Source: Candidatus Omnitrophota bacterium (lineage in GTDB: Bacteria > Omnitrophota > Gorgyraeia > Zapsychrales > Fredricksoniimonadaceae). From it: 64,000 bases of DNA. Within the stretch, counting starts at the first letter, position 1; the number at the start of each line of letters is the position of its first letter. The position numbers and the translations under genes are program-made. Below the pieces are notes generated by a model. It saw nothing but the letters and a program-made list of their open reading frames with translations, had not been told where the DNA came from and searched no databases. Where the stretch lies: assembly GCA_016201795.1 (NCBI GenBank), contig JACQCF010000020.1:5651-69650 (forward strand), given 5' to 3'. Shown here in pieces: positions 1 through 64,000 of the stretch.

Positions 1-1
1 C

Positions 2-949
2 GACCACGCCGAGGTGAATGCGCTTAGAAAAATTGGCTCGAGGGCACAAGGAGCAACGCTTTATGTGACCTTGGAACCTTGTTCACATTGGGGCCGCACG
101 CCGCCATGCACAGAGGCTATCATCAAGGCCGGAGTCAAGAAAGTTGTCGTCGGTGTTTTGGATCCCAATCCCAGGATCCACGGAAAATCGGTTCACCTAT
201 TACGCAAGGCCGGCATTAAGGTAGAAGTTGGATTCTTGCAGGAAAAGCTATGGTCCATGAATGAGGTTTTCAATAAATATATTACCAAGCGCATGCCTTT
301 TGTGGTGGCCAAGTGTGCGCAAACCATCGACGGAAAGATTGCCACCGCCACCGGTCAATCCAAATGGATTACCTCGCCCAAATCCCGAGAGCATGCCCAT
401 CGCAAGCGCAATGAGTTTGATGCGATGATGGTGGGTATTAATACGGTGCTGCAGGATGATCCGCAATTGAATCCGACCAGAAAAAATAAGCGTCTTAAAA
501 AAATTGTGGTCGATTCTTCATTGAGAATACCTCTTAAGGCTCGATTGCTGCATACGACCAACCCTTCAGATGTGATCGTGGCAACCACCGCACGGGCCTC
601 AGAAAAAAAAATTCAGCAATTGACCAACAAAGGCGTTCAAGTTTGGGTAGCTCCGGCTAGAGGCGAGCACAGCCACGTTGATCTAAAATGGTTGTTTAAA
701 GAATTGGCCAAAAACGAAATGGCGTATGTGCTTATCGAGGGGGGCGGACGTTTGATTGGCCGCGCCTTAAAAGACAGGTTGGTTGATCGGATGATGATTT
801 ATGTGGCACCCAAAATCATCGGCGATCAAAATGCGCTCAGTGCGATGGCGGGATTAAATGTTCAAAACATCAACCAGGCTCTTGAGCTAAAAAATGTTAG
901 GGTACAAAAAATAGGGGATGATTTCTTAATCGAAGGCTATCTCACGTAG
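2..949 (+). CDS. ribD: Riboflavin biosynthesis bifunctional deaminase/reductase RibD (5' end outside window)
   Basis: Frame is open from base 2 and translates as DHAEVNAL... with the CMP/dCMP-deaminase H-A-E and PCxxC zinc motifs (TLEPCSHWGRTPPC). A reductase domain follows (ATGQSKWITS...). riboflavin synthase lies immediately downstream. Confidence 0.85.
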   Translation, partial: DHAEVNALRKIGSRAQGATLYVTLEPCSHWGRTPPCTEAIIKAGVKKVVVGVLDPNPRIHGKSVHLLRKAGIKVEVGFLQEKLWSMNEVFNKYITKRMPFVVAKCAQTIDGKIATATGQSKWITSPKSREHAHRKRNEFDAMMVGINTVLQDDPQLNPTRKNKRLKKIVVDSSLRIPLKARLLHTTNPSDVIVATTARASEKKIQQLTNKGVQVWVAPARGEHSHVDLKWLFKELAKNEMAYVLIEGGGRLIGRALKDRLVDRMMIYVAPKIIGDQNALSAMAGLNVQNINQALELKNVRVQKIGDDFLIEGYLT

Positions 950-994
950 TTCCTCCCCCTTAATGGGGGAGGTTAGGTGGGGTAGAGGGAATTT
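950..994. repeat. GC-rich palindromic intergenic element (CCTCCCCC-N5-GGGGGAGG hairpin plus GGGGTAGAGGGAAT tail)
   Basis: Perfect 8-bp stem 952-959/965-972 (loop ttaat). Related copies at 1881-1978 and 7902-7987. Confidence 0.6.
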
Positions 995-1579
995 ATGTTC
1001 ACAGGAATCGTTGAACAGTTAGGAACAGTTAAAGCCATTGAAGAGAAGCAGAATTTAATTGTTTTATGGCTGGATGCTGGTGCGTTAGCAAAACAAATCC
1101 GCTTAGGTGATAGTGTCGCCATCAACGGTGTTTGTTTAACCGCCAGCCGGAAAAAAGGACAACTCATTGCTTTTGATTTGATGAAAGAGACCATTGAAAA
1201 AATTTCGCTCAAAGGGATTCAGCTTGGCAGCGGCGTTAATTTGGAATTGGCCCTCAAAGCCAACAGCCGCTTTGGCGGCCATTTTATTACCGGCCATGTG
1301 GATGAGCTGGGGTCCATCAAGAATATTGAAAAGGCTAAAAATTGGGTGAGCATCACCATCGGTATTTCCAAACGCCATCGCAGATATATAGTGCCCAAAG
1401 GATCGGTCGCCATCGACGGAGTGAGTTTGACCGTCGGCAAGGTGGCCAAGAACAGTTTTAGCGTTTATTTGATTCCTTATTCTCTGAGAATCACGAATTT
1501 AGGTTCTAAAAAAATCGGTGACAGCGTTAATATTGAAACGGATATTTTAGCCAAATATGTTTTAGCCAATAGATCATGA
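995..1579 (+). CDS. ribE: Riboflavin synthase alpha subunit
   Basis: MFTGIVEQLGTVKAIEE N-terminus and the internal duplicated lumazine-binding repeat (GDSVAINGVCLT / GSVAIDGVSLTV). Confidence 0.85.
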   Translation: MFTGIVEQLGTVKAIEEKQNLIVLWLDAGALAKQIRLGDSVAINGVCLTASRKKGQLIAFDLMKETIEKISLKGIQLGSGVNLELALKANSRFGGHFITGHVDELGSIKNIEKAKNWVSITIGISKRHRRYIVPKGSVAIDGVSLTVGKVAKNSFSVYLIPYSLRITNLGSKKIGDSVNIETDILAKYVLANRS

Positions 1580-1872
1580 GTGACGCAACCTGCCATATTG
1601 GCGTTTTGTACCTTGAACTTTTTATTCCCCAGAGCCAATCGCTTAAAGACAAACGTCATGTGGTCAAAAGCCTCAAAGACAAAGCCCGCCAGAAGTTTAA
1701 CGTTTCCGCTGCGGAAATTGGGAGTTTAGATAAATGGCAAATGAGTATTTTTGCTTTTGCCATGGCCGGCAATGACAAGCGTCACATTGACCGAAGCCTG
1801 CAGGCGATCGTTGGATTCATTGAGTCCAATTATCCTGTCCATATTAGCAGTCAGAAAATGGAATTTGTTTGA
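1576..1872 (+). CDS. DUF503 (YlxP-like) protein
   Basis: 98 aa, GVLYLELFIPQSQSLKDKR motif typical of the DUF503 family. Start overlaps the ribE stop (ATGA). Confidence 0.6.
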   Translation: MSDATCHIGVLYLELFIPQSQSLKDKRHVVKSLKDKARQKFNVSAAEIGSLDKWQMSIFAFAMAGNDKRHIDRSLQAIVGFIESNYPVHISSQKMEFV

Positions 1873-1880
1873 TTGGAGTT

Positions 1881-1978
1881 TTCCTCCCCCTTTGTGGGGA
1901 GGATTAAGGAGGGGGAATAAAAGCGATGTTGCTTATTTATCACCCTCCCCTTACCCCTCCCATCGAGGGAGGGGAATA
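1881..1978. repeat. Two tandem GC-rich palindromic elements of the same family
   Basis: Hairpin 1 is CCTCCCCC 1883-1890 / GGGGAGG 1896-1902. Hairpin 2 is CCCCTCCC 1954-1961 / GGGAGGGG 1967-1974. Both carry the GGGGGAAT(A) flank motif. Confidence 0.6.
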
Positions 1979-2042
1979 TGTACCAAGGATTGACGGACAA
2001 TGAGGGCGATGTTAGAATATCGCCTTGTTATGTTAAGTGATA

Positions 2043-2116
2043 CGGGGCGTAGCGCAGTTGGCTAGCGCGCTTCGTTCGGGACGAAGAGGTCGACGGTTCA
2101 AATCCGTCCGCCCCGA
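2043..2116 (+). tRNA. tRNA-Pro (anticodon CGG)
   Basis: Cloverleaf: acceptor CGGGGCG/CGCCCCG, anticodon stem CTTCG/CGAAG with loop TTCGGGA (CGG), T-arm GACGG-TTCAAAT-CCGTC, discriminator A, no encoded CCA. Confidence 0.85.
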
Positions 2117-2154
2117 TTTTTGTACGGGTGGGGTAACCCCACCCCTATCTATAT

Positions 2155-4933
<2,779 letters not shown>

Positions 4934-4937
<4 letters not shown>

Positions 4938-5821
4938 AAGAACTGATTGGCGAATTTATCAATTACATGGCCATCGAGCGCGGGTTAGCTAAAAATACAC
5001 TGTTGGCTTACACCAGAGACCTTCAGAAATATACCGGCTATTTGTCAGAAAGAAAGATTCAAAACTCCGACGGTATAAGCCGGGATCATATCAGTGCCTT
5101 TATGATGGATTTAAAAAAGCACGGCATGTCCACGGCTTCTATTTGTCGGCACCTGGCGGCGGTAAAGATGTTTCATCGTTTTCTGGTGCGGGAAAATTTA
5201 GCCAAAGAAGACCCTACCACTCTGGTGGACACCCCTAAGCTTTTTAAGCGTGTGCCCGAGGTGCTCACTCAAAAAGAAGTGGAATCTATTTTGCAGGTGG
5301 CCCCAAAGGCCCGCTCGACGGGCAAACGTGACTATGTGATCCTGGAACTCTTTTATGCCTCAGGCATGCGGGTTTCGGAATTGGTGGATTTAAAGACCAC
5401 CAGTATCAATTTGGACGTCGGCTTTGTGCGTGCTTTAGGTAAAGGCAGCAAGGAAAGGATTATTCCCATCGGCAAAAAGGCCCGCGAGGCCCTGGGTTAT
5501 TATGGCGAAAAGATACGACCGAAATTGGCCAATGCTTCTTCAGGTGATATTTTATTTTTAAGCCGGTTGGGCAAAAAATTAAGCCGTCAGTCGGTGTGGA
5601 AGATGATTAAAGATCATGTACGTTTGGCGGGTATCAAGAAAAATATCAAACCGCACACCTTACGGCATACGTTTGCGACCCATCTTTTAGAGCACGGGGC
5701 GGATTTGCGCTCGGTTCAGGAAATGCTGGGCCACGCGGATATTTCCACGACGCAGATTTATACCCATGTCGACCGCGAACGCCTCAAAAGGGTGCATAAA
5801 CAATTCCATCCGCGCGGATAG
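4934..5821 (+). CDS. xerD: Tyrosine recombinase XerC/XerD family
   Basis: N-terminal SAM-like core-binding domain. C-terminal catalytic R...HxxR...Y signature (TLRHTFATHLL, GHADISTTQIYTHV). Confidence 0.85.
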
Positions 5822-5827
5822 ATTTTT

Positions 5828-6601
5828 ATGAGTGATTTATTATCCAGGTTAGATCGAAAATTATTGAAGATAGTCGCTGACAGCGGACGGTTAGCCGATC
5901 AGTTGGGCTTTCGTGCTTATTTAGTCGGCGGGCCGGTGAGGGATTTGCTGTTGCGGCGCTCCAACGCGGATTTGGATATTGTCGTCGAAGGCAGCGGAAT
6001 TCGTCTGGCGGAAAATTTTGCCGCCAAACACCGCGGGGCCAAGCTTGTACGTTATCCTGCCTTCAAAACAGCCACGGTTCATTTACCCGCGGGACGTCAG
6101 GTGGATTTTGCCACGGCGCGCAAGGAAACCTACGCCCGTGGCGGGGCTTTTCCCAAGGTTGAGTCTTCGGATATTGACGATGATCTTTTGCGGCGGGATT
6201 TCACGGTCAATGCCATGGCCATTGCCATCAATCCTGCGTCGTGGGGTCAGGTGGTTGATCCTTTCGGGGGCAGGAAGGATTTGCGTTCTAAGAAAATCCG
6301 TGTTCTGCATGAGAAAAGTTTTATCGATGACCCTACGCGGATTTTGCGGGCCGCACGTTTTAAGACTCGATTGGGCTTTATCATCGAAAGGGGAACGATG
6401 AAACTTTTAAAAGCGGCGGTGGCTGCCAAAGCCCTTGATACCATCAAACCGCAGAGGTATTTAAAAGAGTGCAATAAAATTCTTAAGGAAGAGAAGTCCC
6501 GGCTAGCCATTCAATGTCTTCAATCATGGAATGCTTGGAAGCCCCGCCTGAGCCCGCGGGGTAAAGGAGTTGCTTATGGTACGCATCGAAAAGATCAATG
6601 A
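5828..6601 (+). CDS. Poly(A) polymerase/CCA tRNA nucleotidyltransferase head-domain protein (short, 257 aa)
   Basis: GGPVRDLLL...DLDIVV...RRDFTVNAMA motifs of the class II nucleotidyltransferase head. Lacks the C-terminal body/tail of a full CCA enzyme. Confidence 0.65.
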   Translation: MSDLLSRLDRKLLKIVADSGRLADQLGFRAYLVGGPVRDLLLRRSNADLDIVVEGSGIRLAENFAAKHRGAKLVRYPAFKTATVHLPAGRQVDFATARKETYARGGAFPKVESSDIDDDLLRRDFTVNAMAIAINPASWGQVVDPFGGRKDLRSKKIRVLHEKSFIDDPTRILRAARFKTRLGFIIERGTMKLLKAAVAAKALDTIKPQRYLKECNKILKEEKSRLAIQCLQSWNAWKPRLSPRGKGVAYGTHRKDQ

Positions 6602-6929
6602 GTTAATCAAACGTGAAATCAGCCATATGATTCAATTCGGGGACATCAACGATCCCCGTGTCAGTCTCGTGACCATTATGGGGGTGGATGTCAGCAAAGA
6701 CCTCCATTATGCCAGAGTGAAGTTCAGTGTTTTAAGTGATGATCCGGCGGTGATTAAAAATGCCACCAACGGACTTAACAGTTGCCGCGGGTTTATCCGC
6801 AAACTCATCGGCGAGCGTGTGGTCATGCGCTACACACCGGAGCTTCAGTTTATTTTTGACAAAGGCATACAATATGCCGCCCGTATTGATGCGGCTTTGG
6901 AAGAAATTAAAAAGAATACCACGGGGTAA
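6576..6929 (+). CDS. rbfA: Ribosome-binding factor A
   Basis: MVRIEKINELIKREIS...VSKDLHYARVKFSVL typical RbfA KH-like domain. Start ambiguous (6570 or 6576). Confidence 0.8.
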   Translation: MVRIEKINELIKREISHMIQFGDINDPRVSLVTIMGVDVSKDLHYARVKFSVLSDDPAVIKNATNGLNSCRGFIRKLIGERVVMRYTPELQFIFDKGIQYAARIDAALEEIKKNTTG

Positions 6930-6938
6930 GGAAAGGCC

Positions 6939-7901
6939 ATGAGCTCTCCTAAATACATCTGGGCAGAAATCAAAAAACACCGCCGTTTTCTGGTCACCAC
7001 TCATTATAATCCTGATGCGGATGCGGCATCGTCGGCATTGGCGATGGCGATCGTGCTCAGGGCCATGGGTAAAAAAGCGGTGGTGGTTAATCAAGATGCC
7101 TTGCCCGCGTGGCTGAGGTTTTTGCCAAAGGCTCAAAATTTTCACAAAAAGACGGATTTGAAACAGCCTCTTTTTGATGCTCTGATTGTTTTAGACTGCG
7201 GAGATTTGGAACGCATCGGCGGGGTGCGTCAATGGCTTGGTGATGAGACTATTATTAACATCGACCATCACGTCACCAATAATTTTTTCGGTTCTGTTAA
7301 TTTAGTCTATCCCCGGGCGTCCTCCAGCTGTGAAATTCTTTTTGATTTGTTTAAAGCAGCCAGGGTCAAGTTGAATAAGGATCTGGCGGCATTATTGTAT
7401 GCCGGTATCATGACGGATACAGGCTCTTTTCGTTATGACAACACCAATGTCAAAACTCACCAGATTGCCGCTACACTTATGAAATTTCATCTATCCGCGC
7501 CGGATTTATATCAGCGTCTTTACGTTGGTATTCCCTCGGTGGATATGAAGGGTTTTGTGGATGTGATTCATAGTGCCAAGCTTTTTTTAAAGAACAAAGT
7601 TTATTGCGTCATGCTGCCTAAAAAAGTGATGGATAGTTTTTCCAAAAAGTTTGATCTTAAGGAGAAGATTTTCGGATTTTTGCGTTTGGTAGAAGGCATT
7701 GAGGTGGTGGTGATTTTGAGTGAATTAACCCCTCGCCAGACGCGGGTTAATTTACGCAGTCAAAACCATTTTGATGTGGCTAAGTTAGCCTCCCAATTTA
7801 ACGGCGGAGGCCATGCCAAGGCCTCCGGAGCCAAAATAGAAATTGGTTTAGAACAAGCCAAGAAAAGAATTTTGGCGGCCATCAGGAAAAGTTTATTATG
7901 A
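6939..7901 (+). CDS. nrnA: DHH-family oligoribonuclease/pAp phosphatase NrnA
   Basis: DHH motifs (TTHYNPDADAASS, IDHH) and DHHA1 GGGH motif near the C-terminus (FNGGGHAKASGA). Sits in the conserved rbfA-nrnA-truB-ribF context. Confidence 0.8.
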   Translation: MSSPKYIWAEIKKHRRFLVTTHYNPDADAASSALAMAIVLRAMGKKAVVVNQDALPAWLRFLPKAQNFHKKTDLKQPLFDALIVLDCGDLERIGGVRQWLGDETIINIDHHVTNNFFGSVNLVYPRASSSCEILFDLFKAARVKLNKDLAALLYAGIMTDTGSFRYDNTNVKTHQIAATLMKFHLSAPDLYQRLYVGIPSVDMKGFVDVIHSAKLFLKNKVYCVMLPKKVMDSFSKKFDLKEKIFGFLRLVEGIEVVVILSELTPRQTRVNLRSQNHFDVAKLASQFNGGGHAKASGAKIEIGLEQAKKRILAAIRKSLL

Positions 7902-7987
7902 TTCCCCTCCCTTGGTGGGAGGGGTCAGGGGAGGGGGAATTCCTTAAGGTCACCCCCACCCTAACCCTCCCCACAAGGGGGAGGGAA
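7902..7987. repeat. Two GC-rich palindromic elements of the CCCTCCCC/GGGGAGGG family
   Basis: Hairpin 1 is CCCCTCCC 7904-7911 / GGGAGGGG 7917-7924. Hairpin 2 is CCCTCCCC 7965-7972 / GGGGAGGG 7978-7985. Same GGGGGAATT / GAGGGAATAT flanks as the copies near 950 and 1881. Confidence 0.6.
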
Positions 7988-8007
7988 TATTATAGCGGGA
8001 AGAAGAT

Positions 8008-8673
8008 ATGAAAGAAGGAATTTTGATCATCAATAAACCAGGCGGCATTACCTCCCATGATGTGGTCTCTTTTGTCCGTCGTAAATTTAACATGCGCCGG
8101 GTTGGCCACGCGGGAACCCTGGATCCTTTAGCGACCGGCGTTCTTATCATCCTGCTGGGCCCATCGACGAAGTTGTTTGACCGTTTTGTGGCCTTTGATA
8201 AATCTTACCATGCCACTTTGCGGCTGGGGCTTAAAACCACCACCGCCGATATCATGGGTAAGACCATCGAACAAAAATCAGCCCAGGGCATTGATCAAAA
8301 AAAAGTGGAAGATGTTTTTAGAAAATTTATCGGTGAGATTGAGCAAGTGCCGCCCATGGTTTCCGCCCTCAAACATAAAGGCGAACGTTTATATAAAATC
8401 GCCTGGAGGGGCGAACAAGTCGAGCGCACTCCCCGCAAAGTGCGCATTGATGATCTGCATGTATTAAAATTTGCTTCTGGGCAGGTTGAATTTTTCATGT
8501 CCTGTTCCAAAGGAACTTATGTCCGTCAGCTGGCGGAGGATGTGGGTGAGGCTTTAGGCTGTGGGGCCTGTATTTCCCAAATTGAACGCACGCGCGTGGG
8601 GCAATTTGATATTAAAGACGCGGTCAGTTTAGAGAATCTCAATGAAAGTCATATACGGTCTTGGACCAATTAA
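8008..8673 (+). CDS. truB: tRNA pseudouridine-55 synthase
   Basis: GHAGTLDPLATGVL catalytic-Asp motif. N-terminal ILIINKPGGITSHDVV. Confidence 0.85.
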   Translation: MKEGILIINKPGGITSHDVVSFVRRKFNMRRVGHAGTLDPLATGVLIILLGPSTKLFDRFVAFDKSYHATLRLGLKTTTADIMGKTIEQKSAQGIDQKKVEDVFRKFIGEIEQVPPMVSALKHKGERLYKIAWRGEQVERTPRKVRIDDLHVLKFASGQVEFFMSCSKGTYVRQLAEDVGEALGCGACISQIERTRVGQFDIKDAVSLENLNESHIRSWTN

Positions 8674-9631
8674 TCCCCGCCAAAAATCGGCGGGATTAAC
8701 CCCGCTAGTCCCGCCAGGGCGGGACGTAGCGGTGGTTAAATTCAAAAAAACAGCGGCAGCGATTGGTATCTTCGACGGCGTTCATCGTGGCCATCAGCTG
8801 TTAATCAAGAGCATGGTCGCCCGGGCCAGGAAGCTCAAGGCCAGAGCCATGGTCATCACCTTTTTTCCTCATCCGGCCCACGTACTTCGTCCTGACGTAT
8901 TTTTGCCGTATCTGATGTCTCTGGAGCATCGTTTGCGGCTTTTTGAAGCGTTAGGGGTGGATGTGGTTTTAGTCATCCGTTTTAATAAACGTTTTGCCAA
9001 AATTGATCCGCATTATTTCATTGAAAAAATTTTGGTTGGACAGCTGGGGGTGAAGTCTATTTTTGTCGGCCAAGATTTTCGCTTCGGCAAAGACAGAAGC
9101 GGCGACATACGATTGTTCAAAAGGCTTTCTCAAACACTTGGCTATCGCATGCACGCGGTGAAGGCCTTAAAACAAGGCGGCCAGGTGATTAGCAGCAGCC
9201 GCTTGCGTCGCTTGATTCCGCAAGGGAAATTAAAGCAGGCCAAAGCATTGTTAGGTCGTCCGGTTTCTGTGTTAGGGCGTGTGGTGCGCGGGGCCTCAAG
9301 AGGTAAATCCTTAGGCTATCCGACGGCCAACGTGCATTATACCTGTAACGTTTTGCCGCCCTGCGGGGTTTATGCCGTGCGGGTGGTCTGGAAAAAGAAG
9401 CCTTTCTACGGTATGGCTAATTTAGGCCGAAGGCCTTCATTTAAGGAAAAAGGCGCTAAAGTGCATCTAGAAGTACACATTTTTGATTTTAACCGTACGC
9501 TCTACGGCCAGGAAATTTTGGTTGAATTCCTTCGCAAGATCCGCGATGAGAAATCTTTCGTTTCTAAAGAAGACCTTATCCGCCAGATTCAAAAAGACGA
9601 AAGGATTATTCGTGAATTACTGCATGTTTAG
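8642..9631 (+). CDS. ribF: Bifunctional riboflavin kinase/FMN adenylyltransferase
   Basis: IGIFDGVHRGHQ nucleotidyltransferase motif and C-terminal riboflavin kinase (GRVVRGASRGKSLGYPTANV). True start probably downstream of the truB stop, a GTG/ATG near 8720; not resolvable by eye. Confidence 0.8.
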   Translation: MKVIYGLGPINPRQKSAGLTPLVPPGRDVAVVKFKKTAAAIGIFDGVHRGHQLLIKSMVARARKLKARAMVITFFPHPAHVLRPDVFLPYLMSLEHRLRLFEALGVDVVLVIRFNKRFAKIDPHYFIEKILVGQLGVKSIFVGQDFRFGKDRSGDIRLFKRLSQTLGYRMHAVKALKQGGQVISSSRLRRLIPQGKLKQAKALLGRPVSVLGRVVRGASRGKSLGYPTANVHYTCNVLPPCGVYAVRVVWKKKPFYGMANLGRRPSFKEKGAKVHLEVHIFDFNRTLYGQEILVEFLRKIRDEKSFVSKEDLIRQIQKDERIIRELLHV

Positions 9632-9715
9632 TGTTTTTCGTGCACAATTCCAAATAAATTTTTATAAGAATTCATAACTATATTATTTCCAAATAGATAG
9701 GACTTTTCCATTCAC

Positions 9716-9743
9716 TTGACAAGTAAGCAGTATGTGGTATCTT
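9716..9743 (+). promoter_or_regulatory. Putative sigma70 promoter for the giant secreted protein gene
   Basis: TTGACA (9716-9721), 16-nt spacer, extended -10 TGgTATCTT (9735-9743). AT-rich upstream region contains two TTCCAAATA direct repeats (9648-9656, 9687-9695). Confidence 0.35.
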
Positions 9744-9807
9744 TTCTTATATGTCTTATAACCTGTCCCCAAAAAATCTAATGAACAAATCATGAGGGAG
9801 ATTAAGT

Positions 9808-12800
9808 ATGTTTTTTCATAACAGAATAGTTTGCCGCTTTAAACGTTGTATTTCTTCTCTAGCATTACTTTCCTTTCTTTTAGGCTCATGCGTTTTGCCT
9901 AACAGAGCTTCCGCGCAAATGTTCACTTATGGGAATCTTCCTGCCCCCGGCAGTATGCTCAACAGCAGCGCTCATTTTGTCCCGGTTATGATCAAGGGTT
10001 TGAAAATCTATGGGGATGATCCTTTAAAATTTGATTTTATCTTAGACAGCGGCAATGCTAAAGTTTCTGAAGCTGATTTTCAAAATGAGGGAATCAAACT
10101 GGCCAAATATTTCCTGGCCGGATTGACCGTTCCGGAAAAAGATCTGTGGGTCAACCTTTCTCCTTATGAAAAAGATCGCATTGTTCCTGAGTCCTTTGGT
10201 CAGACTCTTTTAGGCCGTGATTTGCTGGCTCAGGATTATATCCTCAAACAATTATCTTCTTCTTTAATTCATCCGAATAAAGATTTAGGGAAAACTTTTT
10301 GGAATCAAGTCTATACAAAAGCCAAACAACTCTATGGAACAACCAATATCCCGGTCAACACCTTTAATAAGGTATGGATTGTCCCGGATAAAGCCAATGT
10401 GTGGGAAAACAACGGCATGGCTTTTGTGACCTCCAGCCACCTGAAGGTGCTTTCTGAAGAGGATTACCTGTCTCTTTCTAAAAATATCGATAATCAAAAG
10501 TTTGGTATGAATCAAATCTCTCAGAATGATGTGAAGGCCATCAGTCGAGCCTCTGCGGATGTGGTGCGTCAATTGCTTTTGCCGGCCATTGAAAAAGAAG
10601 TCAATGAGGGAGAAAACTTCGCCAATTTACGCCAGATTTACAATGCCATGATTTTGGCGGTCTGGTATAAGCAGGCTTTAAAAGACAGTCTTTTGTCCAA
10701 GGTGTATGTGAATCAGAACAAAACCACCGGTGTAGATGATCAGGATAAGCAAAGCAAGCTCAAGATTTACCATCAGTACCTGGCGGCCTTCAAGAAAGGC
10801 GTGTTTAACTTTATCAAGGAAGAGCCAGACGAAAATAATACTGTAATACCCCGCAAGTATTTTTCCGGCGGGGCCGACTGGGCGATGATAGCGCAGGTTG
10901 AGCAAGTTGAGCGCGGACCTTTGACGGGTTTGTCTCCTACAGAGCAGGCGACAGTGGTAGGCAACGTTGGTCGGACAAGATTATTCACGTGGGGAGCCGG
11001 AGTTATCGGGGGCAAGCGGGTCGATGATGCGATGGTGGTCTCATCAGCTGAGGAGGCCGTTTATACACAACTTACTGAGACTCAAATTCCAGCGGTGTTT
11101 GGTGTGGATTTTGCACCGCATGGTTTCAAATCAGATCAATTTTGGGTCGCTGAGGTCGATCCTACCCAAGGAAAACTTATAAAACCATCTTCCATCAATC
11201 TTTTTAAGAATACTTCAACTTTGGTGGGAGTCAATGTGGCTATCTTGCAGGCTATAGCTGCAGCAGGCTATTCAGGGTTATTGGAACATATTCTTGGTAA
11301 GGTATCGAAAGATTTTGGTAAGGAAATTGATGCTGTAGCTGTTAAAGTCGGTAGGGAGTCGTTGGAAATATTGGCAAAAAAGTTGGATGTTGTCATTGTT
11401 GTAGGAGGTAATGAGGGGTCCTTTCGAGACGAGTCAAAAGATATGCCTCTTGGCTTGATTATGAATCCGACTGGTAAAAACGGAACGTTTATGTATTTTG
11501 GGGATTCAGTGGAAGTAACCAATGGGGTTAAACTTAAAATTGGAAAACCCGGAACTTATTCGATGGTGACTTTAGTACCTTTAATGATGCCTTCCACAGA
11601 TGGGTATCGCATTTCGTTGGCTGTTGACAAATTCAATCTCAACAAACCATTTCCTAAGATTGATCCGGTCATCACAAATGCCAATAGCTTACGTCATGTC
11701 CTAGAACAGTTGGCCGAATATATGGAGGCTGCAGATGCAGACGCTTTCATCAAACAAATGGTATCGCAATATATTGTTGTTACCCTTAATCGTCCTAAAC
11801 ATGATCAGCTAAAAGCTCAGGCCAAAGAGCTGGGGTTTTCCGTATTAGATCGGGAAGATGGAGATCCGCTTCTTTTTATTCGTGCCATGTTGGGAATTCC
11901 CGGTAAAGACGGTAAAAAATTACTGGCCATTTCAACTGGCGGTGCCAATGAACACATCATGTCTATGGTTTTTGCAGCATTGTATGGAAAAGCGTTGATG
12001 ACTACTACTTATGCTGCGACAAAAACATTGAAAGCGGTTGATAAAGAATATGCTCCAGGTGGTGCACAATCAGGACAAGGAAATTTGGAGAAAGCTAGAA
12101 ACTATTCTGCGGATGATCTGAAGAATTACAGTGACGTTAACACTGCCTTGGATAAAATAAGACATGCCGGATTCGATGTCCCGCAGGCTCCAGTTACTTC
12201 AGAGCAGTTAAAGGCGCAGCTCTTAACTCCGACTTCAGAAGAACTCAGTATGTTGAAAGAGGGCAAAATTCCTTCTTCGTTAGTTATTGCCTCTATTACA
12301 GGTTCTAATAAATTAGATTGGGGAGTATTACAGCCTTATATTCAGCCAGTGAGATGGGTGGAATCATCGGATGGTTCCGGTAAAGTGATTGTTAGTGGAT
12401 TTTTAATCAATAACGAAGGGAAAGTGAATTTCTTCAGAGCTAGCTTAAAAACAGATGACGTTATTAAATCACGTTATTCTATTGTAGCTCATAATGATCT
12501 TTTGCCTAATCCTTTAGTTGCTCAATATGAAAAAACACGAACAGCGTACATGACTATGCTGTATGCAGGCGAAATCGATGTGGATATTATTGGCAACCAT
12601 GTTAAAAATATCCACAGCCTTTTAAAGAATGAAGAGACTGCCCAAGACAGTTTGAAAACATTAGACGATGCTTTTGCTGCTGTACAAAGAGATATTAGGC
12701 TTGAAGCAGAAGTGGTACGTGCTGTTCGTGAAGTGGAGAGATATATTCTCGGTAACCCTAGTGTGCAAATGGAAGATGGGACCATGCATGCCGTGGTACA

Positions 12801-14283
12801 ACCTGCTAGTGCAGCGATGACGACTAATGTGCCACCAGAGCAGGAACGATTAAGGAGGATTGTGGGGAGTATTGCCGCACCGACGAAAGGTTTTTTGGCG
12901 GCGGATGGGACTACAGATACTATTGAAAAAGAAATAGTAAGAGCGATGGGTTTAAAGACACTGGATGAATTAAGGGCTCAGTTTAATGAAGGTCAGCGTT
13001 TTGCTTTGCGTGAGCAGGCGCGCAATGTGACTTTTACCTCGGCAGCATTGCCGTATACGGTGGGTGGTGTCATTGTTTATGATGAAGCGGCTAAATATAA
13101 GGATGCTCAAGGTCGGAATTTGATCGATGAGCACGTCATAAAAAGAGGAGTAGGAGTTATCCACAAAGCAGATCGTGGTCTAAAGCCCGATGAAACCAGT
13201 CCTTTGCCTAGCAGGGAAGGTCTTGATAGAGAGAAGCTTCCCAAAGACGCAGGGCTGGATGATTTAAACACTATTTTAGATGTATTCCCTAATTCAGTTG
13301 CGACCAAGTTCAGGGTAACATTTACTATCGATGGAGATAGCTTGCCCACTCAGGCAAATATAGAAGCGAATGCGAAAGCTTTAGCCCGACATGCGTATGA
13401 TACACAAAAGTCCGGTAGAGCGCCAACAATCGAGCCCGAAATATTGATTAACGGAGACCACAGTATCGATAAGAGTAATGAAGTCATGATTCGTGTACTC
13501 AAGGGGATTTTTAAGGCATTAAAGGAAAAAGGGGTATGGCTGCCCGGAGTTGTCCTTAAGACAAGTATGGTTTTATCAGGGAAAACCGCACAGAATCGAG
13601 CTGATTACAAAGAAGTGGCAAGACAGACGGTCGATGTGCTTAAAAAGACGGTTCCTGCTGAATTGGGAGCGATTGTATTTTTATCTGGTGGGCAGTCAAC
13701 AGAAGAGGCATTGGGGAATTTAAATGCCATTGCCCAGGAAGCCAGAACACAGAAAGCTCCATGGCGGTTAACGTATTCTTATTCTCGTGCCCTCAAACAG
13801 CCAGCATTAAAGGTATGGGCTGGGAAGGCAGAAAATATTCCTGCTGCCCAGAAGGTGTTTAATCAGACTCTTTATAGAGCGCAGGCAGCTAGCTTAGGAG
13901 TGTTAGAAGAATTTGATGCGTTGATGGCCAAGATTGGTATCGATGCTCTTTTGGCAGGACAAGATGAGTATAACAAAATGTTAGCGGCCAATGCTCAAGC
14001 TTATAATTTGGGGGAGTTGGTGAAGAATTTTGATGCGGCACAGGTAACTTCAGCTACAGCTATCCAACGCCAGGGTGGTATCGACCTGCGTCCTGATTTG
14101 TTTGACCTGCAAATCAAACGTGATGACAAAGGTATACCTTTACCTGTCAGTCAACAGCCCATTGGCAGCATGAAGATTCAAGGTTTTATGCCTGTAACCA
14201 TTGATTTTAAACCAGTTAATTTACCTTTATTATTGGGTGCCGCTAATAATCAGGAGGATAAGCAGCAGCTAACATTTAAATAA
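9808..14283 (+). CDS. Giant (1491 aa) signal-peptide protein with C-terminal class I fructose-bisphosphate aldolase domain
   Basis: Sec-type signal (RFKRCISSLALLSFLLGSCVLPNRASA|Q). Residues ~1040-1390 align motif-by-motif with eukaryotic-type class I FBA: KGFLAADGTTDTI (ILAADESTG), IEPEILINGDHSI (EPEILPDGDH), VVLKTSMV (Schiff-base Lys of LLKPNMV), IVFLSGGQSTEEALGNLNAI (FLSGGQSEEEA), WRLTYSYSRALKQPALKVWAGKAEN ([25 protein letters not shown]). The N-terminal ~1000 aa has no family I recognise. Confidence 0.8.
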   Translation: MFFHNRIVCRFKRCISSLALLSFLLGSCVLPNRASAQMFTYGNLPAPGSMLNSSAHFVPVMIKGLKIYGDDPLKFDFILDSGNAKVSEADFQNEGIKLAKYFLAGLTVPEKDLWVNLSPYEKDRIVPESFGQTLLGRDLLAQDYILKQLSSSLIHPNKDLGKTFWNQVYTKAKQLYGTTNIPVNTFNKVWIVPDKANVWENNGMAFVTSSHLKVLSEEDYLSLSKNIDNQKFGMNQISQNDVKAISRASADVVRQLLLPAIEKEVNEGENFANLRQIYNAMILAVWYKQALKDSLLSKVYVNQNKTTGVDDQDKQSKLKIYHQYLAAFKKGVFNFIKEEPDENNTVIPRKYFSGGADWAMIAQVEQVERGPLTGLSPTEQATVVGNVGRTRLFTWGAGVIGGKRVDDAMVVSSAEEAVYTQLTETQIPAVFGVDFAPHGFKSDQFWVAEVDPTQGKLIKPSSINLFKNTSTLVGVNVAILQAIAAAGYSGLLEHILGKVSKDFGKEIDAVAVKVGRESLEILAKKLDVVIVVGGNEGSFRDESKDMPLGLIMNPTGKNGTFMYFGDSVEVTNGVKLKIGKPGTYSMVTLVPLMMPSTDGYRISLAVDKFNLNKPFPKIDPVITNANSLRHVLEQLAEYMEAADADAFIKQMVSQYIVVTLNRPKHDQLKAQAKELGFSVLDREDGDPLLFIRAMLGIPGKDGKKLLAISTGGANEHIMSMVFAALYGKALMTTTYAATKTLKAVDKEYAPGGAQSGQGNLEKARNYSADDLKNYSDVNTALDKIRHAGFDVPQAPVTSEQLKAQLLTPTSEELSMLKEGKIPSSLVIASITGSNKLDWGVLQPYIQPVRWVESSDGSGKVIVSGFLINNEGKVNFFRASLKTDDVIKSRYSIVAHNDLLPNPLVAQYEKTRTAYMTMLYAGEIDVDIIGNHVKNIHSLLKNEETAQDSLKTLDDAFAAVQRDIRLEAEVVRAVREVERYILGNPSVQMEDGTMHAVVQPASAAMTTNVPPEQERLRRIVGSIAAPTKGFLAADGTTDTIEKEIVRAMGLKTLDELRAQFNEGQRFALREQARNVTFTSAALPYTVGGVIVYDEAAKYKDAQGRNLIDEHVIKRGVGVIHKADRGLKPDETSPLPSREGLDREKLPKDAGLDDLNTILDVFPNSVATKFRVTFTIDGDSLPTQANIEANAKALARHAYDTQKSGRAPTIEPEILINGDHSIDKSNEVMIRVLKGIFKALKEKGVWLPGVVLKTSMVLSGKTAQNRADYKEVARQTVDVLKKTVPAELGAIVFLSGGQSTEEALGNLNAIAQEARTQKAPWRLTYSYSRALKQPALKVWAGKAENIPAAQKVFNQTLYRAQAASLGVLEEFDALMAKIGIDALLAGQDEYNKMLAANAQAYNLGELVKNFDAAQVTSATAIQRQGGIDLRPDLFDLQIKRDDKGIPLPVSQQPIGSMKIQGFMPVTIDFKPVNLPLLLGAANNQEDKQQLTFK

Positions 14284-14325
14284 GTTTTAATCATAATTTA
14301 GTAAAAAACTCTAAAAGCCTTCACT

Positions 14326-14358
14326 GTCCCGCCTCGGCGGGATAGCGAGGGTTTTTTA
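14326..14358 (+). terminator. Rho-independent terminator after the giant protein gene
   Basis: GTCCCGCC-TC-GGCGGGAT hairpin, followed after a short GC-rich spacer (10 nt) by a T6 tract (14352-14357). Confidence 0.5.
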
Positions 14359-14375
14359 TTTACAAATTTTGTTTA

Positions 14376-14404
14376 TTGACAATGGAGGGGTGTTTGCTTA
14401 TACT
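14376..14404 (+). promoter_or_regulatory. Sigma70 promoter of the dcw operon (PmraZ)
   Basis: Consensus TTGACA (14376-14381), 17-nt spacer, TATACT (14399-14404). Confidence 0.6.
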
Positions 14405-14412
14405 GCCTTCAA

Positions 14413-14437
14413 GTGGAGCAAAGTGGAGCAGGGTGGT
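14413..14437 (+). promoter_or_regulatory. Putative MraZ operator (three GTGG[A/T] direct repeats at 10-bp periodicity)
   Basis: GTGGAgcaaaGTGGAgcaggGTGGT directly downstream of the -10 element. Same architecture as the TGGGN triple direct repeats bound by E. coli MraZ in its own promoter. Confidence 0.5.
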
Positions 14438-14444
14438 TTAAACT

Positions 14445-14885
14445 ATGTTTTACGGCGAATACAATCATGGCATTGACAATAAAGGCCGGCTGATTTTGCC
14501 TTCGCGGTTTCGCGAGGTGGCCAAAGAGCACGGCATTGAGAAGTTTTTTGTCACCCGCGGCCTAGACCGCTGCATTTTTATGTTCAGCGACCAGCAGTGG
14601 CAGCTGGAAGAGCAGAGGTTTAAGAATTTGTCGTTTACCAAGCAGGAAGCGCGGCATTTTAACCGTTTGTTTTTCTCCGGTGCCGTCGAAGTTGTTCCCG
14701 ATAAACAGGGGCGGTTCATTATTCCGCAGTATTTGAAAGATTTTGCCGGCATTAAAAAAGATGCCGTTGTCATCGGCCTTTCTAACCGTATTGAGATTTG
14801 GCAGACGCAGAGCTGGCAAGAGTTCTTTTCCAAAACCAGCGTTGACTTTGAGAAGACCGCGGAAAATATGATGAATTTGAGTTAG
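14445..14885 (+). CDS. mraZ: Transcriptional regulator MraZ
   Basis: Duplicated DxxxR motifs (IDNKGRLILPSRFRE; VPDKQGRFIIPQYL), 146 aa. Confidence 0.9.
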   Translation: MFYGEYNHGIDNKGRLILPSRFREVAKEHGIEKFFVTRGLDRCIFMFSDQQWQLEEQRFKNLSFTKQEARHFNRLFFSGAVEVVPDKQGRFIIPQYLKDFAGIKKDAVVIGLSNRIEIWQTQSWQEFFSKTSVDFEKTAENMMNLS

Positions 14886-15787
14886 TGGCCATGGACCAGA
14901 GAGCGCATATTTCAGTCATGCCCCAACAAGTCATGTATTGGCTGAATGTCCAAAGCGGCGCTGTCATCGTCGATGGTACCTTGGGTTTAGCCGGGCACGC
15001 CGCTTTAATAGCCCGGGCCTTAGGAACAGACGGGCATTTGATTGGTATTGACCGCGACAGCTCTTCTTTAACCGAAGCTAAGAGGCGTTTGGCGTCTTTT
15101 TCTTTAAGGATTGATTTGTTGCAGGCCTCCTTTGGTGACGTCAAGCGAATCTTAGCTGAGGTTAAAGTTAGGGCCCTCAACGGGGTTTTGTTGGATCTTG
15201 GTCTATCCAGCTTTCAGTTGGACGACGAACAACGCGGATTTAGTTTTCTTAAAGACGGGCCGCTAGATATGCGCATGGATCAGACACAAGGAGTCACGGC
15301 CGCGGATTTGGTCAATACGCTTAAAGAGGACGAGCTGGCGCGGATCATTGAAGAATTTGGCGAGGACCGTTTTGCCCGGCGCATTGCCAGGGCCATCGTC
15401 CGGCGGCGTACTCAGGAAAAAATTGTTACCACAGGCCAGTTAGCGAAGGTTGCTTTAAGCGCCTTGCCGGCGGGTTACAGCCGCGGGCGCATTCATCCGG
15501 CGACGCGCACGTTTCAGGCCTTGCGTATGGCGGTTAATCGGGAACTGGAAACTTTAAAAGCAGCGCTGGCAGGCTGGTTTGAGGTGTTAAAACCTTCGGG
15601 AAGAATGGTGGTGATTTCATTTCATTCGCTCGAGGACCGTATCGTCAAAAATAGTTTTAAGGAATTGGCCCAACAGGGCCGGGGAAAAATTCTGACGAAG
15701 AAACCGGTGGAACCTTCGCAGGAAGAATGTGAACTTAATCCCCGGGCCCGAAGCGCCAAACTAAGAGCGGTGGAAAGGGTTATATGA
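14885..15787 (+). CDS. rsmH: 16S rRNA (cytosine1402-N4)-methyltransferase RsmH (MraW)
   Basis: HISVMPQQVMYWL...DGTLGLAGHA SAM-binding N-terminus and DLGLSSFQLD motif. Confidence 0.9.
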   Translation: MAMDQRAHISVMPQQVMYWLNVQSGAVIVDGTLGLAGHAALIARALGTDGHLIGIDRDSSSLTEAKRRLASFSLRIDLLQASFGDVKRILAEVKVRALNGVLLDLGLSSFQLDDEQRGFSFLKDGPLDMRMDQTQGVTAADLVNTLKEDELARIIEEFGEDRFARRIARAIVRRRTQEKIVTTGQLAKVALSALPAGYSRGRIHPATRTFQALRMAVNRELETLKAALAGWFEVLKPSGRMVVISFHSLEDRIVKNSFKELAQQGRGKILTKKPVEPSQEECELNPRARSAKLRAVERVI

Positions 15788-16167
15788 GTTTAAAAGTCTG
15801 GGTTAAGTTTATGTCTTTTGTGACCGTTACGGCCCTTATTTACATTCATATGCAGATGCAGATTTTTGACTTGGCTTATCAGGGCAAGGACAGAGAAGGG
15901 CGTACGCACGAATTAAGAGACCGCAGCGGTCTTTTAACCCATCAAGTCCTCACCTTAAAGTCCGCCAATCATCTGGGTAATCAGCTGTTAGAAAAAAACA
16001 GCAGCTTACAATTTATGGGTCATGATCGCGTCATGACATTAACAGGACCGAGCTCGATCGTCAGTCAGCTGCCAGCGTCCGTTAAAGGTAAGAATGAAAA
16101 TTTTTTACTGTGGAACCTTTTGTCTTTCTTAAGCCCCCAGGAGGCCAAAGCCTGGGACCGTCAATAA
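15784..16167 (+). CDS. ftsL: Cell division protein FtsL-like small membrane protein
   Basis: 127 aa with a single N-terminal TM (FMSFVTVTALIYIHMQMQIF) followed by a coiled-coil region. Position between rsmH and ftsI. Confidence 0.55.
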   Translation: MSLKVWVKFMSFVTVTALIYIHMQMQIFDLAYQGKDREGRTHELRDRSGLLTHQVLTLKSANHLGNQLLEKNSSLQFMGHDRVMTLTGPSSIVSQLPASVKGKNENFLLWNLLSFLSPQEAKAWDRQ

Positions 16168-16180
16168 ATCGAGGCAGGAA

Positions 16181-17890
16181 TTGTTTCTTAGAAAATACCC
16201 CTCTCGTTTAGCCATTGTTTTTGTGGTTTTGCTAGCGGGGTTTTTGTACTCCATTACTTTTCTTCTTTACATTCAAATTTTCCGCTCTTCGTATTTAGCC
16301 CATTTAGCCCAGAAACAGCATGAACATTTAATCACCATCGACCCTAAACGCGGCACCATTTATGACCGTAACTTAAGGCCGCTGGCGATGAACCTGCCGG
16401 TTTATTCCGTTTGCGCCAACGCCCGCGTTCTTGCCCAGCGCCATGATAAAGCTGACGTGATTGCTCAATTGGCCAAGGTATTAAACATTCCTTCCTCGGA
16501 CATTGCCGCCAAGATCGACAAGAATAAATTTTTTGTTTGGATTGAGCGTAAAATTCCTCAGGACGTTTATCAGAAATTAAAAGATTTAAAACTGGCTGGC
16601 ATAGGTTTTATTAAGGAAAGCAAAAGATTTTATCCCAACCAGACCTTAGCCGCCCATCTGGTGGGTTTTGCCGGTGTGGATAATAACGGCCTGGATGGCC
16701 TGGAGCGGGATTATGACAAATATTTAAAAGGTAAAGAAGGCCGCTCGATGATTTTACGGGACGCTCACCAGAGGGAGTTGTTGTTAGAAAAAGATTATAT
16801 CGCGCCGGTGGATGGCCTGGATGTGGTTTTAACGATTGATGAAACCATTCAATTCATTGCGGAGCGGGCACTCGATAAAATGTATCACAAATATAATGCC
16901 AAAGGGGCGAGCATCATTGTGATGGATCCTAAAACTGGTGAAATCCTCGCTTTTGCCAACCGTCCGACGTATAATTTAGAAGATGCTTCTAAGAGTTCGC
17001 CGGAGTCCCGTACCAATCGCGCCATTGTCTTTACTTATGAACCGGGATCGGTGTTTAAGATTGTCACGACCTGTGCGGCATTGCAGGAGGGGGTTGTTAA
17101 AGAAACCGATATGATCAATTGCGAGCACGGCGCCTATCGGGTGGCCAATCACATTTTGCATGACCATGAACCCTTGGGCACTATCACATTTAGACAGGTC
17201 ATTGAGCTCTCGAGCAATATCGGCACCACCAAAGTTGCTCAACGTTTAGGGCCCCAAAGGGTGTATAATTATGCGCATCATTTTCGTTTTGGTATGCGCA
17301 CCGGCATTGATCTTCCTGGAGAGGCCAAAGGCAATTTAAAACCGGTGCGTCTGTGGTCTAAAACATCCATTGGCGCGGTACCCATCGGCCAGGAAGTGAC
17401 AGTGACTCCCATTCAGCTGTTGGGGGCCATTGCGGCCATTGCCAATGACGGCGTTTATATGCGGCCCTTTGTGGTTAAATATATTAAAGACAGCCATGAT
17501 CAAATGATCAAAGAGACTAAACCGCAGATTTTGGATAAAGTGATCTCTTCCCAAACCGCGGCGCGTGTCAAAGCTATTTTACGGGGAGTTGTTGAGATCG
17601 GAACGGGCAAAAAAGCGCAGATTAAAGGTGTTAGCGTCGGTGGTAAAACCGGGACAGCTCAAAAGGTTGTCGCTGGCACCTACTCGCATGCGCATTTTTA
17701 TGCGACGTTTGTGGGATTTGCGCCGGTGGAAAACCCAAGGCTGGTGGCCGTGGTGGTGTGTGATGAGCCTCATCCGGCCTATTATGGCGGAACAGTGGCT
17801 GCTCCCGTCTTTAGTGAAGTGATAGGAGATGCTTTAAAATATCTCGATGCCCGACAAATGGCAGGCGCTGTTAGTGATGATCAAGGATAA
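16181..17890 (+). CDS. ftsI: Peptidoglycan D,D-transpeptidase FtsI (PBP3)
   Basis: N-terminal TM, PBP dimerisation domain, transpeptidase motifs SxxK (GSVFK), SxN (SSN), KTG (GKTGTA). Confidence 0.9.
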   Translation: MFLRKYPSRLAIVFVVLLAGFLYSITFLLYIQIFRSSYLAHLAQKQHEHLITIDPKRGTIYDRNLRPLAMNLPVYSVCANARVLAQRHDKADVIAQLAKVLNIPSSDIAAKIDKNKFFVWIERKIPQDVYQKLKDLKLAGIGFIKESKRFYPNQTLAAHLVGFAGVDNNGLDGLERDYDKYLKGKEGRSMILRDAHQRELLLEKDYIAPVDGLDVVLTIDETIQFIAERALDKMYHKYNAKGASIIVMDPKTGEILAFANRPTYNLEDASKSSPESRTNRAIVFTYEPGSVFKIVTTCAALQEGVVKETDMINCEHGAYRVANHILHDHEPLGTITFRQVIELSSNIGTTKVAQRLGPQRVYNYAHHFRFGMRTGIDLPGEAKGNLKPVRLWSKTSIGAVPIGQEVTVTPIQLLGAIAAIANDGVYMRPFVVKYIKDSHDQMIKETKPQILDKVISSQTAARVKAILRGVVEIGTGKKAQIKGVSVGGKTGTAQKVVAGTYSHAHFYATFVGFAPVENPRLVAVVVCDEPHPAYYGGTVAAPVFSEVIGDALKYLDARQMAGAVSDDQG

Positions 17891-17893
17891 ACC

Positions 17894-19366
17894 ATGATCT
17901 TGAAGGATTTGTTAAAAGATATTTATTTGAAACCTTTACCTCGGGCGTGTGAAGGTCTTGTGATTGAAACGATTAGCTGCGACTCCCGTTTAAGGCAGCC
18001 TCAAGGATTGTTTGTGGCTTTGGATGGCTTTCAGTTTAAAGGAGAGGATTTTATTCAACAGGCGATCGTGCAGGGGGCCGTGGTGGTCGCTAAAAAAGGA
18101 TCCAGCAGAACTTTGTCAAATTACACTATAGCTGATTCCGTTTGTCTTTTAGACGTGGAGGATCCAAAATTATTTTTGCGGCAAATCACTTTGCGTTTTT
18201 TTGATTCCCCTTCCCGCAAAGTGAGAACGATCGGAGTGACGGGTACCAACGGCAAAACCACGATCACTTATCTTTTAGAAAGCATTCTTCAAGCCAAATC
18301 CAAAGCCTGCGCCGTCATCGGCACGGTCAATTACCGCTTGGCCGGCCAAACGTTGCCGTCGAAAAATACCACCCCCGGCTTTTTAGAGAATCAAAGTTAT
18401 CTGGCTCATTTGGCTTCTTTAAAAATTCCTTATTGTGTCATGGAAGTTTCCTCGCATGCGCTTAAGCAAGGCCGTGTGGATGGGATTGATTTTGCCTGCG
18501 CCATTTTTACTAATCTGACCCAGGACCATTTGGATTATCATAAAGACATGGAGAGTTATTTTAAGGCTAAGGCGATTTTGTTTGAAAATCTGAGCGACTA
18601 CACCTCAGTGGTTATTAATCAGGACGATCCTTATGGGGGGCGCCTGATGCGTTTGTTTAAAGGAGAGGTTATCACGTATGGTATAAAAACTGCCTCGGAT
18701 GTGAAAGCTGTCGGGATTAAGTCTTCCTTAAATGGTACTCAAATGGATATTGTTTTTCCGACGGGAAAGATGGCCATTAATACGCGTTTTATCGGTGAGC
18801 ATAATGTGTATAATATTTTAGCTGCCTGTGCGTGCGCCTGGAGGGAGGGTATTGATCTGGATAGAATCCGTCAAGGGGTGGAGGCCTTATCCTGTGTACC
18901 CGGACGGCTTGAGCCGGTGGATGCAGGCCAGGATTATTTTGTGTTTATCGATTATGCCCACACCGAAGATGGTTTGGTTAACGTGCTTAAAAGCTTAAGG
19001 ACGGTTAGCCGCAATAAAATCATTTTAGTTTTTGGCTGTGGGGGTGACCGTGACCGTGGCAAGAGGCCTCAAATGGGACGGGCCGCCTGCACACTAGCGG
19101 ATTATGCCATTGTCACCAGCGACAATCCACGCAGTGAAGACCCGATGGCCATCATCGACGAGATCAAGGCGGGATTCACGCGGCCTAACTATGAGGTCAT
19201 CGTTGACCGTAAAAAAGCTATTGCCCGCGCGCTTGAAATGGCTGGAGCCGGACAAATTGTTCTTATTGCCGGTAAAGGTCATGAAGATTGTCAGATTTTG
19301 AAAGATCGCACCATCGAATTTAATGAACGTAAGATCATACAAGAATTATTGAAGACGGCATCTTAA
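17894..19366 (+). CDS. murE: UDP-MurNAc-L-Ala-D-Glu:meso-DAP ligase
   Basis: Mur ligase P-loop GVTGTNGKTT and the DNPR motif (TSDNPRSEDP) diagnostic of MurE. Confidence 0.9.
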   Translation: MILKDLLKDIYLKPLPRACEGLVIETISCDSRLRQPQGLFVALDGFQFKGEDFIQQAIVQGAVVVAKKGSSRTLSNYTIADSVCLLDVEDPKLFLRQITLRFFDSPSRKVRTIGVTGTNGKTTITYLLESILQAKSKACAVIGTVNYRLAGQTLPSKNTTPGFLENQSYLAHLASLKIPYCVMEVSSHALKQGRVDGIDFACAIFTNLTQDHLDYHKDMESYFKAKAILFENLSDYTSVVINQDDPYGGRLMRLFKGEVITYGIKTASDVKAVGIKSSLNGTQMDIVFPTGKMAINTRFIGEHNVYNILAACACAWREGIDLDRIRQGVEALSCVPGRLEPVDAGQDYFVFIDYAHTEDGLVNVLKSLRTVSRNKIILVFGCGGDRDRGKRPQMGRAACTLADYAIVTSDNPRSEDPMAIIDEIKAGFTRPNYEVIVDRKKAIARALEMAGAGQIVLIAGKGHEDCQILKDRTIEFNERKIIQELLKTAS

Positions 19367-19369
19367 ATA

Positions 19370-20680
19370 ATGTTTACCATTGATGAGCTTATCAAAGCAA
19401 CCCAGGGACGCTTAGTTCAAGGACCGGCCAAGGGTTCTGTAAGGTCTGCGTGTATTGACTCCCGCCTTATTAAGAAAGACCAGCTGTTTATTGCCATCAA
19501 AGGAGATATTTTTGACGGTCATGATTTTATCACGGATGTCGTCGCTAAAGGCGTGCGTGTTTTATTGGTCCATAAGCCCGTTGCTATGACAAACCCCGGG
19601 GTTAGTGTCATTGCGGTTCATGATACGACTCGCGCTTTGGGGCATCTGGCCCGTTTTCATCGTCTGCGTTTTAAAGTGCCGGTGATCGCTTTGACCGGCA
19701 GCGCGGGTAAGACGACCACCAAAGAGATGATTACCGGTGTGCTCAACAAGAAATACCGCGTGTTAAAGAATGAAGGCACACAGAACAACCATATCGGCGT
19801 GCCCATGACGCTTTTGCGGTTGAGGCCTTCGCATGAAATTGTTGTTTTAGAATGCGGCACGAATCAGCCCGGAGATATTGCGTGGCTGGCGGATATTACG
19901 CGGCCAACGGTAGTTTTATTTACTAATATCGGTGAATCACATTTGGAAAAGCTTAAAAATAAGCAGGGCGTTCTTAGAGAAAAATGGAATTTGACTAAAT
20001 TTATGGATCGAAAGGGAGCGGTTATTTTTAATCAGGATGATCCTTTATTAAGAAAAACGGTTGAGCGTTTTGATGGACGCCTCATCGCTTTTAGCCTGCA
20101 CAATAAAATCAAGCAGAAGCTGCCTTTTAGATTCTCGAGTTCAAATCGTTGTTCCAATGCATTAGCCGCCTATGTTTGCGGACGATTATTTCATGTTCCT
20201 CATATCGACATTTATAAGACTTTAGATAGTTTCAAATTTCCCTCAGGCCGGGAAGAAGTGATCCATCTTAAAGACCGTTGGCTTATCAATGATACGTATA
20301 ACGCCAACCCTGTGTCTATGCGCTCGGCGATAGAAATGCTCAATGATTTTGCCACCCCCCATCAACGCATCATGGTGGCGGCGGATATGCTGGAGCTAGG
20401 ATCTCAATCCAGGAAATTGCATGAATCCATCGGCAGTGTCATTGCTCAATCAAAGATTAATGTATTAATTACCGTCGGTCATCTGGCCCGGCACATGGCT
20501 TTACAAGTAAAGAAAGAAGCCAGGCAGCTCTTAGTTTTTACATATAATGATATTGAATCTGCGGCTAAAGAACTCATCAAAATATTCGTACCAGGGGACG
20601 TAGTTCTCATTAAAGGTTCCCGCGACATGAGGATGGAACGTTTGGTCGAACACCTTAAACATTCAAATCATTCAAATTAA
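19370..20680 (+). CDS. murF: UDP-MurNAc-tripeptide:D-Ala-D-Ala ligase
   Basis: Mur ligase family, P-loop ALTGSAGKTTTKEM. Position after murE. Confidence 0.9.
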   Translation: MFTIDELIKATQGRLVQGPAKGSVRSACIDSRLIKKDQLFIAIKGDIFDGHDFITDVVAKGVRVLLVHKPVAMTNPGVSVIAVHDTTRALGHLARFHRLRFKVPVIALTGSAGKTTTKEMITGVLNKKYRVLKNEGTQNNHIGVPMTLLRLRPSHEIVVLECGTNQPGDIAWLADITRPTVVLFTNIGESHLEKLKNKQGVLREKWNLTKFMDRKGAVIFNQDDPLLRKTVERFDGRLIAFSLHNKIKQKLPFRFSSSNRCSNALAAYVCGRLFHVPHIDIYKTLDSFKFPSGREEVIHLKDRWLINDTYNANPVSMRSAIEMLNDFATPHQRIMVAADMLELGSQSRKLHESIGSVIAQSKINVLITVGHLARHMALQVKKEARQLLVFTYNDIESAAKELIKIFVPGDVVLIKGSRDMRMERLVEHLKHSNHSN

Positions 20681-20690
20681 GGGATAGGAC

Positions 20691-21779
20691 ATGTTTTATT
20701 TTTTTTCGGATTTTTCTTATGTGTGGCCGTTCTTAAATATTTTCCGTTACATCACCTTTCGCGCCGGCATGGCGGGTTTCACGGCTTTTATTCTCTGCGT
20801 GATTTTTGGTCCTGTTTTTATCCGTGCCTTCAAACAGCGCAGCATCCAGGAAATCGCCAAACGCAAAGACGCCCCGGGATTGGATTCATTTCAAACCGAC
20901 AAGGAAGGAACGCCGACGATGGGAGGAGTATTTATCGTTGGAAGTATTTTAGTTTCCGTGCTGTTATGGGGCAATTTAACTAATTCTTTTCTTCTCATGA
21001 CATTTTTTATATGTTTGTGTTTGGCGATTTTAGGCGGGGTGGATGATTATGTGAAACTCAAAGGTATCGGCAAGCACCGTGGGATCAGAGGTAGGGTAAA
21101 ATCTCTCTGGCAGATCCTTATCGCTTTATTGGTGGCGGTATTTTCCTACCTGCATCCGGATATCACCACCTGTTTGGATGTGCCGTTTTTTAAGAATTTA
21201 ATCATTGATTTGGGCGCGTTTTTTGTATTTTGGGTGGTCTTGGTGGTGGTCAGTGCCTCCAATGCCGTGAATCTGACCGACGGGCTCGATGGCCTGGCCA
21301 TCGGCTGCGTGTTGATGGTCGCTTTTACGTTGGGGACTTTAAGTTATGTGACCGGTAATGTCGCCATGAGCGATTATCTTCTCATTCCTCATGTTCCCGG
21401 CGCCGGTGAGCTGACTGTTTTTTGCGCGGCGATGATGGGGGCTTCCTTGGGGTTTTTGTGGTTTAATTGCCATCCGGCTACCATCTTTATGGGGGATGTA
21501 GGGTCTCTAGCTTTGGGCGGCAGTTTGGGCATGATTGCTATTTTTATCAAGAAGGAATTGTGGTTGATTGTTTTGGGTGGGGTTTTTGTCGCAGAAGCCG
21601 GTTCGGTGATTCTTCAGGTTCTTTCTTTTAAATTGACAGGCAAACGTATTTTTAAAATGTCGCCGTTTCATCATCATTTACAATTATCTGGCTGGAATGA
21701 AAACAAGATCATCGTGCGGTTTTGGATTGTCGCTATTATTTTGGCCATGCTCACGTTGACGACATTAAAAATTCGCTAA
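20691..21779 (+). CDS. mraY: Phospho-MurNAc-pentapeptide translocase
   Basis: 10-TM polyprenyl-phosphate transferase with NAVNLTDGLDGLA and HHHLQL (HHH) motifs. Confidence 0.9.
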   Translation: MFYFFSDFSYVWPFLNIFRYITFRAGMAGFTAFILCVIFGPVFIRAFKQRSIQEIAKRKDAPGLDSFQTDKEGTPTMGGVFIVGSILVSVLLWGNLTNSFLLMTFFICLCLAILGGVDDYVKLKGIGKHRGIRGRVKSLWQILIALLVAVFSYLHPDITTCLDVPFFKNLIIDLGAFFVFWVVLVVVSASNAVNLTDGLDGLAIGCVLMVAFTLGTLSYVTGNVAMSDYLLIPHVPGAGELTVFCAAMMGASLGFLWFNCHPATIFMGDVGSLALGGSLGMIAIFIKKELWLIVLGGVFVAEAGSVILQVLSFKLTGKRIFKMSPFHHHLQLSGWNENKIIVRFWIVAIILAMLTLTTLKIR

Positions 21780-21780
21780 T

Positions 21781-23016
21781 ATGATGAATTTAAAAAATAA
21801 AAAAGTCACCGTTATTGGCGCTGCCAGAAGCGGTTTGGCGGTGGCTGATTTAGTTCTTCGATGCGGCGGTATCCCAAAAATTTCGGAATCTAAGCCTCAT
21901 GTCTCCATTCCTTGTGGAATTACCGTCGAGACAGGAGGGCACACCCAAGCATTCATTCAAGACAGTGATTATGTTATCTTAAGCCCGGGGGTACGCATCG
22001 GCAGCCCGCCAGTGCAATGGGCCGAGGATAAAGGCATTGAAGTCATGGGGGAAGTGGAGCTTGCTTTCAGGTTTTGTCCATGCCCCATCGTTGCGGTCAC
22101 CGGCAGTAATGGCAAAACCACCACCTCAACCTTGATCGCTGAAATTTTAAAGAAAGCAGGACGTTCAGTGTGTCTGTGCGGCAATATCGGCAGTCCTTTT
22201 TCCAACTATGTTTTCAATCTTAAACCGACGGATACGGTGGTGCTGGAAATCAGTTCTTTTCAGTTGGAGTCGATGATTCATTTTAAACCCCATGTGGCCC
22301 TTTGGCTTAATTTCAGCCAGAATCATTTGGACCGCCATAAGGATTTGACGAAATATTTCCAGGCCAAGAAAAAAATTTTTGCCAATCAAGACAAAAATGA
22401 TTTTGCCGTCTTAAATTTCGCTCAGGAAGAATTTCACGATTTAGCCAAAGGCTTGAAATCCAAAGTATTGTTTTTCAACGGCCCTGATGTCTGCTCGGAT
22501 ATTACCAATCCGAATGATTTAGCCGCTTTGACGGCTGCCAAGGCTTTAGGGGTGTCTGAAAGTATTAGCCGTCAGGTATTTTTGGAGTTTAAAGGGGTGG
22601 AGCATCGTTTGGAATTAGTCAGGACTTTGCACGGCGTGGATTATATTAATGATTCCAAGTCTACCACTGCCGAGGCCAGCCGATGGGCGCTGGAGCGTAC
22701 ACATAAGCCGATCATTATGATTTGCGGCGGCCGTCATAAACAGATTGATCTTTCTGTGCTCAAAGGTTTGGTTGGCCGCAAGGTCAAACAAATGATCGCC
22801 ATCGGGGAGGCCAAAGATCTTATACAACAAACCTTCAAGGATGTAGTGCCGGTGGCCACATGTTCATCGTTTAAGGAGGCTATTAAAGCCGCGCAGCAAA
22901 AAGCCCAAGAAGGCGACGCGGTGGTACTATCTCCCATGTGCGCCAGCTTTGATATGTTTAACGATTATGAACATCGAGGGAAAGTTTTTAAAGAAATCGT
23001 GAAGGATCTCAAGTGA
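21781..23016 (+). CDS. murD: UDP-MurNAc-L-Ala:D-Glu ligase
   Basis: N-terminal Rossmann VIGAARSG and Mur ligase P-loop VTGSNGKTTT. Confidence 0.9.
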   Translation: MMNLKNKKVTVIGAARSGLAVADLVLRCGGIPKISESKPHVSIPCGITVETGGHTQAFIQDSDYVILSPGVRIGSPPVQWAEDKGIEVMGEVELAFRFCPCPIVAVTGSNGKTTTSTLIAEILKKAGRSVCLCGNIGSPFSNYVFNLKPTDTVVLEISSFQLESMIHFKPHVALWLNFSQNHLDRHKDLTKYFQAKKKIFANQDKNDFAVLNFAQEEFHDLAKGLKSKVLFFNGPDVCSDITNPNDLAALTAAKALGVSESISRQVFLEFKGVEHRLELVRTLHGVDYINDSKSTTAEASRWALERTHKPIIMICGGRHKQIDLSVLKGLVGRKVKQMIAIGEAKDLIQQTFKDVVPVATCSSFKEAIKAAQQKAQEGDAVVLSPMCASFDMFNDYEHRGKVFKEIVKDLK

Positions 23017-23020
23017 ACAT

Positions 23021-24115
23021 ATGAAAGAAACCCGGGTTAATTTAACTGTCATTGTTTCGGCTTTAATCTGTATTGGGATTGTGATGATCTATAGCGCCAG
23101 CTGTGTCAATGCGCTGCAGAATTATCAGGATAGCTTGTATTACCTCAAACGCCATTTGCTGTTTTTGGTCATGGGTTTGGCGGCCTGCGTGTGGGTGATG
23201 AGCATGGATTACCGTCAAATTCAGCCGCATGCGCGCCTTCTTTTAGGGATAAGTCTTTTTCTTTTGGTTTTGGTGCTCATTCCGCATATTGGCAAAGAAA
23301 GTTATGGGGCTCGCCGCTGGTTTAAATTAGGTGTTTTTCATTTTCAGCCCTCGGAGCTGGCCAAATTAGCGGTGATCATTTACACGGCGGACTTTTTAAG
23401 CCGCAAACAACAGCTGATCCGTGATTTTAAGCAGGGATTCTTGCCGCCGATTTTAGTCATGGGGGTCGTTTGTTTATTAACGGTCAAACAGCCGGATTTG
23501 GGGACCACGGTTGAGATGGCGGTCGTGGTCTTGGGGCTCATGTTGATTGCCGGAGCCCGTCTTTGGCATTTGGCCGCTATCACTGCGGCGGCTATACCCC
23601 TCGTGGTTTATTTAGTAGCTAAAGAACCTTACCGCATGGCGCGCATCATTGCGTTTTTAGATCCATGGCAGGACAGCCAGGGCATAGGTTTTCAGCTGAC
23701 CCAGTCGCAAATTGCGCTCGGCTCCGGTGGAATTTTTGGTGTCGGCTTGGGACACAGCCAGCAGAAATTATTTTATTTGCCGGCGGCGCACACGGACTTT
23801 ATTCTTTCGATTATCGGCGAAGAATTGGGATTGGCGGGAGCTTTGGCGGTTATCGTGCTGTTCGTGTTGTTTATCTGGACGGGTATTCGTTTGATCCGTC
23901 AGACGCATGAAAGTTTTGGATATTTCTTGAGCATCGGCATTATTTTAATGCTGGGGCTGCAAGCCATGGTCAATGTGGGGGTCAGTATCGGTGCTTTTCC
24001 GACCAAGGGGTTGCCGCTGCCGTTTATCAGCTACGGCGGCTCTGCTCTTATTTTTCATTTGGTGGCCATTGGCCTGCTTTTAAACGTCTCTAAGACGCAG
24101 GACCAGAAATTTTAG
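23021..24115 (+). CDS. ftsW: Peptidoglycan glycosyltransferase FtsW (SEDS family)
   Basis: 10-TM SEDS protein. RRWFKLGVFHFQPSELAKLAV and TDFILSIIGEELG motifs. Confidence 0.85.
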   Translation: MKETRVNLTVIVSALICIGIVMIYSASCVNALQNYQDSLYYLKRHLLFLVMGLAACVWVMSMDYRQIQPHARLLLGISLFLLVLVLIPHIGKESYGARRWFKLGVFHFQPSELAKLAVIIYTADFLSRKQQLIRDFKQGFLPPILVMGVVCLLTVKQPDLGTTVEMAVVVLGLMLIAGARLWHLAAITAAAIPLVVYLVAKEPYRMARIIAFLDPWQDSQGIGFQLTQSQIALGSGGIFGVGLGHSQQKLFYLPAAHTDFILSIIGEELGLAGALAVIVLFVLFIWTGIRLIRQTHESFGYFLSIGIILMLGLQAMVNVGVSIGAFPTKGLPLPFISYGGSALIFHLVAIGLLLNVSKTQDQKF

Positions 24116-24123
24116 GATATGCG

Positions 24124-25173
24124 ATGAGGATTGTTATTGCCACTGGCGGAACAGGGGGGCATATTTTTCCAGCTCTACAGACGGCCTGTGTTTTAAGAGA
24201 CCGCGGCCATGAAGTGATTTTTGCCGGCGTCCTAGCCTTAAGTGAAGAAAAAGTTAAGGCGCAGGGGTTTAAAACTATAGTGATCAAGGCGCGTGGATTG
24301 ACCAATCGATCTTTGACCGGTTTACTTCAGTTTAGCTTTTTCATGTTGCAAGCCATAGGTAGCGCCATCCAAGCGCTTGGGCAAACGCAGCCTGATAAAG
24401 TCATTGGCTTTGGCGGTTATGGGTCCTTTGCGGTTGTTTTGGCCGCGCGCCTGCTTCATATACCGACGATGATCCACGAGCAAAATATGGTACCTGGCAA
24501 AGCCAATCGTCTTTTGGCGAAGGTGGTCAAAAAGGTGGCGATCAGTTTCCTTGAAACTCAAAACTATCTTAATCCCCATAAGATCGTCTTGACAGGGTGC
24601 CCTTGCCATCAACAGAGGTCTTTAGAGAGCAGAGAGAATTTACTTCAAAAGTTTTCGCTAGAGGCCGATCGTGCGACCATCTTGCTCTTAGGGGGCAGTC
24701 AAGGAAGTCAAAAACTCAATGAGGTGTTCTTCGCCATGATGTCGAGCGGGGGGCAACACAGACCGGTGCAGGCGATTCATATGACAGGAGCTAAAGAGTA
24801 TTTACTTTACACGACGAAATATCAAAACAGTTCTTTGCCGGTGAAAGTTTTTGAATTTATAAGTCCCATTGAAGAAGCGTATGCGATTGCTGATGTGGTC
24901 ATTGCCCGCGCCGGGGCAGCCACCGTCTGGGAATTGGGATTTTTTGCGAAACCTTCCATTTTAGTGCCGTATCCTTTGGCTGATGGGCATCAAAAATATA
25001 ATGCGCAACTTCTCGTGCGAGGGGGATTGGCTCAAATGATTGAACAGAAAGATTTGACCGCGGATATTTTAAAAAAGGCGGTGCAATCTTTGTTGGAGAC
25101 GAAATTCGACCGTCAAGCGCTTTTCAGCAATCATCCGGACCAGGAATTGGCGCTGGCCGTGGAGAACCTATGA
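24124..25173 (+). CDS. murG: UDP-GlcNAc:lipid I GlcNAc transferase
   Basis: GT28: MRIVIATGGTGGHIFPAL N-terminal glycine-rich loop and C-terminal ARAGAATVWE motif. Confidence 0.9.
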   Translation: MRIVIATGGTGGHIFPALQTACVLRDRGHEVIFAGVLALSEEKVKAQGFKTIVIKARGLTNRSLTGLLQFSFFMLQAIGSAIQALGQTQPDKVIGFGGYGSFAVVLAARLLHIPTMIHEQNMVPGKANRLLAKVVKKVAISFLETQNYLNPHKIVLTGCPCHQQRSLESRENLLQKFSLEADRATILLLGGSQGSQKLNEVFFAMMSSGGQHRPVQAIHMTGAKEYLLYTTKYQNSSLPVKVFEFISPIEEAYAIADVVIARAGAATVWELGFFAKPSILVPYPLADGHQKYNAQLLVRGGLAQMIEQKDLTADILKKAVQSLLETKFDRQALFSNHPDQELALAVENL

Positions 25174-25967
25174 ACCGTGCCCTTCAAGTTTTCGTGTTGG
25201 TGAGCCTGTGGTTGGCTGTACAGACTTTTCATGCCCGGGCTGCCAAAGAGTGGGAAATGATTAAAGGGGATAATTTTATTGTGTATTATCGGCCTTCTGA
25301 TGTGCCCGAAGATTTCGCCAGGACGGTCATGGATTCGGCCCAAGAAGAATTCGGGAATGTGACGACGAATTTAGGGATTACACGTTATCAAGGATGGAGT
25401 GGGGATAAGCGCGCTTCGATTTATATTTACAGGGACGAAAATGATTATGTGCAAAACGGCGGCCAGGCAGGCTGGTCGCATGGGGCGGCGCTGGTACAAA
25501 CCAAAATGATCAAGACTTACCCATCGGATGCAGGATTTTTTGATTCGCTTTTGCCGCATGAGCTGGGGCATATCATTCTTCATGAATACGTTGGGCCTTA
25601 CGCTGATGTCCCTTTGTGGTTCGATGAAGGGGTGGCTATGTATCAGGAAAAAGCCAAGCGTCTGGGCACTAATAAGATTGTTCAAGAGGCCTTAGCAAAT
25701 GGTCAATTTATTCCTTTATCAGAGCTGACAGTTATGCGATTATATAACAATTCCGATCAAAAGACGGTAGAGCTTTTTTATGCGGAATCGGCCAGCATCG
25801 TCAATTTTATGATCACCCAGTTGGGAGAAAGTCATTTTTATAAACTCTGTCACGAATTAAAAGAGCATACGCCTTTGGTGGATGCTTTGCCTAAGATTTA
25901 TATGCATATCCAAGATTTGGATGATTTGAATAAAAGGTGGGTGAATTATTTAAAGGATCGCTCATGA
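25170..25967 (+). CDS. Secreted HExxH zinc-metallopeptidase-like protein inserted in the dcw cluster
   Basis: Signal peptide (VFVLVSLWLAVQTFHARA) and HELGHIILHE...E gluzincin-type motif. No homology to canonical dcw genes. Confidence 0.5.
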   Translation: MNRALQVFVLVSLWLAVQTFHARAAKEWEMIKGDNFIVYYRPSDVPEDFARTVMDSAQEEFGNVTTNLGITRYQGWSGDKRASIYIYRDENDYVQNGGQAGWSHGAALVQTKMIKTYPSDAGFFDSLLPHELGHIILHEYVGPYADVPLWFDEGVAMYQEKAKRLGTNKIVQEALANGQFIPLSELTVMRLYNNSDQKTVELFYAESASIVNFMITQLGESHFYKLCHELKEHTPLVDALPKIYMHIQDLDDLNKRWVNYLKDRS

Positions 25968-27340
25968 AGAGCAAGCATTATCATTTTATTGGCATCGGCG
26001 GTATGGGGATGGGGACGCTGGCATTATTATTGTTAGCCAAAGGGCATAAGATCAGCGGTTCAGATCTTAAAGACAATGAACTGATAGCTCAACTGTGCAA
26101 AAACGGGGCGACGGTCGCCATGGGCCATCAAGCCAGTAATATTCAAAATCCTGATTATGTGGTTTATTCTTCGGCGATTCCTATAAACAATCCCGAAAGG
26201 ATTGAATCAGTCAGCCGTCAATTATCTTTGCTTAAACGTGCTCAAGTGTTAGCCCAACTGGTCAATGAACAGGTCGGTATCACCATTGCCGGCGCGCACG
26301 GCAAAACCACGACGACCTCGATGGTCTCGTATCTTTTGCTCAATGCTGGACTTAAACCTACCACCGCCATCGGGGGCATCATTAACGGTCATACCTACAA
26401 TGCGCATTTGGGGGAAGGTAAATATTTCGTGGCGGAGACGGATGAAAGCGACGGCACGTTCTTGTATTTTCGCCCCCGGTATTCGATTATCACCAATATT
26501 GATTTTGAGCATGTGGATTTTTATAAAGATTGGCAGGGAATTTTAGAAGCTTATCGTAAATTTATTAACTGTACCGTTGAAGGCGGGTGCGTGATTGCCT
26601 GCAGCGAAGACCAACGGCTTAAAATTCTGGTGAAAGAATCTAAAAAGCAGGCCGTCTTTTACGGATTCGATCACACTTGCGATGTGTGGGCCAAAAATAT
26701 TATCACGGATGGTTTTCATTCGCAGTTCGAGTGCCATACAAAGACGGCCAAGCTGGCTGATTTCGAATTGATGGTACCGGGCCGCCACAACGTGCTTAAT
26801 GCCTTAGCGTGCATTGCTTTAGGTCTACAGCTGGGTGTTTCTGTTGAGATGATGCAAAAGACGCTCAAAGAGTTTAGCGGTGTCAAGCGCCGGTTTCAAC
26901 TTAAATGCCAGATGGAGGATATTATGGTCGTCGATGATTACGGACATCATCCGACAGAAATTGTCGCTACCCTCCAAGCGGCGAGGCTGTTTCATAAAAA
27001 ACGTTTGGTGACGGTTTTTCAACCTCACCGGTATTCCCGTACCAAATTTTTGCTGAATGAATTTGCCCACAGCCTGGCCCTTACCGACTGGTTAATCATT
27101 ACGGATATTTACGCGGCCAGTGAAAAGCCCTCTGCAGGGGTGGGGATTAAAACTTTACTAGAGACCTTGCAGAAGGCCATGGGCAACCGGGTTGTTTATT
27201 TAAAGAAAGAAGAGATCTTAAATCACCTGGCTGATTTTGTACAAAACGGGGACTTAGTTTTATTTTTAGGAGCAGGAGACATTTATCATTGTTGCGATGA
27301 GCTGGTTAATATTCTAAATAAAAAGAAAGTGATGGTATGA
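25964..27340 (+). CDS. murC: UDP-MurNAc:L-Ala ligase
   Basis: MKSKHYHFIGIGGMGMGTLA N-terminus and P-loop IAGAHGKTTTTS. Start at internal Met overlapping the upstream stop (ATGA). Confidence 0.9.
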   Translation: MKSKHYHFIGIGGMGMGTLALLLLAKGHKISGSDLKDNELIAQLCKNGATVAMGHQASNIQNPDYVVYSSAIPINNPERIESVSRQLSLLKRAQVLAQLVNEQVGITIAGAHGKTTTTSMVSYLLLNAGLKPTTAIGGIINGHTYNAHLGEGKYFVAETDESDGTFLYFRPRYSIITNIDFEHVDFYKDWQGILEAYRKFINCTVEGGCVIACSEDQRLKILVKESKKQAVFYGFDHTCDVWAKNIITDGFHSQFECHTKTAKLADFELMVPGRHNVLNALACIALGLQLGVSVEMMQKTLKEFSGVKRRFQLKCQMEDIMVVDDYGHHPTEIVATLQAARLFHKKRLVTVFQPHRYSRTKFLLNEFAHSLALTDWLIITDIYAASEKPSAGVGIKTLLETLQKAMGNRVVYLKKEEILNHLADFVQNGDLVLFLGAGDIYHCCDELVNILNKKKVMV

Positions 27341-28290
27341 GTTCGTCGGGTTTTGGCAACATTGGTGTTTTGATGGGTGGATGTTCTTCCGAGAGAGAGA
27401 TTTCTTTGCGCTCCGGATCCGCGGTGGCGCAAGCTTTAGCCGCCGCCGGTTACGCTGTCCAAACCATTGATATCACCACCAATGACCGGCTCAAAATCAT
27501 CGCAATGATTAAGCATAGAGGAATTGAGGCGGCCTTCCTTGCCTTGCATGGCCGTCTGGGGGAAGACGGTGTGATCCAATCGATTTTAGAAGAGATTGAT
27601 ATTCCTTATACGGGTTCAGGGCCCGCGGCCAGTCAAAAAGCGTTTAATAAAGTTACGGCCCAGACGGCTTTTCAAAATGCGGGCCTTGCTGTGCCGGAAA
27701 ATTTTTTTATTACCGACGGAGAAGAGGTGAGTTTTAAAAATGTTTTTGGCGTGCTTAAAAGATTGCCCTTGGTGGTCAAGGCTGCCTGTGAGGGCTCCAG
27801 CATTGGCGTTTATATGGTCCGTCATCCCTCGCAGTGGGAAGCCACCCTTAAAGACGCTTTGGCTTTCGGCTCCTATGTGATTGTGGAAAAATTTATCAAA
27901 GGCCGGGAAGTGACAGCCGGCATTTTTGACGGCGAGGCCCTGCCTTTGGTAGAAATTATCACCCAGAGCCCATTTTTCGATTTTAACGCGAAGTATCAAA
28001 AAGGTTTGACGGATTATGTGGTGCCTGCCCCATTGCCGCAAGAGTTAACCCAAAAGATTCAGTCTATGGCACTTTCGGCCTATGATGTTTTAGGCTGTGA
28101 AGGGTTTGCGCGGGTGGATATCCGTATCGATGAATCCGGCCAGCCGTATATTTTAGAGCTCAATACGATTCCGGGATTTACGGAAACCAGTTTGTTTCCT
28201 AAAGCCGCGGCGAAGGTCGGCTACAGTTTTTTGCAAGTGTGCGAGAAATTATTAGATTTAGCCTATGGCCCCTCGTCCTTAGCAAAATAG
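27337..28290 (+). CDS. ddl: D-alanine--D-alanine ligase
   Basis: IGVLMGGCSSEREISLRSG N-terminal motif and ATP-grasp domain (LELNTIPGFTETSLFPK). Confidence 0.9.
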   Translation: MSSSGFGNIGVLMGGCSSEREISLRSGSAVAQALAAAGYAVQTIDITTNDRLKIIAMIKHRGIEAAFLALHGRLGEDGVIQSILEEIDIPYTGSGPAASQKAFNKVTAQTAFQNAGLAVPENFFITDGEEVSFKNVFGVLKRLPLVVKAACEGSSIGVYMVRHPSQWEATLKDALAFGSYVIVEKFIKGREVTAGIFDGEALPLVEIITQSPFFDFNAKYQKGLTDYVVPAPLPQELTQKIQSMALSAYDVLGCEGFARVDIRIDESGQPYILELNTIPGFTETSLFPKAAAKVGYSFLQVCEKLLDLAYGPSSLAK

Positions 28291-28349
28291 TGCGCAAGGG
28301 ACTCGGGACTATGGTGAGGATGTGATTAATTTTTTTAAGTTGACGAACC

Positions 28350-29120
28350 ATGGCAAAAAAGTCCAGCGTTAAAATTCCAGCCATTGTGATCATTCGTTTG
28401 ATTGTTTTTCTTTTGATCGGTTGTATTTTCTTTTGGATTTACAGCCGTGCAGCGGATTTTTTAACCGGCGCTCCTTTGTTTGATGTCAAACAGGTGCTGG
28501 TGGATCAATCGATTAGTTTCATTGACCACCGGCCTTTAAAAGCGCTCAAAGGTCAAAATATTTTTAGCGTCGATCTAGCCAAACTTCATCGTCATATTGC
28601 CGCCGAGTATCCTCAAATCGCCATGCTCAGAATTGTGCGTCAATTGCCAGATACGATTAAGGTATTGGCCAAAAAAAGAGATATTCTCCTGCAGGTTCAG
28701 GTCCACGGCAAATATTTAGTGGTGGATACCGAAGGCGTGAGTATGTTCTATACATCTCAAGCTTTGGCGTTTCCTGTGGTACGGGGAGTGCCCTTTGAAA
28801 GAAATAAGGTGGTTTTGGGTGTGGCCTCTTCCATTAAAGAATTAAATCTGGTGGTAGAACTTTTCGGGCAGTTAAAATTGTATCCACATACCAGGCAGCT
28901 TAAAGTCATCATGGTGGAAGCAGGGAATGTCTCGAAAATAGAGTTGACGGTTATGCCCCATGTGCAGATTATCATTGACCAGGAGGATTTAGCCGCCAAA
29001 ATCAACATGTTAGAACTCCTTTTACAAAAGGGTAAAATCAATTGGAGTCAGATTAAATACATCGATGTTCGTTTTAAAGAACCTATCATCAGTGAAAATA
29101 ATCCCAAGGAAAAACAGTAA
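28350..29120 (+). CDS. ftsQ: Cell division protein FtsQ/DivIB
   Basis: N-terminal TM followed by POTRA plus FtsQ-type domain. Positioned between ddl and ftsA. Confidence 0.75.
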   Translation: MAKKSSVKIPAIVIIRLIVFLLIGCIFFWIYSRAADFLTGAPLFDVKQVLVDQSISFIDHRPLKALKGQNIFSVDLAKLHRHIAAEYPQIAMLRIVRQLPDTIKVLAKKRDILLQVQVHGKYLVVDTEGVSMFYTSQALAFPVVRGVPFERNKVVLGVASSIKELNLVVELFGQLKLYPHTRQLKVIMVEAGNVSKIELTVMPHVQIIIDQEDLAAKINMLELLLQKGKINWSQIKYIDVRFKEPIISENNPKEKQ

Positions 29121-29128
29121 GGTCCGAT

Positions 29129-30361
29129 ATGTTTAAGAAGATGGCGCGCAGTCAATATTTTTGTGGGCTGGACTTAGGCTCGCAGACGATCAAAGCGGCG
29201 TTGGTCAGAGCCCAGGATGAAAATAACTTGGAATTGTTAGGCGTATTCGAATCACCGGCGATTGGACTCAAAGAAGCCTCTATCAGCGATTTGACGGAGC
29301 TGTCCCAAACCATTGCACGGACCATGAAAGGTGTTTGCCAGAGGGTAGCGGTTAAACCAACAGGAGTTCATTTAGGCATCAGTGCCGATTTATTGGCATT
29401 CCGCCGATCGTCGGCGGTGATTCCTCTGGTAGATACCGGCACTAAAATCATTGCTCCTTCGGATCTTCAGAAGGTTAATCATCAGGCCAGGCTCCTGGGG
29501 GCAGGTATCGACGAGGAGATCGTGCACAGTTTTGAACAGTCCTATAAAGTCGATGATGTCAATGTGGCTCTCAATCCACAGGGGCTTTATGGACGTAAAT
29601 TAGAATCCCATTTTTTGCTTTTAACCGCCAATAGCGGGCGTTTACGCAATATGACCAAGGCTGTTCATCAGGCTGGTTTCGACGTACACCGTGTCTCGCT
29701 TTCAAGTTTTGCCGCCAGTCAGGTGGCTTTAGATGAATCTTTAAAGAAAGAAGGCTGCGCGCTTATTGATATCGGCGCTCACATGAGCAGTGTTTTGTTT
29801 TTTAAAAACGGTGTTTTGGGGGATATTCAATTCATTCACTGGGGCGGACATTTCGTGACTCAAAGTATTGCCGACCGCTTGAGTTTAACCATTGATTTAG
29901 CCGAAGAAATCAAAAAGACGCATGCGGTGGCTGCCAAATTAACGGTTCAGGAATCCTCGGGGGACATTTTAGTCAAACGGGAAAAAGGTTATGTTCCCAT
30001 CCGGCGTCAAAGCGTGTGTGAGGCGGTGGAGTGGGAAATTGAAAATTTGCTGACGCATCTGGAAACTGTTTTGAAAGGCTCGCCGCTCTATCATCAGCTC
30101 AATAAAGGAGTGGTGATTGTCGGCGGAACAGCCCTGTTGCCGGCGTTGATGGAGCGTATTGAGGAGAGGACAAATCTGGCGGTAAGCCTTGGGATTGCCA
30201 CCAAAGGTCTGCAGAATCCTTCCATTTTTGCCGGCGCCATCGGTTTGGCGCAGATGAATTATGCGCAGAAAAAAAGCGAAACATTCAATGTGTACACTAC
30301 CAAACATTGGGCGCAAAGAATTTGGGGCAGGTTTGAGGAATTATGCCAGGAATATTTCTAA
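29129..30361 (+). CDS. ftsA: Cell division protein FtsA
   Basis: Actin-fold ATPase (GLDLGSQTIKAALV phosphate-1 motif; VVIVGGTALLPAL). Last gene of the cluster, with no ftsZ downstream. Confidence 0.85.
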   Translation: MFKKMARSQYFCGLDLGSQTIKAALVRAQDENNLELLGVFESPAIGLKEASISDLTELSQTIARTMKGVCQRVAVKPTGVHLGISADLLAFRRSSAVIPLVDTGTKIIAPSDLQKVNHQARLLGAGIDEEIVHSFEQSYKVDDVNVALNPQGLYGRKLESHFLLLTANSGRLRNMTKAVHQAGFDVHRVSLSSFAASQVALDESLKKEGCALIDIGAHMSSVLFFKNGVLGDIQFIHWGGHFVTQSIADRLSLTIDLAEEIKKTHAVAAKLTVQESSGDILVKREKGYVPIRRQSVCEAVEWEIENLLTHLETVLKGSPLYHQLNKGVVIVGGTALLPALMERIEERTNLAVSLGIATKGLQNPSIFAGAIGLAQMNYAQKKSETFNVYTTKHWAQRIWGRFEELCQEYF

Positions 30362-30724
30362 TCAGGCGTCTTTCTGACGCTGATCATTACGGCGGTGGCT
30401 TAAATTAAAATCGATATTCTTAAGAACGCTGCGTAACCTCAAGAGGCTGCTGAAAATATATAGAATCCAGAACGAGTTAAACAAAAGAAGAATCACAATG
30501 AGCAGAGAATTGACCGATTGTGCCATTAAAAGTTTTTCTAAGACAGTGCTTTTTTGAACATCGATGGTGACATCGATAATTTTAAGAGCATTAATGAAAG
30601 CAACAACGAAGATGGCCACCAGGATGATTTCAAAAAAGAGCATGTAGAAATGACGGACAATCCATTGCGCCGAGCGGTTGTCCCATTGACGAATTTTGTT
30701 CATGAAATCATTAAATGCCATCAC
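30362..30724 (-). CDS. Hypothetical small membrane protein (2-3 TM), convergent with ftsA
   Basis: 120-aa ORF with hydrophobic helices (IILVAIFVVAFINAL; LLIVILLLFNSFWILYIF). Stop abuts the ftsA stop. Confidence 0.4.
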   Translation of the reverse strand: MMAFNDFMNKIRQWDNRSAQWIVRHFYMLFFEIILVAIFVVAFINALKIIDVTIDVQKSTVLEKLLMAQSVNSLLIVILLLFNSFWILYIFSSLLRLRSVLKNIDFNLSHRRNDQRQKDA

Positions 30725-30897
30725 CAGGCTCCTTCAGCAGGTTTTGCGGGGCTAATTTTTTCAATTTCATTGTATAACCCTTTAATAGTGGAGCAATAAG
30801 AATTTTGGAATTTTTTTATTTGTGCGCCTGCCCCTCGCCTTAGGGCTCGGGACACGGCTTGAATTTTTTCTGATGTTATTTTTATAAGGAAAATTCT

Positions 30898-30971
30898 GCG
30901 CCTGTAGCTCAATTGGATAGAGCACTAGTCTTCGGAACTAGGTGTTGGGGGTTCAAGTCCCTCCAGGCGCG
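30898..30971 (+). tRNA. tRNA-Arg (anticodon TCG)
   Basis: Acceptor GCGCCTG/CAGGCGC, D-arm TAGCTCAATTGGATAGAGCA, anticodon stem CTAGT/ACTAG with loop CTTCGGA (TCG), T-loop GTTCAAGTC. Confidence 0.85.
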
Positions 30972-31023
30972 TTAATGAGCACATGATTTATGGAGGTATG
31001 CCGACATAAATCATAAGTGCGAA

Positions 31024-31082
31024 TTAACCCCGCAACATCCTGCTTATCGGCAGGCGGGTTTTGCGGGGTTAATATTTTTTTC
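31024..31082 (+). terminator. Rho-independent terminator downstream of tRNA-Arg
   Basis: Long hairpin TTAACCCCGCAA...TTGCGGGGTTAA (inner CCTGC-ttatc-GGCAGG) followed by a T7-8 tract. Confidence 0.65.
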
Positions 31083-31144
31083 ACTTTACTTTAAAATAAG
31101 TTTTGGCTATAGTTTTTCACAGTGTAGGAAAGAATTTTCTTGTC

Positions 31145-32245
31145 ATGTCCACCGAAGTTGTCTTACATAATACACCTCTTCTCGAGGAACACATCGCTCT
31201 TGGCGCCAAGATGGTTGGCTTTGGCGGATGGAACATGCCTTTGCAGTATGAGGGGATCCTTACCGAATGGGACTATAACCGCAGGACCTGTTCACTTTTT
31301 GACTGCTCGCACATGGGCGAGTTTATCATCAAGGGCGATGCCGTCGAAAGCGGTTTGGATGGTATCGTCACTCAGCGCCTCACGGATATACCCCCTAAAA
31401 CCTGTCGTTACGGGGCAATGCTCAACGCGCAGGGCGGTGTCATTGATGATCTGATTGTCTATCGCAAAGCTCCCCAGGAATGGATGATTGTCGTCAATGC
31501 CGCTAATAGTGAGAAGAATGCTAAACATTTTAAGGATCATTTAACCTCGAAGGCGGTTTTTCAGGACATTTCTTTTGAGACAGCTAAACTGGATCTTCAA
31601 GGACCATTATCGCGGGATATTTTAAAGACTTTAGTACCGGGTATCGCGAAATTGGAGTACTACACTTTTGATGAATTCACTTTGCTTAAGGAAAAATGTT
31701 TGATCAGCCGCACCGGCTATACCGGCGAGTTGGGCTATGAAATTTATTATCCCTGGGAAAAGTCAAAAGAATTGTGGCAGGCAATTTTAAAAAATGATAA
31801 AGTCAAACCCACTGGGTTAGGCGTGCGTGATGTTTTGCGTATTGAAATGTGCTACAGCCTTTACGGCCACGAATTGGATGAAACCATTTCGCCTCTGGAG
31901 GTCGGTCTGGATAAGTTCATTGACTTTGACAAAGATTTTATCGGCAAAGAAGTTCTTTTAAAACAAAAGGCTCAAGGGTCGCGCCGAGCGATCGGCTGTT
32001 TCACCTCTGAATCCCGACGGAGCCCGCGCGCCGGACACAAAATTTTTAATGAAGCAGGCCGCATCGTCGGCGAGGTGACCAGCGGCACGTTTTCACCGGC
32101 GTTGCAGTCAGGCATCGGCCTTGGATTTGTAGAAAAACCAACTAATACCATCGGGCAAAAGCTCTTTTTCGGGGATGAAAAAACAAAAGCCGCAGCGGCC
32201 GTAGTCAAAAGGCCTTTTTACAAGAGCGGTTCTTTAAAGCATTGA
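31145..32245 (+). CDS. gcvT: Glycine cleavage system T protein (aminomethyltransferase)
   Basis: MSTEVVLHNTPLLEEHIALGAKMVGFGGWNMPLQY canonical GcvT N-terminus. Start taken at internal Met 31145. Confidence 0.9.
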   Translation: MSTEVVLHNTPLLEEHIALGAKMVGFGGWNMPLQYEGILTEWDYNRRTCSLFDCSHMGEFIIKGDAVESGLDGIVTQRLTDIPPKTCRYGAMLNAQGGVIDDLIVYRKAPQEWMIVVNAANSEKNAKHFKDHLTSKAVFQDISFETAKLDLQGPLSRDILKTLVPGIAKLEYYTFDEFTLLKEKCLISRTGYTGELGYEIYYPWEKSKELWQAILKNDKVKPTGLGVRDVLRIEMCYSLYGHELDETISPLEVGLDKFIDFDKDFIGKEVLLKQKAQGSRRAIGCFTSESRRSPRAGHKIFNEAGRIVGEVTSGTFSPALQSGIGLGFVEKPTNTIGQKLFFGDEKTKAAAAVVKRPFYKSGSLKH

Positions 32246-32255
32246 GGAATAATTT

Positions 32256-32645
32256 ATGGAGATCATGGATCATTATCTGTACACCAAAGAGCATGAATGG
32301 ATTAACATCGAAGACAATATCGGCACCATTGGCATTACCGACTATGCCCAGAGCGCTTTAGGCGATATTACTTACGTGGAATTTCCGCAGCAAGATCAGG
32401 AGGTGGATCAATTCGAGCAGTTTGTTTCCGTTGAGTCGGTGAAGGCCGCCTCAGATATTTTCTCTCCTATGTCCGGCAAAGTCATAGAAGTCAACCAGAA
32501 GCTTGAGGACAATCCGGCTTTGGTCAACAAAGACTGCTATATTAAAGGCTGGATTGCCAAGATTGAAATCAAAGATATGGATGAGTCGAACAATTTGATG
32601 TCCGCCGAGGAATACCGCAATTATTTAGAATCTCTCGAGCACTAA
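32256..32645 (+). CDS. gcvH: Glycine cleavage system H protein
   Basis: 129 aa lipoyl domain; lipoyl-Lys motif SVESVKAASD. Confidence 0.9.
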   Translation: MEIMDHYLYTKEHEWINIEDNIGTIGITDYAQSALGDITYVEFPQQDQEVDQFEQFVSVESVKAASDIFSPMSGKVIEVNQKLEDNPALVNKDCYIKGWIAKIEIKDMDESNNLMSAEEYRNYLESLEH

Positions 32646-32685
32646 TGGTCCGGCATTTAGCCTTACTACAAGAGAAAGTTTTGTT

Positions 32686-34050
32686 TTGAATCCCTATATC
32701 ACTAATACAGCATCAGAAGTCAAGGATATGCTGGGCGTCATCGGGGTAAAGTCCATCGATGATCTTTTCGTAGATATCAAACCACAGCATGTCCCTAAGT
32801 CTTTTCATCTGCCTTCTGGTCTTTCGGAATACGAAGTCCTGCGCCGCCTGACGGAGCTTTCTTTAAAAAACAACGTGTATTTAACCCCTTTTATAGGGGG
32901 CGGCTATTATGATCATTATGTGCCGGCAGCGGTGGGGATGCTCATTTCCCGGGGAGAATTTTACACGGCCTACACACCGTATCAGCCCGAATGCGCCCAA
33001 GGGACATTACAAGGGTTGTTTGAATTCCAAAGCCACATGTGCGCTTTGACGGGCATGGAAGTTGCTAACGCCTCGCTTTATGACGGCGGAACCGCGCTGT
33101 ACGAAGCCATGATGATGGCCATTCGTATCACAGGCAGAGATAAAATCATCATGGATGGCGGGGTCAGTCCCATTTACCGTAAAATTTTAAGAACGTACAC
33201 GCATCATTTGCATTATCAATTTGAAGAAACTCCCGTTGTGCACGGCAGCGAATCAGTCCCTGCAGGGGGCCAAACCAGCCGCCAGGAGATTGAAAAACGT
33301 TTGGATAAAAATACCGCTGCGGTGATTTTGCAAAACCCTAACTTTTTCGGCGCCATTGATGACTTTACGGACATCATTGAAAAAGCGCACGCCGTCGGGG
33401 CGCTGGTCATTGTCAGCGTTTATCCGATTTCCCTGGGGCTTCTAAAAACGCCGGGGGATATGGATGCGGATATTGTCACGGGAGAGGGCCAGTCGCTGGG
33501 GCTGCCTTTGAATTTCGGTGGGCCGTATTTAGGTTTTATGTGCGTCAAAAAACAATACGTGCGCAAAATGCCGGGCCGTATCGTCGGAGAAACCGTGGAT
33601 GCACAAGGCCGTCGCTGTTTTGTCAATATCCTGCAGGCGCGGGAGCAACATATCCGACGGGAAAAGGCCACCTCCAACATTTGTACCAACGTATCTTTGT
33701 GCGCTTTGCAGGCGGCCATTTTTATGTCCATCGTTGGCAAAGGTGGTTTAAAAGAAATGGCGCAATTGAATCTGGACAAAGCCGAATACGCAAAACAATG
33801 TCTAGAGAAAGTCAAAGGGGTCCAGGTCCAACGGTCCTGGCCGACATTTAATGAATTCACCATTTGTTTACCGCAGGATGCCTCCCAAGTGGTGGCGCGC
33901 ATGATGGACAAGGGATTTGCCGCGGGTTTTGACCTGGGGCGTTATTACAAGGGTATGGAAAAATATTTGTTGGTGGCGGTCACCGAGAAACGTACCAAAG
34001 AAGAAATCGACCGTTACGCCAAAGCATTGGCGGAAGTGTTATGCAATTAA
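32686..34050 (+). CDS. gcvPA: Glycine dehydrogenase (decarboxylating) subunit 1
   Basis: GcvP N-terminal half (YTPYQPECAQGTLQ motif). Followed by overlapping gcvPB. Confidence 0.9.
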   Translation: MNPYITNTASEVKDMLGVIGVKSIDDLFVDIKPQHVPKSFHLPSGLSEYEVLRRLTELSLKNNVYLTPFIGGGYYDHYVPAAVGMLISRGEFYTAYTPYQPECAQGTLQGLFEFQSHMCALTGMEVANASLYDGGTALYEAMMMAIRITGRDKIIMDGGVSPIYRKILRTYTHHLHYQFEETPVVHGSESVPAGGQTSRQEIEKRLDKNTAAVILQNPNFFGAIDDFTDIIEKAHAVGALVIVSVYPISLGLLKTPGDMDADIVTGEGQSLGLPLNFGGPYLGFMCVKKQYVRKMPGRIVGETVDAQGRRCFVNILQAREQHIRREKATSNICTNVSLCALQAAIFMSIVGKGGLKEMAQLNLDKAEYAKQCLEKVKGVQVQRSWPTFNEFTICLPQDASQVVARMMDKGFAAGFDLGRYYKGMEKYLLVAVTEKRTKEEIDRYAKALAEVLCN

Positions 34051-35492
34051 TTTTCGAAAAATCAGTTAAAGGCCGTCGGGGTTTTCGTTTTGGAACTTGT
34101 GATGTTCCCGTCAAAGCGCAGGTGCCTGTCAAGTACGCGCGCAAAGACGATGCCCCGCTGCCGGAAGTCTCGGAACTGGATGCGGTGCGTCATTACACGC
34201 ATTTATCCCAGCAGAATTTTTCTATCGACACACATTTCTATCCGTTGGGTTCCTGCACCATGAAATACAATCCGAAATTCACCGAAACCATTGCGCGTCT
34301 GGCGGGTTTTACAGATTTGCATCCTCTTTTGCCGCAATTAGCCTCGGGGGAGAAGTTAACGCAGGGGGCTTTGCAGGTTCTTTACGAGCTCGAGCAATGG
34401 ATGTGTGAAATAACAGGTTTTTGTGCCTTTACCTTACAGCCTTTAGCCGGCGCGCACGGAGAGTTAACCGGCATTATGCTCATGGCCGCTTATCATAAAG
34501 CCAAGGGCAATACCAAGAAAAAATATGTCATTATTCCTGATTCCGCCCACGGCACCAATCCTGCCAGCGCGGCGGTTGCCGGCTATGAGACTATTTCGAT
34601 ACCTTCTAACAAAGACGGCGGCATGGATTTAGAGGCGCTTAAAAGCGCCATCAGCAACGAGGTGGCAGGTTTGATGATGACCGTGCCCTCGACCTATGGC
34701 GTTTTTGAGTCGAACATTGAGGAGATTGCCAGGCTCATCCATTCGGTGGATGGCATTATGTATTACGACGGGGCGAATCTTAATGCGGTTTTGGGCCGTT
34801 TCCGTCCCGGCGATGTGGGCTTTGATGTGATGCACATCAATACGCATAAAACTTTTACCACTCCTCACGGCGGCGGCGGGCCAGGGGCTGGGCCGGTGGG
34901 GGTTAATGCCAAGCTTGAAAAATTTTTGCCGATTTCGCGGGTCATTAAAAAACCTGACGGTACTTATGCGCTTAATTATGATTATCCCGATTCCATCGGC
35001 TACATCGCTTCTTTTTACGGCAATTTCGCCTTGTTAGTCAGAGCTTACGCGTACATGCTGATGTTAGGCCAAGAGGGGCTGCAACAGACGACAGATCATG
35101 CGGTGTTAAACGCCAATTACATTATGACCAAACTTAAAAAACATTATAAACTTTGTTTTGATCGCCTGTGCATGCATGAGACTGTTTTCTGTGCCGCTTT
35201 CCAGGCCCAGAGGGGAGTGCGCGCCATTGATGTTGCCAAATTTTTGATCGATCAAAAAATCCATCCGCCAACCGTGTATTTTCCTATCAGCGTTCCTGAG
35301 GCTATTATGATTGAGCCGACGGAGACGGAATCCAAACAAACCATGGATCATTTTATCCAGAAGATGATTGAGGCTGATGAGTTGTCCAAAACCAATCCTT
35401 TGGCGTTCAAAGAATTTCCTAAGACAATGCCTATTTCCCGACCGGATGAAGTCAAAGCCGCGCGGGATGTGAAAACTTCATATTTTAGATGA
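34041..35492 (+). CDS. gcvPB: Glycine dehydrogenase (decarboxylating) subunit 2
   Basis: PLP-binding region HINTHKTFTTPHGGGGPG (Lys of HxNxHKTF). Confidence 0.9.
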   Translation: MQLIFEKSVKGRRGFRFGTCDVPVKAQVPVKYARKDDAPLPEVSELDAVRHYTHLSQQNFSIDTHFYPLGSCTMKYNPKFTETIARLAGFTDLHPLLPQLASGEKLTQGALQVLYELEQWMCEITGFCAFTLQPLAGAHGELTGIMLMAAYHKAKGNTKKKYVIIPDSAHGTNPASAAVAGYETISIPSNKDGGMDLEALKSAISNEVAGLMMTVPSTYGVFESNIEEIARLIHSVDGIMYYDGANLNAVLGRFRPGDVGFDVMHINTHKTFTTPHGGGGPGAGPVGVNAKLEKFLPISRVIKKPDGTYALNYDYPDSIGYIASFYGNFALLVRAYAYMLMLGQEGLQQTTDHAVLNANYIMTKLKKHYKLCFDRLCMHETVFCAAFQAQRGVRAIDVAKFLIDQKIHPPTVYFPISVPEAIMIEPTETESKQTMDHFIQKMIEADELSKTNPLAFKEFPKTMPISRPDEVKAARDVKTSYFR

Positions 35493-36217
35493 TGCAAATC
35501 AAAGACATTTCCTTTGACACTGCGCAGGAAAACATTCTTTTCGATGAATTGTTGTTGCAGTTGGCCGAGAAACAATCCACTGGTGAAGTGTTGCGTTTTT
35601 GGGAATCTCAAACGGTGTTTATTGTTTTAGGACGTATCGGTAAAGAACAGGATGATATTTGGCTGGATCAAGCGCGTCAAGATAACATTCCTGTTTTTCG
35701 CCGTACCTCCGGCGGCGGCACGGTGGTGCAGGGGCCAGGGTGTTTGAATTTTACTTTTGTTTTGAATAAAGAGCGGCATGCGGACTTGGGGGATTTGCGC
35801 AAATCCTATGCCTGGATTAGCGCTAAAGTCATCGACGCCCTTCAAACCTGTGGTGTGAAAGCTGTTTTCAGGCCGATTTCCGATATCGCCTTAACCCATA
35901 ACCAGAAGAAAATTTCAGGTAATGCCCAGCATCGCGGCAAACATTTTATCCTGCATCACGGTACCATTCTCTACGATTTTGATTTGAATCTCATCAGCCG
36001 CTATTTGAAAATCCCCCAAGAGATCCCCGCTTACCGCCAAAGCCGCTCTCAGGCGGATTTTGTGACTAATATTCATATCCAGGCAAGGCCATTCAAGCAG
36101 GCTTTAGCCGGCATTTTTGGTCTTCATCTGAGCCAAGAGCCACCCCAACCTTCTTCCCAAGAGCTTTTAGCCCTGGCAGATCTTCTTCAAAAGCGTTCGG
36201 TGGTTGTTGACTTTTAA
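35489..36217 (+). CDS. Lipoate-protein ligase/octanoyltransferase family protein (BPL/LPL catalytic domain)
   Basis: RRTSGGGTVVQGPGCLNF and KISGNAQHR (lipoyl-AMP-binding Lys) motifs. Sits right after the gcv operon, consistent with H-protein lipoylation. Confidence 0.7.
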   Translation: MMQIKDISFDTAQENILFDELLLQLAEKQSTGEVLRFWESQTVFIVLGRIGKEQDDIWLDQARQDNIPVFRRTSGGGTVVQGPGCLNFTFVLNKERHADLGDLRKSYAWISAKVIDALQTCGVKAVFRPISDIALTHNQKKISGNAQHRGKHFILHHGTILYDFDLNLISRYLKIPQEIPAYRQSRSQADFVTNIHIQARPFKQALAGIFGLHLSQEPPQPSSQELLALADLLQKRSVVVDF

Positions 36218-36262
36218 GAAAACCAGTGAATATTTATATAAATATGATACTATCAGTCAGTT

Positions 36263-36994
36263 ATGAATTTAGAAGCAGCCAAAATTTTAATTATTATCCC
36301 TGCCTTTAACGAAAGCGGTAATATCACCCGTACTATCGCGGATATTAAAAAGCAAAATCTACCGGTGGATATTTTAGTGATTGATGATGGCTCCACGGAT
36401 ACGACGGCACAAGAAGCCTGCCAAGCGGGAGTTCAAGTGATTTCTCTGCCGTTTAATGTGGGTATTGGAGGAGCGGTGCAAACAGGGTTTCAATACGCCC
36501 TGCACTATGGTTACGATATGGCCGTGCAGTTCGACGGTGACGGCCAGCATGATGCGAGTTTTTTAAGGAAAGTCATCGCACCTATTCTGGAAGATCAGGC
36601 GGACATGGTTGTCGGCAGCCGTTTTATCGAGAGTGATGGCGGTTTTAAATCTTCTTTGACCCGTCGGATAGGAATCCACTTTTTTGTGCGTTTGATCAAT
36701 ACGATGACCGGATTAAACATTACGGATCCCACCTCTGGTTTTCGCGTGCATAATCGTAAGATCATTGCGGCCTTTGCGCACGATTACCCTCAGGATTTCC
36801 CCGAACCTGAGGCGATTGTGGCGGCTAAGCGTCTGGGAGCGCGTATCAGTGAAACAGCGGTTCTGATGCGCCAACGCCAGGGTGGACAAAGTTCGATTCG
36901 CCAGTTTAAAAGCCTGTATTACATGGTCAAGGTGACCTTTGCTATTTGTTTACACTTGATCCGCCGTCAACCCTTCGATGAAACTCAGGGTTGA
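36263..36994 (+). CDS. Family 2 glycosyltransferase (polyprenol-phosphate sugar transferase-like)
   Basis: IIIPAFNESGNI...VIDDGSTDTT (DxD region) GT-A fold, ~240 aa like DPM1/GtrB-type enzymes. Confidence 0.7.
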   Translation: MNLEAAKILIIIPAFNESGNITRTIADIKKQNLPVDILVIDDGSTDTTAQEACQAGVQVISLPFNVGIGGAVQTGFQYALHYGYDMAVQFDGDGQHDASFLRKVIAPILEDQADMVVGSRFIESDGGFKSSLTRRIGIHFFVRLINTMTGLNITDPTSGFRVHNRKIIAAFAHDYPQDFPEPEAIVAAKRLGARISETAVLMRQRQGGQSSIRQFKSLYYMVKVTFAICLHLIRRQPFDETQG

Positions 36995-37033
36995 TCCTGA
37001 GCGTAATCGAAGGATCAAGAAAGCAGGTAACAG

Positions 37034-37402
37034 ATGAATATTCATGTTCTGGCTATTATTTTATCTTCGACGATTTTTTTGTTGGTGGTGGATTTGGTGC
37101 GTCGGCATAAGCTGACATTTAAGTATGCCCTGGCCTGGCTGTTGGTTTCAGCATCGGGTGTTTTTTTTGCAATTTTTCATAAATTTCTTTTTAAAGTGTC
37201 GGCTTTATTGGGTTTTGAACTGCCCAGCAATTTTATTTTTTTCACGCTGTTTGGCGTGTTTGTATTTTTAAGCCTTGTGCTGACGGTATTTTTATGCCAG
37301 CAAAACAGCCGCAATGATACAATGGCGCAAAAAATAGCCCTGTTGGAATTTGAAGTCAAAGGGTTGAAACAAAAATCACCCCAGCGCAAAGATATTTCAT
37401 GA
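37034..37402 (+). CDS. Small polytopic membrane protein (DUF2304-like)
   Basis: 122 aa, 3-4 TM helices plus a C-terminal amphipathic tail. Sits between two GT2 genes, as DUF2304 genes usually do. Confidence 0.4.
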   Translation: MNIHVLAIILSSTIFLLVVDLVRRHKLTFKYALAWLLVSASGVFFAIFHKFLFKVSALLGFELPSNFIFFTLFGVFVFLSLVLTVFLCQQNSRNDTMAQKIALLEFEVKGLKQKSPQRKDIS

Positions 37403-38382
37403 CAGTCAGCGTCATCGTGCCTGCCTATAACGCTTGCAAAACTATTGGTCAAACCCTTAAGGCTTTAGCCCAGCAGGATTATGCAGAAGCCTTCGAGATT
37501 ATAGTGGTCGATGATGGCTCCAGCGACCAAACCGCAGAGGTTATTCATTCTTTTGCCAACGCACGTTATGTTCATCAGCCTCACGCGGGACCGGCGGCGG
37601 CGCGCAATCATGGTGCCTCTTTAGCCAAGGGGCGTATGTTGGCTTTTACTGACGCTGATTGCATTCCTCATAAAGATTGGCTTTCCCAGTTAATGGGAGG
37701 GTTTGTGGCCGGCGATGTAGCGGTGGTTATGGGCAGCTATGGCATTACTAATAGCGAGAATCTTTTAGCCTATTGTGTTTATCGGGAAATTCTTTTTCGC
37801 CACCAGCATTTATTGCCTGATTTTCCCAAAGTTTTTGGCAGCTACAATGTTTGCATTCAACGTCATGTGTTCGAACACGTCGGAGGTTTCAGTACGGCCT
37901 ATCGGTATGCCAGCGGGGAGGATAATGATTTAAGCTATAAAATCATCGAGTCCGGCTGGCGTATTTATTTTGAGCGTAACGCCCTGGTGGATCACTTTCA
38001 TCCCACTCAAATCGGGATATATCTTAAAGAACAGTTTCGCCATGGTCTCTGGCGGGTGATGTTGTATGCCAGCCATCCGGCCATAGTCACCGGCGACGGA
38101 TATACCTTCTGGAAAGATATGACCGAGGTTCCCTGGAGCCTGTGGTGTTTGTTAGGGGTGTTCCTAAGCGCTTCGGGTGTCGTTAGTTTTAAAGCAGTGG
38201 TATATTTTCTGGTTGTTCCTTTGCTTATGTTTGAAATTTTTTTTGCGCGTCCCATGCTGCGCAACAGTCGCGAAGAATTTTTTTGGGGATTTATGATGTT
38301 TTTGCGCGCCTTCAGCCGAACTCTGGGTTTTTCGACGGGAATTTTGCTATTCTTGGGTAAAAAAATTTCAAATAAACTTTGA
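37399..38382 (+). CDS. Family 2 glycosyltransferase with C-terminal membrane segments
   Basis: VSVIVPAYNACKTIGQTL...VVDDGSSDQTAE, DAD motif (FTDADCIP). C-terminal TM helices. Confidence 0.7.
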   Translation: MTVSVIVPAYNACKTIGQTLKALAQQDYAEAFEIIVVDDGSSDQTAEVIHSFANARYVHQPHAGPAAARNHGASLAKGRMLAFTDADCIPHKDWLSQLMGGFVAGDVAVVMGSYGITNSENLLAYCVYREILFRHQHLLPDFPKVFGSYNVCIQRHVFEHVGGFSTAYRYASGEDNDLSYKIIESGWRIYFERNALVDHFHPTQIGIYLKEQFRHGLWRVMLYASHPAIVTGDGYTFWKDMTEVPWSLWCLLGVFLSASGVVSFKAVVYFLVVPLLMFEIFFARPMLRNSREEFFWGFMMFLRAFSRTLGFSTGILLFLGKKISNKL

Positions 38383-38444
38383 AACGCCAGAGCACTATGT
38401 TAAGATGGAAGCATAATATTATATAGATAAAAATTAGGTCTATT

Positions 38445-39023
38445 ATGTCTAAAGAGACTGTTGAAGAAAAGTGGAAAGTGCTTCAAAAATCCGCAGCCAC
38501 CCCTGTTTCCTTGAAGCAAGAATCATCTGCCCACAAATTTTTTAGTTTTTTTTCTATTGCCGAGCTCAATAGAATTTTATGGATCGCGACGGCGGTTTGC
38601 GCTGTTATTTTAATCGTTGAACTGTATTGGGGTTTTTTTCTGCTGAATAAGAAGATGGACTTTTCTGAGGAAGTCAAAACAAGTTCTCATCAACAAGAAA
38701 CCAATCTTCCTCAGGTTAAGGATGTTAAATATTACATCGACAGCCTCGGCAATCGCAATATTTTTAAACCTTATGACATTGAGCTTGGCAAAGCCGCGGT
38801 AGGAGAGCCGAATTTAGCCAGGCTTTTGTCCAAATATAAACTGGTGGGCGTGGCCTGGCTCGATCTTCCGGAATCGGCTTCGATCATGGTGGAAGATACC
38901 CGCACCAAAGCGACGCATTTTCTAAAAACCGGCGAACAATTAGAAGGCGTAACGGTCAAAACCATCTATACGGATAGAGTGGTCTTTAGTTACGAGAATG
39001 AGGAAATAACCATTAAGCTATGA
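38445..39023 (+). CDS. PilP/GspC-like secretin-associated protein (N-terminal TM plus periplasmic beta-domain)
   Basis: Single TM (ILWIATAVCAVILIVELYWGFFLL). C-terminal domain with the YKLVGV...GEQLEGVTVKTIYTDRVVF pattern typical of PilP/GspC HR domains. Stop overlaps the secretin start. Confidence 0.4.
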   Translation: MSKETVEEKWKVLQKSAATPVSLKQESSAHKFFSFFSIAELNRILWIATAVCAVILIVELYWGFFLLNKKMDFSEEVKTSSHQQETNLPQVKDVKYYIDSLGNRNIFKPYDIELGKAAVGEPNLARLLSKYKLVGVAWLDLPESASIMVEDTRTKATHFLKTGEQLEGVTVKTIYTDRVVFSYENEEITIKL

Positions 39024-40666
39024 TCAAACGCATTTTTAAACCCAGATTGATTTGGTTGGTAGGGGCGTTTGTGATCATGCCGATGATTTTTTTCAAGCTT
39101 TACGCTTGGTCTCAGGAGGCGGCCTCTGCCGTGGCTCAGGCAAATGCCGGCGTCGAGCTTCCCAAGCCGATCATTTTAACCGAGCCCAAGGAGCCTCTGG
39201 AAGACCGCATGATACGTAAAATCACGCTGGATGTGCGTGATATGAACGTCGTCGACGTCATTAAATTCCTGGCCCAAAAAGGTGAATTTAACGTGGTGAT
39301 TTCGGCTCCTGTAGACGGCCGTACCACCGTGCTTTTGCATGCGGTCGCCATTAAAGACGCGCTGGATATCATTGCGGTATCAAATAAATTGGCCTATCAC
39401 GTTCAAAATGACATTGTGCAGGTGATGACCGCTGCCGAATATGAAGCGATGTATGGTAAACAATTCAGCGATAAGACCGAGGTGAGTATTATTCATTTGC
39501 AATACTCCAAGCCCAGTTATGTGCTGGCTGCTTTGGATAATATGAAAAGCAATATTGGTAAGATCATTATCGATGAAGACACCGGCACCGTAGTTTTGGT
39601 CGATACCCCGCCGTCTATTATGGTCATGAAGAAAGCTATTGAACAGATTGAACGTCCTCTAGATACGCTCGTCTACGATTTAAAATATGCCAAGGCGGAT
39701 GTGGTGGCGGAAAAATTGCGCTCCCGTATTGATGCCAAGGCGGTGGGTTCCATCACGGCGGATGAGCGCTCCAATCAAATCTTGGTGCGCGTGTTCCCCG
39801 GCCGTCACGATGAGGTAGAAAAAGTGATCCGCAGTCTGGATGAGCCGACCAGAGAGGTTTTGATTGAGGCTCGCATATTGCAGGTGATTTTAAAACCCAA
39901 TTATGACGCGGGTATTGATTGGTCAAGCCAGATTTTTAATAATGGCAAGAACAAATTTTCTTTTAAGAATATCGATTTGAATGAATCAGGCCTTGCGGCC
40001 GCTAGTGATAATTTGGCATCGACTTTCAGCAGAATTGCTGTTGGTAATGTCAACACTCAGGATTTCATGATGGCGTTGCGTTCTTTACAGCAGGTCAGCG
40101 ACACCAAAATTCTCTCCAGCCCTCAAATTTTGGTGACCAATAACGACGAAGCCAAAATTCATATCGGAGACACGGTTCCTTACATCATTTCCACCACCAA
40201 TGGTACCGGAGATAATGCGATCAAAAGCGAGGATGTGCGTTTCATTGACGTTGGTTTGAAATTGAATGTCACTCCTACCATTAACGACGACGGCATGGTG
40301 ACAATGCATCTGCGTCCGGAAATTTCTTCCGTGGTCGGACGCATTACCTCTCAAGCGGGCGGTATCCCTCAGGTGAACAAAACGGAAGTGGAGACTGCGG
40401 TCATGGTACATGATGGTATGACGATTATCTTAGCAGGCTTACGCAAGGAAGATAAATCGCATACGAAAAAAGGTTTCCCTGTGCTCATGGACCTGCCTTA
40501 TCTGGGTAATTTCTTTTCGCGCACCTCTGATAGTATTACATCGACGGAAATCGTAATTTTAATCACCCCGCACATTGTTAAGGGTACGGATGATTACACG
40601 AAAGTGACCGGCACGATCAAACCGCCCAAGAAGTATGAGGAGAATCTTCAATCATCGCCACCGTAG
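39020..40666 (+). CDS. gspD: Type II secretion/type IV pilus secretin (GspD/PilQ family)
   Basis: N-terminal TM/signal, N0/N1-like domains, C-terminal secretin domain (KILSSPQILVTNNDEAKIHIGDTVPY...PVLMDLPYLGNFFSRTS...IVILITPHIV). Confidence 0.85.
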   Translation: MIKRIFKPRLIWLVGAFVIMPMIFFKLYAWSQEAASAVAQANAGVELPKPIILTEPKEPLEDRMIRKITLDVRDMNVVDVIKFLAQKGEFNVVISAPVDGRTTVLLHAVAIKDALDIIAVSNKLAYHVQNDIVQVMTAAEYEAMYGKQFSDKTEVSIIHLQYSKPSYVLAALDNMKSNIGKIIIDEDTGTVVLVDTPPSIMVMKKAIEQIERPLDTLVYDLKYAKADVVAEKLRSRIDAKAVGSITADERSNQILVRVFPGRHDEVEKVIRSLDEPTREVLIEARILQVILKPNYDAGIDWSSQIFNNGKNKFSFKNIDLNESGLAAASDNLASTFSRIAVGNVNTQDFMMALRSLQQVSDTKILSSPQILVTNNDEAKIHIGDTVPYIISTTNGTGDNAIKSEDVRFIDVGLKLNVTPTINDDGMVTMHLRPEISSVVGRITSQAGGIPQVNKTEVETAVMVHDGMTIILAGLRKEDKSHTKKGFPVLMDLPYLGNFFSRTSDSITSTEIVILITPHIVKGTDDYTKVTGTIKPPKKYEENLQSSPP

Positions 40667-40685
40667 TTGAAGCGGAGAAAATTTT

Positions 40686-41447
40686 ATGGGCAAACACGCC
40701 CGTTCTAAAATTCAAAACCTTGCGATGGCAGTTATTGTATTAGTTTTCGGCGTAGGTACCAACATGGGTGCTCGAGCTCAAGATATCGAAGGCATGCCGC
40801 CGCCGGCCAATACCGATTCTGCTTCGCAAGCACAGCAGGAGCGCGAACAATTTGTCAAAGAACTCCGTCGCCTGGAGAATCTCAACAGAAAATATGCCAA
40901 GGAAATCGAAGATATCAAAACGCTTTTAACCGAGAAAGACGAGGATTTTCAAAAGCGGATGCAACAATTGGAAGACAAGCTGGCCCAGCAGCAGGATGAG
41001 AAAAATAAACAGGCGCTGGTGCAGGAACAAAATCAACAAACCACCAAAGAATTGGAAGACAAAACCAATGAAATGCTTTCCGAAGACAGTGATTTGGACA
41101 TTGACGATGAGCATTTTAAAGAGGAACTCGCCAAAGCTCATTACAACATGGGCAATATTTATTTTGAACGCGGGGAATATCAAAGAGCGGTGGTGGAATT
41201 CTACCAAGCGGTTGATTTAACCCCCAAGGATGCGGATACTCATTACAATTTAGCCTTTGTCAGCGGGGAATATTTGGGTGATCAGGAGACGGCCTTGAAG
41301 CATTATCAGTTGTATTTGTATTTGAATCCTAACGCCGACGATGCCAATGCAGTGAAAGAGAAGATCATGCAGGCCAAACTTCATTTGCGCTCCAAATTGA
41401 ATTCGCCGTTAGATAAAGACAATGGTAATTATAATGTGACTCGTTAA
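40686..41447 (+). CDS. Secreted coiled-coil/TPR-repeat protein
   Basis: Signal peptide, Q/E-rich coiled coil, C-terminal TPR units (AHYNMGNIYFERGEYQRAVVEFYQAVDLTPKDADTHYNLAF). Confidence 0.6.
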   Translation: MGKHARSKIQNLAMAVIVLVFGVGTNMGARAQDIEGMPPPANTDSASQAQQEREQFVKELRRLENLNRKYAKEIEDIKTLLTEKDEDFQKRMQQLEDKLAQQQDEKNKQALVQEQNQQTTKELEDKTNEMLSEDSDLDIDDEHFKEELAKAHYNMGNIYFERGEYQRAVVEFYQAVDLTPKDADTHYNLAFVSGEYLGDQETALKHYQLYLYLNPNADDANAVKEKIMQAKLHLRSKLNSPLDKDNGNYNVTR

Positions 41448-41485
41448 CACCTTAAGCAGCGCGACACAGATGGGTTTTCAAATCT

Positions 41486-43060
41486 ATGATTCTGCAGTTG
41501 CCAAAAATCGGCTTGGCTCTTGGCCTGGCGTGTGTGTTAACCAGCGCCGCGCAGGCCAATAATTTATCCATTACCAATGTTGCTTTAGCCTCTCGTGATC
41601 CGGCTACCAAATCCCTGGTCATTAAATTCGACGTTAGCTGGAATAATTCCTGGCACAATAAAATTAATCACGATGCCGTATGGCTGACGGTACGATTAAA
41701 TGGCACCCAGGATGCCACCACTCATAAGAGGCTTTGCCAAATTTTAGCTTCCGGTCTTAACCCCGCAGGTTCTTCGACGGGAACAGCCGACAAGCTGGAA
41801 TTTTATGTGCCATCTGATAAAAGAGGAGTGTTTTTGCGTCGTTCTTCTAACGGAAATGTCGCCAATATGGCCACTCAGGGGGCGCAATTAACCGTCGATT
41901 ACAGCAGTTGTGGTTTTTTGGACACTGACCAGGTGTATGCCAGCGTGTTTGGTCTGGAAATGGTCTTTATTCCTCAAGGTGATTTTTATACCGGTGATTA
42001 CAACACCAGCACGGCTTCCTTAAATCAGGGTTCCGCGGATAACAACCCTTGGCATATCATCAGTGAAAACGCCATTCCCGTCACTAATTCGGCTTCTGGT
42101 AGCTATTACTATGTGTCCAATAATAATGCCGGCGAATATGCAACGGGAACCAGTTTTAATATTGCGGCCGCGTTTCCCAAAGGTTACGCTCCATTTTATG
42201 TGATGAAATATGAATTAACCGAAGGGCAATGGGTAGAGTTTATCAATTCTTTGGGATCGTCCGCCCAGCGCGCTAATCGCGATATAACGGATAATGAGCA
42301 TAAAAATTCCGACACTGTCATGGCTCGCAACACCATCAGTTGTGCCGGTAGCCCTTTGGTCTGTTCCACTCAGCGTCCTTGGCGGCCGGTGAGTTTCTTA
42401 AGTTGGATGGATTTAGCCGCCTTCTTAGACTGGGATGCGCTTCGGCCTATGACGGAGTTGGAATTTGAAAAAATTGCCCGCGGTCCGCTTTTACCGGTGC
42501 AAGGAGAGTATGTTTGGGGTACAGGGGATATCGCCGCCGCCGTTCATATGAGCGGTAATGAGGATGGCACAGAGACAATAACGGATGCCAACGCCAACGC
42601 CAATTATAACAATACGACCTTTAGCGGAGGAGATGCTTCCCAGGGCGCATCATATCAAATTGGTCCTTTGCGGGTGGGGATTTTCGCGTCCAACGCCACC
42701 ACCCGCGTGATGGCAGGAGCCAGTTATTACGGGGTCATGGACATTTCCGGTAATCTTAAAGAACGTGTGGTGACCATCGGTAATGCCGCTGGGGGGACAT
42801 TTGATGGACAGCATGGTGATGGCGTTCTTTCTTCCATGACAGGTTTTGAGGGTAACGCTGACACCGCCCACTGGCCGGGGTTAGATGCAATCTCTGGCCG
42901 CGGAGTGACAGGGGCCAACGGCTCTGGTTTTCGCGGCGGCTCTTGGTCGGATAGCGGTAATTTATTAAGAATTTCTGATCGTACAGAAGCGGCTTTAACG
43001 TTAACAGAGGCCACCGCTAGTTTTGGTGGTCGCGGAGTTCGCACTTATGATGGCAATTAA
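41486..43060 (+). CDS. Secreted FGE/SUMF1-domain (sulfatase-modifying-factor-like) protein, paralog 1
   Basis: Signal peptide. C-terminal region has SUMF1/FGE hallmarks (YVMKYELTEGQWVEF; RPVSFLSW; RPMTELEFEKIARG; FRGGSWSD). About 45% identical to the downstream paralog across the full length. Confidence 0.65.
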   Translation: MILQLPKIGLALGLACVLTSAAQANNLSITNVALASRDPATKSLVIKFDVSWNNSWHNKINHDAVWLTVRLNGTQDATTHKRLCQILASGLNPAGSSTGTADKLEFYVPSDKRGVFLRRSSNGNVANMATQGAQLTVDYSSCGFLDTDQVYASVFGLEMVFIPQGDFYTGDYNTSTASLNQGSADNNPWHIISENAIPVTNSASGSYYYVSNNNAGEYATGTSFNIAAAFPKGYAPFYVMKYELTEGQWVEFINSLGSSAQRANRDITDNEHKNSDTVMARNTISCAGSPLVCSTQRPWRPVSFLSWMDLAAFLDWDALRPMTELEFEKIARGPLLPVQGEYVWGTGDIAAAVHMSGNEDGTETITDANANANYNNTTFSGGDASQGASYQIGPLRVGIFASNATTRVMAGASYYGVMDISGNLKERVVTIGNAAGGTFDGQHGDGVLSSMTGFEGNADTAHWPGLDAISGRGVTGANGSGFRGGSWSDSGNLLRISDRTEAALTLTEATASFGGRGVRTYDGN

Positions 43061-44681
43061 GCGCATGGCATTAACGATACTGGTTGTTGTTGGTTTGATG
43101 ACGCTAGCTATGGCTAATGATTTGCAGTTGAGCCATTTGAATGTGGTCAGTACAAATACAGCCGCGCAAACCATGACCTTCAGTTTTGATTTAACGCAGC
43201 AAAACAGTTGGCGTACCACCACCAATTATGATGCCGTGTGGATTTTTATGAAATATTCCACCAACGCAGGAATAACTTGGCAACATGCCACTATGGCCGC
43301 CAACGGTATCAATCCCACCGGATTTTTAGCGCCGGATCATTTTGAAATCGATGTCCCACCGGATCAAAAAGGATTTTTTTTGCATCGTAGTGATTATGGC
43401 TCTGGAACTATTTCACCTCAAGGGATTCAATTTGTCTGGGATTATCGCCAGGACGGTCTCACCACAGCCACAGCCCAAGCCGCCAACACTCTTCATAAAA
43501 TTTTTGGCATTGAAATGGTCTATATTCCAGCCGGCGCTTTTTATGCGGGGGATGGCAACAGTTCCGCAGATTATCATTTAAAGGCTGGCTCCGCGGATAA
43601 TAATCCCTGGTATATTCAAAGTGAAAATGCCATTACCACCACCAACGCAGTTTCCGGCGGTTATTATTATGTCGCCAGCAGTGCTAATGGCGAGAACAAT
43701 ACGGGTGATATTTTTTTAATTCCCGCTTCTTTCCCCAAAGGTTACCACGATTTTTATTTAATGAAATATGAATTAACACAAGGCCAGTGGGTGGGATTTT
43801 TTAACACTCTCTCCCATGCGGCTAAATTGAATCATGACATTACTTCCGCCGATTTAGGAGGTAAAAATTCTCAAGGGGCGGTTTATCGCAATACCATTGC
43901 TTGGGATTCTTCTAATGTTTCTTCCCCAGCGACGACCTCGAGGCCTTGGCGTCCGGTCAGTTTTGTCTCCTGGCCGGATGTGGCGGCCTATGCGGCGTGG
44001 GCAGCGCTGCGTCCTATAACGGAATTGGAATTCGAGAAAGCCGCTCGCGGTAAAGACATTGCCCCTGTACCGGATGAATTGGCCTGGGGGACTGCTTCTT
44101 ACACGGCGGTGACTTCTTCAGATATCGTTCCTTCCAATAGCGATGAAAATGGAACTGAAACCATTCAAAACAGCGCGGCCAATTTGAGCCGTAATTCATT
44201 GGGATTTACTTCCGGTGATGGCAGGGCCTTGGGGCCTGCTCCTAATCAAAGCGGGCCTTTGCGGGCAGGGATTTTTGCGGCTACTTCTAATAATAGAATC
44301 AACAGTGGAGCCGGATTCTACGGCAATATGGAGCTTTCCGGAAATTTGGCAGAGCCAATGGTTACGATCGGCCGTGTGCAGGGCCGCCAATTTTTGGGTA
44401 CCCATGGCAATGGGCAATTGACGACGCTGGCAGGGTTTGAAGGTTTTGCTCCTAATACGGATTGGCCGGGCATTGATACCGCCAATGCCAGCCGGGGAAT
44501 AAGACAGACCGTGGGCATCGGTTATCGCGGGGGCGATTTCGCCTCTTCTAATATTCGTACTTATGAGCTGTCTTCGCGGACGTATGCGGCTAAAGACCCT
44601 GATAGTCAGGGATGTTTTCAGCGTTATGATGCCAACTGCGCTGTTTTCTATGGTGGTCGCTTGGGCCGAACAGCCCCTTAA
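43047..44681 (+). CDS. Secreted FGE/SUMF1-domain protein, paralog 2
   Basis: Signal peptide (MMAIKRMALTILVVVGLMTLAMA). Motifs YLMKYELTQGQWVGF, RPVSFVSW, RPITELEFEKAARG, YRGGDFAS. Start overlaps paralog 1 stop. Confidence 0.65.
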   Translation: MMAIKRMALTILVVVGLMTLAMANDLQLSHLNVVSTNTAAQTMTFSFDLTQQNSWRTTTNYDAVWIFMKYSTNAGITWQHATMAANGINPTGFLAPDHFEIDVPPDQKGFFLHRSDYGSGTISPQGIQFVWDYRQDGLTTATAQAANTLHKIFGIEMVYIPAGAFYAGDGNSSADYHLKAGSADNNPWYIQSENAITTTNAVSGGYYYVASSANGENNTGDIFLIPASFPKGYHDFYLMKYELTQGQWVGFFNTLSHAAKLNHDITSADLGGKNSQGAVYRNTIAWDSSNVSSPATTSRPWRPVSFVSWPDVAAYAAWAALRPITELEFEKAARGKDIAPVPDELAWGTASYTAVTSSDIVPSNSDENGTETIQNSAANLSRNSLGFTSGDGRALGPAPNQSGPLRAGIFAATSNNRINSGAGFYGNMELSGNLAEPMVTIGRVQGRQFLGTHGNGQLTTLAGFEGFAPNTDWPGIDTANASRGIRQTVGIGYRGGDFASSNIRTYELSSRTYAAKDPDSQGCFQRYDANCAVFYGGRLGRTAP

Positions 44682-44690
44682 TACAACGGC

Positions 44691-47297
44691 ATGTCTAAAC
44701 AGGGTTTAAAATTGAACACACCAAACCATCGGCGGATATTTCTTGTCTTGGGAGCTTTTGGGGTATTTGGTTTTATTGTCTCTCAAGCTCTGGCGCAATA
44801 CAGCGGCGGCAGTCAAACCTTCACCGCTGAGGATACCATCGGCAGTGATATTTACAAAGGCGGCGCGCAAACCACCTCCACGTTTGCCAGCTCTGCTTCC
44901 ATTGGGTCTTTGTCCTATGGGACAGCGACTAAACTTGTCTTTACTACTTCTCCCTCAACCACCAAACACTTCTTGAAGTTTGAACGTCAGCCGGTGGTGG
45001 CTATTGAAGATGTCAATGGTAATGTGGTCGCCGGCGATAACAGCACACAGGTCACTATACAAATCCTCAACAATCCTGGCGATGGGGCTCTCTTGGGTAC
45101 GGCCACCATCACAGCTGCTCATGGTTTGGCGCAGTTTACGGATTTGCAAATTAACCGTCCAGGTCAGATGTATACTTTAAAAGCGACGGCGGCTGGCTTG
45201 ATTGACGGTATTTCTGCTAATTTTGATATTTTATCTGGTACAGGGGCCAAAGCTGTCGCCGTCTGGGACAATGCAAGTAGTGCTTTTAATATTTATACCT
45301 GGGTTGAATCGGACAACCAACGTGTTGCATTAGCTGCGGGTAATACATGTACTATTACAATTTTTAAAGTCAATGGCACTACTGAAACGGCGCCGTCCAT
45401 GAGTCTAGATACCACCCAAAATTGGTTTAAATCTGATACTGAATGGACTCCAGTAACGCCTGCAAATTCTTACTTTATCGACATCTCTATTACCAGCGCT
45501 GCTGCCTGCAGCGCTAATGCCGGTAATATTTGTCAGACGTATCAGCCTTTGGATCTTGTGAAATCCACCGTTGAAGCCATTAAAACAAAAACTGACACCA
45601 TCAACTGGCAGGATATCGGGGTTATTAAAGGCAGCACCAACACCATCAACTGGCAGGATATCGGGGTTTTAAAATCAACCGACAGCGCCATTAAGACTGT
45701 CACCGATACTATACCGACCACCATTAACTGGACTGATATTGACCGTATGACTAAAGCGGCCGTGAATTGGACGGATATTTCCCGCCAGTCTTTAGTAGGT
45801 GTTAACTGGAATGATATGATGGTATTAACCACTATCGGTATTAATTGGAGAGACTTCAATACTCTGACCAAAGCGGGTGTGAATTGGAATGATTTAGGGG
45901 TGTTGACGACCAAAGGTGTTAATTGGACAGATTTTCAGAAATTTGCTAGCCTTGGCATAAACTGGACCGATATGGATAAGCTTTTCAAAGCCGGAGTCAA
46001 CTGGAGTGATTTTGCTTTGATGGGTAAAACTAGTATTAACTGGTATGACGTAGCCATTATGTCCGGTGCCAGAATCAATTGGTCGAGTCAAATTAACTGG
46101 TTTAGCCTGGCGGCCTTGACGACTTCGATGGTGAACTGGAATGATTTGGCGGTTCTGTCCATTAATCACATCAACTGGGATGATTTTGGAGTATTAAGCA
46201 AGACAGGGGTCAACTGGTCAAGCGTGGGGGTTTTATCAACGGCCAATATCAATTGGGCGGATATTCAAACATTATCCAAGGCAGGTGTTAACTGGGGCGG
46301 GATCGCTACTTTAGCCAATAGTGGAGTCAATTGGACTAACATTGCTCAGTTGTCTTTATCCAATGTCAATTGGACCGCCTTCGATGTTCTGGGGGCGGCA
46401 GGCGTTAACTGGACCGATATTGCCTCTCTGAGCCTGAAGGGAATTAACTGGACGGATATCTCGACTTTAAGTACCCGGGGAGTTAATTGGGATAATCTCA
46501 GAACTATCTCTACCAGCGGTGTGAACTGGACGGATTTGAATGCTATGACCACCTCTGGTATTAACTGGTTGAGCTTCGGGTCTTTATCTAACGCCGGGAT
46601 TAACTGGGCTGGTATTGATATCCTTTCTGATGCCAATGTTAATTGGTATGGCGTTGGACAAATGTCGACGAACAATATCAATTGGAGTAATTTTAGCGAA
46701 TTATCCACCGCCAATATCAACTGGGAGGATGTGAATGCGCAAAGCCGTGGGGGAATCAACTGGATTGATTACGCCTCCATGACCCACGGCGGGGTTAACT
46801 GGTTTGATCCCGCACTGCAGAGTACCGCGCATATTAATTGGGCAGGGATAAATACCTTAATGAGCAGGGTGGGCTCTATTAATGATGTCTCGAAAAAGGG
46901 CAAGACCAGCGCGGATGCTGCCTTAGGGTATACTCAGGATATTTTGCGTGATTTAGGGCTCAATGGTGTCACGCCGGATGTCTATACCAAATTGAAACTC
47001 CTGGAAAATTCTATTGAGGACATCAAGACATCAGCCCAAGATTTAACCAGCGGCCAGGGCAATTCAGGCAATATGGCTAAACAGATGATTGATAAACTCA
47101 ACAACATATTGGCCAGACAGGCCAAAGCAGCTGGTTTGCAAGAAACGATGAGTGTATCTCAACTGTCTGCTAAAGAATCCAAAGATACACAGAAGGTTAA
47201 CGAAAAATTGGAAGAAATCACGGCCAAGGTCAATGCCTTGCGTGAGGCGATGCAGGTTCAAGATGTGGTCGTCAAGGCCTGGTATGAAAGTGAATAA
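44691..47297 (+). CDS. Large membrane-anchored/secreted protein with N-terminal Ig-like region, ~37 tandem 13-residue N-W repeats and a C-terminal coiled coil
   Basis: N-terminal signal/anchor (IFLVLGAFGVFGFIVSQALA). Repeat consensus S-x-x-G-[VI]-N-W-x-[DN]-[IFL]-x-x-[LM], about 37 copies. C-terminal coiled coil (KLNNILARQAKAAGL...EEITAKVNALREAMQ). Confidence 0.75.
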   Translation: MSKQGLKLNTPNHRRIFLVLGAFGVFGFIVSQALAQYSGGSQTFTAEDTIGSDIYKGGAQTTSTFASSASIGSLSYGTATKLVFTTSPSTTKHFLKFERQPVVAIEDVNGNVVAGDNSTQVTIQILNNPGDGALLGTATITAAHGLAQFTDLQINRPGQMYTLKATAAGLIDGISANFDILSGTGAKAVAVWDNASSAFNIYTWVESDNQRVALAAGNTCTITIFKVNGTTETAPSMSLDTTQNWFKSDTEWTPVTPANSYFIDISITSAAACSANAGNICQTYQPLDLVKSTVEAIKTKTDTINWQDIGVIKGSTNTINWQDIGVLKSTDSAIKTVTDTIPTTINWTDIDRMTKAAVNWTDISRQSLVGVNWNDMMVLTTIGINWRDFNTLTKAGVNWNDLGVLTTKGVNWTDFQKFASLGINWTDMDKLFKAGVNWSDFALMGKTSINWYDVAIMSGARINWSSQINWFSLAALTTSMVNWNDLAVLSINHINWDDFGVLSKTGVNWSSVGVLSTANINWADIQTLSKAGVNWGGIATLANSGVNWTNIAQLSLSNVNWTAFDVLGAAGVNWTDIASLSLKGINWTDISTLSTRGVNWDNLRTISTSGVNWTDLNAMTTSGINWLSFGSLSNAGINWAGIDILSDANVNWYGVGQMSTNNINWSNFSELSTANINWEDVNAQSRGGINWIDYASMTHGGVNWFDPALQSTAHINWAGINTLMSRVGSINDVSKKGKTSADAALGYTQDILRDLGLNGVTPDVYTKLKLLENSIEDIKTSAQDLTSGQGNSGNMAKQMIDKLNNILARQAKAAGLQETMSVSQLSAKESKDTQKVNEKLEEITAKVNALREAMQVQDVVVKAWYESE
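45590..46860 (+). repeat. In-frame tandem 39-bp (13-codon) repeat array encoding the G[VI]NWxD repeats
   Basis: Degenerate at DNA level but invariant AAYTGG (N-W) core recurs every 39 bp. Includes one perfect 28-bp direct duplicate (CACCATCAACTGGCAGGATATCGGGGTT at 45596 and 45641). Confidence 0.7.
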
Positions 47298-47299
47298 TT

Positions 47300-48607
47300 A
47301 TGAACAAAATGTTTGATCCCCCCAGATGGATGACCGTGATCATGGGGCTTACGTTTCTGTTGGGGACAGCACCTCTAGCTTTGGCGGACGTGTATATTAA
47401 TGTGATGGCTGTTAACGGCATGCCGGAGACCAAAGAGAGTCCCATCAAATTTAATTTACCCGGTGATATAACAGCCCAGGATATTCTTGATACTAATGGT
47501 CTTGATTTAGATTATAACGTGAATGACGCTAATTATTATGTGCATGGCAAGGTCACGCTCAAGCCCAAAGAGTCCAAAATTTTTCGTATCCGTGTCCGCG
47601 ATGTCTGGCGATTAACACCCCAACACGTCAATGATATTAAGAATAAAATCGAGCAAGGCTATGAGCAAATAGGAAAGCTCAAAGATCCTCAAGCAGGAGG
47701 GCTTCTTCGAAACCGGCTTCTTGAGAAACTCGATTTTGTTCAAGCACAAAGCACAAAGGCAGACAGTGTTGAGAAGCGTATGGATGCTTTCCGCGCTTAC
47801 ACAAAAGAATTGCAGCGCATTGAATATAATGCCCTGGCCGTCGATTACTGGCGCTCAGACCCCCATGCCGTTGCACAGGACAAAATAATCCGTTTTAATA
47901 TAGAAATTGAGAATCCATTCGACACCGAAAAACCCTATAAACACAAACATTATTTACCCGCCGAGGTCAAACCCGAGAATCTTGTTGAGTTTGAAGGCTT
48001 TGAAGTTCGTTTTGATCAGGCCAGAGGCCAGGTCTTTTTATTTAAAGAGGAACAGCTTAAAGCTAAAGAAAAAAAGAAATATACGATTGGTGTTAAAGAC
48101 GTGTGGTTGATTCCTTCTAAAGACATTAATGATTTACACAGCCGGGCCAATGACGTTTATGATTTTTTAAAAGATTCCAAGTTCGATTCCAGTGCCAAAA
48201 CTCTTTTCGATCATATGAATGTGCTGTTGGCCGATATTGAAGCTTCACAGGCACAGAAAAGAGGAGTCATGGAGCATATCAGCATTTTCCGTAATAATCA
48301 AAAGACCTACGATAGCGCCAAGGCCGACGTGGAAAATCTGGAGAAATTGTTGTCCATGTACCGTGAGGGCATAGAGAAAACCAGAGTGCAGAATATCCTA
48401 CAGAAGGTGCGTTCTCTTAGAGGGCCAGCGGATATTGCCAAAGCTGTCTTTCATAAAAAACCTACTGAAACTACCACCTGGAAATTAATCAAGTGGATTT
48501 TAGTTTTTGTAGCCTTTTTAACTATCCTGAATTTTGTGGTCTGGATGATACGTTCAAAAGAGAAGAAAACGCCCGGGACTCAATCCCCTGGAGAGAAAAT
48601 AGCATAA
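47300..48607 (+). CDS. Hypothetical secreted protein with C-terminal TM anchor and an internal duplication
   Basis: Signal peptide (VIMGLTFLLGTAPLALA). Internal repeat (FRIRVRDVWRLTPQHVNDIKNKIEQGYEQ vs YTIGVKDVWLIPSKDINDLHSRANDVYDFL). C-terminal TM (WKLIKWILVFVAFLTILNFVVWMI). 2-nt gap from the repeat protein and 12-nt gap to the ATPase alpha gene. Confidence 0.5.
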   Translation: MNKMFDPPRWMTVIMGLTFLLGTAPLALADVYINVMAVNGMPETKESPIKFNLPGDITAQDILDTNGLDLDYNVNDANYYVHGKVTLKPKESKIFRIRVRDVWRLTPQHVNDIKNKIEQGYEQIGKLKDPQAGGLLRNRLLEKLDFVQAQSTKADSVEKRMDAFRAYTKELQRIEYNALAVDYWRSDPHAVAQDKIIRFNIEIENPFDTEKPYKHKHYLPAEVKPENLVEFEGFEVRFDQARGQVFLFKEEQLKAKEKKKYTIGVKDVWLIPSKDINDLHSRANDVYDFLKDSKFDSSAKTLFDHMNVLLADIEASQAQKRGVMEHISIFRNNQKTYDSAKADVENLEKLLSMYREGIEKTRVQNILQKVRSLRGPADIAKAVFHKKPTETTTWKLIKWILVFVAFLTILNFVVWMIRSKEKKTPGTQSPGEKIA

Positions 48608-48619
48608 AGCGGTGAGGCT

Positions 48620-50158
48620 GTGATGGGTGCAAAGCAGTTACAATATACGGAAGCCGGCGTCGTCAAAGCTGTTCGCGGCTGTATCGTTCTTGTGAGAGGT
48701 TTGCACCATTGTATTAATGGACAGCTGATGACCTTCGGTTATGGCACCATGGGCATGGTGATTGGTTTTAATGAACAGGAAGCCCAGGTTCTGATTATTA
48801 AAGAAACCGAGAAAATTAAAGCCGGGGATAAGGCCATTGCCTCCATTGAACCGTTTGAAATGCCGGTCGGGGAAAAATTCATTGGGCGCATTGTGAATGT
48901 CTTGGCAGAGCCCCTGGACGGTTTAGGCCCTATTGCCTATGATCAAATGTATCCCATTTTTTCTGAAGCCCCGCCGATTCTGGCGCGTCAGCCTTTAAAT
49001 AAAACGTTGGAAACAGGCATTAAAGTTTTGGATGTTATGACTCCCATCGGTCTTGGCCAGCGTGAGTTAATCCTGGGGGATAAGGGAACGGGCAAAACAA
49101 CTTTTGTGACGGATACGATTCTCAATCAAAAACATACCGGCCTCATATGCATTTATGTGGCCATCGGTAAACCCAAATCCGCTCTGGCTAAAATCGTGCA
49201 GTTGTTTAAAGACCACGATTGTTTCAAGTACAGTTTGATTATTTGTGCCGGGGCATCGTCTGTGCCCGGCCAACAGTATTTGGCGCCGTATGTCGCCTGT
49301 TCAGTGGCAGAATATTTTTTGCATCAGGGCAAGAATGTTTTTATTGGATTTGATGATTTGACCAAACACGCCTGGTGTTATCGGGAAATTTCGCTGTTGC
49401 TGGGCCGCCCTCCCGGACGCGACTCTTATCCCGGAGATATTTTCTATCTGCATTCGAAGATGATCGAGCGCGCCTGTTATCTGGATGAAAAACACGGGGG
49501 TGGGTCCATGACTTTTTTCCCCATTGTGGAGATCCTCGAAGGTGACCTGACGGCTTTTGTGCCTTCCAACCTGGTTTCCATGACCGATGGACAAATTTAT
49601 TTAAGCAGTTCGCTTTTTGGCGAAGGCCAAAAGCCCGCCTTGGATTTGGGTTTATCTATTTCCCGTGTTGGCTCCAAAGTACAATGGCCGGCGATCAAAT
49701 CTCTTTCCGGCCCTTTACGTTTGGAATATTTGCAGTATAGGGAATTACTACGCATTTCCAAACTCAAAACCACCGGCTATTCTGATGAAACTCTGGAGAA
49801 GCTCAAACGCGGGGCGATTTTGACCGAAATTTTGCGTCAGGATAAGGACAGGCCCGTGATACAGGAGATTCAAGTGATGATTTTTTATGCCTTTACCAGG
49901 AAAATGCTCGATGAATTAACCATTCCCGAAGTCAGGATTTTCCAGGATGAAATCCTTGAGTATACGTGCAAGAATAATCCGGATTTATTAACACTGTTAA
50001 AAGAAAAGCGCAGGCTTGATCCGGATATTGAAAAAGGCATCAGCAGCGTCGTTGGCGCTTATGTGCAAGCATTGATGGGGCAACGTAAGCAGCAATCTTT
50101 GGATCAGCGGGATGATGAGGCGGCCGAGCTTCAGCCGGCGCAGGCCAAAGGGGTCTAA
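48620..50158 (+). CDS. F-type ATPase alpha-subunit homolog (divergent)
   Basis: Alpha-type N-terminal beta-barrel, P-loop GDKGTGKT (canonical GDRQTGKT). Long colinear match to AtpA: CIYVAIGKPKSALAKIV, YLAPYVACSVAEYF, LLLGRPPGRDSYPGDIFYLHSKMIERA. Confidence 0.8.
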   Translation: MMGAKQLQYTEAGVVKAVRGCIVLVRGLHHCINGQLMTFGYGTMGMVIGFNEQEAQVLIIKETEKIKAGDKAIASIEPFEMPVGEKFIGRIVNVLAEPLDGLGPIAYDQMYPIFSEAPPILARQPLNKTLETGIKVLDVMTPIGLGQRELILGDKGTGKTTFVTDTILNQKHTGLICIYVAIGKPKSALAKIVQLFKDHDCFKYSLIICAGASSVPGQQYLAPYVACSVAEYFLHQGKNVFIGFDDLTKHAWCYREISLLLGRPPGRDSYPGDIFYLHSKMIERACYLDEKHGGGSMTFFPIVEILEGDLTAFVPSNLVSMTDGQIYLSSSLFGEGQKPALDLGLSISRVGSKVQWPAIKSLSGPLRLEYLQYRELLRISKLKTTGYSDETLEKLKRGAILTEILRQDKDRPVIQEIQVMIFYAFTRKMLDELTIPEVRIFQDEILEYTCKNNPDLLTLLKEKRRLDPDIEKGISSVVGAYVQALMGQRKQQSLDQRDDEAAELQPAQAKGV

Positions 50159-50163
50159 AATAT

Positions 50164-50466
50164 ATGGCTCAAAACAGAACCAATTTTCGCTGCACCATTC
50201 TCAGTCCCCAAAATTTAATATTTGAAGACGATGTGAACAGTTTGTTTATTATTGGCGATAGAAGCGAATATGAACTGTTAGCGTATCATTATCCTTTGGT
50301 TGGTCTTATTCAAAAAGGAGATATTATCATAGACGCCAAGCGCCGTATTTCGATACGTTCCGGCATCTTACGATTTTTCGCCAATGAATGTACGATCTTA
50401 ATTGAGGACACCGAGCATACGTTTGCCTCTGGCCGGCGTTCTTTGGATGAGGTGATTAAACTTTAA
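50164..50466 (+). CDS. F-type ATPase epsilon-subunit homolog (short, beta-sandwich only)
   Basis: 100 aa. Pattern L.ILSPQ...FE..V..L.I.G..SEYELLAYHYPLVGLI..G.I...  ...RISIRSGILRF...CTILIED matches the AtpC N-terminal domain. Lacks the C-terminal inhibitory helices. Confidence 0.6.
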   Translation: MAQNRTNFRCTILSPQNLIFEDDVNSLFIIGDRSEYELLAYHYPLVGLIQKGDIIIDAKRRISIRSGILRFFANECTILIEDTEHTFASGRRSLDEVIKL

Positions 50467-50485
50467 GTAAAGCGAAGGCTTTGGT

Positions 50486-50704
50486 ATGTTAGCCGACACA
50501 TTTATTATTCTTACGGTCATGTTTATTGCGGTCATGGGGCCATCGGTGGTGGTGGCCATTTTAGGCTATGCGGTCATCAAAGCTTTAAGCCGTAATCCGT
50601 CGGCCGCTTCCAAAATTTTTATGGGCATGGCGATCATGCTGGTGTTTGTCGAGGCCATTGCGGTGGTAGCGATTTTAATCATTTTTCAGATGTTTGGTAA
50701 GTAG
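50486..50704 (+). CDS. F-type ATPase c-subunit (proteolipid)
   Basis: 72-aa helical hairpin with RNP polar loop and conserved TM2 carboxylate (MLVFVEAIAVVAILI). Confidence 0.7.
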   Translation: MLADTFIILTVMFIAVMGPSVVVAILGYAVIKALSRNPSAASKIFMGMAIMLVFVEAIAVVAILIIFQMFGK

Positions 50705-50710
50705 GCGCTT

Positions 50711-50938
50711 ATGGGATTTCGTTTATGGTATGAAGGCATTCTTTTTATGGTGTCGTTCGGGCTGATTGTCGGTTTGCCGTGTTTTTTCGTGGCGGTTTTA
50801 GGATCAAAAATGATCAATGATTTGGGTTATTTTCCGACCAAGGCGGCTAAGATTCAGCTGAATATGTCATGGAAAATTTTTATGGTCGAGGTTGTTGCAT
50901 TTTTGATGCTGATCGTTTTTTTTCATATTTTTAGCTAA
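50711..50938 (+). CDS. Second c-subunit-like hairpin protein (c' paralog or AtpZ/AtpR-like)
   Basis: 75-aa two-TM hairpin with a glutamate in TM2 (IFMVEVVAFLMLIV). Divergent from the upstream c-subunit. Confidence 0.4.
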   Translation: MGFRLWYEGILFMVSFGLIVGLPCFFVAVLGSKMINDLGYFPTKAAKIQLNMSWKIFMVEVVAFLMLIVFFHIFS

Positions 50939-50947
50939 TCAAGGGGC

Positions 50948-51709
50948 TTGTTGATGGATTGGAATGTATTTTTTATTCGTTTTTTGGTTTTGATGCTGGT
51001 GGTTCCGGGCATTATTATTTTCGTTTTGAGGATGGCGCTGGGTAAGGGGGTTGATGACGCCAGACAGCGTTTAGACCGTGACGCTGAGGCCGCTCGCCAG
51101 CGCGAACGCGATCTCAATGAGAAAATCAAAGAGGCCGATGCCGAGCTGCAGCGCCGTCAGAAAATGCTGGATATGATGGAGCGCAAGATGCGTCAGGAGC
51201 TGGAGGAAAAGGCCAGTAAAGAAAAAGAAGAGTTGATCCAAAAGGCGCGCGCGGAGGCGGAAGAAATCATTACGAAAGCTCAAAATGCCAAAGAAGCTAT
51301 TCGCCATGACATTGAGAAAACCATGGAAATTAGAATGGTTGATTATTCACTGAAAGTGATGAATGATGTCTTGAGCCATACGGTCAAAGAAACGGTGGAT
51401 CGCCAGCTGTTTGTCGAATTTGTGGAAAAATTGAAAAATGTCGACATGAGCCATTTGGGGCCGGATGTCAACAGTGCGGATGTAATCAGCGCTCATCCTC
51501 TGGGGCCCTTAGCGCTTGATGAAATCAGCAAAGTGTTTAAGGAAAAAATATTACGCGATGTCCTATTGAATCCGAAGATTGATAAAACCATCATCGGTGG
51601 CGTCATTTTGCAGTTTGAGAGCCTTCTGTTGGATGGCAGCTTGCAGAATGCCTTTAAGACCTCGGCCAATGCCATTAAAGCCCAGGTGGAGAAACAGTAT
51701 CCTACCTAA
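50948..51709 (+). CDS. F-type ATPase b-subunit/delta(OSCP)-like fusion (peripheral stalk)
   Basis: N-terminal TM (FLVLMLVVPGIIIFVL), long charged coiled coil like AtpF. C-terminal GGVILQFESLLLDGSLQNAFKTSANAI resembles the conserved C-terminus of delta/OSCP (GGxxVxIGDxxxDxSVxxxL). Confidence 0.5.
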   Translation: MLMDWNVFFIRFLVLMLVVPGIIIFVLRMALGKGVDDARQRLDRDAEAARQRERDLNEKIKEADAELQRRQKMLDMMERKMRQELEEKASKEKEELIQKARAEAEEIITKAQNAKEAIRHDIEKTMEIRMVDYSLKVMNDVLSHTVKETVDRQLFVEFVEKLKNVDMSHLGPDVNSADVISAHPLGPLALDEISKVFKEKILRDVLLNPKIDKTIIGGVILQFESLLLDGSLQNAFKTSANAIKAQVEKQYPT

Positions 51710-51721
51710 AGGTATTGTTGT

Positions 51722-54026
<2,305 letters not shown>

Positions 54027-54028
54027 AT

Positions 54029-55732
54029 ATGTATAAGCCAGTTGCCAATAAGATCATCATCGATGTTTTAGTGAAAACCGGCCTTTTAACCAGCCAAGAC
54101 GCCGAACGTTATATCGTTTTAGCCAAAGCCGAACGCCGTAACCTTGATAGTTATTTAATTCGTCACGGTATTCTCACTGACCGTCAAATCGTTGAAGCTC
54201 TTGCCCAACAGTTGAAGCTGGATATTGTTGATTTAAAAGACATCGAGATTCCCTCCAGCGTGATTGAAAGGGTGCCGGTGAAATTTGCTTCCTTTTATGA
54301 ATTTATGCCGATTGCCATCGAAGGCAATCGTTTGAAATTAGCCATCTCCAGCCCTCTGGACGTTCGTGTGGTGGATGATATCCGCGCGCACCTGGGGCTT
54401 GAACCCAGGGAAGTGCTGGCCTTAAAATTTGATATCAATGAGGCCCTCAAAAAATATTATGGTTTGGCTTCAGAAACAATCGATAAAATTCTCACCCAGG
54501 AACCTCAACATAAAGATCACGCCCACACGCAAGCCTGGGTGGAGGATATCGAGAAAAAAAGCGAAGATCCATCGGTGGCCAAACTGGTCAATCAGATTAT
54601 TTTGGAGGCTTATCAGAAGAGAGCCACCGACATTCATCTAGAACCTTACCGCGATAAAGTGCGCCTGCGTTACCGTATCGACGGGGTTTTGATCGACGCC
54701 AATTTGCCGCCGGAGGCCAAACTTTTTCTTTTGCCGATGCTTTCACGCATTAAAATTATGTCGAATTTAAGCATCACCGAAAAACGCCTGCCGCAGGACG
54801 GCAGCGCGGTGGTGCGTACCAAGGATCAGGATTTGGATTTGCGTATTTCCACCATTCCAACCCTACGGGGGGAAAGCATGGTCATTCGTATTCTGCCCAC
54901 TCAAAATATGCGTACGACGTTGGAAAGTTTGGGGCTTAATGAACATAATGCCGCACAACTGCGCGGTTTAATCGCTCAACCTCACGGTATTATTTTTGTG
55001 ACCGGGCCAACCGGAAGCGGCAAGACCACCACCCTTTACGCCTGTCTTAATGAGCTTAACCGCGATGAGCGCAAGATCATCACCATTGAAGACCCCATTG
55101 AATATGAAATGGAAGGAATTACCCAGATTCAAATCAGTCCGCGGCTGAATTTTGGTTTCGCGCAAGGGTTGCGCAGTATCTTGCGTCATGATCCGGACAT
55201 TATCATGGTCGGGGAAGTGCGCGATTTAGAAACAGTACAGATTGCCATCCGCACGGCGCTGACCGGTCATCTGGTGTTTTCCACCCTGCATACCAATGAT
55301 GCCGCCAGCGGTATCACACGCTTGATTGACATGGGGGTTGAACCTTATTTGGTGGCTTCTTCCGTCGAGGCTTTTGCGGCTCAGCGTTTGGTTCGTTTAA
55401 TTTGTCCTCAATGCAAAACACAAGATAGCGGTATCACGCCGCTGGTGCGCCAGGAGATGGCGCAATCTTTGTCTTTGCCCTCGGTGGATTTTAAAATTTA
55501 TAAAGGCCGCGGCTGCGACCATTGCCATGGTACAGGTTTCTGGGGCCGCAGTGCGATTTATGAAATTTTACCTATGAATGAAACGATTCGCGCCATGTTA
55601 AGCCACCAGCCCCGTGTAGCCACTATCAAGAAAGCCGCCATCAGCGGCGGCATGCAAACATTGCGCCAAAACGGCTGGCAGTGCGTCCTGAAGGGTTTGA
55701 CAACACCAGCGGAAGTGATGTATGTGACTTAA
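54029..55732 (+). CDS. gspE: Type II secretion/type IV pilus assembly ATPase (GspE/PilB family)
   Basis: N-terminal GSPII_E_N domains, Walker A VTGPTGSGKTTT, Asp/His boxes, tetracysteine Zn motif CPQC...CDHC. Confidence 0.85.
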   Translation: MYKPVANKIIIDVLVKTGLLTSQDAERYIVLAKAERRNLDSYLIRHGILTDRQIVEALAQQLKLDIVDLKDIEIPSSVIERVPVKFASFYEFMPIAIEGNRLKLAISSPLDVRVVDDIRAHLGLEPREVLALKFDINEALKKYYGLASETIDKILTQEPQHKDHAHTQAWVEDIEKKSEDPSVAKLVNQIILEAYQKRATDIHLEPYRDKVRLRYRIDGVLIDANLPPEAKLFLLPMLSRIKIMSNLSITEKRLPQDGSAVVRTKDQDLDLRISTIPTLRGESMVIRILPTQNMRTTLESLGLNEHNAAQLRGLIAQPHGIIFVTGPTGSGKTTTLYACLNELNRDERKIITIEDPIEYEMEGITQIQISPRLNFGFAQGLRSILRHDPDIIMVGEVRDLETVQIAIRTALTGHLVFSTLHTNDAASGITRLIDMGVEPYLVASSVEAFAAQRLVRLICPQCKTQDSGITPLVRQEMAQSLSLPSVDFKIYKGRGCDHCHGTGFWGRSAIYEILPMNETIRAMLSHQPRVATIKKAAISGGMQTLRQNGWQCVLKGLTTPAEVMYVT

Positions 55733-55736
55733 CACC

Positions 55737-56942
55737 ATGCCTTCTTATTTGTACAAAGCTAAAAAAAATTTTGCTGAGACCGTCACCGGCCGCATGGAGG
55801 CCCAGACCCAGGAAGAAGCTCTGGATTTGATTCATCAGCTGGGGCTGGTGCCGGTATCATTGGAAGAAGTAGCTGGAGGTATTTTAGTCAGAGACATACG
55901 TCCTCGTCGCATTAGCCTCAAAGAAATTTATTATTTTACTAAACAATTGGGAGGCCTTATTAAATCCGGCGTAGCTTTGCTTAAAAGCCTTGAGGTTATT
56001 AGCACCCAGACTAAAAATGTTTATTTGGCCAAAGTCATCAGCGATATCGCCCTGGCGGTCAAAAGCGGCCGTTCGTTTTCTCTGACTTTAAGCGATTATC
56101 CCGAAATTTTTTCTCCTTTATATGTGGCCATGGTTCAGGCGGGGGAAGAAATTGGGCATTTGCGCGGTGTGCTTTTGGATGTAGCTGAATTTCAAAAGAA
56201 ACAGCAGGAATTTTCTTCTAAAGTAACCGGCGCCCTGGTTTATCCGCTACTCATGCTGGCGATAGGTCTTTTAACAGTCTCCTTTATCCTTACCTTTGTT
56301 TTGCCTAAAATCGCCGTCATCTACGCAGATACTTCCCAGAGCCTGCCATGGCCGACTTTGGTGATTACGCAAGTCAGCTATTTTTTTCAAACTTTTTGGA
56401 TTTTTTTGGTGATGGTCGTCGTCATCGCTACGATCATCTTTAACCGCTGGTACCAGAGGCCGTCGGCAAAAATCATCATTGGTCAATGGTTTTTGCATAT
56501 GCCTTTTTTGAGAGAGTTGGTTGTCAAGACGGATTTAGTCCGTTTTACCCGCACGACGCATTTGCTTCTTAACAGCGGTTTGACGTTGGTGCGCTCGATG
56601 GAAGTGGCGCTTCCAACCATCACTAATCCATTGTTAAGAGAAGATTTATCCAACTGCGTGGGCGGTTTAAAATCGGGAGAAAGCTTGGGGAGTTGTCTGA
56701 AGCAGTCTTTACTGGTACCGGATATGATCCGGCAAATGCTCTCTGTAGCGGAAGAAAGTGGATCTTTGCAAGAGTCCTTGGGGGACATTGCCGAAGCTTA
56801 TGAAGCAGAGATCAATGAAACCATCCGTTTGATCACCACTTTGCTGGAGCCGGCTATGATCCTGACGGTGGGGCTGGTGGTGGGGTTTATCGTTTTTGCC
56901 ATGCTGCTGCCGATTTTTTCCATGGATATCCTAGCCCGTTAG
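55737..56942 (+). CDS. gspF: Type II secretion/type IV pilus inner-membrane platform protein (GspF/PilC family)
   Basis: 401 aa, two GspF-type repeats with 3 TM helices. Adjacent to gspE. Confidence 0.8.
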   Translation: MPSYLYKAKKNFAETVTGRMEAQTQEEALDLIHQLGLVPVSLEEVAGGILVRDIRPRRISLKEIYYFTKQLGGLIKSGVALLKSLEVISTQTKNVYLAKVISDIALAVKSGRSFSLTLSDYPEIFSPLYVAMVQAGEEIGHLRGVLLDVAEFQKKQQEFSSKVTGALVYPLLMLAIGLLTVSFILTFVLPKIAVIYADTSQSLPWPTLVITQVSYFFQTFWIFLVMVVVIATIIFNRWYQRPSAKIIIGQWFLHMPFLRELVVKTDLVRFTRTTHLLLNSGLTLVRSMEVALPTITNPLLREDLSNCVGGLKSGESLGSCLKQSLLVPDMIRQMLSVAEESGSLQESLGDIAEAYEAEINETIRLITTLLEPAMILTVGLVVGFIVFAMLLPIFSMDILAR

Positions 56943-57061
56943 TGTTTCGTGACATTTTATGTGGAAAGTCTTTACATGATCGATTTTTTGGTTAAAACTG
57001 ATAGTCAGGATACTTTCAGTGATCCCGTCGGTATTGCGTGGAAGCGTTGAGGTATAATACA

Positions 57062-57472
57062 ATGAAACATAGAGGCGGTTTTACTTTGGTGGAAATTATG
57101 CTGGTGGTGATTATTATCGCGGCTTTATCGGCGATGATTATCCCGCGTTTGGTTGGCCGCGGGGAGCAGGCCAAAGTCAAAATCGCCAAAAGCGATATTG
57201 CAGCCAATATCCCCACGGCTTTAAAGCTTTATGAGTTAGATAACGGTATTTTTCCAACCACCGCCCAGGGTTTAAACGCTTTGCGCGTTAAGCCGACTAA
57301 CAATCCCATCCCTCAAAATTGGAACGGGCCTTATCTGGAAAAAGGTCCTATTGATCCCTGGGGCCGGTCGTATGTTTATGTATCCCCTGGCGAGCACGGC
57401 TTGGATTATGATCTTTCCTCTAAAGGCAAAGATGAAACCTCCGACAAGGACGATGTCGTCAATTGGCAATAA
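57062..57472 (+). CDS. gspG: Major pseudopilin GspG (type IV pilin-like, prepilin leader)
   Basis: MKHRGG|FTLVEIMLVVIIIAALSA class III signal with G-F-T-L-x-E. GspG-type motifs (QAKVKIAKSDI, GPYLEKGPIDPWGRSYVY). GAGG RBS 9 nt upstream. Confidence 0.8.
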   Translation: MKHRGGFTLVEIMLVVIIIAALSAMIIPRLVGRGEQAKVKIAKSDIAANIPTALKLYELDNGIFPTTAQGLNALRVKPTNNPIPQNWNGPYLEKGPIDPWGRSYVYVSPGEHGLDYDLSSKGKDETSDKDDVVNWQ

Positions 57473-57854
57473 AGAAAAAGGGTTTACGTTTGTTGAGGTC
57501 ATGGTCGCGCTGGTGATTCTCTCGGCCGGCATTGTCATGATTTATAAGAGTTTTTTTCTATACGCGGATTACCTGTCTTATTTAACCTGTCGCCTGCACG
57601 CCACCCAAATGATGGAGAGCAAAATTGCTGATATCGAACGTTCTTTTCGCCAAAGTCAGGGATCTTCTTTTGACACAGGAGCCATGACAGAGACGGTTAA
57701 GATCAATCATAAACGGGTTGATTTTAATTACACGATTAATACGACTTCCTTATTGGGCCTGGAGGGTGTTTATCGTATGGATATCACCCTGGCCTGGCAT
57801 GACGGACATCGTTTGATGCAATTGTCCCGTGCGAGTTTATTAACCAAAATATGA
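57453..57854 (+). CDS. Minor pseudopilin (GspH/GspI-like)
   Basis: Prepilin-type N-terminus KEKG|FTFVEVMVALVILSAG. Start taken at internal Met overlapping the gspG 3' end. Confidence 0.6.
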   Translation: MSSIGNKEKGFTFVEVMVALVILSAGIVMIYKSFFLYADYLSYLTCRLHATQMMESKIADIERSFRQSQGSSFDTGAMTETVKINHKRVDFNYTINTTSLLGLEGVYRMDITLAWHDGHRLMQLSRASLLTKI

Positions 57855-58444
57855 AACCTAAACCCAGGGCATTTACTTTAGTGGAAGTATTGTTAGCCGC
57901 TGCTCTGGTGGCGATGGTCGGGATGGCTATTTTCCAGGCCTTTGCCAATGGTTTGAAATTATGGACTAAAGCGCAGCGTTTAAATCGGGAAGCCGAAGTG
58001 GCTATTTTTTTGGATAGAATGGAGCAAGATTTAAGATCAACCCCTCTCATTTCCGGAATCAGTTTTAAAGGTATAGCCACGCAGATTTCTTTTCCGGCAG
58101 TGGTGATGACCAGGGCTGACAGAAAATCTTCGATGGCCTCGGAAGTGTTTATTGATCAAATCGGGGCTGTGCAGTATCGTTTTGATGCCCTTGAGCATAC
58201 GATTTTTCGACGGCAGACCAATTACGCGCAGGCACTCAAAGGTCAATGGGGTCAAGAATTGCCGGTCGTCGGTGGTATTGATGAGTTCAATTTTTATTAT
58301 GAAGTCGCGTCCGATAAAGGATTTTTGATGAAGCCGCAGAGCGATGAAGTGATCCCTTCGGGTGTTATGGTTAAGATGCATTTTAGCGATGACAGCGGGG
58401 AGCATCATCTCAGGCGCTATTTTAGGATACCGGTGGGCGGTTAA
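57851..58444 (+). CDS. Minor pseudopilin (GspJ-like)
   Basis: Prepilin-type N-terminus PRA|FTLVEVLLAAALVAM. Start/stop overlap with flanking genes. Confidence 0.6.
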   Translation: MKPKPRAFTLVEVLLAAALVAMVGMAIFQAFANGLKLWTKAQRLNREAEVAIFLDRMEQDLRSTPLISGISFKGIATQISFPAVVMTRADRKSSMASEVFIDQIGAVQYRFDALEHTIFRRQTNYAQALKGQWGQELPVVGGIDEFNFYYEVASDKGFLMKPQSDEVIPSGVMVKMHFSDDSGEHHLRRYFRIPVGG

Positions 58445-59475
58445 TGGCAACGAAAAATATGCTACTTAAACAGCGTCAGGGATTTGTGCTTATTTTTGCC
58501 CTGTGGGTTTTGGGGTTTTTGACTGTTTTGGCACTAGGGGTTGCCGCCGGTGTTCGCCAGAAAATCGTTTTGCTGCAAAAGCTTGATGAACGAAGCCGCA
58601 TGCACCATGTGCTGGAAGGGGCAGTGAAATATAGCGCGGCCTATCTGATCAATCAATTAAGCACGTCCGGATTTATCTACAACCCTGCTGTTAAAATGCA
58701 TTTGCATAATAACCCCCATCAATTTGGTCAGTTTGATCTAGGGGGGGATACAGCTTCGATCAGTTATACCTTGGCTGATGAAGGGTCTTCTCAAGAGCGG
58801 TTTGGCGTGGTTGATGAAGAACGGAAAATCAATCTTAATACGACCAATACAATCATTTTACAACGATTGATTGAGAGAGTTCTGGTTGTGAAACCTGATG
58901 AGGCCAAAGAATTAGCCCAAGCCATTTTAGATTGGCGTCACTACGGTCAAAGTCAGGTCAAAGGGTTTTTTAGCGATGAATATTATGAGAATTTAGAGTA
59001 TCCTTATGCGAAAAAGGATGCGGATTATGAAACCCTTGATGAGTTATTGCTGGTCAAGGGTATGACCAAAGACAAATATGAAAAGCTGATGGATGATGTG
59101 ACGATTTATGGCCAGGGCAAGGTCAATATCAATACAGCCCCGGCGCAGGTATTATATGCTTTAGGTCTACAGGATGCGCTCATCGATAAGATTCTTGAAG
59201 TCCGTCGGGGGAAAGATCAGAGTGAGGGGACCATGGATGATCATATATTTTTCAAAACTTTTGATGTGGCCAGTGAAGTCAATGCGATCATTAAACTTGA
59301 AGACGGAGAAATTCATGCCATCGATGCGTTAAATATACAAAATCTACTGACCACCAATTCCTATTATTTTTCTGTTTTGTCCCAAGCTCATTTAGCGCAC
59401 CGTCGCTCATCCCAAAAAATACGTGTGGTGATTTCTTCCAGAGAAAACAAGATTGTCTATTGGAGTCAGCGGTGA
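58444..59475 (+). CDS. gspK: Type II secretion minor pseudopilin GspK
   Basis: N-terminal hydrophobic segment QRQGFVLIFALWVLGFL. GspK hallmarks: RKINLNTTN, KVNINTAPAQVLYAL (HhH-like INxNTA). Confidence 0.7.
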   Translation: MATKNMLLKQRQGFVLIFALWVLGFLTVLALGVAAGVRQKIVLLQKLDERSRMHHVLEGAVKYSAAYLINQLSTSGFIYNPAVKMHLHNNPHQFGQFDLGGDTASISYTLADEGSSQERFGVVDEERKINLNTTNTIILQRLIERVLVVKPDEAKELAQAILDWRHYGQSQVKGFFSDEYYENLEYPYAKKDADYETLDELLLVKGMTKDKYEKLMDDVTIYGQGKVNINTAPAQVLYALGLQDALIDKILEVRRGKDQSEGTMDDHIFFKTFDVASEVNAIIKLEDGEIHAIDALNIQNLLTTNSYYFSVLSQAHLAHRRSSQKIRVVISSRENKIVYWSQR

Positions 59476-59564
59476 GTTAAAGGCAGTATCCTTCTATCAA
59501 AATAATTGTTTTTTGCATGGGGTAGAGAATTTTTGGCTATAATAAATTGAACTTAAACTAAGGA

Positions 59565-61007
59565 ATGTGCATGTTCGGCGCCGACCAGCGTATTTTAAGC
59601 TTTTCACTTAATGAAACTATTATCAAACTTGCTCAGGTGAGCTCTGGTGGACTCGTCGAGAAAATAGCCTGGGCTTTAGCGGCAGAGGCCTCGCCGGAGG
59701 TTTTGGGTCAGACTCTCAAAATACTTTTGAATGGGTTTGACCATAAGGCTATGGTCGTTTGTGTGATTCCCGCCAGCGCCGTTACCTCCAAAACTATTGA
59801 AGTGCCTTCTTTGGATCCTCAGGAAATCAAATCGATTCTCAATTTGCAGGTTAACCGCCATACGCCTTATTCGCGCCAAGAGGTTCTGGTGGGTTCCATC
59901 AATTTGGGGTTGGCCTCTGCCCATCAGACCAAGGTGCTTTTGGTCATTGCCCATCGCCATGTCATCAAAGACCGTCTGACGGTTTTAGAAAAGGTATCGC
60001 TTAATCCTGATAAAATTCTTTTTGTTCCCGAAGGTATTGGTCGTTTGTACGCCGGGGGATTGAATTTAAAGAAGGATTCATTGCCGGTGGGAATCATTGA
60101 TGTGGCTTTAACATCGGTTAATTTCATAGTGGTCTGCCGTGGCTCGGTGGTTTTTTGCCGCAGTATTCCTATCGGGATCAAACAGATGATCGAAAGCCAG
60201 GAAGCTGTGCTTAAGCTTTTGGAGGAAATCAATAAATCCATCGCCGCCTCCAGCGGTGAAGACGCTCAAGCCGCGGTAGCCTCTTTTGTTGTCACCAGCG
60301 ATCATGAAGTGGTCAGAAATATGTTACCCCTTTTGCAGGAAAGCCTCAAAGCCGAGGTTCGTTTAAGTCCTTATGTGAACTTGATCCAAGCCGGATCAGT
60401 CAAAAGTAAATTGCAACAAGATTTTGCCGACGACTCTTTCCTGGATGTCATCGCACCGGCGCTCACCCTTGCCAAATGCGAAGTCAATCTTATGCCCGAG
60501 GAAATGGTTCTCAAAAAGACTATCGAGAAACAAAGTCAGGAAGCGACCAAGGCAGGAATCGCAGCGGTACTCATGATGGTTTTGTTAGGTAGCATTATTT
60601 TTGGTAGGATTTATTTTAAAGATATATTTTTGAATAAGAATTTAAGAGAACAATTTGCCGGTCAAGCACAAGAAGTGCAAAAGCTCCAGGAGAGTTTAAA
60701 TAAAACGAAAATTGTGCGGCAGTATCTGCAAAGTCGCATGATCAGTTTGGACATTATCCATGAGCTTTATAGAATCACTCCCGTTCAAATTTATTTAAAT
60801 ACTGTTGCCCTGGAAGAAGACGGAACATTGACGGTCAGCGGCATTTCCGATTCTATGTCGCAGGTGTTTTCTTATGTGAAAGCTTTGTCTGATTCGTCTT
60901 TGTTTAAGAATGTGAAAACGAAATCTACGACGACCAAGAAAGATAACGGTCAGGACGTGGCTGCTTTCGAGCTGAGCTTAAAAGTGGAAGAATCCCTCAA
61001 GGAGTAA
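59565..61007 (+). CDS. GspL-like / PilM-PilN-fusion assembly protein (cytoplasmic actin-like domain, TM, periplasmic domain)
   Basis: 480 aa. N-terminal actin-like fold as in PilM/GspL, one TM near residue 330 (IAAVLMMVLLGSIIF), coiled coil and periplasmic domain. Confidence 0.55.
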   Translation: MCMFGADQRILSFSLNETIIKLAQVSSGGLVEKIAWALAAEASPEVLGQTLKILLNGFDHKAMVVCVIPASAVTSKTIEVPSLDPQEIKSILNLQVNRHTPYSRQEVLVGSINLGLASAHQTKVLLVIAHRHVIKDRLTVLEKVSLNPDKILFVPEGIGRLYAGGLNLKKDSLPVGIIDVALTSVNFIVVCRGSVVFCRSIPIGIKQMIESQEAVLKLLEEINKSIAASSGEDAQAAVASFVVTSDHEVVRNMLPLLQESLKAEVRLSPYVNLIQAGSVKSKLQQDFADDSFLDVIAPALTLAKCEVNLMPEEMVLKKTIEKQSQEATKAGIAAVLMMVLLGSIIFGRIYFKDIFLNKNLREQFAGQAQEVQKLQESLNKTKIVRQYLQSRMISLDIIHELYRITPVQIYLNTVALEEDGTLTVSGISDSMSQVFSYVKALSDSSLFKNVKTKSTTTKKDNGQDVAAFELSLKVEESLKE

Positions 61008-61562
61008 ATGGTGATTATCAAATTTATTTCCGGACTTTCCGATCAGGGCAAGAAACTATTGGTGATTGCTTTGATGATCGTGGTGGCTGCCTTGTTTGAT
61101 CGTCTTTTGATTGATCCTACCATGTCGTGGCTTTCGACCATTGATGAACAAATCCGCAAAGAAGAAGAGGCTATCAAACAGAATGTACATTTTTTAAGTT
61201 ATAAGGACAAAATTTTAAGAGAAAGTCAGGCGGTTGACCCCTATGTGACTCACCATCTGCCCAAGGAAGAGGAGATCATTGCCGCTTTTTTAAAGAAAAT
61301 CGAAATAGTGGCGACTAAAGCCAATGTGACGCTAGTCAAAGTAACGCCTTCCGCAGCTCAACAGGAGCCCTATGATTTAAAATATTCCGCGGATGTAGAA
61401 TGCTCTGGTCAATTGACCGATGTGGTGACCTTCATGCATTTGGTGAATAGCTCCAATGAATTAACGAAGGTCGTTAAGTTTAATCTGGGCTCCCCTAAAG
61501 CAGAGACAGATGAAATTAAAGCCACCATGACCATCTCCAAAATCATTGTCACTCAACGCTGA
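61008..61562 (+). CDS. GspM/PilO-like bitopic assembly protein
   Basis: 184 aa, N-terminal TM (LLVIALMIVVAALF), coiled coil, ferredoxin-like periplasmic domain. Directly follows the GspL-like gene. Confidence 0.5.
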   Translation: MVIIKFISGLSDQGKKLLVIALMIVVAALFDRLLIDPTMSWLSTIDEQIRKEEEAIKQNVHFLSYKDKILRESQAVDPYVTHHLPKEEEIIAAFLKKIEIVATKANVTLVKVTPSAAQQEPYDLKYSADVECSGQLTDVVTFMHLVNSSNELTKVVKFNLGSPKAETDEIKATMTISKIIVTQR

Positions 61563-62251
61563 TGTTACCGACACCAAAACGAATTAAAATTTTTTGTTGG
61601 GCGATATTGTCTCTTTTAGTTTTTTATCCTAACCTGGGCCGTGGCGCCACCATTCGTGATTTATATGAAGCCGCCGTGAATGCCTACACTCAAAGGCAGT
61701 ATGACCACGCCATTGAGCTTTATCAAGAAATCACCAAAGCAGCGCCGCAATTTGCTCCCGCCTACATTGGCCTGGGTCTGGCTCTTAAAGCCAAGGGAGC
61801 GGATATAGAAGAAGTTTTGTATTATTACAAAACAGCCACGGAAAAGGATTCCACCAACGCTCAGGCCCTAGAACAGTTGGGGCGGTTATATTATTCCATC
61901 AATCGATTAGACAAAGCCGAGGTTTGCTTTCAGAAGGCTTTAAAAATCGACCCCCACATGACCAATGCGAAGTTATCTTTGGCATGGATTGGTTTAGTGG
62001 GCAAAAAACCTAACCCACCGCGCGCCATTATCTATTTTCAAGATGTGCTCAAGAGTTCACCAACACCCAACGCTTATTTTGGTTTAGGGATAGCCTATTT
62101 CGCGGATAATCAAAGAGAAAAAGCCTTAGATATGATTACGCAGTTAAAGGGTATGGGTCAGGACGATTTAGCCGGTAAATTAGAAAAGGCCGTACGTGAA
62201 AACCAAAAAGTCATTTTAGATGAGAATACCCCTTCAGCTCAAAAACTTTAA
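61562..62251 (+). CDS. Secreted TPR-repeat protein
   Basis: Signal peptide and at least four TPR units (AYIGLGLALKAKG; AQALEQLGRLYYSINRLDKAEVCFQKALKIDP; AYFGLGIAYFADNQREKA). Confidence 0.65.
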   Translation: MLPTPKRIKIFCWAILSLLVFYPNLGRGATIRDLYEAAVNAYTQRQYDHAIELYQEITKAAPQFAPAYIGLGLALKAKGADIEEVLYYYKTATEKDSTNAQALEQLGRLYYSINRLDKAEVCFQKALKIDPHMTNAKLSLAWIGLVGKKPNPPRAIIYFQDVLKSSPTPNAYFGLGIAYFADNQREKALDMITQLKGMGQDDLAGKLEKAVRENQKVILDENTPSAQKL

Positions 62252-64000
62252 TCTGCGTTCGGCCTGTTAAATCGCTAGCAGAGGTAAGCGGTTTAAAGTG
62301 TTGTAATCCCACCCCATCAAAAAAGAATAATTTCACCAAAAGTGAATTGGCCAAGCTTCTGTCCATTAAACGGGCCATCATTCGGCCGTCTTGAGAGTAT
62401 AAAACAACGGCATATTTTAAGTTAGCCTGCGGATTGGTTTTCTCGAGAATCTGTCCGTTATTAAGATAAACGACACTGGCCAGTATACCATGGCCGTAAA
62501 GAGGAGAGTTGATGGCTGCCTGCATGGTCGATGGATTGATGAAGAGATTTTCGTTAAAAAATAAAATTTTATCATTTTGAGCAAGCAATGCCAGGGGTGG
62601 ACTGTAATGGGTTTGGCCACCGGCTAAATCCCACAGGAAGTCAAGGTAGGCGGCGCTGTTGCGTGCGGGTACAGAAGCCAACAGCGACGGATTATCATTG
62701 AGCATTTCCATCCGCTGGATATTCCAGCGCCCCATGAAAGCCAGTCCTAAATTTTCATCCACCAGCTCATTGTACAAAAGCACATAGCTATGCGGGAATC
62801 CGCCGCGGATGAGCGCAAGCAGGGTTTGGACATCCTCGTCATTGTGAAAGACAGCTTGAAGCAACCCCCGCGCTTCCTGGTTAGTTTTGGAGGCTATCGT
62901 TGAAAGCAAAGCCACGGCCCGGGATGTTTTAAGACCTTTGGCTGTTAGAAAGTCCACCGCCTTATTGCCGCTTACATTGATCATACGCAGCAAACCCGCT
63001 GCCTGATCTTCATCGGTGCTTAAAAGAATATTAGCCATCCAATAGCCGGTGGCGCTTTCGTTTAAAGAGGCCCCGTCGAACATCACCCGTCGATGTGCGA
63101 TGGCTTTAATGAAATGTCCCGGCGGCCACCAGGTGTTGACAATACTGTCCGGGGGAGTTTTATTTTTGATATCCACCAGAGCTTTTTCCCAGGCGGAATT
63201 GAAAATGGGGGTTAAAACCACCCGTATGTTGTGCCCCGCATTGATCAAAACAAACAATGTCAGAAGAATAACGGCACCGGCGCCAAGCCAGGGGATTTTC
63301 CGTGATGACAGCCATTGAACAAGGGTTTCAAGACCCAGCGCTAGAAATAAAGACAGCCCGATCAAGGCAAAGATTACAAAACGCTCGGCGGAAATTGTTA
63401 AGAGGGCAGATATCGCAAAAAATAGGCTAAGAGCAAGGACTTTAAGAGTGTGATGGACGGGGCGATTTTTTAGTGCCTGATATATCGTATACAGAAAACT
63501 GATCATAGCCGCGGATAAGAAAAAAAGCCCTCCGCTATCGGATATAACATCTTGCATTGAAGATTTTTTAAGCTCACCGACTTCCATAAATAAATTCGGC
63601 CACAGGCTAAGTCCTTGAACGGTGAATTTTTGTAGTTGCTCTAACCCTTCTTTTAACAGGGGTAGAAAATCGTTGAAACCAAACAACAGACCGATACCTA
63701 AAATGGTTGTGCCGACGATAGCGGCCCCTAGAAGGGTATAGTAGCGTGCAGATAAGATATTTTTGTGTAGAAAAGAATAAACACCACCAGCCCCCAGAAT
63801 AACCAGGGCTGTGGCCAGCATAAAACCCCAGCCTGGCCAGATAGCGGCAAAGGCGGTAAGAACCAGAGCTAAGACAACAGCGTAACCCCAAAGATTCTCT
63901 CGATGAGAATCGCCGATCGCTTTCAACAGAACAGTCAAAACAAGAAGACAAAACAGAAGATTATAAGGATCCGTATCGTACCAGCCTAAAGAAGATCTTT
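62211..64000 (-). CDS. Large polytopic membrane protein (N-terminus beyond window; possibly GT-C-type glycosyltransferase-like)
   Basis: Reading frame stays open to the window edge, so the TTG at 63938 in the ORF track is not the real start. About 9 TM helices followed by a ~300-aa soluble domain. Function not assignable from sequence alone. Confidence 0.4.
   Translation of the reverse strand, partial: RSSLGWYDTDPYNLLFCLLVLTVLLKAIGDSHRENLWGYAVVLALVLTAFAAIWPGWGFMLATALVILGAGGVYSFLHKNILSARYYTLLGAAIVGTTILGIGLLFGFNDFLPLLKEGLEQLQKFTVQGLSLWPNLFMEVGELKKSSMQDVISDSGGLFFLSAAMISFLYTIYQALKNRPVHHTLKVLALSLFFAISALLTISAERFVIFALIGLSLFLALGLETLVQWLSSRKIPWLGAGAVILLTLFVLINAGHNIRVVLTPIFNSAWEKALVDIKNKTPPDSIVNTWWPPGHFIKAIAHRRVMFDGASLNESATGYWMANILLSTDEDQAAGLLRMINVSGNKAVDFLTAKGLKTSRAVALLSTIASKTNQEARGLLQAVFHNDEDVQTLLALIRGGFPHSYVLLYNELVDENLGLAFMGRWNIQRMEMLNDNPSLLASVPARNSAAYLDFLWDLAGGQTHYSPPLALLAQNDKILFFNENLFINPSTMQAAINSPLYGHGILASVVYLNNGQILEKTNPQANLKYAVVLYSQDGRMMARLMDRSLANSLLVKLFFFDGVGLQHFKPLTSASDLTGRTQIKVFELKGYSHLK

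Follow-up and report, generated by a model that had tools for sequence, protein, structure and literature searches.

The window, a 64,000-nucleotide stretch of a contig from an uncultivated Candidatus Omnitrophota bacterium, carries on its forward strand an uninterrupted 4.5 kb reading frame (9808..14283, ATG start) encoding a 1491-aa protein identical to GenBank MBI3602270.1, which is titled 'MAG: fructose-bisphosphate aldolase [Candidatus Omnitrophica bacterium]'. Direct reading of the sequence places an RBS, GAGGGAG (9794..9800, +), with the ATG 7 nt further on, and a sigma-70-like promoter (9716..9743, +), identified by consensus match only, comprises TTGACA, a 16-nt spacer with an extended −10 TG, and TATCTT, matching 10 of 12 consensus positions. 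An intrinsic-terminator-like hairpin, also read from the sequence (14318..14357, +), has a CCCGC-CTCG-GCGGG core, an extended imperfect stem whose mismatches led a pattern scan to overlook it, and a following TTTTTT. The gene is plausibly monocistronic. A preliminary description had credited it with its own promoter and terminator, in agreement with these sites, and with an AT-rich regulatory leader, in which a scan for known regulatory RNAs found none. The gene stands in a housekeeping neighbourhood, between truB-ribF and mraZ-dcw; the window also codes for a secretin, GspE, GspF and PilM/N.

The protein is made up of five parts (signal peptide, N-module, GlpX-type domain, aldolase and C-module), an architecture as unusual as first described. 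Its predicted Sec/SPase-I-type signal peptide (aa 1–36; 9808..9915, +) has an n/h/c layout, with a basic n-region, a 16-aa hydrophobic stretch (no other segment of the protein is hydrophobic), and then PNRASA/Q, with the predicted SPase I cut at ASA/Q, in support of the Sec signal proposed earlier. The same layout and a [SVATG]-x-A/Q site are kept across the 113 family members scored, where the median net charge of the n-region is +3, the hydrophobic stretch is 16 aa and 96% obey the positive-inside rule; among the 112 members with a predicted site, position −1 is Ala in 82 and position +1 is Gln in 64. Further exported proteins in the window bear similar signal peptides. A Tat motif was sought in the N-terminus and is absent. 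A lipoprotein was also considered and ruled out because Cys28 is not conserved across the family. Judged by this layout, the protein is probably exported and cleaved.

The first ~356 and last ~70 residues are common to hundreds of Omnitrophota proteins. Structure prediction of the ~320-aa N-module (aa 40–356, LPAPGSM to PRKYFSGG; 9925..10875, +), which is conserved family-wide and has no known fold, gave a confident AlphaFold model with no neighbour in the PDB. It is followed by a linker (10876..11097, +) in which D-x-A-M motifs occur at aa 357 (DWAM) and aa 406 (DDAM), and a second linker (aa 1370–1422; 13915..14073, +), with DAAQ at aa 1409 toward its end, leads from the aldolase to the C-module (aa 1423–1477, GGIDL...NLPLLLG; 14074..14238, +) and a 14-aa tail. 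The ~55-aa C-module is likewise conserved family-wide: its HMM gave a single, C-terminal match in 119 of 120 hits, at 34–66% identity. No structural or sequence relative pointing to a function was found for the end modules; they are not covered by the curated Pfam and NCBIfam libraries, and we found no paper describing them in the published literature. A full-length AF2 model of one short family member was of too low quality for docking between N- and C-modules to be read.

The class I fructose-bisphosphate aldolase domain (aa 1015–1369; 12850..13914, +) is genuine, as first claimed: the profile check then proposed gave a PF00274 match with E=5.6e-68 and 229.7 bits (cut-off 22.2), every motif quoted at that time is present, and the domain falls narrowly short of the NCBIfam aldolase equivalog (246.8 vs a cut-off of 250). 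Its closest solved relative is 3mmt_A (E=1.2e-50). Aligned with rabbit aldolase A, to which it is 36% identical, it conserves D33, K107, K146, R148, E187, E189, K229, S271 and R303, with none of these nine catalytic or substrate-binding residues lost, and departs from it at E34 (Gly) and R42 (Glu). K229, the Schiff-base lysine, corresponds to K1251 here. Each of the 14 aldolase copies embedded in 11 related large proteins retains all nine residues, at 30–63% identity to the aldolase of the query, which is 60–63% identical to those of sister proteins vs only 37–42% to any free-standing bacterial enzyme. Because the catalytic residues are so strictly conserved in these copies, catalysis is favoured and the domain is predicted to be an active aldolase; the moonlighting adhesin suggested earlier found no support. 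The domain resembles the class I enzymes of Bartonella henselae (3MMT) and rabbit muscle in its fold family, as judged by sequence, in its Schiff-base lysine and in every catalytic and phosphate-binding residue checked, but unlike them is embedded within a signal-peptide protein. It is not formed by the last ~350 residues, as had been stated, since 122 aa, including the C-module, follow it; nor are the ~1000 aa that precede it unannotatable, since the N-module shared across the family and a divergent GlpX-like domain lie within them.

This GlpX-type (class II FBPase-like) domain with insertions (aa 431–1005; 11098..12822, +) carries the motifs GGNEG (533), GDSVEVTNG (565), NRPKH (661), EDGDP (683) and STGGANEH (709). 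Its assignment is a weak but exclusive match: PF03320 scores 19 bits vs a cut-off of 27 and is also sub-threshold in P0003, P0004 and P0005, the TIGRFAM score is sub-threshold as well, and the top PDB matches, themselves weak, are GlpX chains. Its N- and C-terminal halves, searched alone, had no Pfam match. A profile of the domain (A4) found 23 relatives among 1.84 billion proteins, none of them a plain GlpX and almost all within large multidomain proteins (the shortest 432–521 aa, plus one 67-aa fragment); eight of ten scanned reach or pass the Pfam GlpX gathering score. Fusions with an aldolase occur in either domain order (P0247, P0248, P0251). The DxxExT, RPxH, DGD and GGxxE metal/catalytic motifs are invariant in five aligned relatives with one exception, the second Arg of RPRH being Lys in the query protein. 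As in GlpX, a central RPxH...DGD...GGAxE aligns to solved chains and DxxExT can be recognised by eye, whereas the region spans ~575 aa with large insertions rather than ~330 aa. These motifs suggest that the domain may act as a phosphatase, and given its presence the cargo can be read as a two-step aldolase and phosphatase unit.

Cassette replacement has taken place at this syntenic locus. The one positional orthologue with known cargo that was found, L081, has the same N-module, cargo and C-module layout, and blastn against it gives 80–86% identity over ribF and the N-module to nt 10992, no DNA similarity over the cargo cassette (10993..14073, +), and 83–94% from nt 14074 on, restarting precisely at the start of the C-module. 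GC3 is 0.35–0.39 in the cassette vs 0.47–0.61 in the N-module and neighbouring genes. The protein belongs to a large, seemingly undescribed family, modular in build, with linkers rich in D-x-A-M and nearly confined to Omnitrophota: scans of GTDB species genomes give at least 599 stretches matching the N- or C-module and those of metagenome contigs at least 600, the named sources are nearly all Omnitrophota, and almost all of the best 120 hits contain both. Between the end modules, family members carry hexokinase, PGI, PFK, FBA, FBPase, TPI, GAPDH, PGK, enolase, PPDK, PGM and UGPase, and also REC, GGDEF, HEAT, sigma-54 AAA+, HTH and radical SAM domains. Much of this cargo (hexokinase, PFK, PGK, GAPDH, PPDK, REC, GGDEF, sigma-54 AAA+, HTH and radical SAM) needs ATP, GTP, NAD or DNA, which is unexpected outside the cytoplasm and speaks against export. 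The nearest N-module relatives carry FBA- or FBPase-type cargo; in P0008, whose N-module is 70% identical to the query's, it is a non-homologous FBPase_3 aldolase/phosphatase. That enzyme (FBPase class V, PF01950), found in archaea and deep-branching bacteria, takes triose phosphates to fructose 6-phosphate within one polypeptide, as the query protein would, but shares no homology with the protein described here, and uses one remodelling active site in place of two fused domains.

Similar cargo has been noted in preprints only, in giant Omnitrophota proteins ('Archaeovorins') of 10–147 kaa that are predicted to be extracytoplasmic and contain TPI, PGI, FBPase, PGM, FBA, PPDK, HEAT, GT5, REC and radical SAM domains (bioRxiv 10.1101/2023.11.21.568195, 10.64898/2026.06.07.730766). 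They share phylum, cargo repertoire and predicted location with the query protein, which differs in its length of 1.5 kaa and in having no TM helix beyond its single signal peptide; the N- and C-modules that define it do not feature in those papers, and two proteins of 5.8–6.2 kaa with a GlpX-like domain have neither module. Cellulosomal dockerin-tagged and T9SS cargo would, if the modules are indeed tags, be comparable in joining varied enzymes and a signal peptide to a small addressing or assembly module, but has one such module rather than two and serves polysaccharide degradation rather than central metabolism; searches of Pfam and NCBIfam gave no similarity to dockerin, T9SS CTD, LPXTG, PEP-CTERM or autotransporter domains. 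In concept, kinetoplastid glycosomes would also be alike, with a common tag (PTS1/PTS2) on most glycolytic enzymes and an implied compartmentation, although there folded proteins enter a eukaryotic peroxisomal compartment by very short signals, with no homology to the present system.

We consider it probable, with considerable room for doubt, that the protein is an exported gluconeogenic aldolase and phosphatase unit with a lineage-specific addressing or assembly tag; of the roles raised in the preliminary description, an exported or new multidomain enzyme comes nearest. Sec would take the chain via its signal peptide, with cleavage after Ala36, and the N- and C-modules would together form a common address or assembly handle, gathering the unit, at the cell envelope or beyond it, with sister proteins that bear the remaining sugar-phosphate enzymes. 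Cargo would be swapped as a cassette, leaving the two end modules in place, and the aldolase and GlpX-like domains would convert triose phosphates via fructose 1,6-bisphosphate to fructose 6-phosphate. Both the location of the protein and the co-localisation of its sisters are, we infer, of this kind. An unlikely alternative makes the N-terminal helix an uncleaved anchor, or untranslocated, with modules and cargo staying on the cytoplasmic side as a membrane-bound metabolon of glycolytic and gluconeogenic enzymes. The overwhelmingly cytoplasmic-type, nucleotide- or cofactor-dependent family cargo would suit such a tether, the 16-aa hydrophobic stretch is toward the long end for signal peptides, and the authors of one giant-protein preprint allow that the localisation of these same domains may have been mis-called. 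In 96% of members, however, the charge bias assigns the N-terminus to the inside and the rest of the chain to the outside, the conserved small −3/−1 residues followed by Gln make sense only with SPase I cleavage on the outer face, and, with one hydrophobic segment, the chain could not return across the membrane.

It is similarly doubtful that the protein is a secreted effector or predation tool, exported by Sec, leaving the cell by, for example, a T2SS/T4P-like apparatus and processing or rewiring sugar phosphates on or in a prey or host, with the end modules as secretion or translocation signal. Published papers count ultrasmall predators and epibionts among Omnitrophota, the giant proteins with these enzyme domains are predicted to be extracellular and lie near T2SS/T4P-like loci, components of such machinery are encoded in the window, and a prey cytoplasm would supply cofactors for nucleotide-dependent cargo. 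Yet the gene's context is housekeeping, with the secretion genes 25–45 kb away, no significant match to known secretion signals, toxin-translocation or pore-forming domains was found (ClyA-type matches, TM ~0.1, E at least 0.14), and a full central-metabolism enzyme set is an odd repertoire for an effector. Aldolases of other bacteria moonlight as adhesins, and the HEAT repeats that sister proteins carry as cargo suggest scaffolding roles, so that both domains might serve as binding or structural modules of a surface coat, adhesin or pseudo-enzyme; we hold this to be very improbable given the retention of the aldolase residues despite deep divergence, the near-invariant GlpX motifs, and the analogous FBPase_3 cargo behind the closest N-modules. 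A chimera of separate genes made during assembly or gene calling, for which one could cite the metagenome-assembled source and the low GC3 of the cargo, is effectively refuted by the unbroken frame, the same layout in hundreds of independent assemblies, the like-built syntenic orthologue and the recurrence of aldolase and GlpX-like fusions on other contigs.

The exported, tagged enzyme unit that we favour would be one of many: the same end modules occur on almost all the enzymes that break down and build sugars, a hint that these tiny bacteria direct this metabolism to one common extracytoplasmic place, and sugar metabolism in Omnitrophota may be compartmentalised.

The gene at 9808-14283 on the + strand is open throughout from its ATG start and encodes 1491 aa identical to GenBank MBI3602270.1, 'MAG: fructose-bisphosphate aldolase [Candidatus Omnitrophica bacterium]', a name that covers one part of the protein out of five: a signal peptide, an N-terminal module (N-module, aa 40-356), a GlpX-like domain, the aldolase and a C-terminal module (C-module, aa 1423-1477). 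We hold this domain composition with high confidence, and refer to the N- and C-modules as end modules and to the domains between them as cargo. The class I aldolase of the preliminary description was confirmed when the PF00274 profile was run (aa 1015-1369, E=5.6e-68, 229.7 bits against a Pfam cut-off of 22.2), and nine catalytic or binding residues are kept. The domain does not form the final ~350 residues, as had been stated, because 122 further residues follow aa 1369; nor were the ~1000 aa before it 'unannotatable', since they hold a family-wide N-module and a divergent GlpX-like domain. The NCBIfam equivalog NF033379 scores 246.8 bits against a cut-off of 250, i.e. 3 bits below, and among solved structures searched by sequence only the aldolase domain found a match, the best being the Bartonella aldolase 3MMT (E=1.2e-50).

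Residues D1033, K1120, K1167, R1169, E1209, E1211, K1251, S1293 and R1327 lie opposite D33, K107, K146, R148, E187, E189, K229 (the Schiff-base lysine), S271 and R303 of a rabbit aldolase A sequence (36% identity to the domain), in which E34 and R42 correspond to Gly and Glu of the window protein. All nine are present in 14 of 14 aldolase copies from 11 large Omnitrophota proteins, despite just 30-63% identity of those copies to this one, and free-standing aldolases of bacteria share only 37-42% identity with it. This argues for a working enzyme with a long evolution inside fusion proteins, rather than for a recent chimera or a pseudo-enzyme.

Judged by profile comparison, the middle domain belongs to the GlpX family, as a divergent branch of it with many insertions. 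In the window protein itself, aa 648-724 score 19 bits with PF03320 (GlpX; cut-off 27), over profile positions 148-220 of 307 only, and TIGR00330 (GlpX) gives 15.7 bits against a cut-off of 259. Sub-threshold PF03320 matches fall on the corresponding stretch of three related proteins (P0003, P0004 and P0005); Pfam found no match in sub-fragments of the GlpX-like region, or in the middle region of the relative P0006, which an HMM of the window domain matches weakly (4.5 bits). Against the PDB, the single sequence of the middle region returned GlpX chains only, at weak scores (E=0.1-0.5), and a five-sequence profile placed GlpX chains top, again weakly (E=0.27). The motifs RPKH, DGD and GGANE lie opposite RPRH, DGD and GGAPE in solved GlpX chains and, by eye only, GDSVEVTNG resembles DPIEGT and GGNEG..RDE resembles GEGE..DE of GlpX. 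The DxxExT, RPxH, DGD and GGxxE motifs, invariant among five relatives with the sole exception of a Lys for the second Arg of RPRH in the window protein, contain residues that we take, from work on E. coli GlpX, to be metal-binding and catalytic. Decisive for the assignment was a profile of five middle-domain sequences (A4), which HMMER ran over 1.84 billion representatives to recover just 23 relatives: 8 of the 10 scanned with Pfam (P0243, P0247, P0248, P0251, P0256, P0257, P0260 and P0261; A4 E from 1e-100 to 7.5e-5) lie at or above the PF03320 gathering score, with 27.4-48.2 bits and profile positions 26-293 covered between them. Almost all 23 form part of larger proteins, which reach 6205 aa; the shortest have 432-521 aa, besides one 67-aa fragment, and a plain ~330-aa GlpX is absent from the set.

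Three of these relatives (P0247, P0248 and P0251) combine the GlpX-like domain with a class I aldolase, the order of the two varying, behind signal-peptide-like N-termini and without end modules, so more than one setting has given rise to the pairing or retained it. P0262 groups with P0251 among such signal-peptide fusions, and two proteins of ~6 kaa, P0249 (6205 aa) and P0250 (5831 aa), share this GlpX-like domain; the post-signal N-termini of the end-module-free fusions and ~6 kaa proteins show another motif that recurs, e.g. LEIPPELGTVEE. Acting together, the aldolase and the GlpX-like domain of the window protein would take triose phosphates through FBP to fructose 6-phosphate. This conversion is the irreversible gluconeogenic step, for which archaea and deep-branching bacteria use a single-domain FBP aldolase/phosphatase (PF01950). 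Pfam detected no PF01950 in the window protein, which would achieve the same net conversion with two fused domains instead of one; as read from its sequence, the fusion is an independent solution to a one-polypeptide FBP aldolase/phosphatase and a new design of bifunctional enzyme. Among proteins with similar N-modules, P0006 (87% identical) has aldolase cargo, P0008 (70%) a PF01950 enzyme non-homologous to the cargo of the window protein, and P0009 (64%) a remote GlpX-like domain.

The end modules define a family. Over the first ~355 residues, identity to the N-termini is 47-62% for most of the best 120 database clusters, with three close relatives exceeding that range (64-87%); the clusters are 0.8-2.6 kaa long, and every named one is Omnitrophica or Omnitrophota. 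In BLASTP against these 120, aa ~13-355 pair with each hit's own N-terminus almost everywhere and aa ~1423-1477 with its C-terminal end (34-66% identity), and a C-module HMM gives exactly one match in 119 of 120 hits, with a median of 30 residues beyond it. The window protein has this same layout, its N-module directly behind the signal peptide and one C-module close to the C-terminus. The N-module consensus reads LNLPxPGTM ... WVNLSPYE ... NTFNKVWIVP ... EKEVNEG ... PRKYFSGG, with ~55 invariant columns, and that of the C-module GGIDLNPxLLDLQIKRDGxGVPLPxxQQPIxxMxIxGFxPVIINxxPxxNLPxLLG; neither is covered by any Pfam or NCBIfam model. Between them, according to the precomputed annotation of the 120 hits, the Pfam domains vary by protein. 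They include sugar-phosphate enzymes (hexokinase, PGI, PFK, class I and II aldolases, GlpX, FBPase_3, TPI, GAPDH, PGK, phosphoglycerate mutase, enolase, PPDK and PGM), enzymes of glycogen and glyoxylate metabolism (UDP-glucose pyrophosphorylase, starch synthase, isocitrate lyase and malate synthase) and others (REC, GGDEF, sigma-54 AAA+, HTH, HEAT, radical SAM, UbiB and PP2C).

Pattern scans found at least 599 stretches in GTDB at one genome per species (586 confirmed by tblastn) and at least 600 in JGI metagenome contigs (563 confirmed). The 79 genome loci kept comprise 52 labelled Omnitrophota or Omnitrophica, 24 labelled 'uncultured Planctomycetales' from third-party assemblies, and one each labelled Elusimicrobia, Bacteroidales and 'bacterium'. 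In their complete ORFs the N-module is nearly always paired with a terminal C-module. A single MAG has several paralogues, and the genes often stand in head-to-tail, same-strand tandem arrays (loci L010, L015, L019, L039, L047, L049, L051, L054, L057, L058, L059, L062, L064 and L079) of at most three in a row (L047); within the window no second copy or paralogue of either end module was found, and the gene stands alone. P0008, a complete 1125-aa gene with FBPase_3 cargo on a 3999-bp contig, has an N-module and no detected C-module, and three ORFs of ~400-480 aa (L026, L047 and L056) consist of the N-module only, some of them perhaps frameshifted fragments. A D-x-A-M motif is enriched about ten-fold family-wide (DAAM, 27 observed vs 1.7 expected) in linkers, whether these follow the N-module, separate cargo domains or lead into the C-module, and may mark a junction or processing site; sites of this type in the window protein are DWAM (aa 357), DDAM (aa 406), SAAM (aa ~1001) and DAAQ (aa 1409).

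Identity over aligned core positions of the N-module, a measure different from the 47-62% of BLASTP, is ~60% for almost any two members regardless of cargo, and subfamilies by cargo class were rejected (median 0.61 for the same cargo vs 0.60 for different cargo). Many of the invariant residues are polar and form an invariant polar patch, which fits a common binding or catalytic role. AlphaFold2 modelled aa 1-420 confidently from a 60-sequence alignment (mean pLDDT 79.8, pTM 0.78) as a signal helix followed by a mixed fold in which long helices combine with two beta-hairpins. The predicted fold is apparently new, with no recognisable relative among solved structures, because Foldseek against the full PDB returned nothing below E=0.14, with TM-scores of ~0.1; the top matches, ClyA-type pore toxins, were non-significant (TM ~0.1) and kinship with them was rejected. 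A full-length model of P0050, a short family member with signal peptide, N-module, hexokinase and C-module, was poor (pLDDT 52.7), leaving contact between its N- and C-modules unreadable.

The cargo appears to behave as a cassette. The gene of P0006 lies directly 3' of ribF, as does the window gene, and blastn between the two loci gave 80-86% identity over ribF and the N-module (8437-10992), no detectable similarity over the cargo (10993-14073), 83% over the C-module and terminator (14074-14326), beginning exactly at the first GGIDL codon, and 94% over 78 nt of the mraZ promoter region (14364-14441), the best-conserved stretch compared. Since flanks of 80-94% identity enclose cargo DNA without similarity, this comparison with one orthologue evidently shows a replacement of cargo at a fixed site in the chromosome, with conserved end modules on either side. 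As proteins, the two N-modules are 87% identical and the aldolases only 36%, and GC3 is 0.35-0.39 in the cargo of the window gene, 0.47 in its N-module and 0.51-0.61 in ribF and mraZ. Among the matches listed, the JGI metagenome scan found only one further close relative, which ends before its cargo. At L081, the positional orthologue locus downstream of ribF, an inserted toxin-antitoxin-like DUF433/DUF5615 gene pair (5513-6027) separates the end-module gene from the conserved mraZ promoter region.

The window gene lies between truB-ribF and the dcw cell-division cluster, which gives it a housekeeping context. A promoter-like site matching the consensus (9716-9743, TTGACA-16-TATCTT with an extended -10 TG) precedes it, GAGGGAG stands as ribosome-binding site 7 nt before the ATG, and a GC-rich hairpin with a T-run (14318-14357) follows just upstream of the strong promoter-like site of mraZ (14376-14404, TTGACA-17-TATACT, 11/12 consensus); a riboswitch or known RNA in the leader was rejected, Rfam having found nothing. 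The surroundings include a XerC/D-type tyrosine recombinase (4934-5821) and a glycine-cleavage set of T protein and two P-protein subunits (31103-35492), an ordinary chromosomal context. Further downstream are T2SS/T4P-like genes for a secretin, GspE/PilB ATPase, GspF/PilC and a PilM/PilN fusion (39020-40666, 54029-55732, 55737-56942 and 59565-61007), a possible outer-membrane route for Sec-exported folded proteins that is unlinked to the window gene. Between them lie a tandem pair of signal-peptide proteins carrying FGE-sulfatase (SUMF1-like) domains (41486-43060 and 43023-44681), followed by signal-peptide ORFs of 868 aa (44691-47297) and 435 aa (47300-48607) with no Pfam match, and ATP-synthase alpha/beta-like genes (48620-50158 and 52602-54026).

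The Sec-type signal proposed earlier is upheld by the features of the N-terminus, MFFHNRIVCRFKRC-ISSLALLSFLLGSCVL-PNRASA with predicted cleavage before QM, and by a pattern common to 113 full-length relatives. It has a basic n-region, a hydrophobic h-region that is the sole hydrophobic segment of the protein, a helix breaker and small residues at -3 and -1, and is similar to the signal peptides on other exported proteins that the window encodes. Across the 113, an n-region of ~15 aa (median net charge +3) is followed by a hydrophobic stretch that lacks charge and measures 16 aa (interquartile range 16-16), by a Pro-rich break and by small residues at -3 and -1; among the 112 with a predicted cleavage site, Ala occupies -1 in 82 and Gln +1 in 64, and the 25 residues after the site have zero net charge. 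This family pattern points to Sec export with signal peptidase I cleavage, and we consider export probable. Tat export was rejected (the twin-arginine motif [ST]RRx-hydrophobic-hydrophobic occurs in 0/113 members, and RR of any kind in 17/113), as was a lipoprotein reading of LGSC (aa 25-28), whose cysteine is kept only in the closest relatives. Both the sequence and the length of the signal peptide are unusually conserved among paralogues, e.g. ...YRILSAFIAFTFIFS..PP..YAQ with the 16-aa hydrophobic stretch in most, reminiscent of the conserved extended signal peptides on very large secreted proteins. In aa 1370-1491, Pfam and NCBIfam gave no match to a T9SS CTD, LPXTG, PEP-CTERM or autotransporter barrel, and no C-terminal TM helix (hydrophobic segment) was found.

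Once exported and cleaved, the protein would lie mostly beyond the inner membrane and bear two family-wide handles, and in the simplest reading these handles address or assemble the enzymes of the family at a common site, be it the envelope, the surface or, after secretion, outside the cell. We give even chances to a shared addressing or assembly role for the end modules. A broader and distinctly more tentative proposal is that signal peptide, N-module and C-module form an unrecognised Omnitrophota system that places near-complete sets of glycolytic, gluconeogenic and glycogen enzymes, together with regulatory domains, at one extracytoplasmic location (periplasm, surface coat or prey-contact zone) and swaps its cargo as cassettes; in that case bacteria would possess an equivalent of the glycosome or cellulosome that serves central metabolism.

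Any export of this family meets a real paradox, in that much of its cargo needs ATP, GTP, NAD or DNA. Preprints on the giant Omnitrophota proteins ('Archaeovorins') met the same paradox, for TPI, PGI, FBPase, PGM and FBA domains whose predicted location is extracellular (bioRxiv 10.1101/2023.11.21.568195, 10.64898/2026.06.07.730766). Tethering of the window protein at the membrane's cytoplasmic face is a live rival, which would keep such cargo inside the cell and which has to be set against the family-wide features of a cleaved signal peptide. A second live rival casts the protein as an effector directed at prey. An adhesin or pseudo-enzyme role is unlikely, the retention of all nine aldolase residues in divergent copies speaking against the pseudo-enzyme, and so is an assembly artefact, which would have to be reconciled with an uninterrupted frame and a layout common to the family.

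Central sugar-metabolism enzyme domains inside large, apparently extracytoplasmic Omnitrophota proteins have already been noted for the giants (bioRxiv 10.1101/2023.11.21.568195, 10.64898/2026.06.07.730766). Those proteins are tens of thousands of residues long and have many TM helices, whereas the window protein, at 1491 aa, contains a single hydrophobic segment. Searches of Pfam, NCBIfam, the PDB and the searchable literature turned up no family of 0.8-2.6 kaa defined by N- and C-modules, no GlpX-like + aldolase unit, no cassette replacement between end modules and no account of the apparently new fold of the N-module, and there is a substantial chance that the end-module system is something categorically new.

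The family connects the puzzling giants of the phylum to a tractable class of 1-2.5 kaa, and its N-module, well conserved and unannotated, offers a compact handle by which the whole family can be found, as well as new material for structural and cell biology. Even without export, metabolic reconstructions of Omnitrophota that count 'FBA', 'PGK' and 'GAPDH' may be counting tagged multidomain proteins. If the family is truly exported, these ultrasmall, partly predatory bacteria would run or stage sugar-phosphate chemistry outside the cytoplasm, which would contradict the textbook view of bacterial glycolysis as cytosolic and bear on how Omnitrophota feed on other cells.

Follow-up and report, generated by a model that had tools for sequence, protein, structure and literature searches.

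Gene content of the locus

The window, by which we mean the whole 64-kb stretch of DNA analysed, carries a division and cell-wall (dcw) gene cluster at positions 14445 to 30724. NCBIfam and Pfam matches gave the order mraZ-rsmH-ftsL-ftsI-murE-murF-mraY-murD-ftsW-murG-[HExxH peptidase]-murC-ddl-ftsQ-ftsA, in which ftsA closes the operon. Downstream lie a convergent gene for a 119-aa membrane protein (tm120) and then a tRNA-Arg gene. Two lineage-specific genes are fixed in the locus: pepMA, the peptidase gene in the murG/murC interval, and tm120. The original prediction had proposed this gene order, the end of the cluster at ftsA with a small convergent membrane gene and a tRNA next to it, an ATGA overlap at each end of the HExxH gene, and a link to the PVC superphylum. 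Family matches, coordinates, junction sequences and the names of the nearest homologues agreed with it on each of these points.

A candidate operon promoter with a sigma-70-like sequence (TTGACA-17-TATACT; 14376..14404, + strand) is located 40 nt 5' of mraZ. It matches the consensus at 11 of 12 positions and scored highest in a 17-kb scan, its identification being by consensus match only. All operon genes are on the + strand, beginning with mraZ (14445..14885; TIGR00242, 128.5 bits against a cut-off of 98.35) and rsmH, also called mraW (14885..15787; TIGR00006, 334.5 bits). The next ORF (15784..16167) encodes a bitopic, 127-aa FtsL-like protein, assigned by position and topology only. It had no NCBIfam or Pfam family match; its product has an N-terminal TM segment followed by a periplasmic part, and an ORF is kept at the same position in 20 related loci (31–66% identity). 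For ftsI (16181..17890), which encodes a class B PBP, the best model was SpoVD/PBP, whose own cut-off of 688 bits exceeds the 535 bits scored here. The product also matched FtsI and PBP2 models, and PBP_dimer and Transpeptidase domains occupy the position in related loci.

The genes murE (17894..19366; NF001126, 563.5 bits), murF (19370..20680; TIGR01143, 357.9 bits), mraY (20691..21779; TIGR00445, 357.8 bits), murD (21781..23016; TIGR01087, 366.9 bits), ftsW (23021..24115; TIGR02614, 418.5 bits) and murG (24124..25173; TIGR01133, 262.7 bits against 250.25) precede pepMA (25170..25967), for a predicted exported gluzincin zinc metallopeptidase (Peptidase_MA_2, PF13485; 60.6 bits against 32.4, 2.3e-16). 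We placed the start of murC (25964..27340; TIGR01082, 488.4 bits) at the ATG at 25964. The mechanical ORF begins at a GTG at 25937, and Logan gene calls start murC immediately at the pepMA stop. After ddl (27337..28290; NF002378, 340.9 bits) comes ftsQ (28350..29120), which was assigned by its conserved position and by two domain matches that barely exceed their cut-offs (POTRA_1, 23.3 bits against 23; FtsQ_DivIB_C, 21.5 against 21). The final gene, ftsA (29129..30361), matched TIGR01174 (187.8 bits against 175.85) and the Pfam families FtsA and SHS2_FTSA. The tRNA-Arg(tcg) gene (30897..30972, + strand) marks the end of the locus, and glycine-cleavage genes (gcvT-H-PA) start from 31103.

Apart from MurA and MurB, the operon encodes the complete set of cytoplasmic and membrane enzymes for making peptidoglycan precursors, along with the paired septal synthases FtsW and FtsI, the FtsL-like protein, FtsQ and FtsA. 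All named homologues of pepMA and of tm120 are from Candidatus Omnitrophota/Omnitrophica, and one tm120 match, NCBI locus tag HY209_05270, is 100% identical. Taking anatomy and taxonomy jointly, we are nearly certain that this is the dcw operon of an uncultured Omnitrophota (OP3, PVC) bacterium.

A conserved peptidase gene between murG and murC

The start of pepMA overlaps murG and its stop overlaps murC, each by ATGA, and overlaps among these three genes recur in relatives. The zinc motif is HELGH at residue 130, in the arrangement HExxH-x18-E, and residues H130, E131, H134, E153 and Y204 are invariant across 57 homologues, 53 of which have a predicted signal peptide. This invariance, including that of Tyr204, would indicate that PepMA is an active enzyme. 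The AF2 model (mean pLDDT 92) was closest in fold to M9 and M1 (gluzincin) catalytic domains.

Synteny was counted over 96 related loci in all. Directly 5' of pepMA was murG in 67 of 69 loci, and directly 3' was murC in 67 of 67. When loci at least 95% identical in pepMA were merged, the counts were 59/60 for murG-pepMA, 57/57 for pepMA-murC and 35/36 for ftsA-tm120. Four long contigs (0.28–1.34 Mb) have the same gene order, ending at ftsA.

A small membrane-protein gene convergent on ftsA

The stop codon of ftsA (TAA, 30359-30361) directly abuts that of tm120 (30362..30721, - strand). Because tm120 is on the opposite strand, it lies outside the operon transcript. It was convergent after ftsA in 44 of 46 related loci; the other two are L005, which is rearranged and contains transposases, and L012. 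The original prediction did not recognise this convergent gene as a conserved component of the locus in its own right.

We found 160 homologues of tm120, and every named one is from Omnitrophota/Omnitrophica. The family has only 30 representatives among 1.84 billion proteins, contains no Pfam domain, and showed no detectable sequence or fold similarity to proteins of known function; it is apparently an orphan family restricted to Omnitrophota. The motifs RQWDN, FFE and LLLFNSFW are invariant. The tails and TM segments are kept and the periplasmic loop is variable. Mean identity was 58% for tm120, versus 54% for FtsA and 43% for FtsQ. AF2 modelled the protein as a two-TM helical hairpin (pLDDT 76.5).

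Absence of ftsZ and location of murB

The original prediction stated that ftsZ is missing from its usual place after ftsA, and we found no ftsZ anywhere in the 64-kb window. The tubulin signature GGGTG[ST]G was absent from all six frames of the window. No main ORF matched the Tubulin, FtsZ_C or MurB families, the set searched excluding a few ORFs of ~100 aa, one overlapping tRNA-Pro, and gcvPB, which was assigned by synteny. A tblastn search of the window for FtsZ and MurB found nothing; the probe sequences were adequate for homology detection and not verified references. The signature was also absent from related loci L001-L016, and the FtsZ probe had no match in 1.01 Mb of sequence, including 228 kb 3' of ftsA in 51 related loci.

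Family profiles and tblastn likewise found no murB in the window. Its absence from the cluster had been correctly predicted, and is not notable: the E. coli reference dcw cluster also lacks it. Because a 2026 preprint found murB (K00075) in every one of 176 complete Omnitrophota genomes, the gene is reported to be encoded elsewhere in the genome.

A simple rearrangement would place a normal ftsZ elsewhere in this genome and leave division conventionally FtsZ-based. FtsA, best known for tethering FtsZ, is after all retained and well conserved, the sequence examined from the source genome is 64 kb, and a 2025 comparative paper grouped Ca. Omnitrophota with phyla whose dcw genes are "highly conserved", ftsZ not being singled out. 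We nevertheless judge this improbable. Seymour 2023 (PMC10066038, supplement; 421 genomes analysed, the statement on ftsZ being drawn from marker genes of species representatives) found Omnitrophota to be without ftsZ, one archaeal-like contaminant aside. Pende 2021 (PMC8178401) described Omnitrophica as lacking FtsZ and having FtsA; among the four genomes still classed as Omnitrophota, none has FtsZ and three have FtsA. OLB16, the sole FtsZ-positive "Omnitrophica" genome of older surveys, is now in Ca. Hinthialibacterota, and ftsZ was seen in 0 of 51 related loci within the available sequence 3' of ftsA. Very divergent sequences can escape marker-based surveys, so a tubulin/FtsZ homologue that has diverged beyond the reach of marker HMMs and BLAST might be partnering FtsA, which keeps even the helix aligning with the proteobacterial RQTLAEVIE segment. 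That seems fractionally less probable again, since few bacterial proteins are as conserved as FtsZ, none of the loci has a candidate close to its dcw genes, and nothing points positively to such a protein. On the published surveys, ftsZ is very likely to be genuinely absent genome-wide. Because its phylum-wide absence is already published, this headline observation is a known trait.

Proposed roles of pepMA and tm120

Our overall account is of an Omnitrophota dcw operon to whose locus pepMA and tm120 are conserved lineage-specific additions, with ftsZ lost across the phylum and murB located elsewhere; we hold it with good confidence. Both genes appear to be undescribed in the literature, and we infer from their context that they are candidate components of division machinery with FtsA and without FtsZ.

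FtsA retains its SHS2 (1C) domain and, by alignment, a conserved amphipathic tail at the C terminus, with ELCQEYF as its last residues, and it matches solved FtsA structures at 1e-28. With this membrane-binding tail, it probably serves as a scaffold on the cytoplasmic side, placing FtsQ, FtsL, FtsW and FtsI where no FtsZ ring exists, much as MreB reportedly organises division in Chlamydia. The ATGA overlaps may couple translation of pepMA to that of murG and murC, so that the peptidase would be made in step with wall-building enzymes. Exported by its Sec signal peptide, PepMA would be a periplasmic zinc peptidase. It would most likely cleave the peptide stems or cross-links of peptidoglycan, thereby opening or splitting the wall at the septum; alternatively, it may act on a divisome or envelope protein in the periplasm. 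Such splitting would take place in bacteria whose phylum reportedly has no AmiA, EnvC and NlpD system of the usual kind: Rivas-Marin 2016 detected neither AmiA nor EnvC in three then-Omnitrophica genomes, one of them OLB16, and reported NlpD only in Chlamydiae and Verrucomicrobia. We give a role for PepMA in cell-wall growth or division about an even chance. More doubtfully, Tm120 may act with FtsA; its conserved cytoplasmic N- and C-tails and the intramembrane polar residues Glu31, Asn82 and Ser83 make it a candidate membrane partner.

The original prediction had called the HExxH gene "foreign", which would make it a recent insertion by horizontal transfer into an otherwise canonical operon. 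It does split the murG-murC adjacency of model bacteria and fits no dcw family. However, its G+C content is the same as that of its flanks, it occupies this slot in nearly all related loci across the sampled Omnitrophota diversity (the positional conservation that had been suggested as a check), and, in keeping with vertical inheritance, its identity co-varies with that of murC (rho 0.69) and ftsA (rho 0.71). Synteny, G+C content and co-divergence contradict a recent insertion, which we regard as extremely improbable; by these sequence comparisons, pepMA is an old, vertically inherited member of the operon. Its presence could still have nothing to do with division, pepMA being an operon-locked general periplasmic protease and tm120 a neighbour by chance synteny. 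Gene neighbourhood alone is no proof, no experiment or solved homologue ties Peptidase_MA_2 proteins to peptidoglycan, and the nearest folds are generic gluzincins (collagenases and aminopeptidases). As for tm120, it is read from the other strand and none of its homologues is informative. The downstream gcvT-H-P synteny is partly conserved too, so some of the gene-order conservation merely reflects slow rearrangement. On the other hand, pepMA keeps its exact slot, usually with start/stop overlaps, in lineages whose FtsA is only 36–43% identical; where the cluster is split (L019 and L020), it remains with murC-ddl-ftsQ-ftsA-tm120; and tm120 stays fixed to ftsA while the genes beyond it differ among loci. 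We consider it unlikely that both genes are unconnected with division.

Comparison with known systems

The E. coli dcw cluster reads mraZ-rsmH-ftsL-ftsI-murE-murF-mraY-murD-ftsW-murG-murC-ddlB-ftsQ-ftsA-ftsZ-lpxC. The Omnitrophota locus shares its gene order from mraZ to ftsA, its single strand and tight packing, and the absence of murB. It differs in having no ftsZ after ftsA, where a convergent orphan membrane-protein gene fills the position, and in having an exported zinc peptidase gene between murG and murC.

Like gluzincins such as PF13485 proteins, M9 collagenases and M1 aminopeptidases, PepMA combines HExxH with a downstream Glu as third zinc ligand in a thermolysin-like mixed beta/helical catalytic domain (Foldseek E about 3e-6, TM 0.63–0.67 to 4ar9 and 7zbv). 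Unlike them, it is a minimal single domain of about 240 mature residues, 13–19% identical, without activator, collagen-binding or aminopeptidase accessory domains, and its dcw context is fixed.

Small divisome membrane proteins are known elsewhere, including actinobacterial CrgA, with two TM segments, and FtsN, with a cytoplasmic FtsA-binding peptide. No sequence or fold similarity between these and Tm120 was detected, and the tm120 family is apparently confined to Omnitrophota. The resemblance (small size, two TM helices, both ends predicted cytoplasmic, close linkage to a core division gene) is a lead only.

Chlamydiota and Planctomycetota, also of the PVC group, likewise lack ftsZ and retain ftsI, ftsW, ftsQ and ftsL of the late divisome as well as the synthesis of peptidoglycan. 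Both have also lost ftsA, whereas Omnitrophota keep a conserved ftsA ending an intact, unfragmented dcw operon. Chlamydia reportedly uses MreB as its division organiser; in Omnitrophota, FtsA is the obvious candidate.

Organization and conservation of the dcw operon

Family scans and an ORF listing bore out the gene order of the original prediction, with all genes on the + strand: mraZ (14445–14885), rsmH (14885–15787), an ftsL-like ORF (15784–16167), ftsI (16181–17890), murE (17894–19366), murF (19370–20680), mraY (20691–21779), murD (21781–23016), ftsW (23021–24115), murG (24124–25173), the peptidase gene pepMA (25170–25967), murC (25964–27340), ddl (27337–28290), ftsQ (28350–29120), and ftsA (29129–30361). 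This arrangement, a mraZ-rsmH head followed on one strand by ftsL-ftsI-mur/mraY-ftsW-murG-murC-ddl-ftsQ-ftsA, is that of a division and cell-wall (dcw) cluster. The ftsL-like ORF, which encodes a 127-aa bitopic protein, had no family match and was assigned by position and topology only. FtsQ carries POTRA_1 and FtsQ_DivIB_C domains behind an N-terminal transmembrane segment, each barely over its gathering score (23.3 against 23 and 21.5 against 21), and the position of its gene is conserved across related loci. The best promoter-like site of the 17-kb region lies at 14376–14404, 40 nt 5′ of mraZ, and a scan of the same region found no convincing terminator inside the operon. The ftsA stop codon (TAA, 30359–30361) touches the stop codon of a convergent ORF, tm120 (30362–30721, − strand), which encodes a 119-aa protein with two transmembrane segments. 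tRNA-Arg(tcg) (30897–30972) comes next, followed by gcvT, gcvH, and gcvPA, all identified by family scan.

We collected related loci from GTDB representative genomes by FtsA alignment (at least 9) and from metagenomes by peptidase alignment (80), and searched all of them with the window proteins by tblastn. The same order, with the cluster ending at ftsA, was present in all four relatives whose contigs were long (277 kb to 1.34 Mb). The HExxH peptidase gene is indeed conserved at its position, with murG directly 5′ in 67/69 loci and murC directly 3′ in 67/67. Likewise, tm120 follows ftsA in 44 of 46 related loci, where again ftsZ is not next to ftsA. Merging loci with pepMA ≥95% identical (81 clusters) gave 59/60 for murG, 57/57 for murC, and 35/36 for tm120. 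The pattern persists where FtsA is only 36–43% identical to that of the window (L011, L013, L015, L083, and L084), and in two loci with a split cluster (L019 and L020) pepMA remains with murC-ddl-ftsQ-ftsA-tm120. The dcw architecture is therefore a phylum-level feature and no local accident.

Other genes follow ftsA in two loci. In L005, a Peptidase_S74 gene and transposases occupy this region. In L012 (JAAYZZ010000018.1, 1–9311), from a MAG labelled Elusimicrobia, ftsA is followed by a response-regulator gene, queA, a VIT1/rubrerythrin gene, tgt, and an MFS transporter gene, and neither tm120 nor ftsZ was found within 6.7 kb after ftsA. The ddl-ftsQ-ftsA block of this locus is 27–43% identical to that of the window (ftsA, 36%), and its contig begins inside ddl, so the pepMA slot lies outside the contig. 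The Elusimicrobia label may be wrong.

Absence of ftsZ and murB from the locus

As the original prediction had noted, ftsZ is not at its usual place: the convergent tm120, tRNA-Arg, and gcvT come after ftsA. The tubulin signature GGGTG[ST]G was absent from all six frames of the window, and the looser GGG[TS]G[STA]G was absent from all six frames of loci L001–L016. There was no match to the Tubulin, FtsZ_C, or MurB families among the main ORFs of the 64 kb that were scanned, a set without a few ~100-aa ORFs, one ORF that overlaps tRNA-Pro, and gcvPB, whose assignment is by synteny. FtsZ queries from E. coli and B. subtilis, of approximate sequence, gave no tblastn match in 1.01 Mb (the window plus 96 loci), including 228 kb 3′ of ftsA in 51 loci. 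None of the at least 9 FtsA-aligned loci, in which ftsA-ftsZ adjacency was sought, had ftsZ.

Since 64 kb of the genome was seen here, a genome-wide statement about ftsZ rests on the literature. A study of 421 Omnitrophota genomes reported that the phylum lacks ftsZ apart from one exception, which is 89% identical to an archaeal protein (Seymour et al. 2023, PMC10066038). Pende et al. (2021, PMC8178401) grouped Omnitrophica with Planctomycetes and Chlamydiae as phyla without FtsZ; in their table, three Omnitrophica MAGs have FtsA and lack FtsZ, and “Omnitrophica bacterium OLB16” is the sole Omnitrophica entry with FtsZ. Rivas-Marin et al. (2016) likewise found FtsZ in OLB16 only. Because NCBI taxonomy now places OLB16 under Candidatus Hinthialibacterota, this FtsZ-positive exception disappears. 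A 2025 paper put Ca. Omnitrophota among phyla with conserved dcw genes and did not single out ftsZ. The absence of ftsZ is thus very probably real. Reading the locus as a case of FtsZ-less division of the PVC type was right, but it had been published before (Seymour et al. 2023; Pende et al. 2021), although mostly in supplements and one figure legend. Omnitrophota were also reported to lack ftsY lineage-wide and ribosomal protein L30 uniformly (PMC10066038); neither gene is expected in this window.

The missing murB is a different matter. It is absent from the cluster, as had been claimed. The scanned ORFs of the window had no MurB family match, and an approximate E. coli MurB probe had no tblastn match in any locus (1.01 Mb). 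In this the cluster differs from the dcw clusters of Bacillus and Caulobacter, where murB lies between murG/murC and ddl/ftsQ. The E. coli reference cluster, however, lacks murB too. A 2026 preprint reports murB (K00075) in 176/176 complete Omnitrophota genomes (doi 10.64898/2026.06.07.730766). The absence of murB from the cluster is therefore unremarkable, and by that report the gene is encoded elsewhere in the genome.

A predicted exported gluzincin between murG and murC

The product of pepMA (265 aa) belongs to the Peptidase_MA_2 family (PF13485), scoring 60.6 bits against a gathering threshold of 32.4. The gene has 541 database homologues; among the matches listed, every homologue carries PF13485, and all those with a named source come from Candidatus Omnitrophota or Omnitrophica. 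The original prediction treated it as a foreign insertion. We rejected this because its G+C content equals that of its flanks, its slot is fixed across the sampled loci, and across these loci its identity to the pepMA of the window rises and falls with the identities of its neighbours (rho of 0.69 for murC, 0.71 for ftsA, and 0.69 for murG). The ATGA overlaps at the murG/pepMA and pepMA/murC junctions, in turn, proved real when checked. Overlapping or abutting start and stop codons recur at these junctions in relatives, a pattern compatible with translational coupling to the enzymes of wall synthesis.

An HELGH motif lies at residue 130. In 57 aligned homologues, H130, E131, H134, E153, and Y204 are invariant, with the spacing of a gluzincin motif (HExxH-x18-E) in which E153 is the third ligand. 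The protein is therefore predicted to be an active enzyme. A Sec-type signal peptide, with a basic n-region, a hydrophobic core, and an AxA-like site, begins 53/57 of the homologues; that of the window protein reads MNRALQVFVLVSLWLAVQTFHARA, followed by AKE. AlphaFold (AF2) produced a confident model (mean pLDDT 92, pTM 0.85) with 39 PDB matches at E ≤ 1e-3, and those listed are zinc metallopeptidases, mostly of families M9 and M1. Nearest among solved folds are catalytic domains, those of the M9 collagenases 4ar9 and 7zbv (E ~3e-6, TM 0.63–0.67) and those of M1 aminopeptidases. Model and matches together indicate a thermolysin-like catalytic fold. Neither Pfam nor NCBIfam, however, assigned pepMA to family M1 or M9; it lacks their accessory domains, and the likeness is confined to the catalytic core at 13–19% identity. 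It is thus predicted to be a minimal exported single-domain gluzincin.

A literature search found no Peptidase_MA_2 (PF13485) member of established function. Rivas-Marin et al. (2016) detected neither AmiA nor EnvC in the three genomes that were classed as Omnitrophica at the time, and they reported NlpD from Chlamydiae and Verrucomicrobia only. Given these reports, a periplasmic wall role is the most economical inference: the enzyme would cut peptide stems or cross-links during cell-wall growth or septum splitting. Alternatively, it may process an envelope or divisome protein.

A two-helix membrane protein tied to ftsA

The true start of tm120 is the ATG at 30721, preceded by GGAG. The 119-aa protein has one 100%-identical NCBI entry and 160 homologues (90% clustering), of which the named ones among the matches listed are all Omnitrophota. 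It had no Pfam or NCBIfam domain, and its AF2 model (mean pLDDT 76.5), a two-helix transmembrane hairpin, had no Foldseek match at E ≤ 1e-3. A profile search run exhaustively over 1.84 billion representatives returned only 30 proteins, all of its own family. The named homologues of pepMA and tm120 thus place the window in an Omnitrophota (OP3) MAG, within the PVC superphylum.

By the positive-inside rule, both ends would be cytoplasmic. The N-terminal tail (RQWDNRSAQW..RHFY) is almost invariant, TM1 contains an invariant Glu (FFE), TM2 reads LLLFNSFW.LYIF, and the C-terminal tail is LKNIDFNLSRRR. Unlike the tails, the periplasmic loop is variable. Mean identity across loci was 58% for tm120, 54% for FtsA, 54% for pepMA, 49% for murG, and 43% for FtsQ, and the identity of tm120 co-varies with that of FtsA (rho 0.78). 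Since the protein is small, conserved, cytoplasm-facing, and locked to ftsA in an FtsZ-less phylum, it is a reasonable candidate for an FtsA partner, which we offer purely as a hypothesis.

Other features of the window

Immediately 5′ of the operon, a 1491-aa ORF (9808–14283, + strand) contains a class-I fructose-bisphosphate aldolase domain at residues 1015–1369 (PF00274, 5.6e-68) and a weak FBPase_glpX-like stretch at residues 648–724 (7e-4); the remainder is without a match. Pieces homologous to this ORF are also found close to the dcw cluster of L003, L019, and L020. At the other end of the operon, the 11-mer GTTTTGCGGGG flanks tRNA-Arg (30741–30751 and 31058–31068) and occurs nowhere else (chance expectation 0.11). 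Each copy sits within a similar ~25-nt stretch ending in a T-run, and the downstream copy pairs with AACCCCGCAA (~31026–31035) to form a terminator-like hairpin 3′ of the tRNA. An Rfam scan of the window found two tRNAs and nothing else.

Further downstream, two tandem paralogues (524 and 552 aa) carry FGE-sulfatase (formylglycine-generating enzyme-like) domains, and the two ORFs after them (868 and 435 aa) had no Pfam match (41486–48607, + strand). The F1-ATPase genes (48620–54026, + strand) have an unusual order: alpha, a 100-aa ORF, a b/delta-like fusion, gamma, and beta. Alpha had no match to the N-terminal barrel domain, and genes for the a, c, and epsilon subunits were not recognised in the vicinity; the 2026 preprint calls the F1F0 apparatus of the phylum incomplete (doi 10.64898/2026.06.07.730766). 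These genes run directly into a type II secretion/type IV pilus-like set (39020–40666 and 54029–62251, + strand) comprising a secretin, a GspE/PilB-type ATPase, GspF, two pseudopilins with N-methylation motifs, a GspK-like protein, a 480-aa PilM-PilN fusion, PilO, and TPR proteins. When ORFs were mapped without overlap over the whole window, 56/58 of those at least 90 aa long lay on the + strand, and GC skew is positive in all 2-kb bins across the 64 kb. The pattern is compatible with a single leading-strand replichore and a strong gene-strand bias.

FtsA in the reported absence of FtsZ

The FtsA of the window scores 187.8 bits against the TIGR01174 equivalog cut-off of 175.85, carries PF14450 and PF02491 with the SHS2 (1C) insert present, as in the actin-like FtsA fold, and can be aligned for most of its length to FtsA structures in the PDB (1e-28). 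Its C-terminal amphipathic tail is conserved (W..K/R I..R...ELCQEYF, ending in ELCQEYF); we take it to resemble the E. coli FtsA tail GSWIKRLNSWLRKEF, with a putative membrane-targeting role. Since ftsA is intact and conserved in 48 loci, purifying selection appears to act on it even though its classical partner is reported to be absent.

That Omnitrophota lack ftsZ has been reported before. What appears to be new is twofold: an exported gluzincin, universally conserved, is encoded between murG and murC in their dcw operon, and ftsA is tied to an orphan gene for a two-TM protein. Two over-readings are also corrected: the murB absence carries no meaning, and the peptidase gene is no foreign insertion. 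We infer the functions of pepMA and tm120 from context, conservation, and fold. Together with FtsA in a cell lacking FtsZ, the two proteins are candidates for an FtsA-centred, FtsZ-independent divisome. The fuller version of this reading strikes us as rather unlikely: Omnitrophota would divide by such a divisome, with pepMA as a dedicated septal enzyme that cleaves or remodels the wall and tm120 as a new FtsA-binding membrane component. The latter, which has Glu, Asn, and Ser residues embedded in the membrane and conserved tails in the cytoplasm, would have taken over part of the organising role of FtsZ. If true, Omnitrophota would provide the first case of an FtsA system that works without FtsZ.

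Division without FtsZ is an old open question that has so far been studied in Chlamydiota and Planctomycetota. Our addition is two phylum-wide genes that are physically tied to the division operon and directly testable as parts of the machinery. Omnitrophota are a third PVC phylum reported to lack FtsZ. Chlamydiota and Planctomycetota have lost FtsA as well, whereas Omnitrophota retain a conserved ftsA and an intact dcw operon, and for this reason may represent an intermediate or an alternative route to FtsZ-less division.

Follow-up and report, generated by a model that had tools for sequence, protein, structure and literature searches.

Gene content and organization of the locus

The window, i.e. 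the whole stretch of 64,000 nucleotides that was analysed, contains at positions 38445-62251 a string of 23 closely packed genes, all on the + strand according to the ORF listing and translation. Families were assigned with Pfam and NCBIfam models and their cut-offs, which resulted in the following gene order:

38445..39023, +, GspC/PilP-like bitopic protein (PF11356 T2SSC, E 0.0025, 18 bits, below the cut-off of 27)
39020..40666, +, outer-membrane secretin (PF00263, E 6e-49; PF03958)
40686..41447, +, coiled-coil/TPR protein with signal peptide (TPR Pfam families; PilW model 32 bits vs 154)
41486..43060, +, FGE1, secreted FGE-sulfatase-domain protein, domain of the C-type-lectin-like fold family (PF03781, E 2e-11, partial domain)
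43047..44681, +, FGE2, secreted FGE-sulfatase-domain paralog of FGE1 (PF03781, E 3e-15)
44691..47297, +, NW-repeat protein, putatively of the envelope (repeat register and AF2 model)
47300..48607, +, Unk435, unknown Omnitrophota-specific protein (123 homologs; AF2 pLDDT 82)
48620..50158, +, F-type ATPase alpha (TIGR00962, 506 bits vs 484)
50164..50466, +, epsilon, beta-sandwich only, 100 aa (PF02823 at residues 8-81; 31 bits vs 67)
50486..50704, +, subunit c (c1), hairpin of 72 aa (PF00137, 28 bits vs 24)
50711..50938, +, second c-type proteolipid (c2), 75 aa (no Pfam match; HHalign to c1)
50948..51709, +, fused b-delta peripheral-stalk subunit (PF00213 OSCP C-terminal; weak PF00430)
51722..52576, +, gamma (PF00231, E 3e-27; TIGR01146, 77 bits vs 194)
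52602..54026, +, catalytic beta (TIGR01039, 527 bits vs 463)
54029..55732, +, GspE/PilB-type assembly ATPase with MshEN domain and tetracysteine motif (PF00437, E 4e-128; PF05157)
55737..56942, +, GspF/PilC platform protein (PF00482, E 2e-50)
57062..57472, +, major pseudopilin GspG, leader MKHRGG/FTLVE (TIGR01710, 142 bits vs 88.9)
57453..57854, +, GspI-like minor pseudopilin (N_methyl motif; TIGR01707, 22 bits, below cut-off)
57851..58444, +, GspJ-like minor pseudopilin (N_methyl motif; TIGR01711, 27 bits, below cut-off)
58444..59475, +, GspK-like minor pseudopilin (PF21687, E 6e-12; NF037980, 84 bits vs 130)
59565..61007, +, PilM-PilN fusion of GspL-type architecture (PF11104 (PilM_2) N-terminal, PF05137 C-terminal)
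61008..61562, +, PilO/GspM-like bitopic protein (PF04350, 25 bits vs 22; GspM model 20 bits)
61562..62251, +, terminal TPR protein (TPR Pfam families; PilW/Tgl far under cut-off)

The unbroken arrangement reported in the first-pass annotation, including its two larger gaps of 119 and 89 nt, agrees with this listing. The gspC-like gene runs 4 nt into the secretin gene, followed by gaps of 19 and 38 nt up to FGE1; FGE1 and FGE2 overlap by 14 nt with the FGE2 start at ATG 43047, or by 38 nt with the alternative TTG 43023. From FGE2 to alpha the gaps are 9, 2 and 12 nt, from alpha to beta 5, 19, 6, 9, 12 and 25 nt, between beta and gspE 2 nt and between gspE and gspF 4 nt. The 119 nt in front of gspG are counted from ATG 57062 and shrink to 95 nt if GTG 57038 is used; GspG has a GAGG Shine-Dalgarno sequence 9 nt upstream. 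The genes after gspG overlap, until 89 nt precede the PilM-PilN gene, and the last two junctions are 0 and -1 nt; the 3' end of the terminal TPR gene overlaps a convergent STT3-like gene. The + strand holds almost the whole 64-kb window, hence co-direction alone cannot delimit the cluster. No terminator-like hairpin was found in any + strand intergenic gap, in agreement with the proposed single block, and the tiny, terminator-free gaps, with the beta stop only 2 nt from the gspE start, make the packing look operon-like.

A Candidatus Omnitrophica MAG protein matches the alpha subunit with 100% identity, and the source is a Candidatus Omnitrophota MAG of a lineage with ultra-small cells that are putatively predatory or parasitic. 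This fits the earlier reading of the cluster as a T2SS-like type IV filament machine of such a cell.

The secretion machinery

The backbone is a Gsp-type operon in the canonical order C-D-E-F-G-I-J-K-L-like-M-like. The secretion set, initially described as complete, includes the secretin, GspE, GspF, GspG, GspK and L/M-like proteins, but GspH is absent from the cluster according to Pfam and NCBIfam, and GspC is only a weak match. The gspC-like gene precedes the secretin in all close relatives, and the PilM-PilN fusion is also called as a single gene in locus L122. PilT, a prepilin peptidase or a PilA-type pilin were found nowhere among the window ORFs scanned (13 ORFs of the dcw region were left out, at 15784-20680, 21781-23016, 25937-27340 and 32256-32645); the first two had already been noted as absent in the initial reading.

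TXSScan classed the system as a type-4a pilus, and an ordinary pilus for twitching or adhesion, with the NW-repeat, Unk435 and FGE genes as unrelated neighbours and the ATPase adjacent by phylogenetic inertia, has to be considered. The PilM, PilN and PilO Pfam matches are in line with it, as are the secretin (PilQ model 245 bits, GspD model 234 bits) and the assembly ATPase (GspE model 559 bits, PilB 551 bits), which score about level with both families and under all four cut-offs. The best model for the platform protein is GspF (318 bits vs a cut-off of 424). However, the major pilin exceeds the GspG equivalog cut-off, the minor pseudopilins are GspI/J/K-like, the gene order is that of Gsp operons, and PilT and PilA-type pilins are missing from the ORFs scanned. 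Judged from these gene models and their order, the machine appears to be Gsp-like.

The two TPR proteins had been suggested as pilotins. Both are devoid of a lipobox, so that this designation is only a guess, and their PilW/Tgl matches stay far below cut-off. The signal-peptide TPR gene also comes after the secretin in loci L034 and L081-L111.

Conservation in relatives

The comparison comprised 80 species-level loci with alpha identities of 54-81%, and all counts refer to loci reaching the respective position. The order NW-repeat, Unk435, ATPase, gspEFG is essentially invariant. In 64/67 loci a homolog of the NW-repeat protein precedes the ATPase, and in 71/72 Unk435 lies directly upstream of alpha; c1 (77/77), b-delta (74/74), gamma (71/71) and beta (68/68) are always in place, gspE follows beta in 62/62 loci, and gspF (57/59) and gspG (56/57) come next. 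Hence, the expected co-conservation was found for these genes, each in 56-77 of the loci, but not for the FGE pair. FGE1 and FGE2 (44% identity; PDB FGE matches of FGE1 at E 5e-5) are kept in close relatives only, where the upstream housekeeping genes are equally syntenic, and in L034, a more distant locus, their position is occupied by three small secreted paralogs. The cargo role proposed for the FGE pair is not supported by this.

The synteny of unrelated housekeeping genes demonstrates that local gene order can be inert, as the type-4a pilus explanation assumes. On the other hand, the linkage lasts down to 54% alpha identity, the beta-gspE adjacency has no exception, and one MAG carries two paralogous full copies (L071 and L076). 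In view of this, we regard an ordinary pilus with chance neighbours as improbable. Even less credit can be given to lineage-specific noise or an assembly artefact as the source of the adjacency. MAG contigs frequently break within the repeat gene, the repeat protein of the window is unusually short (868 aa), and the FGE genes are lost at depth, all of which would fit such an artefact. Yet the gene order is identical in independent assemblies, namely those of the 80 species and 41 metagenome contigs, Logan assemblies match the 3' end exactly, and tandem identity among the repeats, which would favour assembly collapse, is missing at the DNA level. With the order recurring on this scale, the artefact reading is effectively refuted.

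As shown by gene content and linkage, a conserved block sits between gspD and gspE, which encodes a putative NW fibre, an anchored, putatively periplasmic protein and a divergent F-type ATPase with no subunit a gene in cis. In the NW-repeat protein, a signal peptide and two Ig-like domains are combined with 30 copies of the 13-residue repeat A-G-[IV]-N-W-x-D-[IL]-x-x-[LM]-[ST]-x, and its C-terminal part is a coiled coil; several homologs have at least 200 repeats and more than 2,800 aa. Its signal peptide suggests an envelope fibre, and the solenoid fold assumed before was not confirmed in the AF2 model (repeat-region pLDDT 30-47). Unk435 is composed of a signal peptide, two modules of a beta-sandwich plus three-helix bundle, a long helix and a C-terminal membrane anchor with a short basic tail; it has no Pfam or NCBIfam match, and the PDB fold search gave nothing informative. 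It is predicted to be a periplasmic protein held to the inner membrane by its C-terminal anchor. Both proteins had been taken for cargo, but they behave like constant components of the ATPase module and not like substrates that can be exchanged.

The F-type ATPase

In the predicted complex, alpha, beta and gamma would be joined by a truncated epsilon, one b-delta stalk and two c-type proteolipids. Its catalytic motifs are intact: alpha has the P-loop GDKGTGKT and an SRVG arginine finger, and beta has its Walker motif (16 residues) and the catalytic EELSKED, all read from the sequence. Equally firm is the loss of regulatory and contact elements. Epsilon has no inhibitory C-terminal domain (the helical hairpin), and alpha is devoid of the canonical N-terminal approximately 20 residues; PDB alignments begin at chain residues 3-99, and those with the best full-length bacterial alphas (2qe7, 6q45, 8u1h, 4xd7) at residues 20-29. 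The RNP loop of c1 occurs in 78/78 sequences, and 74/78 keep Glu56; the glycine-rich packing motif of helix 1 is missing from c1, as read from its sequence in the window. HHalign aligns c2 with c1 at 98% probability (E 1.6e-13) including the Glu, which is kept in 50/62 c2 sequences; the c2 gene occurs in 61/76 loci. The two small genes fill a 481-nt space 3' of epsilon. A subunit a homolog was detected neither in the window nor in 1.48 Mb of related loci in a weak test by single-sequence phmmer with an E. coli query, and gspF is the only multi-pass membrane gene of the cluster.

The main competing explanation, possible but in our view unlikely, is a genuine ion-translocating F1Fo, which serves as proton pump of a fermentative or acetogenic cell or even as ATP synthase. 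Subunit a would then be encoded elsewhere, and the operon position would reflect co-regulation or supply of membrane potential instead of mechanical coupling. T2SS secretion needs membrane potential. The strong selection on the c1 carboxylate and RNP loop has its simplest explanation in real binding of ions against a subunit a, possibly encoded elsewhere. Moreover, alpha and beta exceed the canonical atpA/atpD equivalog cut-offs and match ordinary bacterial F1 best (the top PDB matches are canonical F1 alphas). This conserved c-ring and the canonical-looking alpha and beta count against a dedicated engine. Furthermore, a preprint on complete Omnitrophota genomes reports alpha/beta in 125/176, whereas gamma passes strict thresholds in only 30/176, as expected if the divergent set represents the main F-type genes of many genomes.

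However, subunit a normally adjoins c, and here 80 species keep the seven subunit genes in one group that never includes subunit a. Epsilon, c, delta and gamma fall far under the NCBIfam equivalog cut-offs, and the missing alpha tail and helix-1 motif of c1 are likewise difficult to reconcile with a standard F1Fo. V/A-type ATPases are also present in most Gorgyraeia. Finally, Seymour et al. (2023; PMC10066038) separate the alpha clade of such clusters from the 'respiratory' Omnitrophota clade. Altogether, a dedicated ATP-driven engine of the attachment or secretion apparatus is the most likely function.

Proposed function

The best overall explanation, which we favour with modest confidence, is a Gsp-type operon with its own ATP-hydrolysing F-type engine that deploys the NW fibre; every functional coupling in it is inferred. 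A short GspG pseudopilus capped by I/J/K would be assembled by GspE on GspF under the GspC-secretin conduit. It may export or deploy the Sec-delivered NW-repeat fibre and, with it, lectin-like accessory proteins that vary among lineages, so that the cell could attach to its host or prey. To our knowledge, T2SS export of a protein of more than 2,800 aa would be unprecedented. The F-type complex would act as an ATP-hydrolysing rotary engine for the apparatus and not as the cell's ATP synthase, either by turning a rotor in the membrane, with an effect on the machine or fibre anchor, or by pumping ions locally.

Comparison with known systems

With the canonical T2SS (Gsp/Pul/Eps, gspC-O) the locus shares the order C-D-E-F-G-(I-J-K)-L-like-M-like, a GspG above cut-off, a GspK-family protein, a tetracysteine GspE and a single assembly ATPase. 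It differs in having neither GspH nor GspO among the window ORFs scanned, in the PilM-PilN fusion that replaces GspL, in most components scoring under the equivalog cut-offs, and in the 13.4-kb insert between gspD and gspE (TPR, two FGE genes, NW-repeat, Unk435 and seven ATPase genes).

The N-ATPase (alternate F1Fo, atpDCQRBEFAG) is likewise a second, divergent F-type operon with no separate delta gene, and b-delta aligns end to end with its b model TIGR03321 (1-237 vs 1-239 of 246). However, by the family models TIGR03321-03326 with their exception-level cut-offs, alpha (463 vs 750), beta (444 vs 752) and b (48 vs 225) score far too low, atpQ, atpR and subunit a are missing from the locus, the gene order differs, and c1 does not have the Na+-binding Gln/Ser/Thr pattern, as read from its sequence.

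The Mycoplasma Type 2 and Type 3 'F1-like X0' ATPases (Beven et al., 2012, PMC3369863; PMC11864180; PMC12994834) were co-opted to power surface systems, i.e. gliding (PMC11864180) and MIB-MIP antibody cleavage (PMC12994834). They provide a precedent for such an engine and resemble the present case in an F1-derived alpha/beta/gamma/epsilon module with no subunit a, in the genetic tie to a cell-surface system of a small, host-dependent bacterium, and in ATP hydrolysis thought to power surface proteins. In contrast, their clusters contain unrelated 3- and 12-helix membrane proteins in place of c or b/delta homologs, mycoplasmas lack an outer membrane as well as secretin and pilins, and the locus scores below the cut-offs of their family models (396 vs 600, 412 vs 850, 299 vs 520 and 378 vs 570).

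Closest are the loci of Seymour et al. (2023, Nat Microbiol). This paper describes "symbiotic" non-respiratory F-type ATPase clusters phylum-wide, adjacent to type-4a pilus genes in every Omnitrophota class and co-located with them within 10 kb on 57/66 contigs. The main observation is therefore known, and its novelty is below that assumed in the first-pass annotation, whose gene observation was confirmed and whose interpretation was only partly supported. In its accessible text we found neither the gene inventory of the complex (a b-delta fusion, a shortened epsilon and two c-type genes, with no subunit a in cis) nor the constant partners NW-repeat and Unk435, and likewise no mention of a Gsp-type order of genes. 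The published loci were classed as type-4a pili, whereas the pseudopilins and gene order described here look T2SS-like. Both share the phylum, a divergent F-type ATPase beside GspE/F/pilin-type genes and the suggestion that they serve to attach to host cells or to move on them, and the window contains one copy of this 'symbiotic F-type ATPase / type IV filament' locus of Omnitrophota.

Organization of the cluster

Listing and translation of the ORFs resulted in an unbroken string of plus-strand genes between 38445 and 62251, and the continuity claimed in the first-pass annotation is borne out. Neighbouring genes overlap or are separated by 0-38 nt, with the exception of two larger gaps, one of 119 nt before the ATG of gspG at 57062 (95 nt if the alternative GTG at 57038 is used) and one of 89 nt before the gene for a PilM-PilN fusion. 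According to Pfam and NCBIfam, the 5' part encodes a weakly matching GspC/PilP-like protein, the secretin, a TPR protein, two secreted FGE-sulfatase-domain paralogs (FGE1 and FGE2, 44% identical to one another), the NW-repeat protein and the anchored protein Unk435. The middle encodes the F-type subunits alpha, epsilon, c, a second c-like hairpin, a b-delta fusion, gamma and beta, and the 3' part GspE, GspF, GspG, GspI-like, GspJ-like and GspK proteins, the PilM-PilN fusion, a PilO/GspM-like protein and a further TPR protein.

Features of the cluster and its flanks (window coordinates)
36263-38382: GT2 glycosyltransferase genes immediately 5' of the cluster
38379-38406: candidate promoter-like site immediately 5' of the first cluster gene, by consensus match only
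38445-62251, plus strand: cluster of 23 genes
44691-47297, plus strand: NW-repeat protein, 868 aa
47300-48607, plus strand: Unk435, 435 aa
50486-50704, plus strand: c1, first c-type proteolipid
50711-50938, plus strand: c2, second c-type proteolipid
54029, plus strand: start of gspE, directly after the stop of the beta gene at 54026
57053-57058: perfect TATAAT hexamer before gspG
59538-59543: perfect TATAAT hexamer before the PilM-PilN gene
62211-64000, minus strand: STT3/PglB-family oligosaccharyltransferase gene, convergent, downstream of the cluster

Nearly all genes of the window lie on the plus strand; hence, strand by itself cannot delimit the cluster. The GC skew has a positive sign over the entire window. 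The proposal of the first-pass annotation that the block works as one system is consistent with the lack of terminator-like hairpins in its plus-strand intergenic gaps. Both larger gaps contain a TATAAT hexamer, in each case lacking a good -35 box at a distance of 16-18 nt. These hexamers are possible internal promoters, but consensus matches of this type do not demonstrate function. An Rfam scan of the window returned only two tRNAs, at 2043-2116 and 30898-30971, both outside the cluster, and no regulatory RNA within it. The window also holds riboflavin genes, ligA, xerC/D-like genes, rbfA, truB, ribF, a dcw cluster, glycine cleavage genes and lplA. Furthermore, an ORF of 1,491 aa (9808-14283) has a sole Pfam match, at residues 1015-1369, to a domain of class-I fructose-bisphosphate aldolases; its first approximately 1,000 residues received no assignment. 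Fusions of this length are unusual among glycolytic enzymes.

Type of the secretion machine

The major pilin is of the GspG type, because it scores 142.4 bits with the model of the type II secretion system major pseudopilin (TIGR01710, cut-off 88.85). Four further components stay under their equivalog cut-offs, namely GspD with 234 vs 351, GspE with 559 vs 630, GspF with 318 vs 424 and GspK with 84 vs 130 bits, although the Gsp models are best or joint-best among the matches of these four. Matches to GspM (20 bits) and GspC (18 bits) are weak, and GspH and GspO were not found in the scanned window ORFs. The type IVa pilus hallmarks, namely a PilA-type major pilin, PilT and a separate pilMNOPQ operon, were not found among the scanned window ORFs; the PilM/N/O-like genes follow the pseudopilin genes, as in the Gsp order. 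As noted before in the first-pass annotation, PilT and a prepilin peptidase are missing, which holds for the scanned ORFs of the window (13 ORFs of the dcw region at 15784-20680, 21781-23016, 25937-27340 and 32256-32645 lay outside the scan).

Gsp-like traits are thus the GspG equivalog, the GspI/J/K-like minor pseudopilins, the single assembly ATPase, the GspL-type architecture provided by the PilM-PilN fusion, and the C-D-E-F-G...L-M gene order. Most components do not reach the cut-offs, and the scores with PilQ and PilB are about equal to those with GspD and GspE. We describe the predicted apparatus as a T2SS-like type IV filament machine that belongs to neither curated family. The ATPase-bearing block of approximately 13.4 kb is inserted exactly between gspD and gspE. 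In nine related loci (L014, L026, L034, L050, L055, L056, L061, L069 and L071) the gspE product comprises 735-762 aa compared to 567 aa in the window, which implies an additional N-terminal domain of approximately 180 aa in these distant relatives.

Subunits of the F-type ATPase

Alpha (TIGR00962, 506 vs 484 bits) and beta (TIGR01039, 527 vs 463 bits) exceed the cut-offs of the canonical atpA and atpD equivalogs, whereas gamma (77 vs 194), delta (38 vs 57.5), epsilon (31 vs 67) and c (19 vs 44 bits) remain below the canonical level. Reading of the sequences revealed intact catalytic motifs in beta (GGAGCGKT, GERIREG) and intact motifs in alpha (GDKGTGKT, SRVG). The best PDB matches of alpha are ordinary bacterial F1 alphas, and the alignments to the best full-length bacterial alphas all begin at chain residue ~20-29, so alpha lacks the N-terminal ~20 residues. 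In F-type enzymes, this N-terminal segment of alpha binds delta. Epsilon has 100 aa and consists only of the N-terminal beta-sandwich domain; the missing C-terminal hairpin inhibits hydrolysis in bacterial enzymes. The stalk is a single b-delta fusion, which aligns end-to-end with the b model of N-ATPases at low score.

In c1, the RNP loop is found in 78/78 and the glutamate of helix 2 in 74/78 sequences. The second proteolipid c2 is a bona fide c1 paralog (HHalign 98%, E 1.6e-13, glutamate aligned) and has been lost from the most distant loci. The cluster contains no gene for subunit a. A phmmer search with an approximate E. coli AtpB query against the window ORFs and 121 related loci (1.48 Mb) also returned no subunit a, which is a weak negative. 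The main rival explanation is that these genes encode a genuine ion pump, with the gene for subunit a located elsewhere in the genome. Conservation of the carboxylate in the c subunits speaks for such a pump, whereas the consistent lack of subunit a in an otherwise complete and conserved set of seven genes speaks against it.

Two candidates were rejected. Arg11 in the membrane helix of b-delta, considered as a substitute stator arginine, is not conserved. The gene of approximately 300 aa between gspF and gspG of relatives, considered as subunit a, encodes a secreted HExxH Peptidase_MA-like protein; it occurs in 40/56 related loci and is missing at this position in the window. A Peptidase_MA_2 (HExxH) gene is present in the dcw cluster of the window (25170-25967, between murG and the next mur gene), and its product shares 29-37% identity with the secreted protein of the relatives.

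The giant repeat protein and its anchored neighbour

The NW-repeat protein starts with a signal peptide, behind which two Ig-like domains (aa 80-290) are modelled with confidence. Next come 30 copies of a strict unit of 13 residues (consensus A-G-[IV]-N-W-x-D-[IL]-x-x-[LM]-[ST]-x), and a coiled coil forms the C-terminus. Over the repeats, the AF2 model is unreliable (pLDDT 30-47), so that the solenoid fold is unconfirmed. A homolog in relatives has at least 200 repeats and more than 2,800 aa and extends beyond the 10-kb flank. Moreover, most of the MAG contigs among loci L001-L080 end 3-6 kb 5' of alpha, within the NW-repeat gene, which is thus a systematic assembly breakpoint with an underestimated true length in public MAGs. 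The copy in the window is more likely, if not certainly, a short allele rather than a product of assembly collapse, which is not favoured because no DNA-level tandem identity was found in this gene.

Unk435 belongs to an Omnitrophota-specific family of 123 homologs with no Pfam match. In its AF2 model (pLDDT 82), a signal peptide precedes two modules, each composed of a seven-strand sandwich and a three-helix bundle; a long helix comes next, and the C-terminus is formed by a membrane anchor carrying a short basic tail.

Of the repeat units in the window, 43% contain an N-W-[S/T] sequon, as do 34% of 5,612 units from relatives, compared to a background of 18% S+T. The STT3/PglB-family gene downstream encodes 853 aa in a Logan contig (L123, 1082-3643) and shares 41 nt with the end of the last TPR gene of the cluster. 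Together with the GT2 genes upstream, these observations are no more than suggestive, and the NW-repeat fibre might be N-glycosylated.

Conservation in related genomes

GTDB species genomes were scanned with the alpha alignment, which resulted in 80 loci, and the window proteins were compared with their ORFs by BLASTP. Approximately 50 loci are titled Omnitrophota/Omnitrophica or carry a named Omnitrophota genus; approximately 30 are auto-labelled 'uncultured Planctomycetales/Planctomycetia bacterium' or 'uncultured bacterium'. All follow a single order, namely NW-repeat, Unk435, alpha, epsilon, c1, (c2), b-delta, gamma, beta, gspE, gspF, gspG and pseudopilins.

Presence of window genes in related loci (denominator, loci that reach the position of the gene)
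NW-repeat: 64/67
Unk435: 71/72
c1: 77/77
c2: 61/76
b-delta: 74/74
gamma: 71/71
beta: 68/68
gspE: 62/62
gspF: 57/59
gspG: 56/57

One MAG (JACPXL01, NC_groundwater_836) contains two full paralogous copies of the NW-repeat/Unk435/ATPase/gsp block, L071 and L076; BLAST detects epsilon and c2 in neither of them. A second scan, anchored on the secretin, found gspC-secretin-TPR-FGE1-FGE2-NW-repeat kept in close relatives. However, the upstream glycine-cleavage, LplA and glycosyltransferase genes are equally kept there, hence synteny at this depth says little about function. In the deeper relative L034, the secretin and a TPR gene are still located 5' of the repeat gene, and the slot of the FGE genes between TPR and repeat genes is filled by three tandem paralogous signal-peptide proteins of ~190 aa (2698-4527).

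The first-pass annotation had read the cluster as a dedicated secretion or adhesive-pilus system in which the machine and its putative cargo belong together. This reading is partly supported: the repeat protein, Unk435, the ATPase and the gsp genes are co-conserved across the related loci, whereas the FGE 'cargo' is shared by close relatives only.

Relation to previous work on Omnitrophota

Alpha is 100% identical to a protein from an NCBI Candidatus Omnitrophica MAG, which places the locus in Omnitrophota. It has more than 100 cluster-level relatives with 67-85% identity, within a tight family of 54-85% identity and common synteny. The F-type ATPase lies less than 10 kb from type IV filament genes, with beta and gspE adjacent in 62/62 loci. 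Many Omnitrophota were reported to have a non-respiratory 'symbiotic' F-type ATPase beside type-4a pilus genes, at most 10 kb apart on 57/66 contigs from all classes, and host-cell attachment or motility was proposed by analogy with Mycoplasma (Seymour et al., 2023; PMC10066038). A 2026 preprint on complete Omnitrophota genomes found alpha/beta in 125/176 and gamma in just 30/176 genomes at strict thresholds, and most Gorgyraeia to have V/A-type ATPases. The giant-gene paper of West-Roberts et al. describes a different locus with a Tad/rcpC-type flank and leaves the ATPase unmentioned. Hence, the central association between ATPase and secretion genes is already published. What is added here, namely the list of subunits, the invariant giant repeat protein with its anchored partner and the insertion point in the Gsp order, sharpens this link into testable hypotheses but leaves its kind unchanged.

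Possible function and comparison with other rotary ATPases

The composition of the cluster, its linkage, the intact catalytic sites and the absence of regulatory and contact elements are established. In the inferred mechanism, GspE and GspF would build a GspG pseudopilus, capped by the I/J/K proteins, beneath a conduit of GspC and secretin. The Sec-exported NW-repeat fibre and variable lectin-like proteins would be deployed for attachment to host or prey, and the F-type complex may serve as a dedicated engine that hydrolyses ATP. A bolder version, which we regard as rather unlikely, is a true F-type rotary motor without subunit a, in which gamma-epsilon and the c1/c2 ring turn against Gsp-like parts or Unk435 instead of an ion channel. 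Its torque would deploy, tension or move the giant NW-repeat fibre through the secretin, or take over from the missing PilT in disassembling the pseudopilus.

If true, F1Fo and the type IV filament machine, both ancient motors, would be joined in an envelope-spanning engine for attachment or motility that represents a new class. The fixed position of a rotary F-type ATPase in a secretion/pilus operon throughout a phylum whose members are ultra-small and probably predatory or parasitic suggests that two machines were fused into one apparatus. The anatomy described here, i.e. no subunit a in cis, two carboxylate-keeping c-type subunits, a truncated epsilon, an obligate giant protein of 13-residue repeats and an anchored periplasmic partner, develops what was published as a one-line observation into a concrete hypothesis. 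Furthermore, chemiosmotic ATP synthesis should not be deduced for Omnitrophota from annotations as 'F0F1 ATP synthase'.

Membership in the N-ATPases was rejected (alpha 463 vs 750, beta 444 vs 752, gamma 20 vs 282 and b 48 vs 225 bits), and atpQ, atpR and subunit a genes are absent from the cluster. The same applies to the Mycoplasma Type 2/3 F1-like X0 families, with 396 vs 600 (NF045863), 412 vs 850 (NF045858), 299 vs 520 (NF045936) and 378 vs 570 (NF045934). In Mycoplasma, gliding (PMC11864180) and the MIB-MIP system (PMC12994834) are driven by F1-like X0 ATPases of Type 2 and Type 3, and a fused apparatus in Omnitrophota would parallel this co-option of F1 in gliding and antibody cleavage. 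The Mycoplasma enzymes represent the closest functional precedent, although the Omnitrophota complex falls outside their families.
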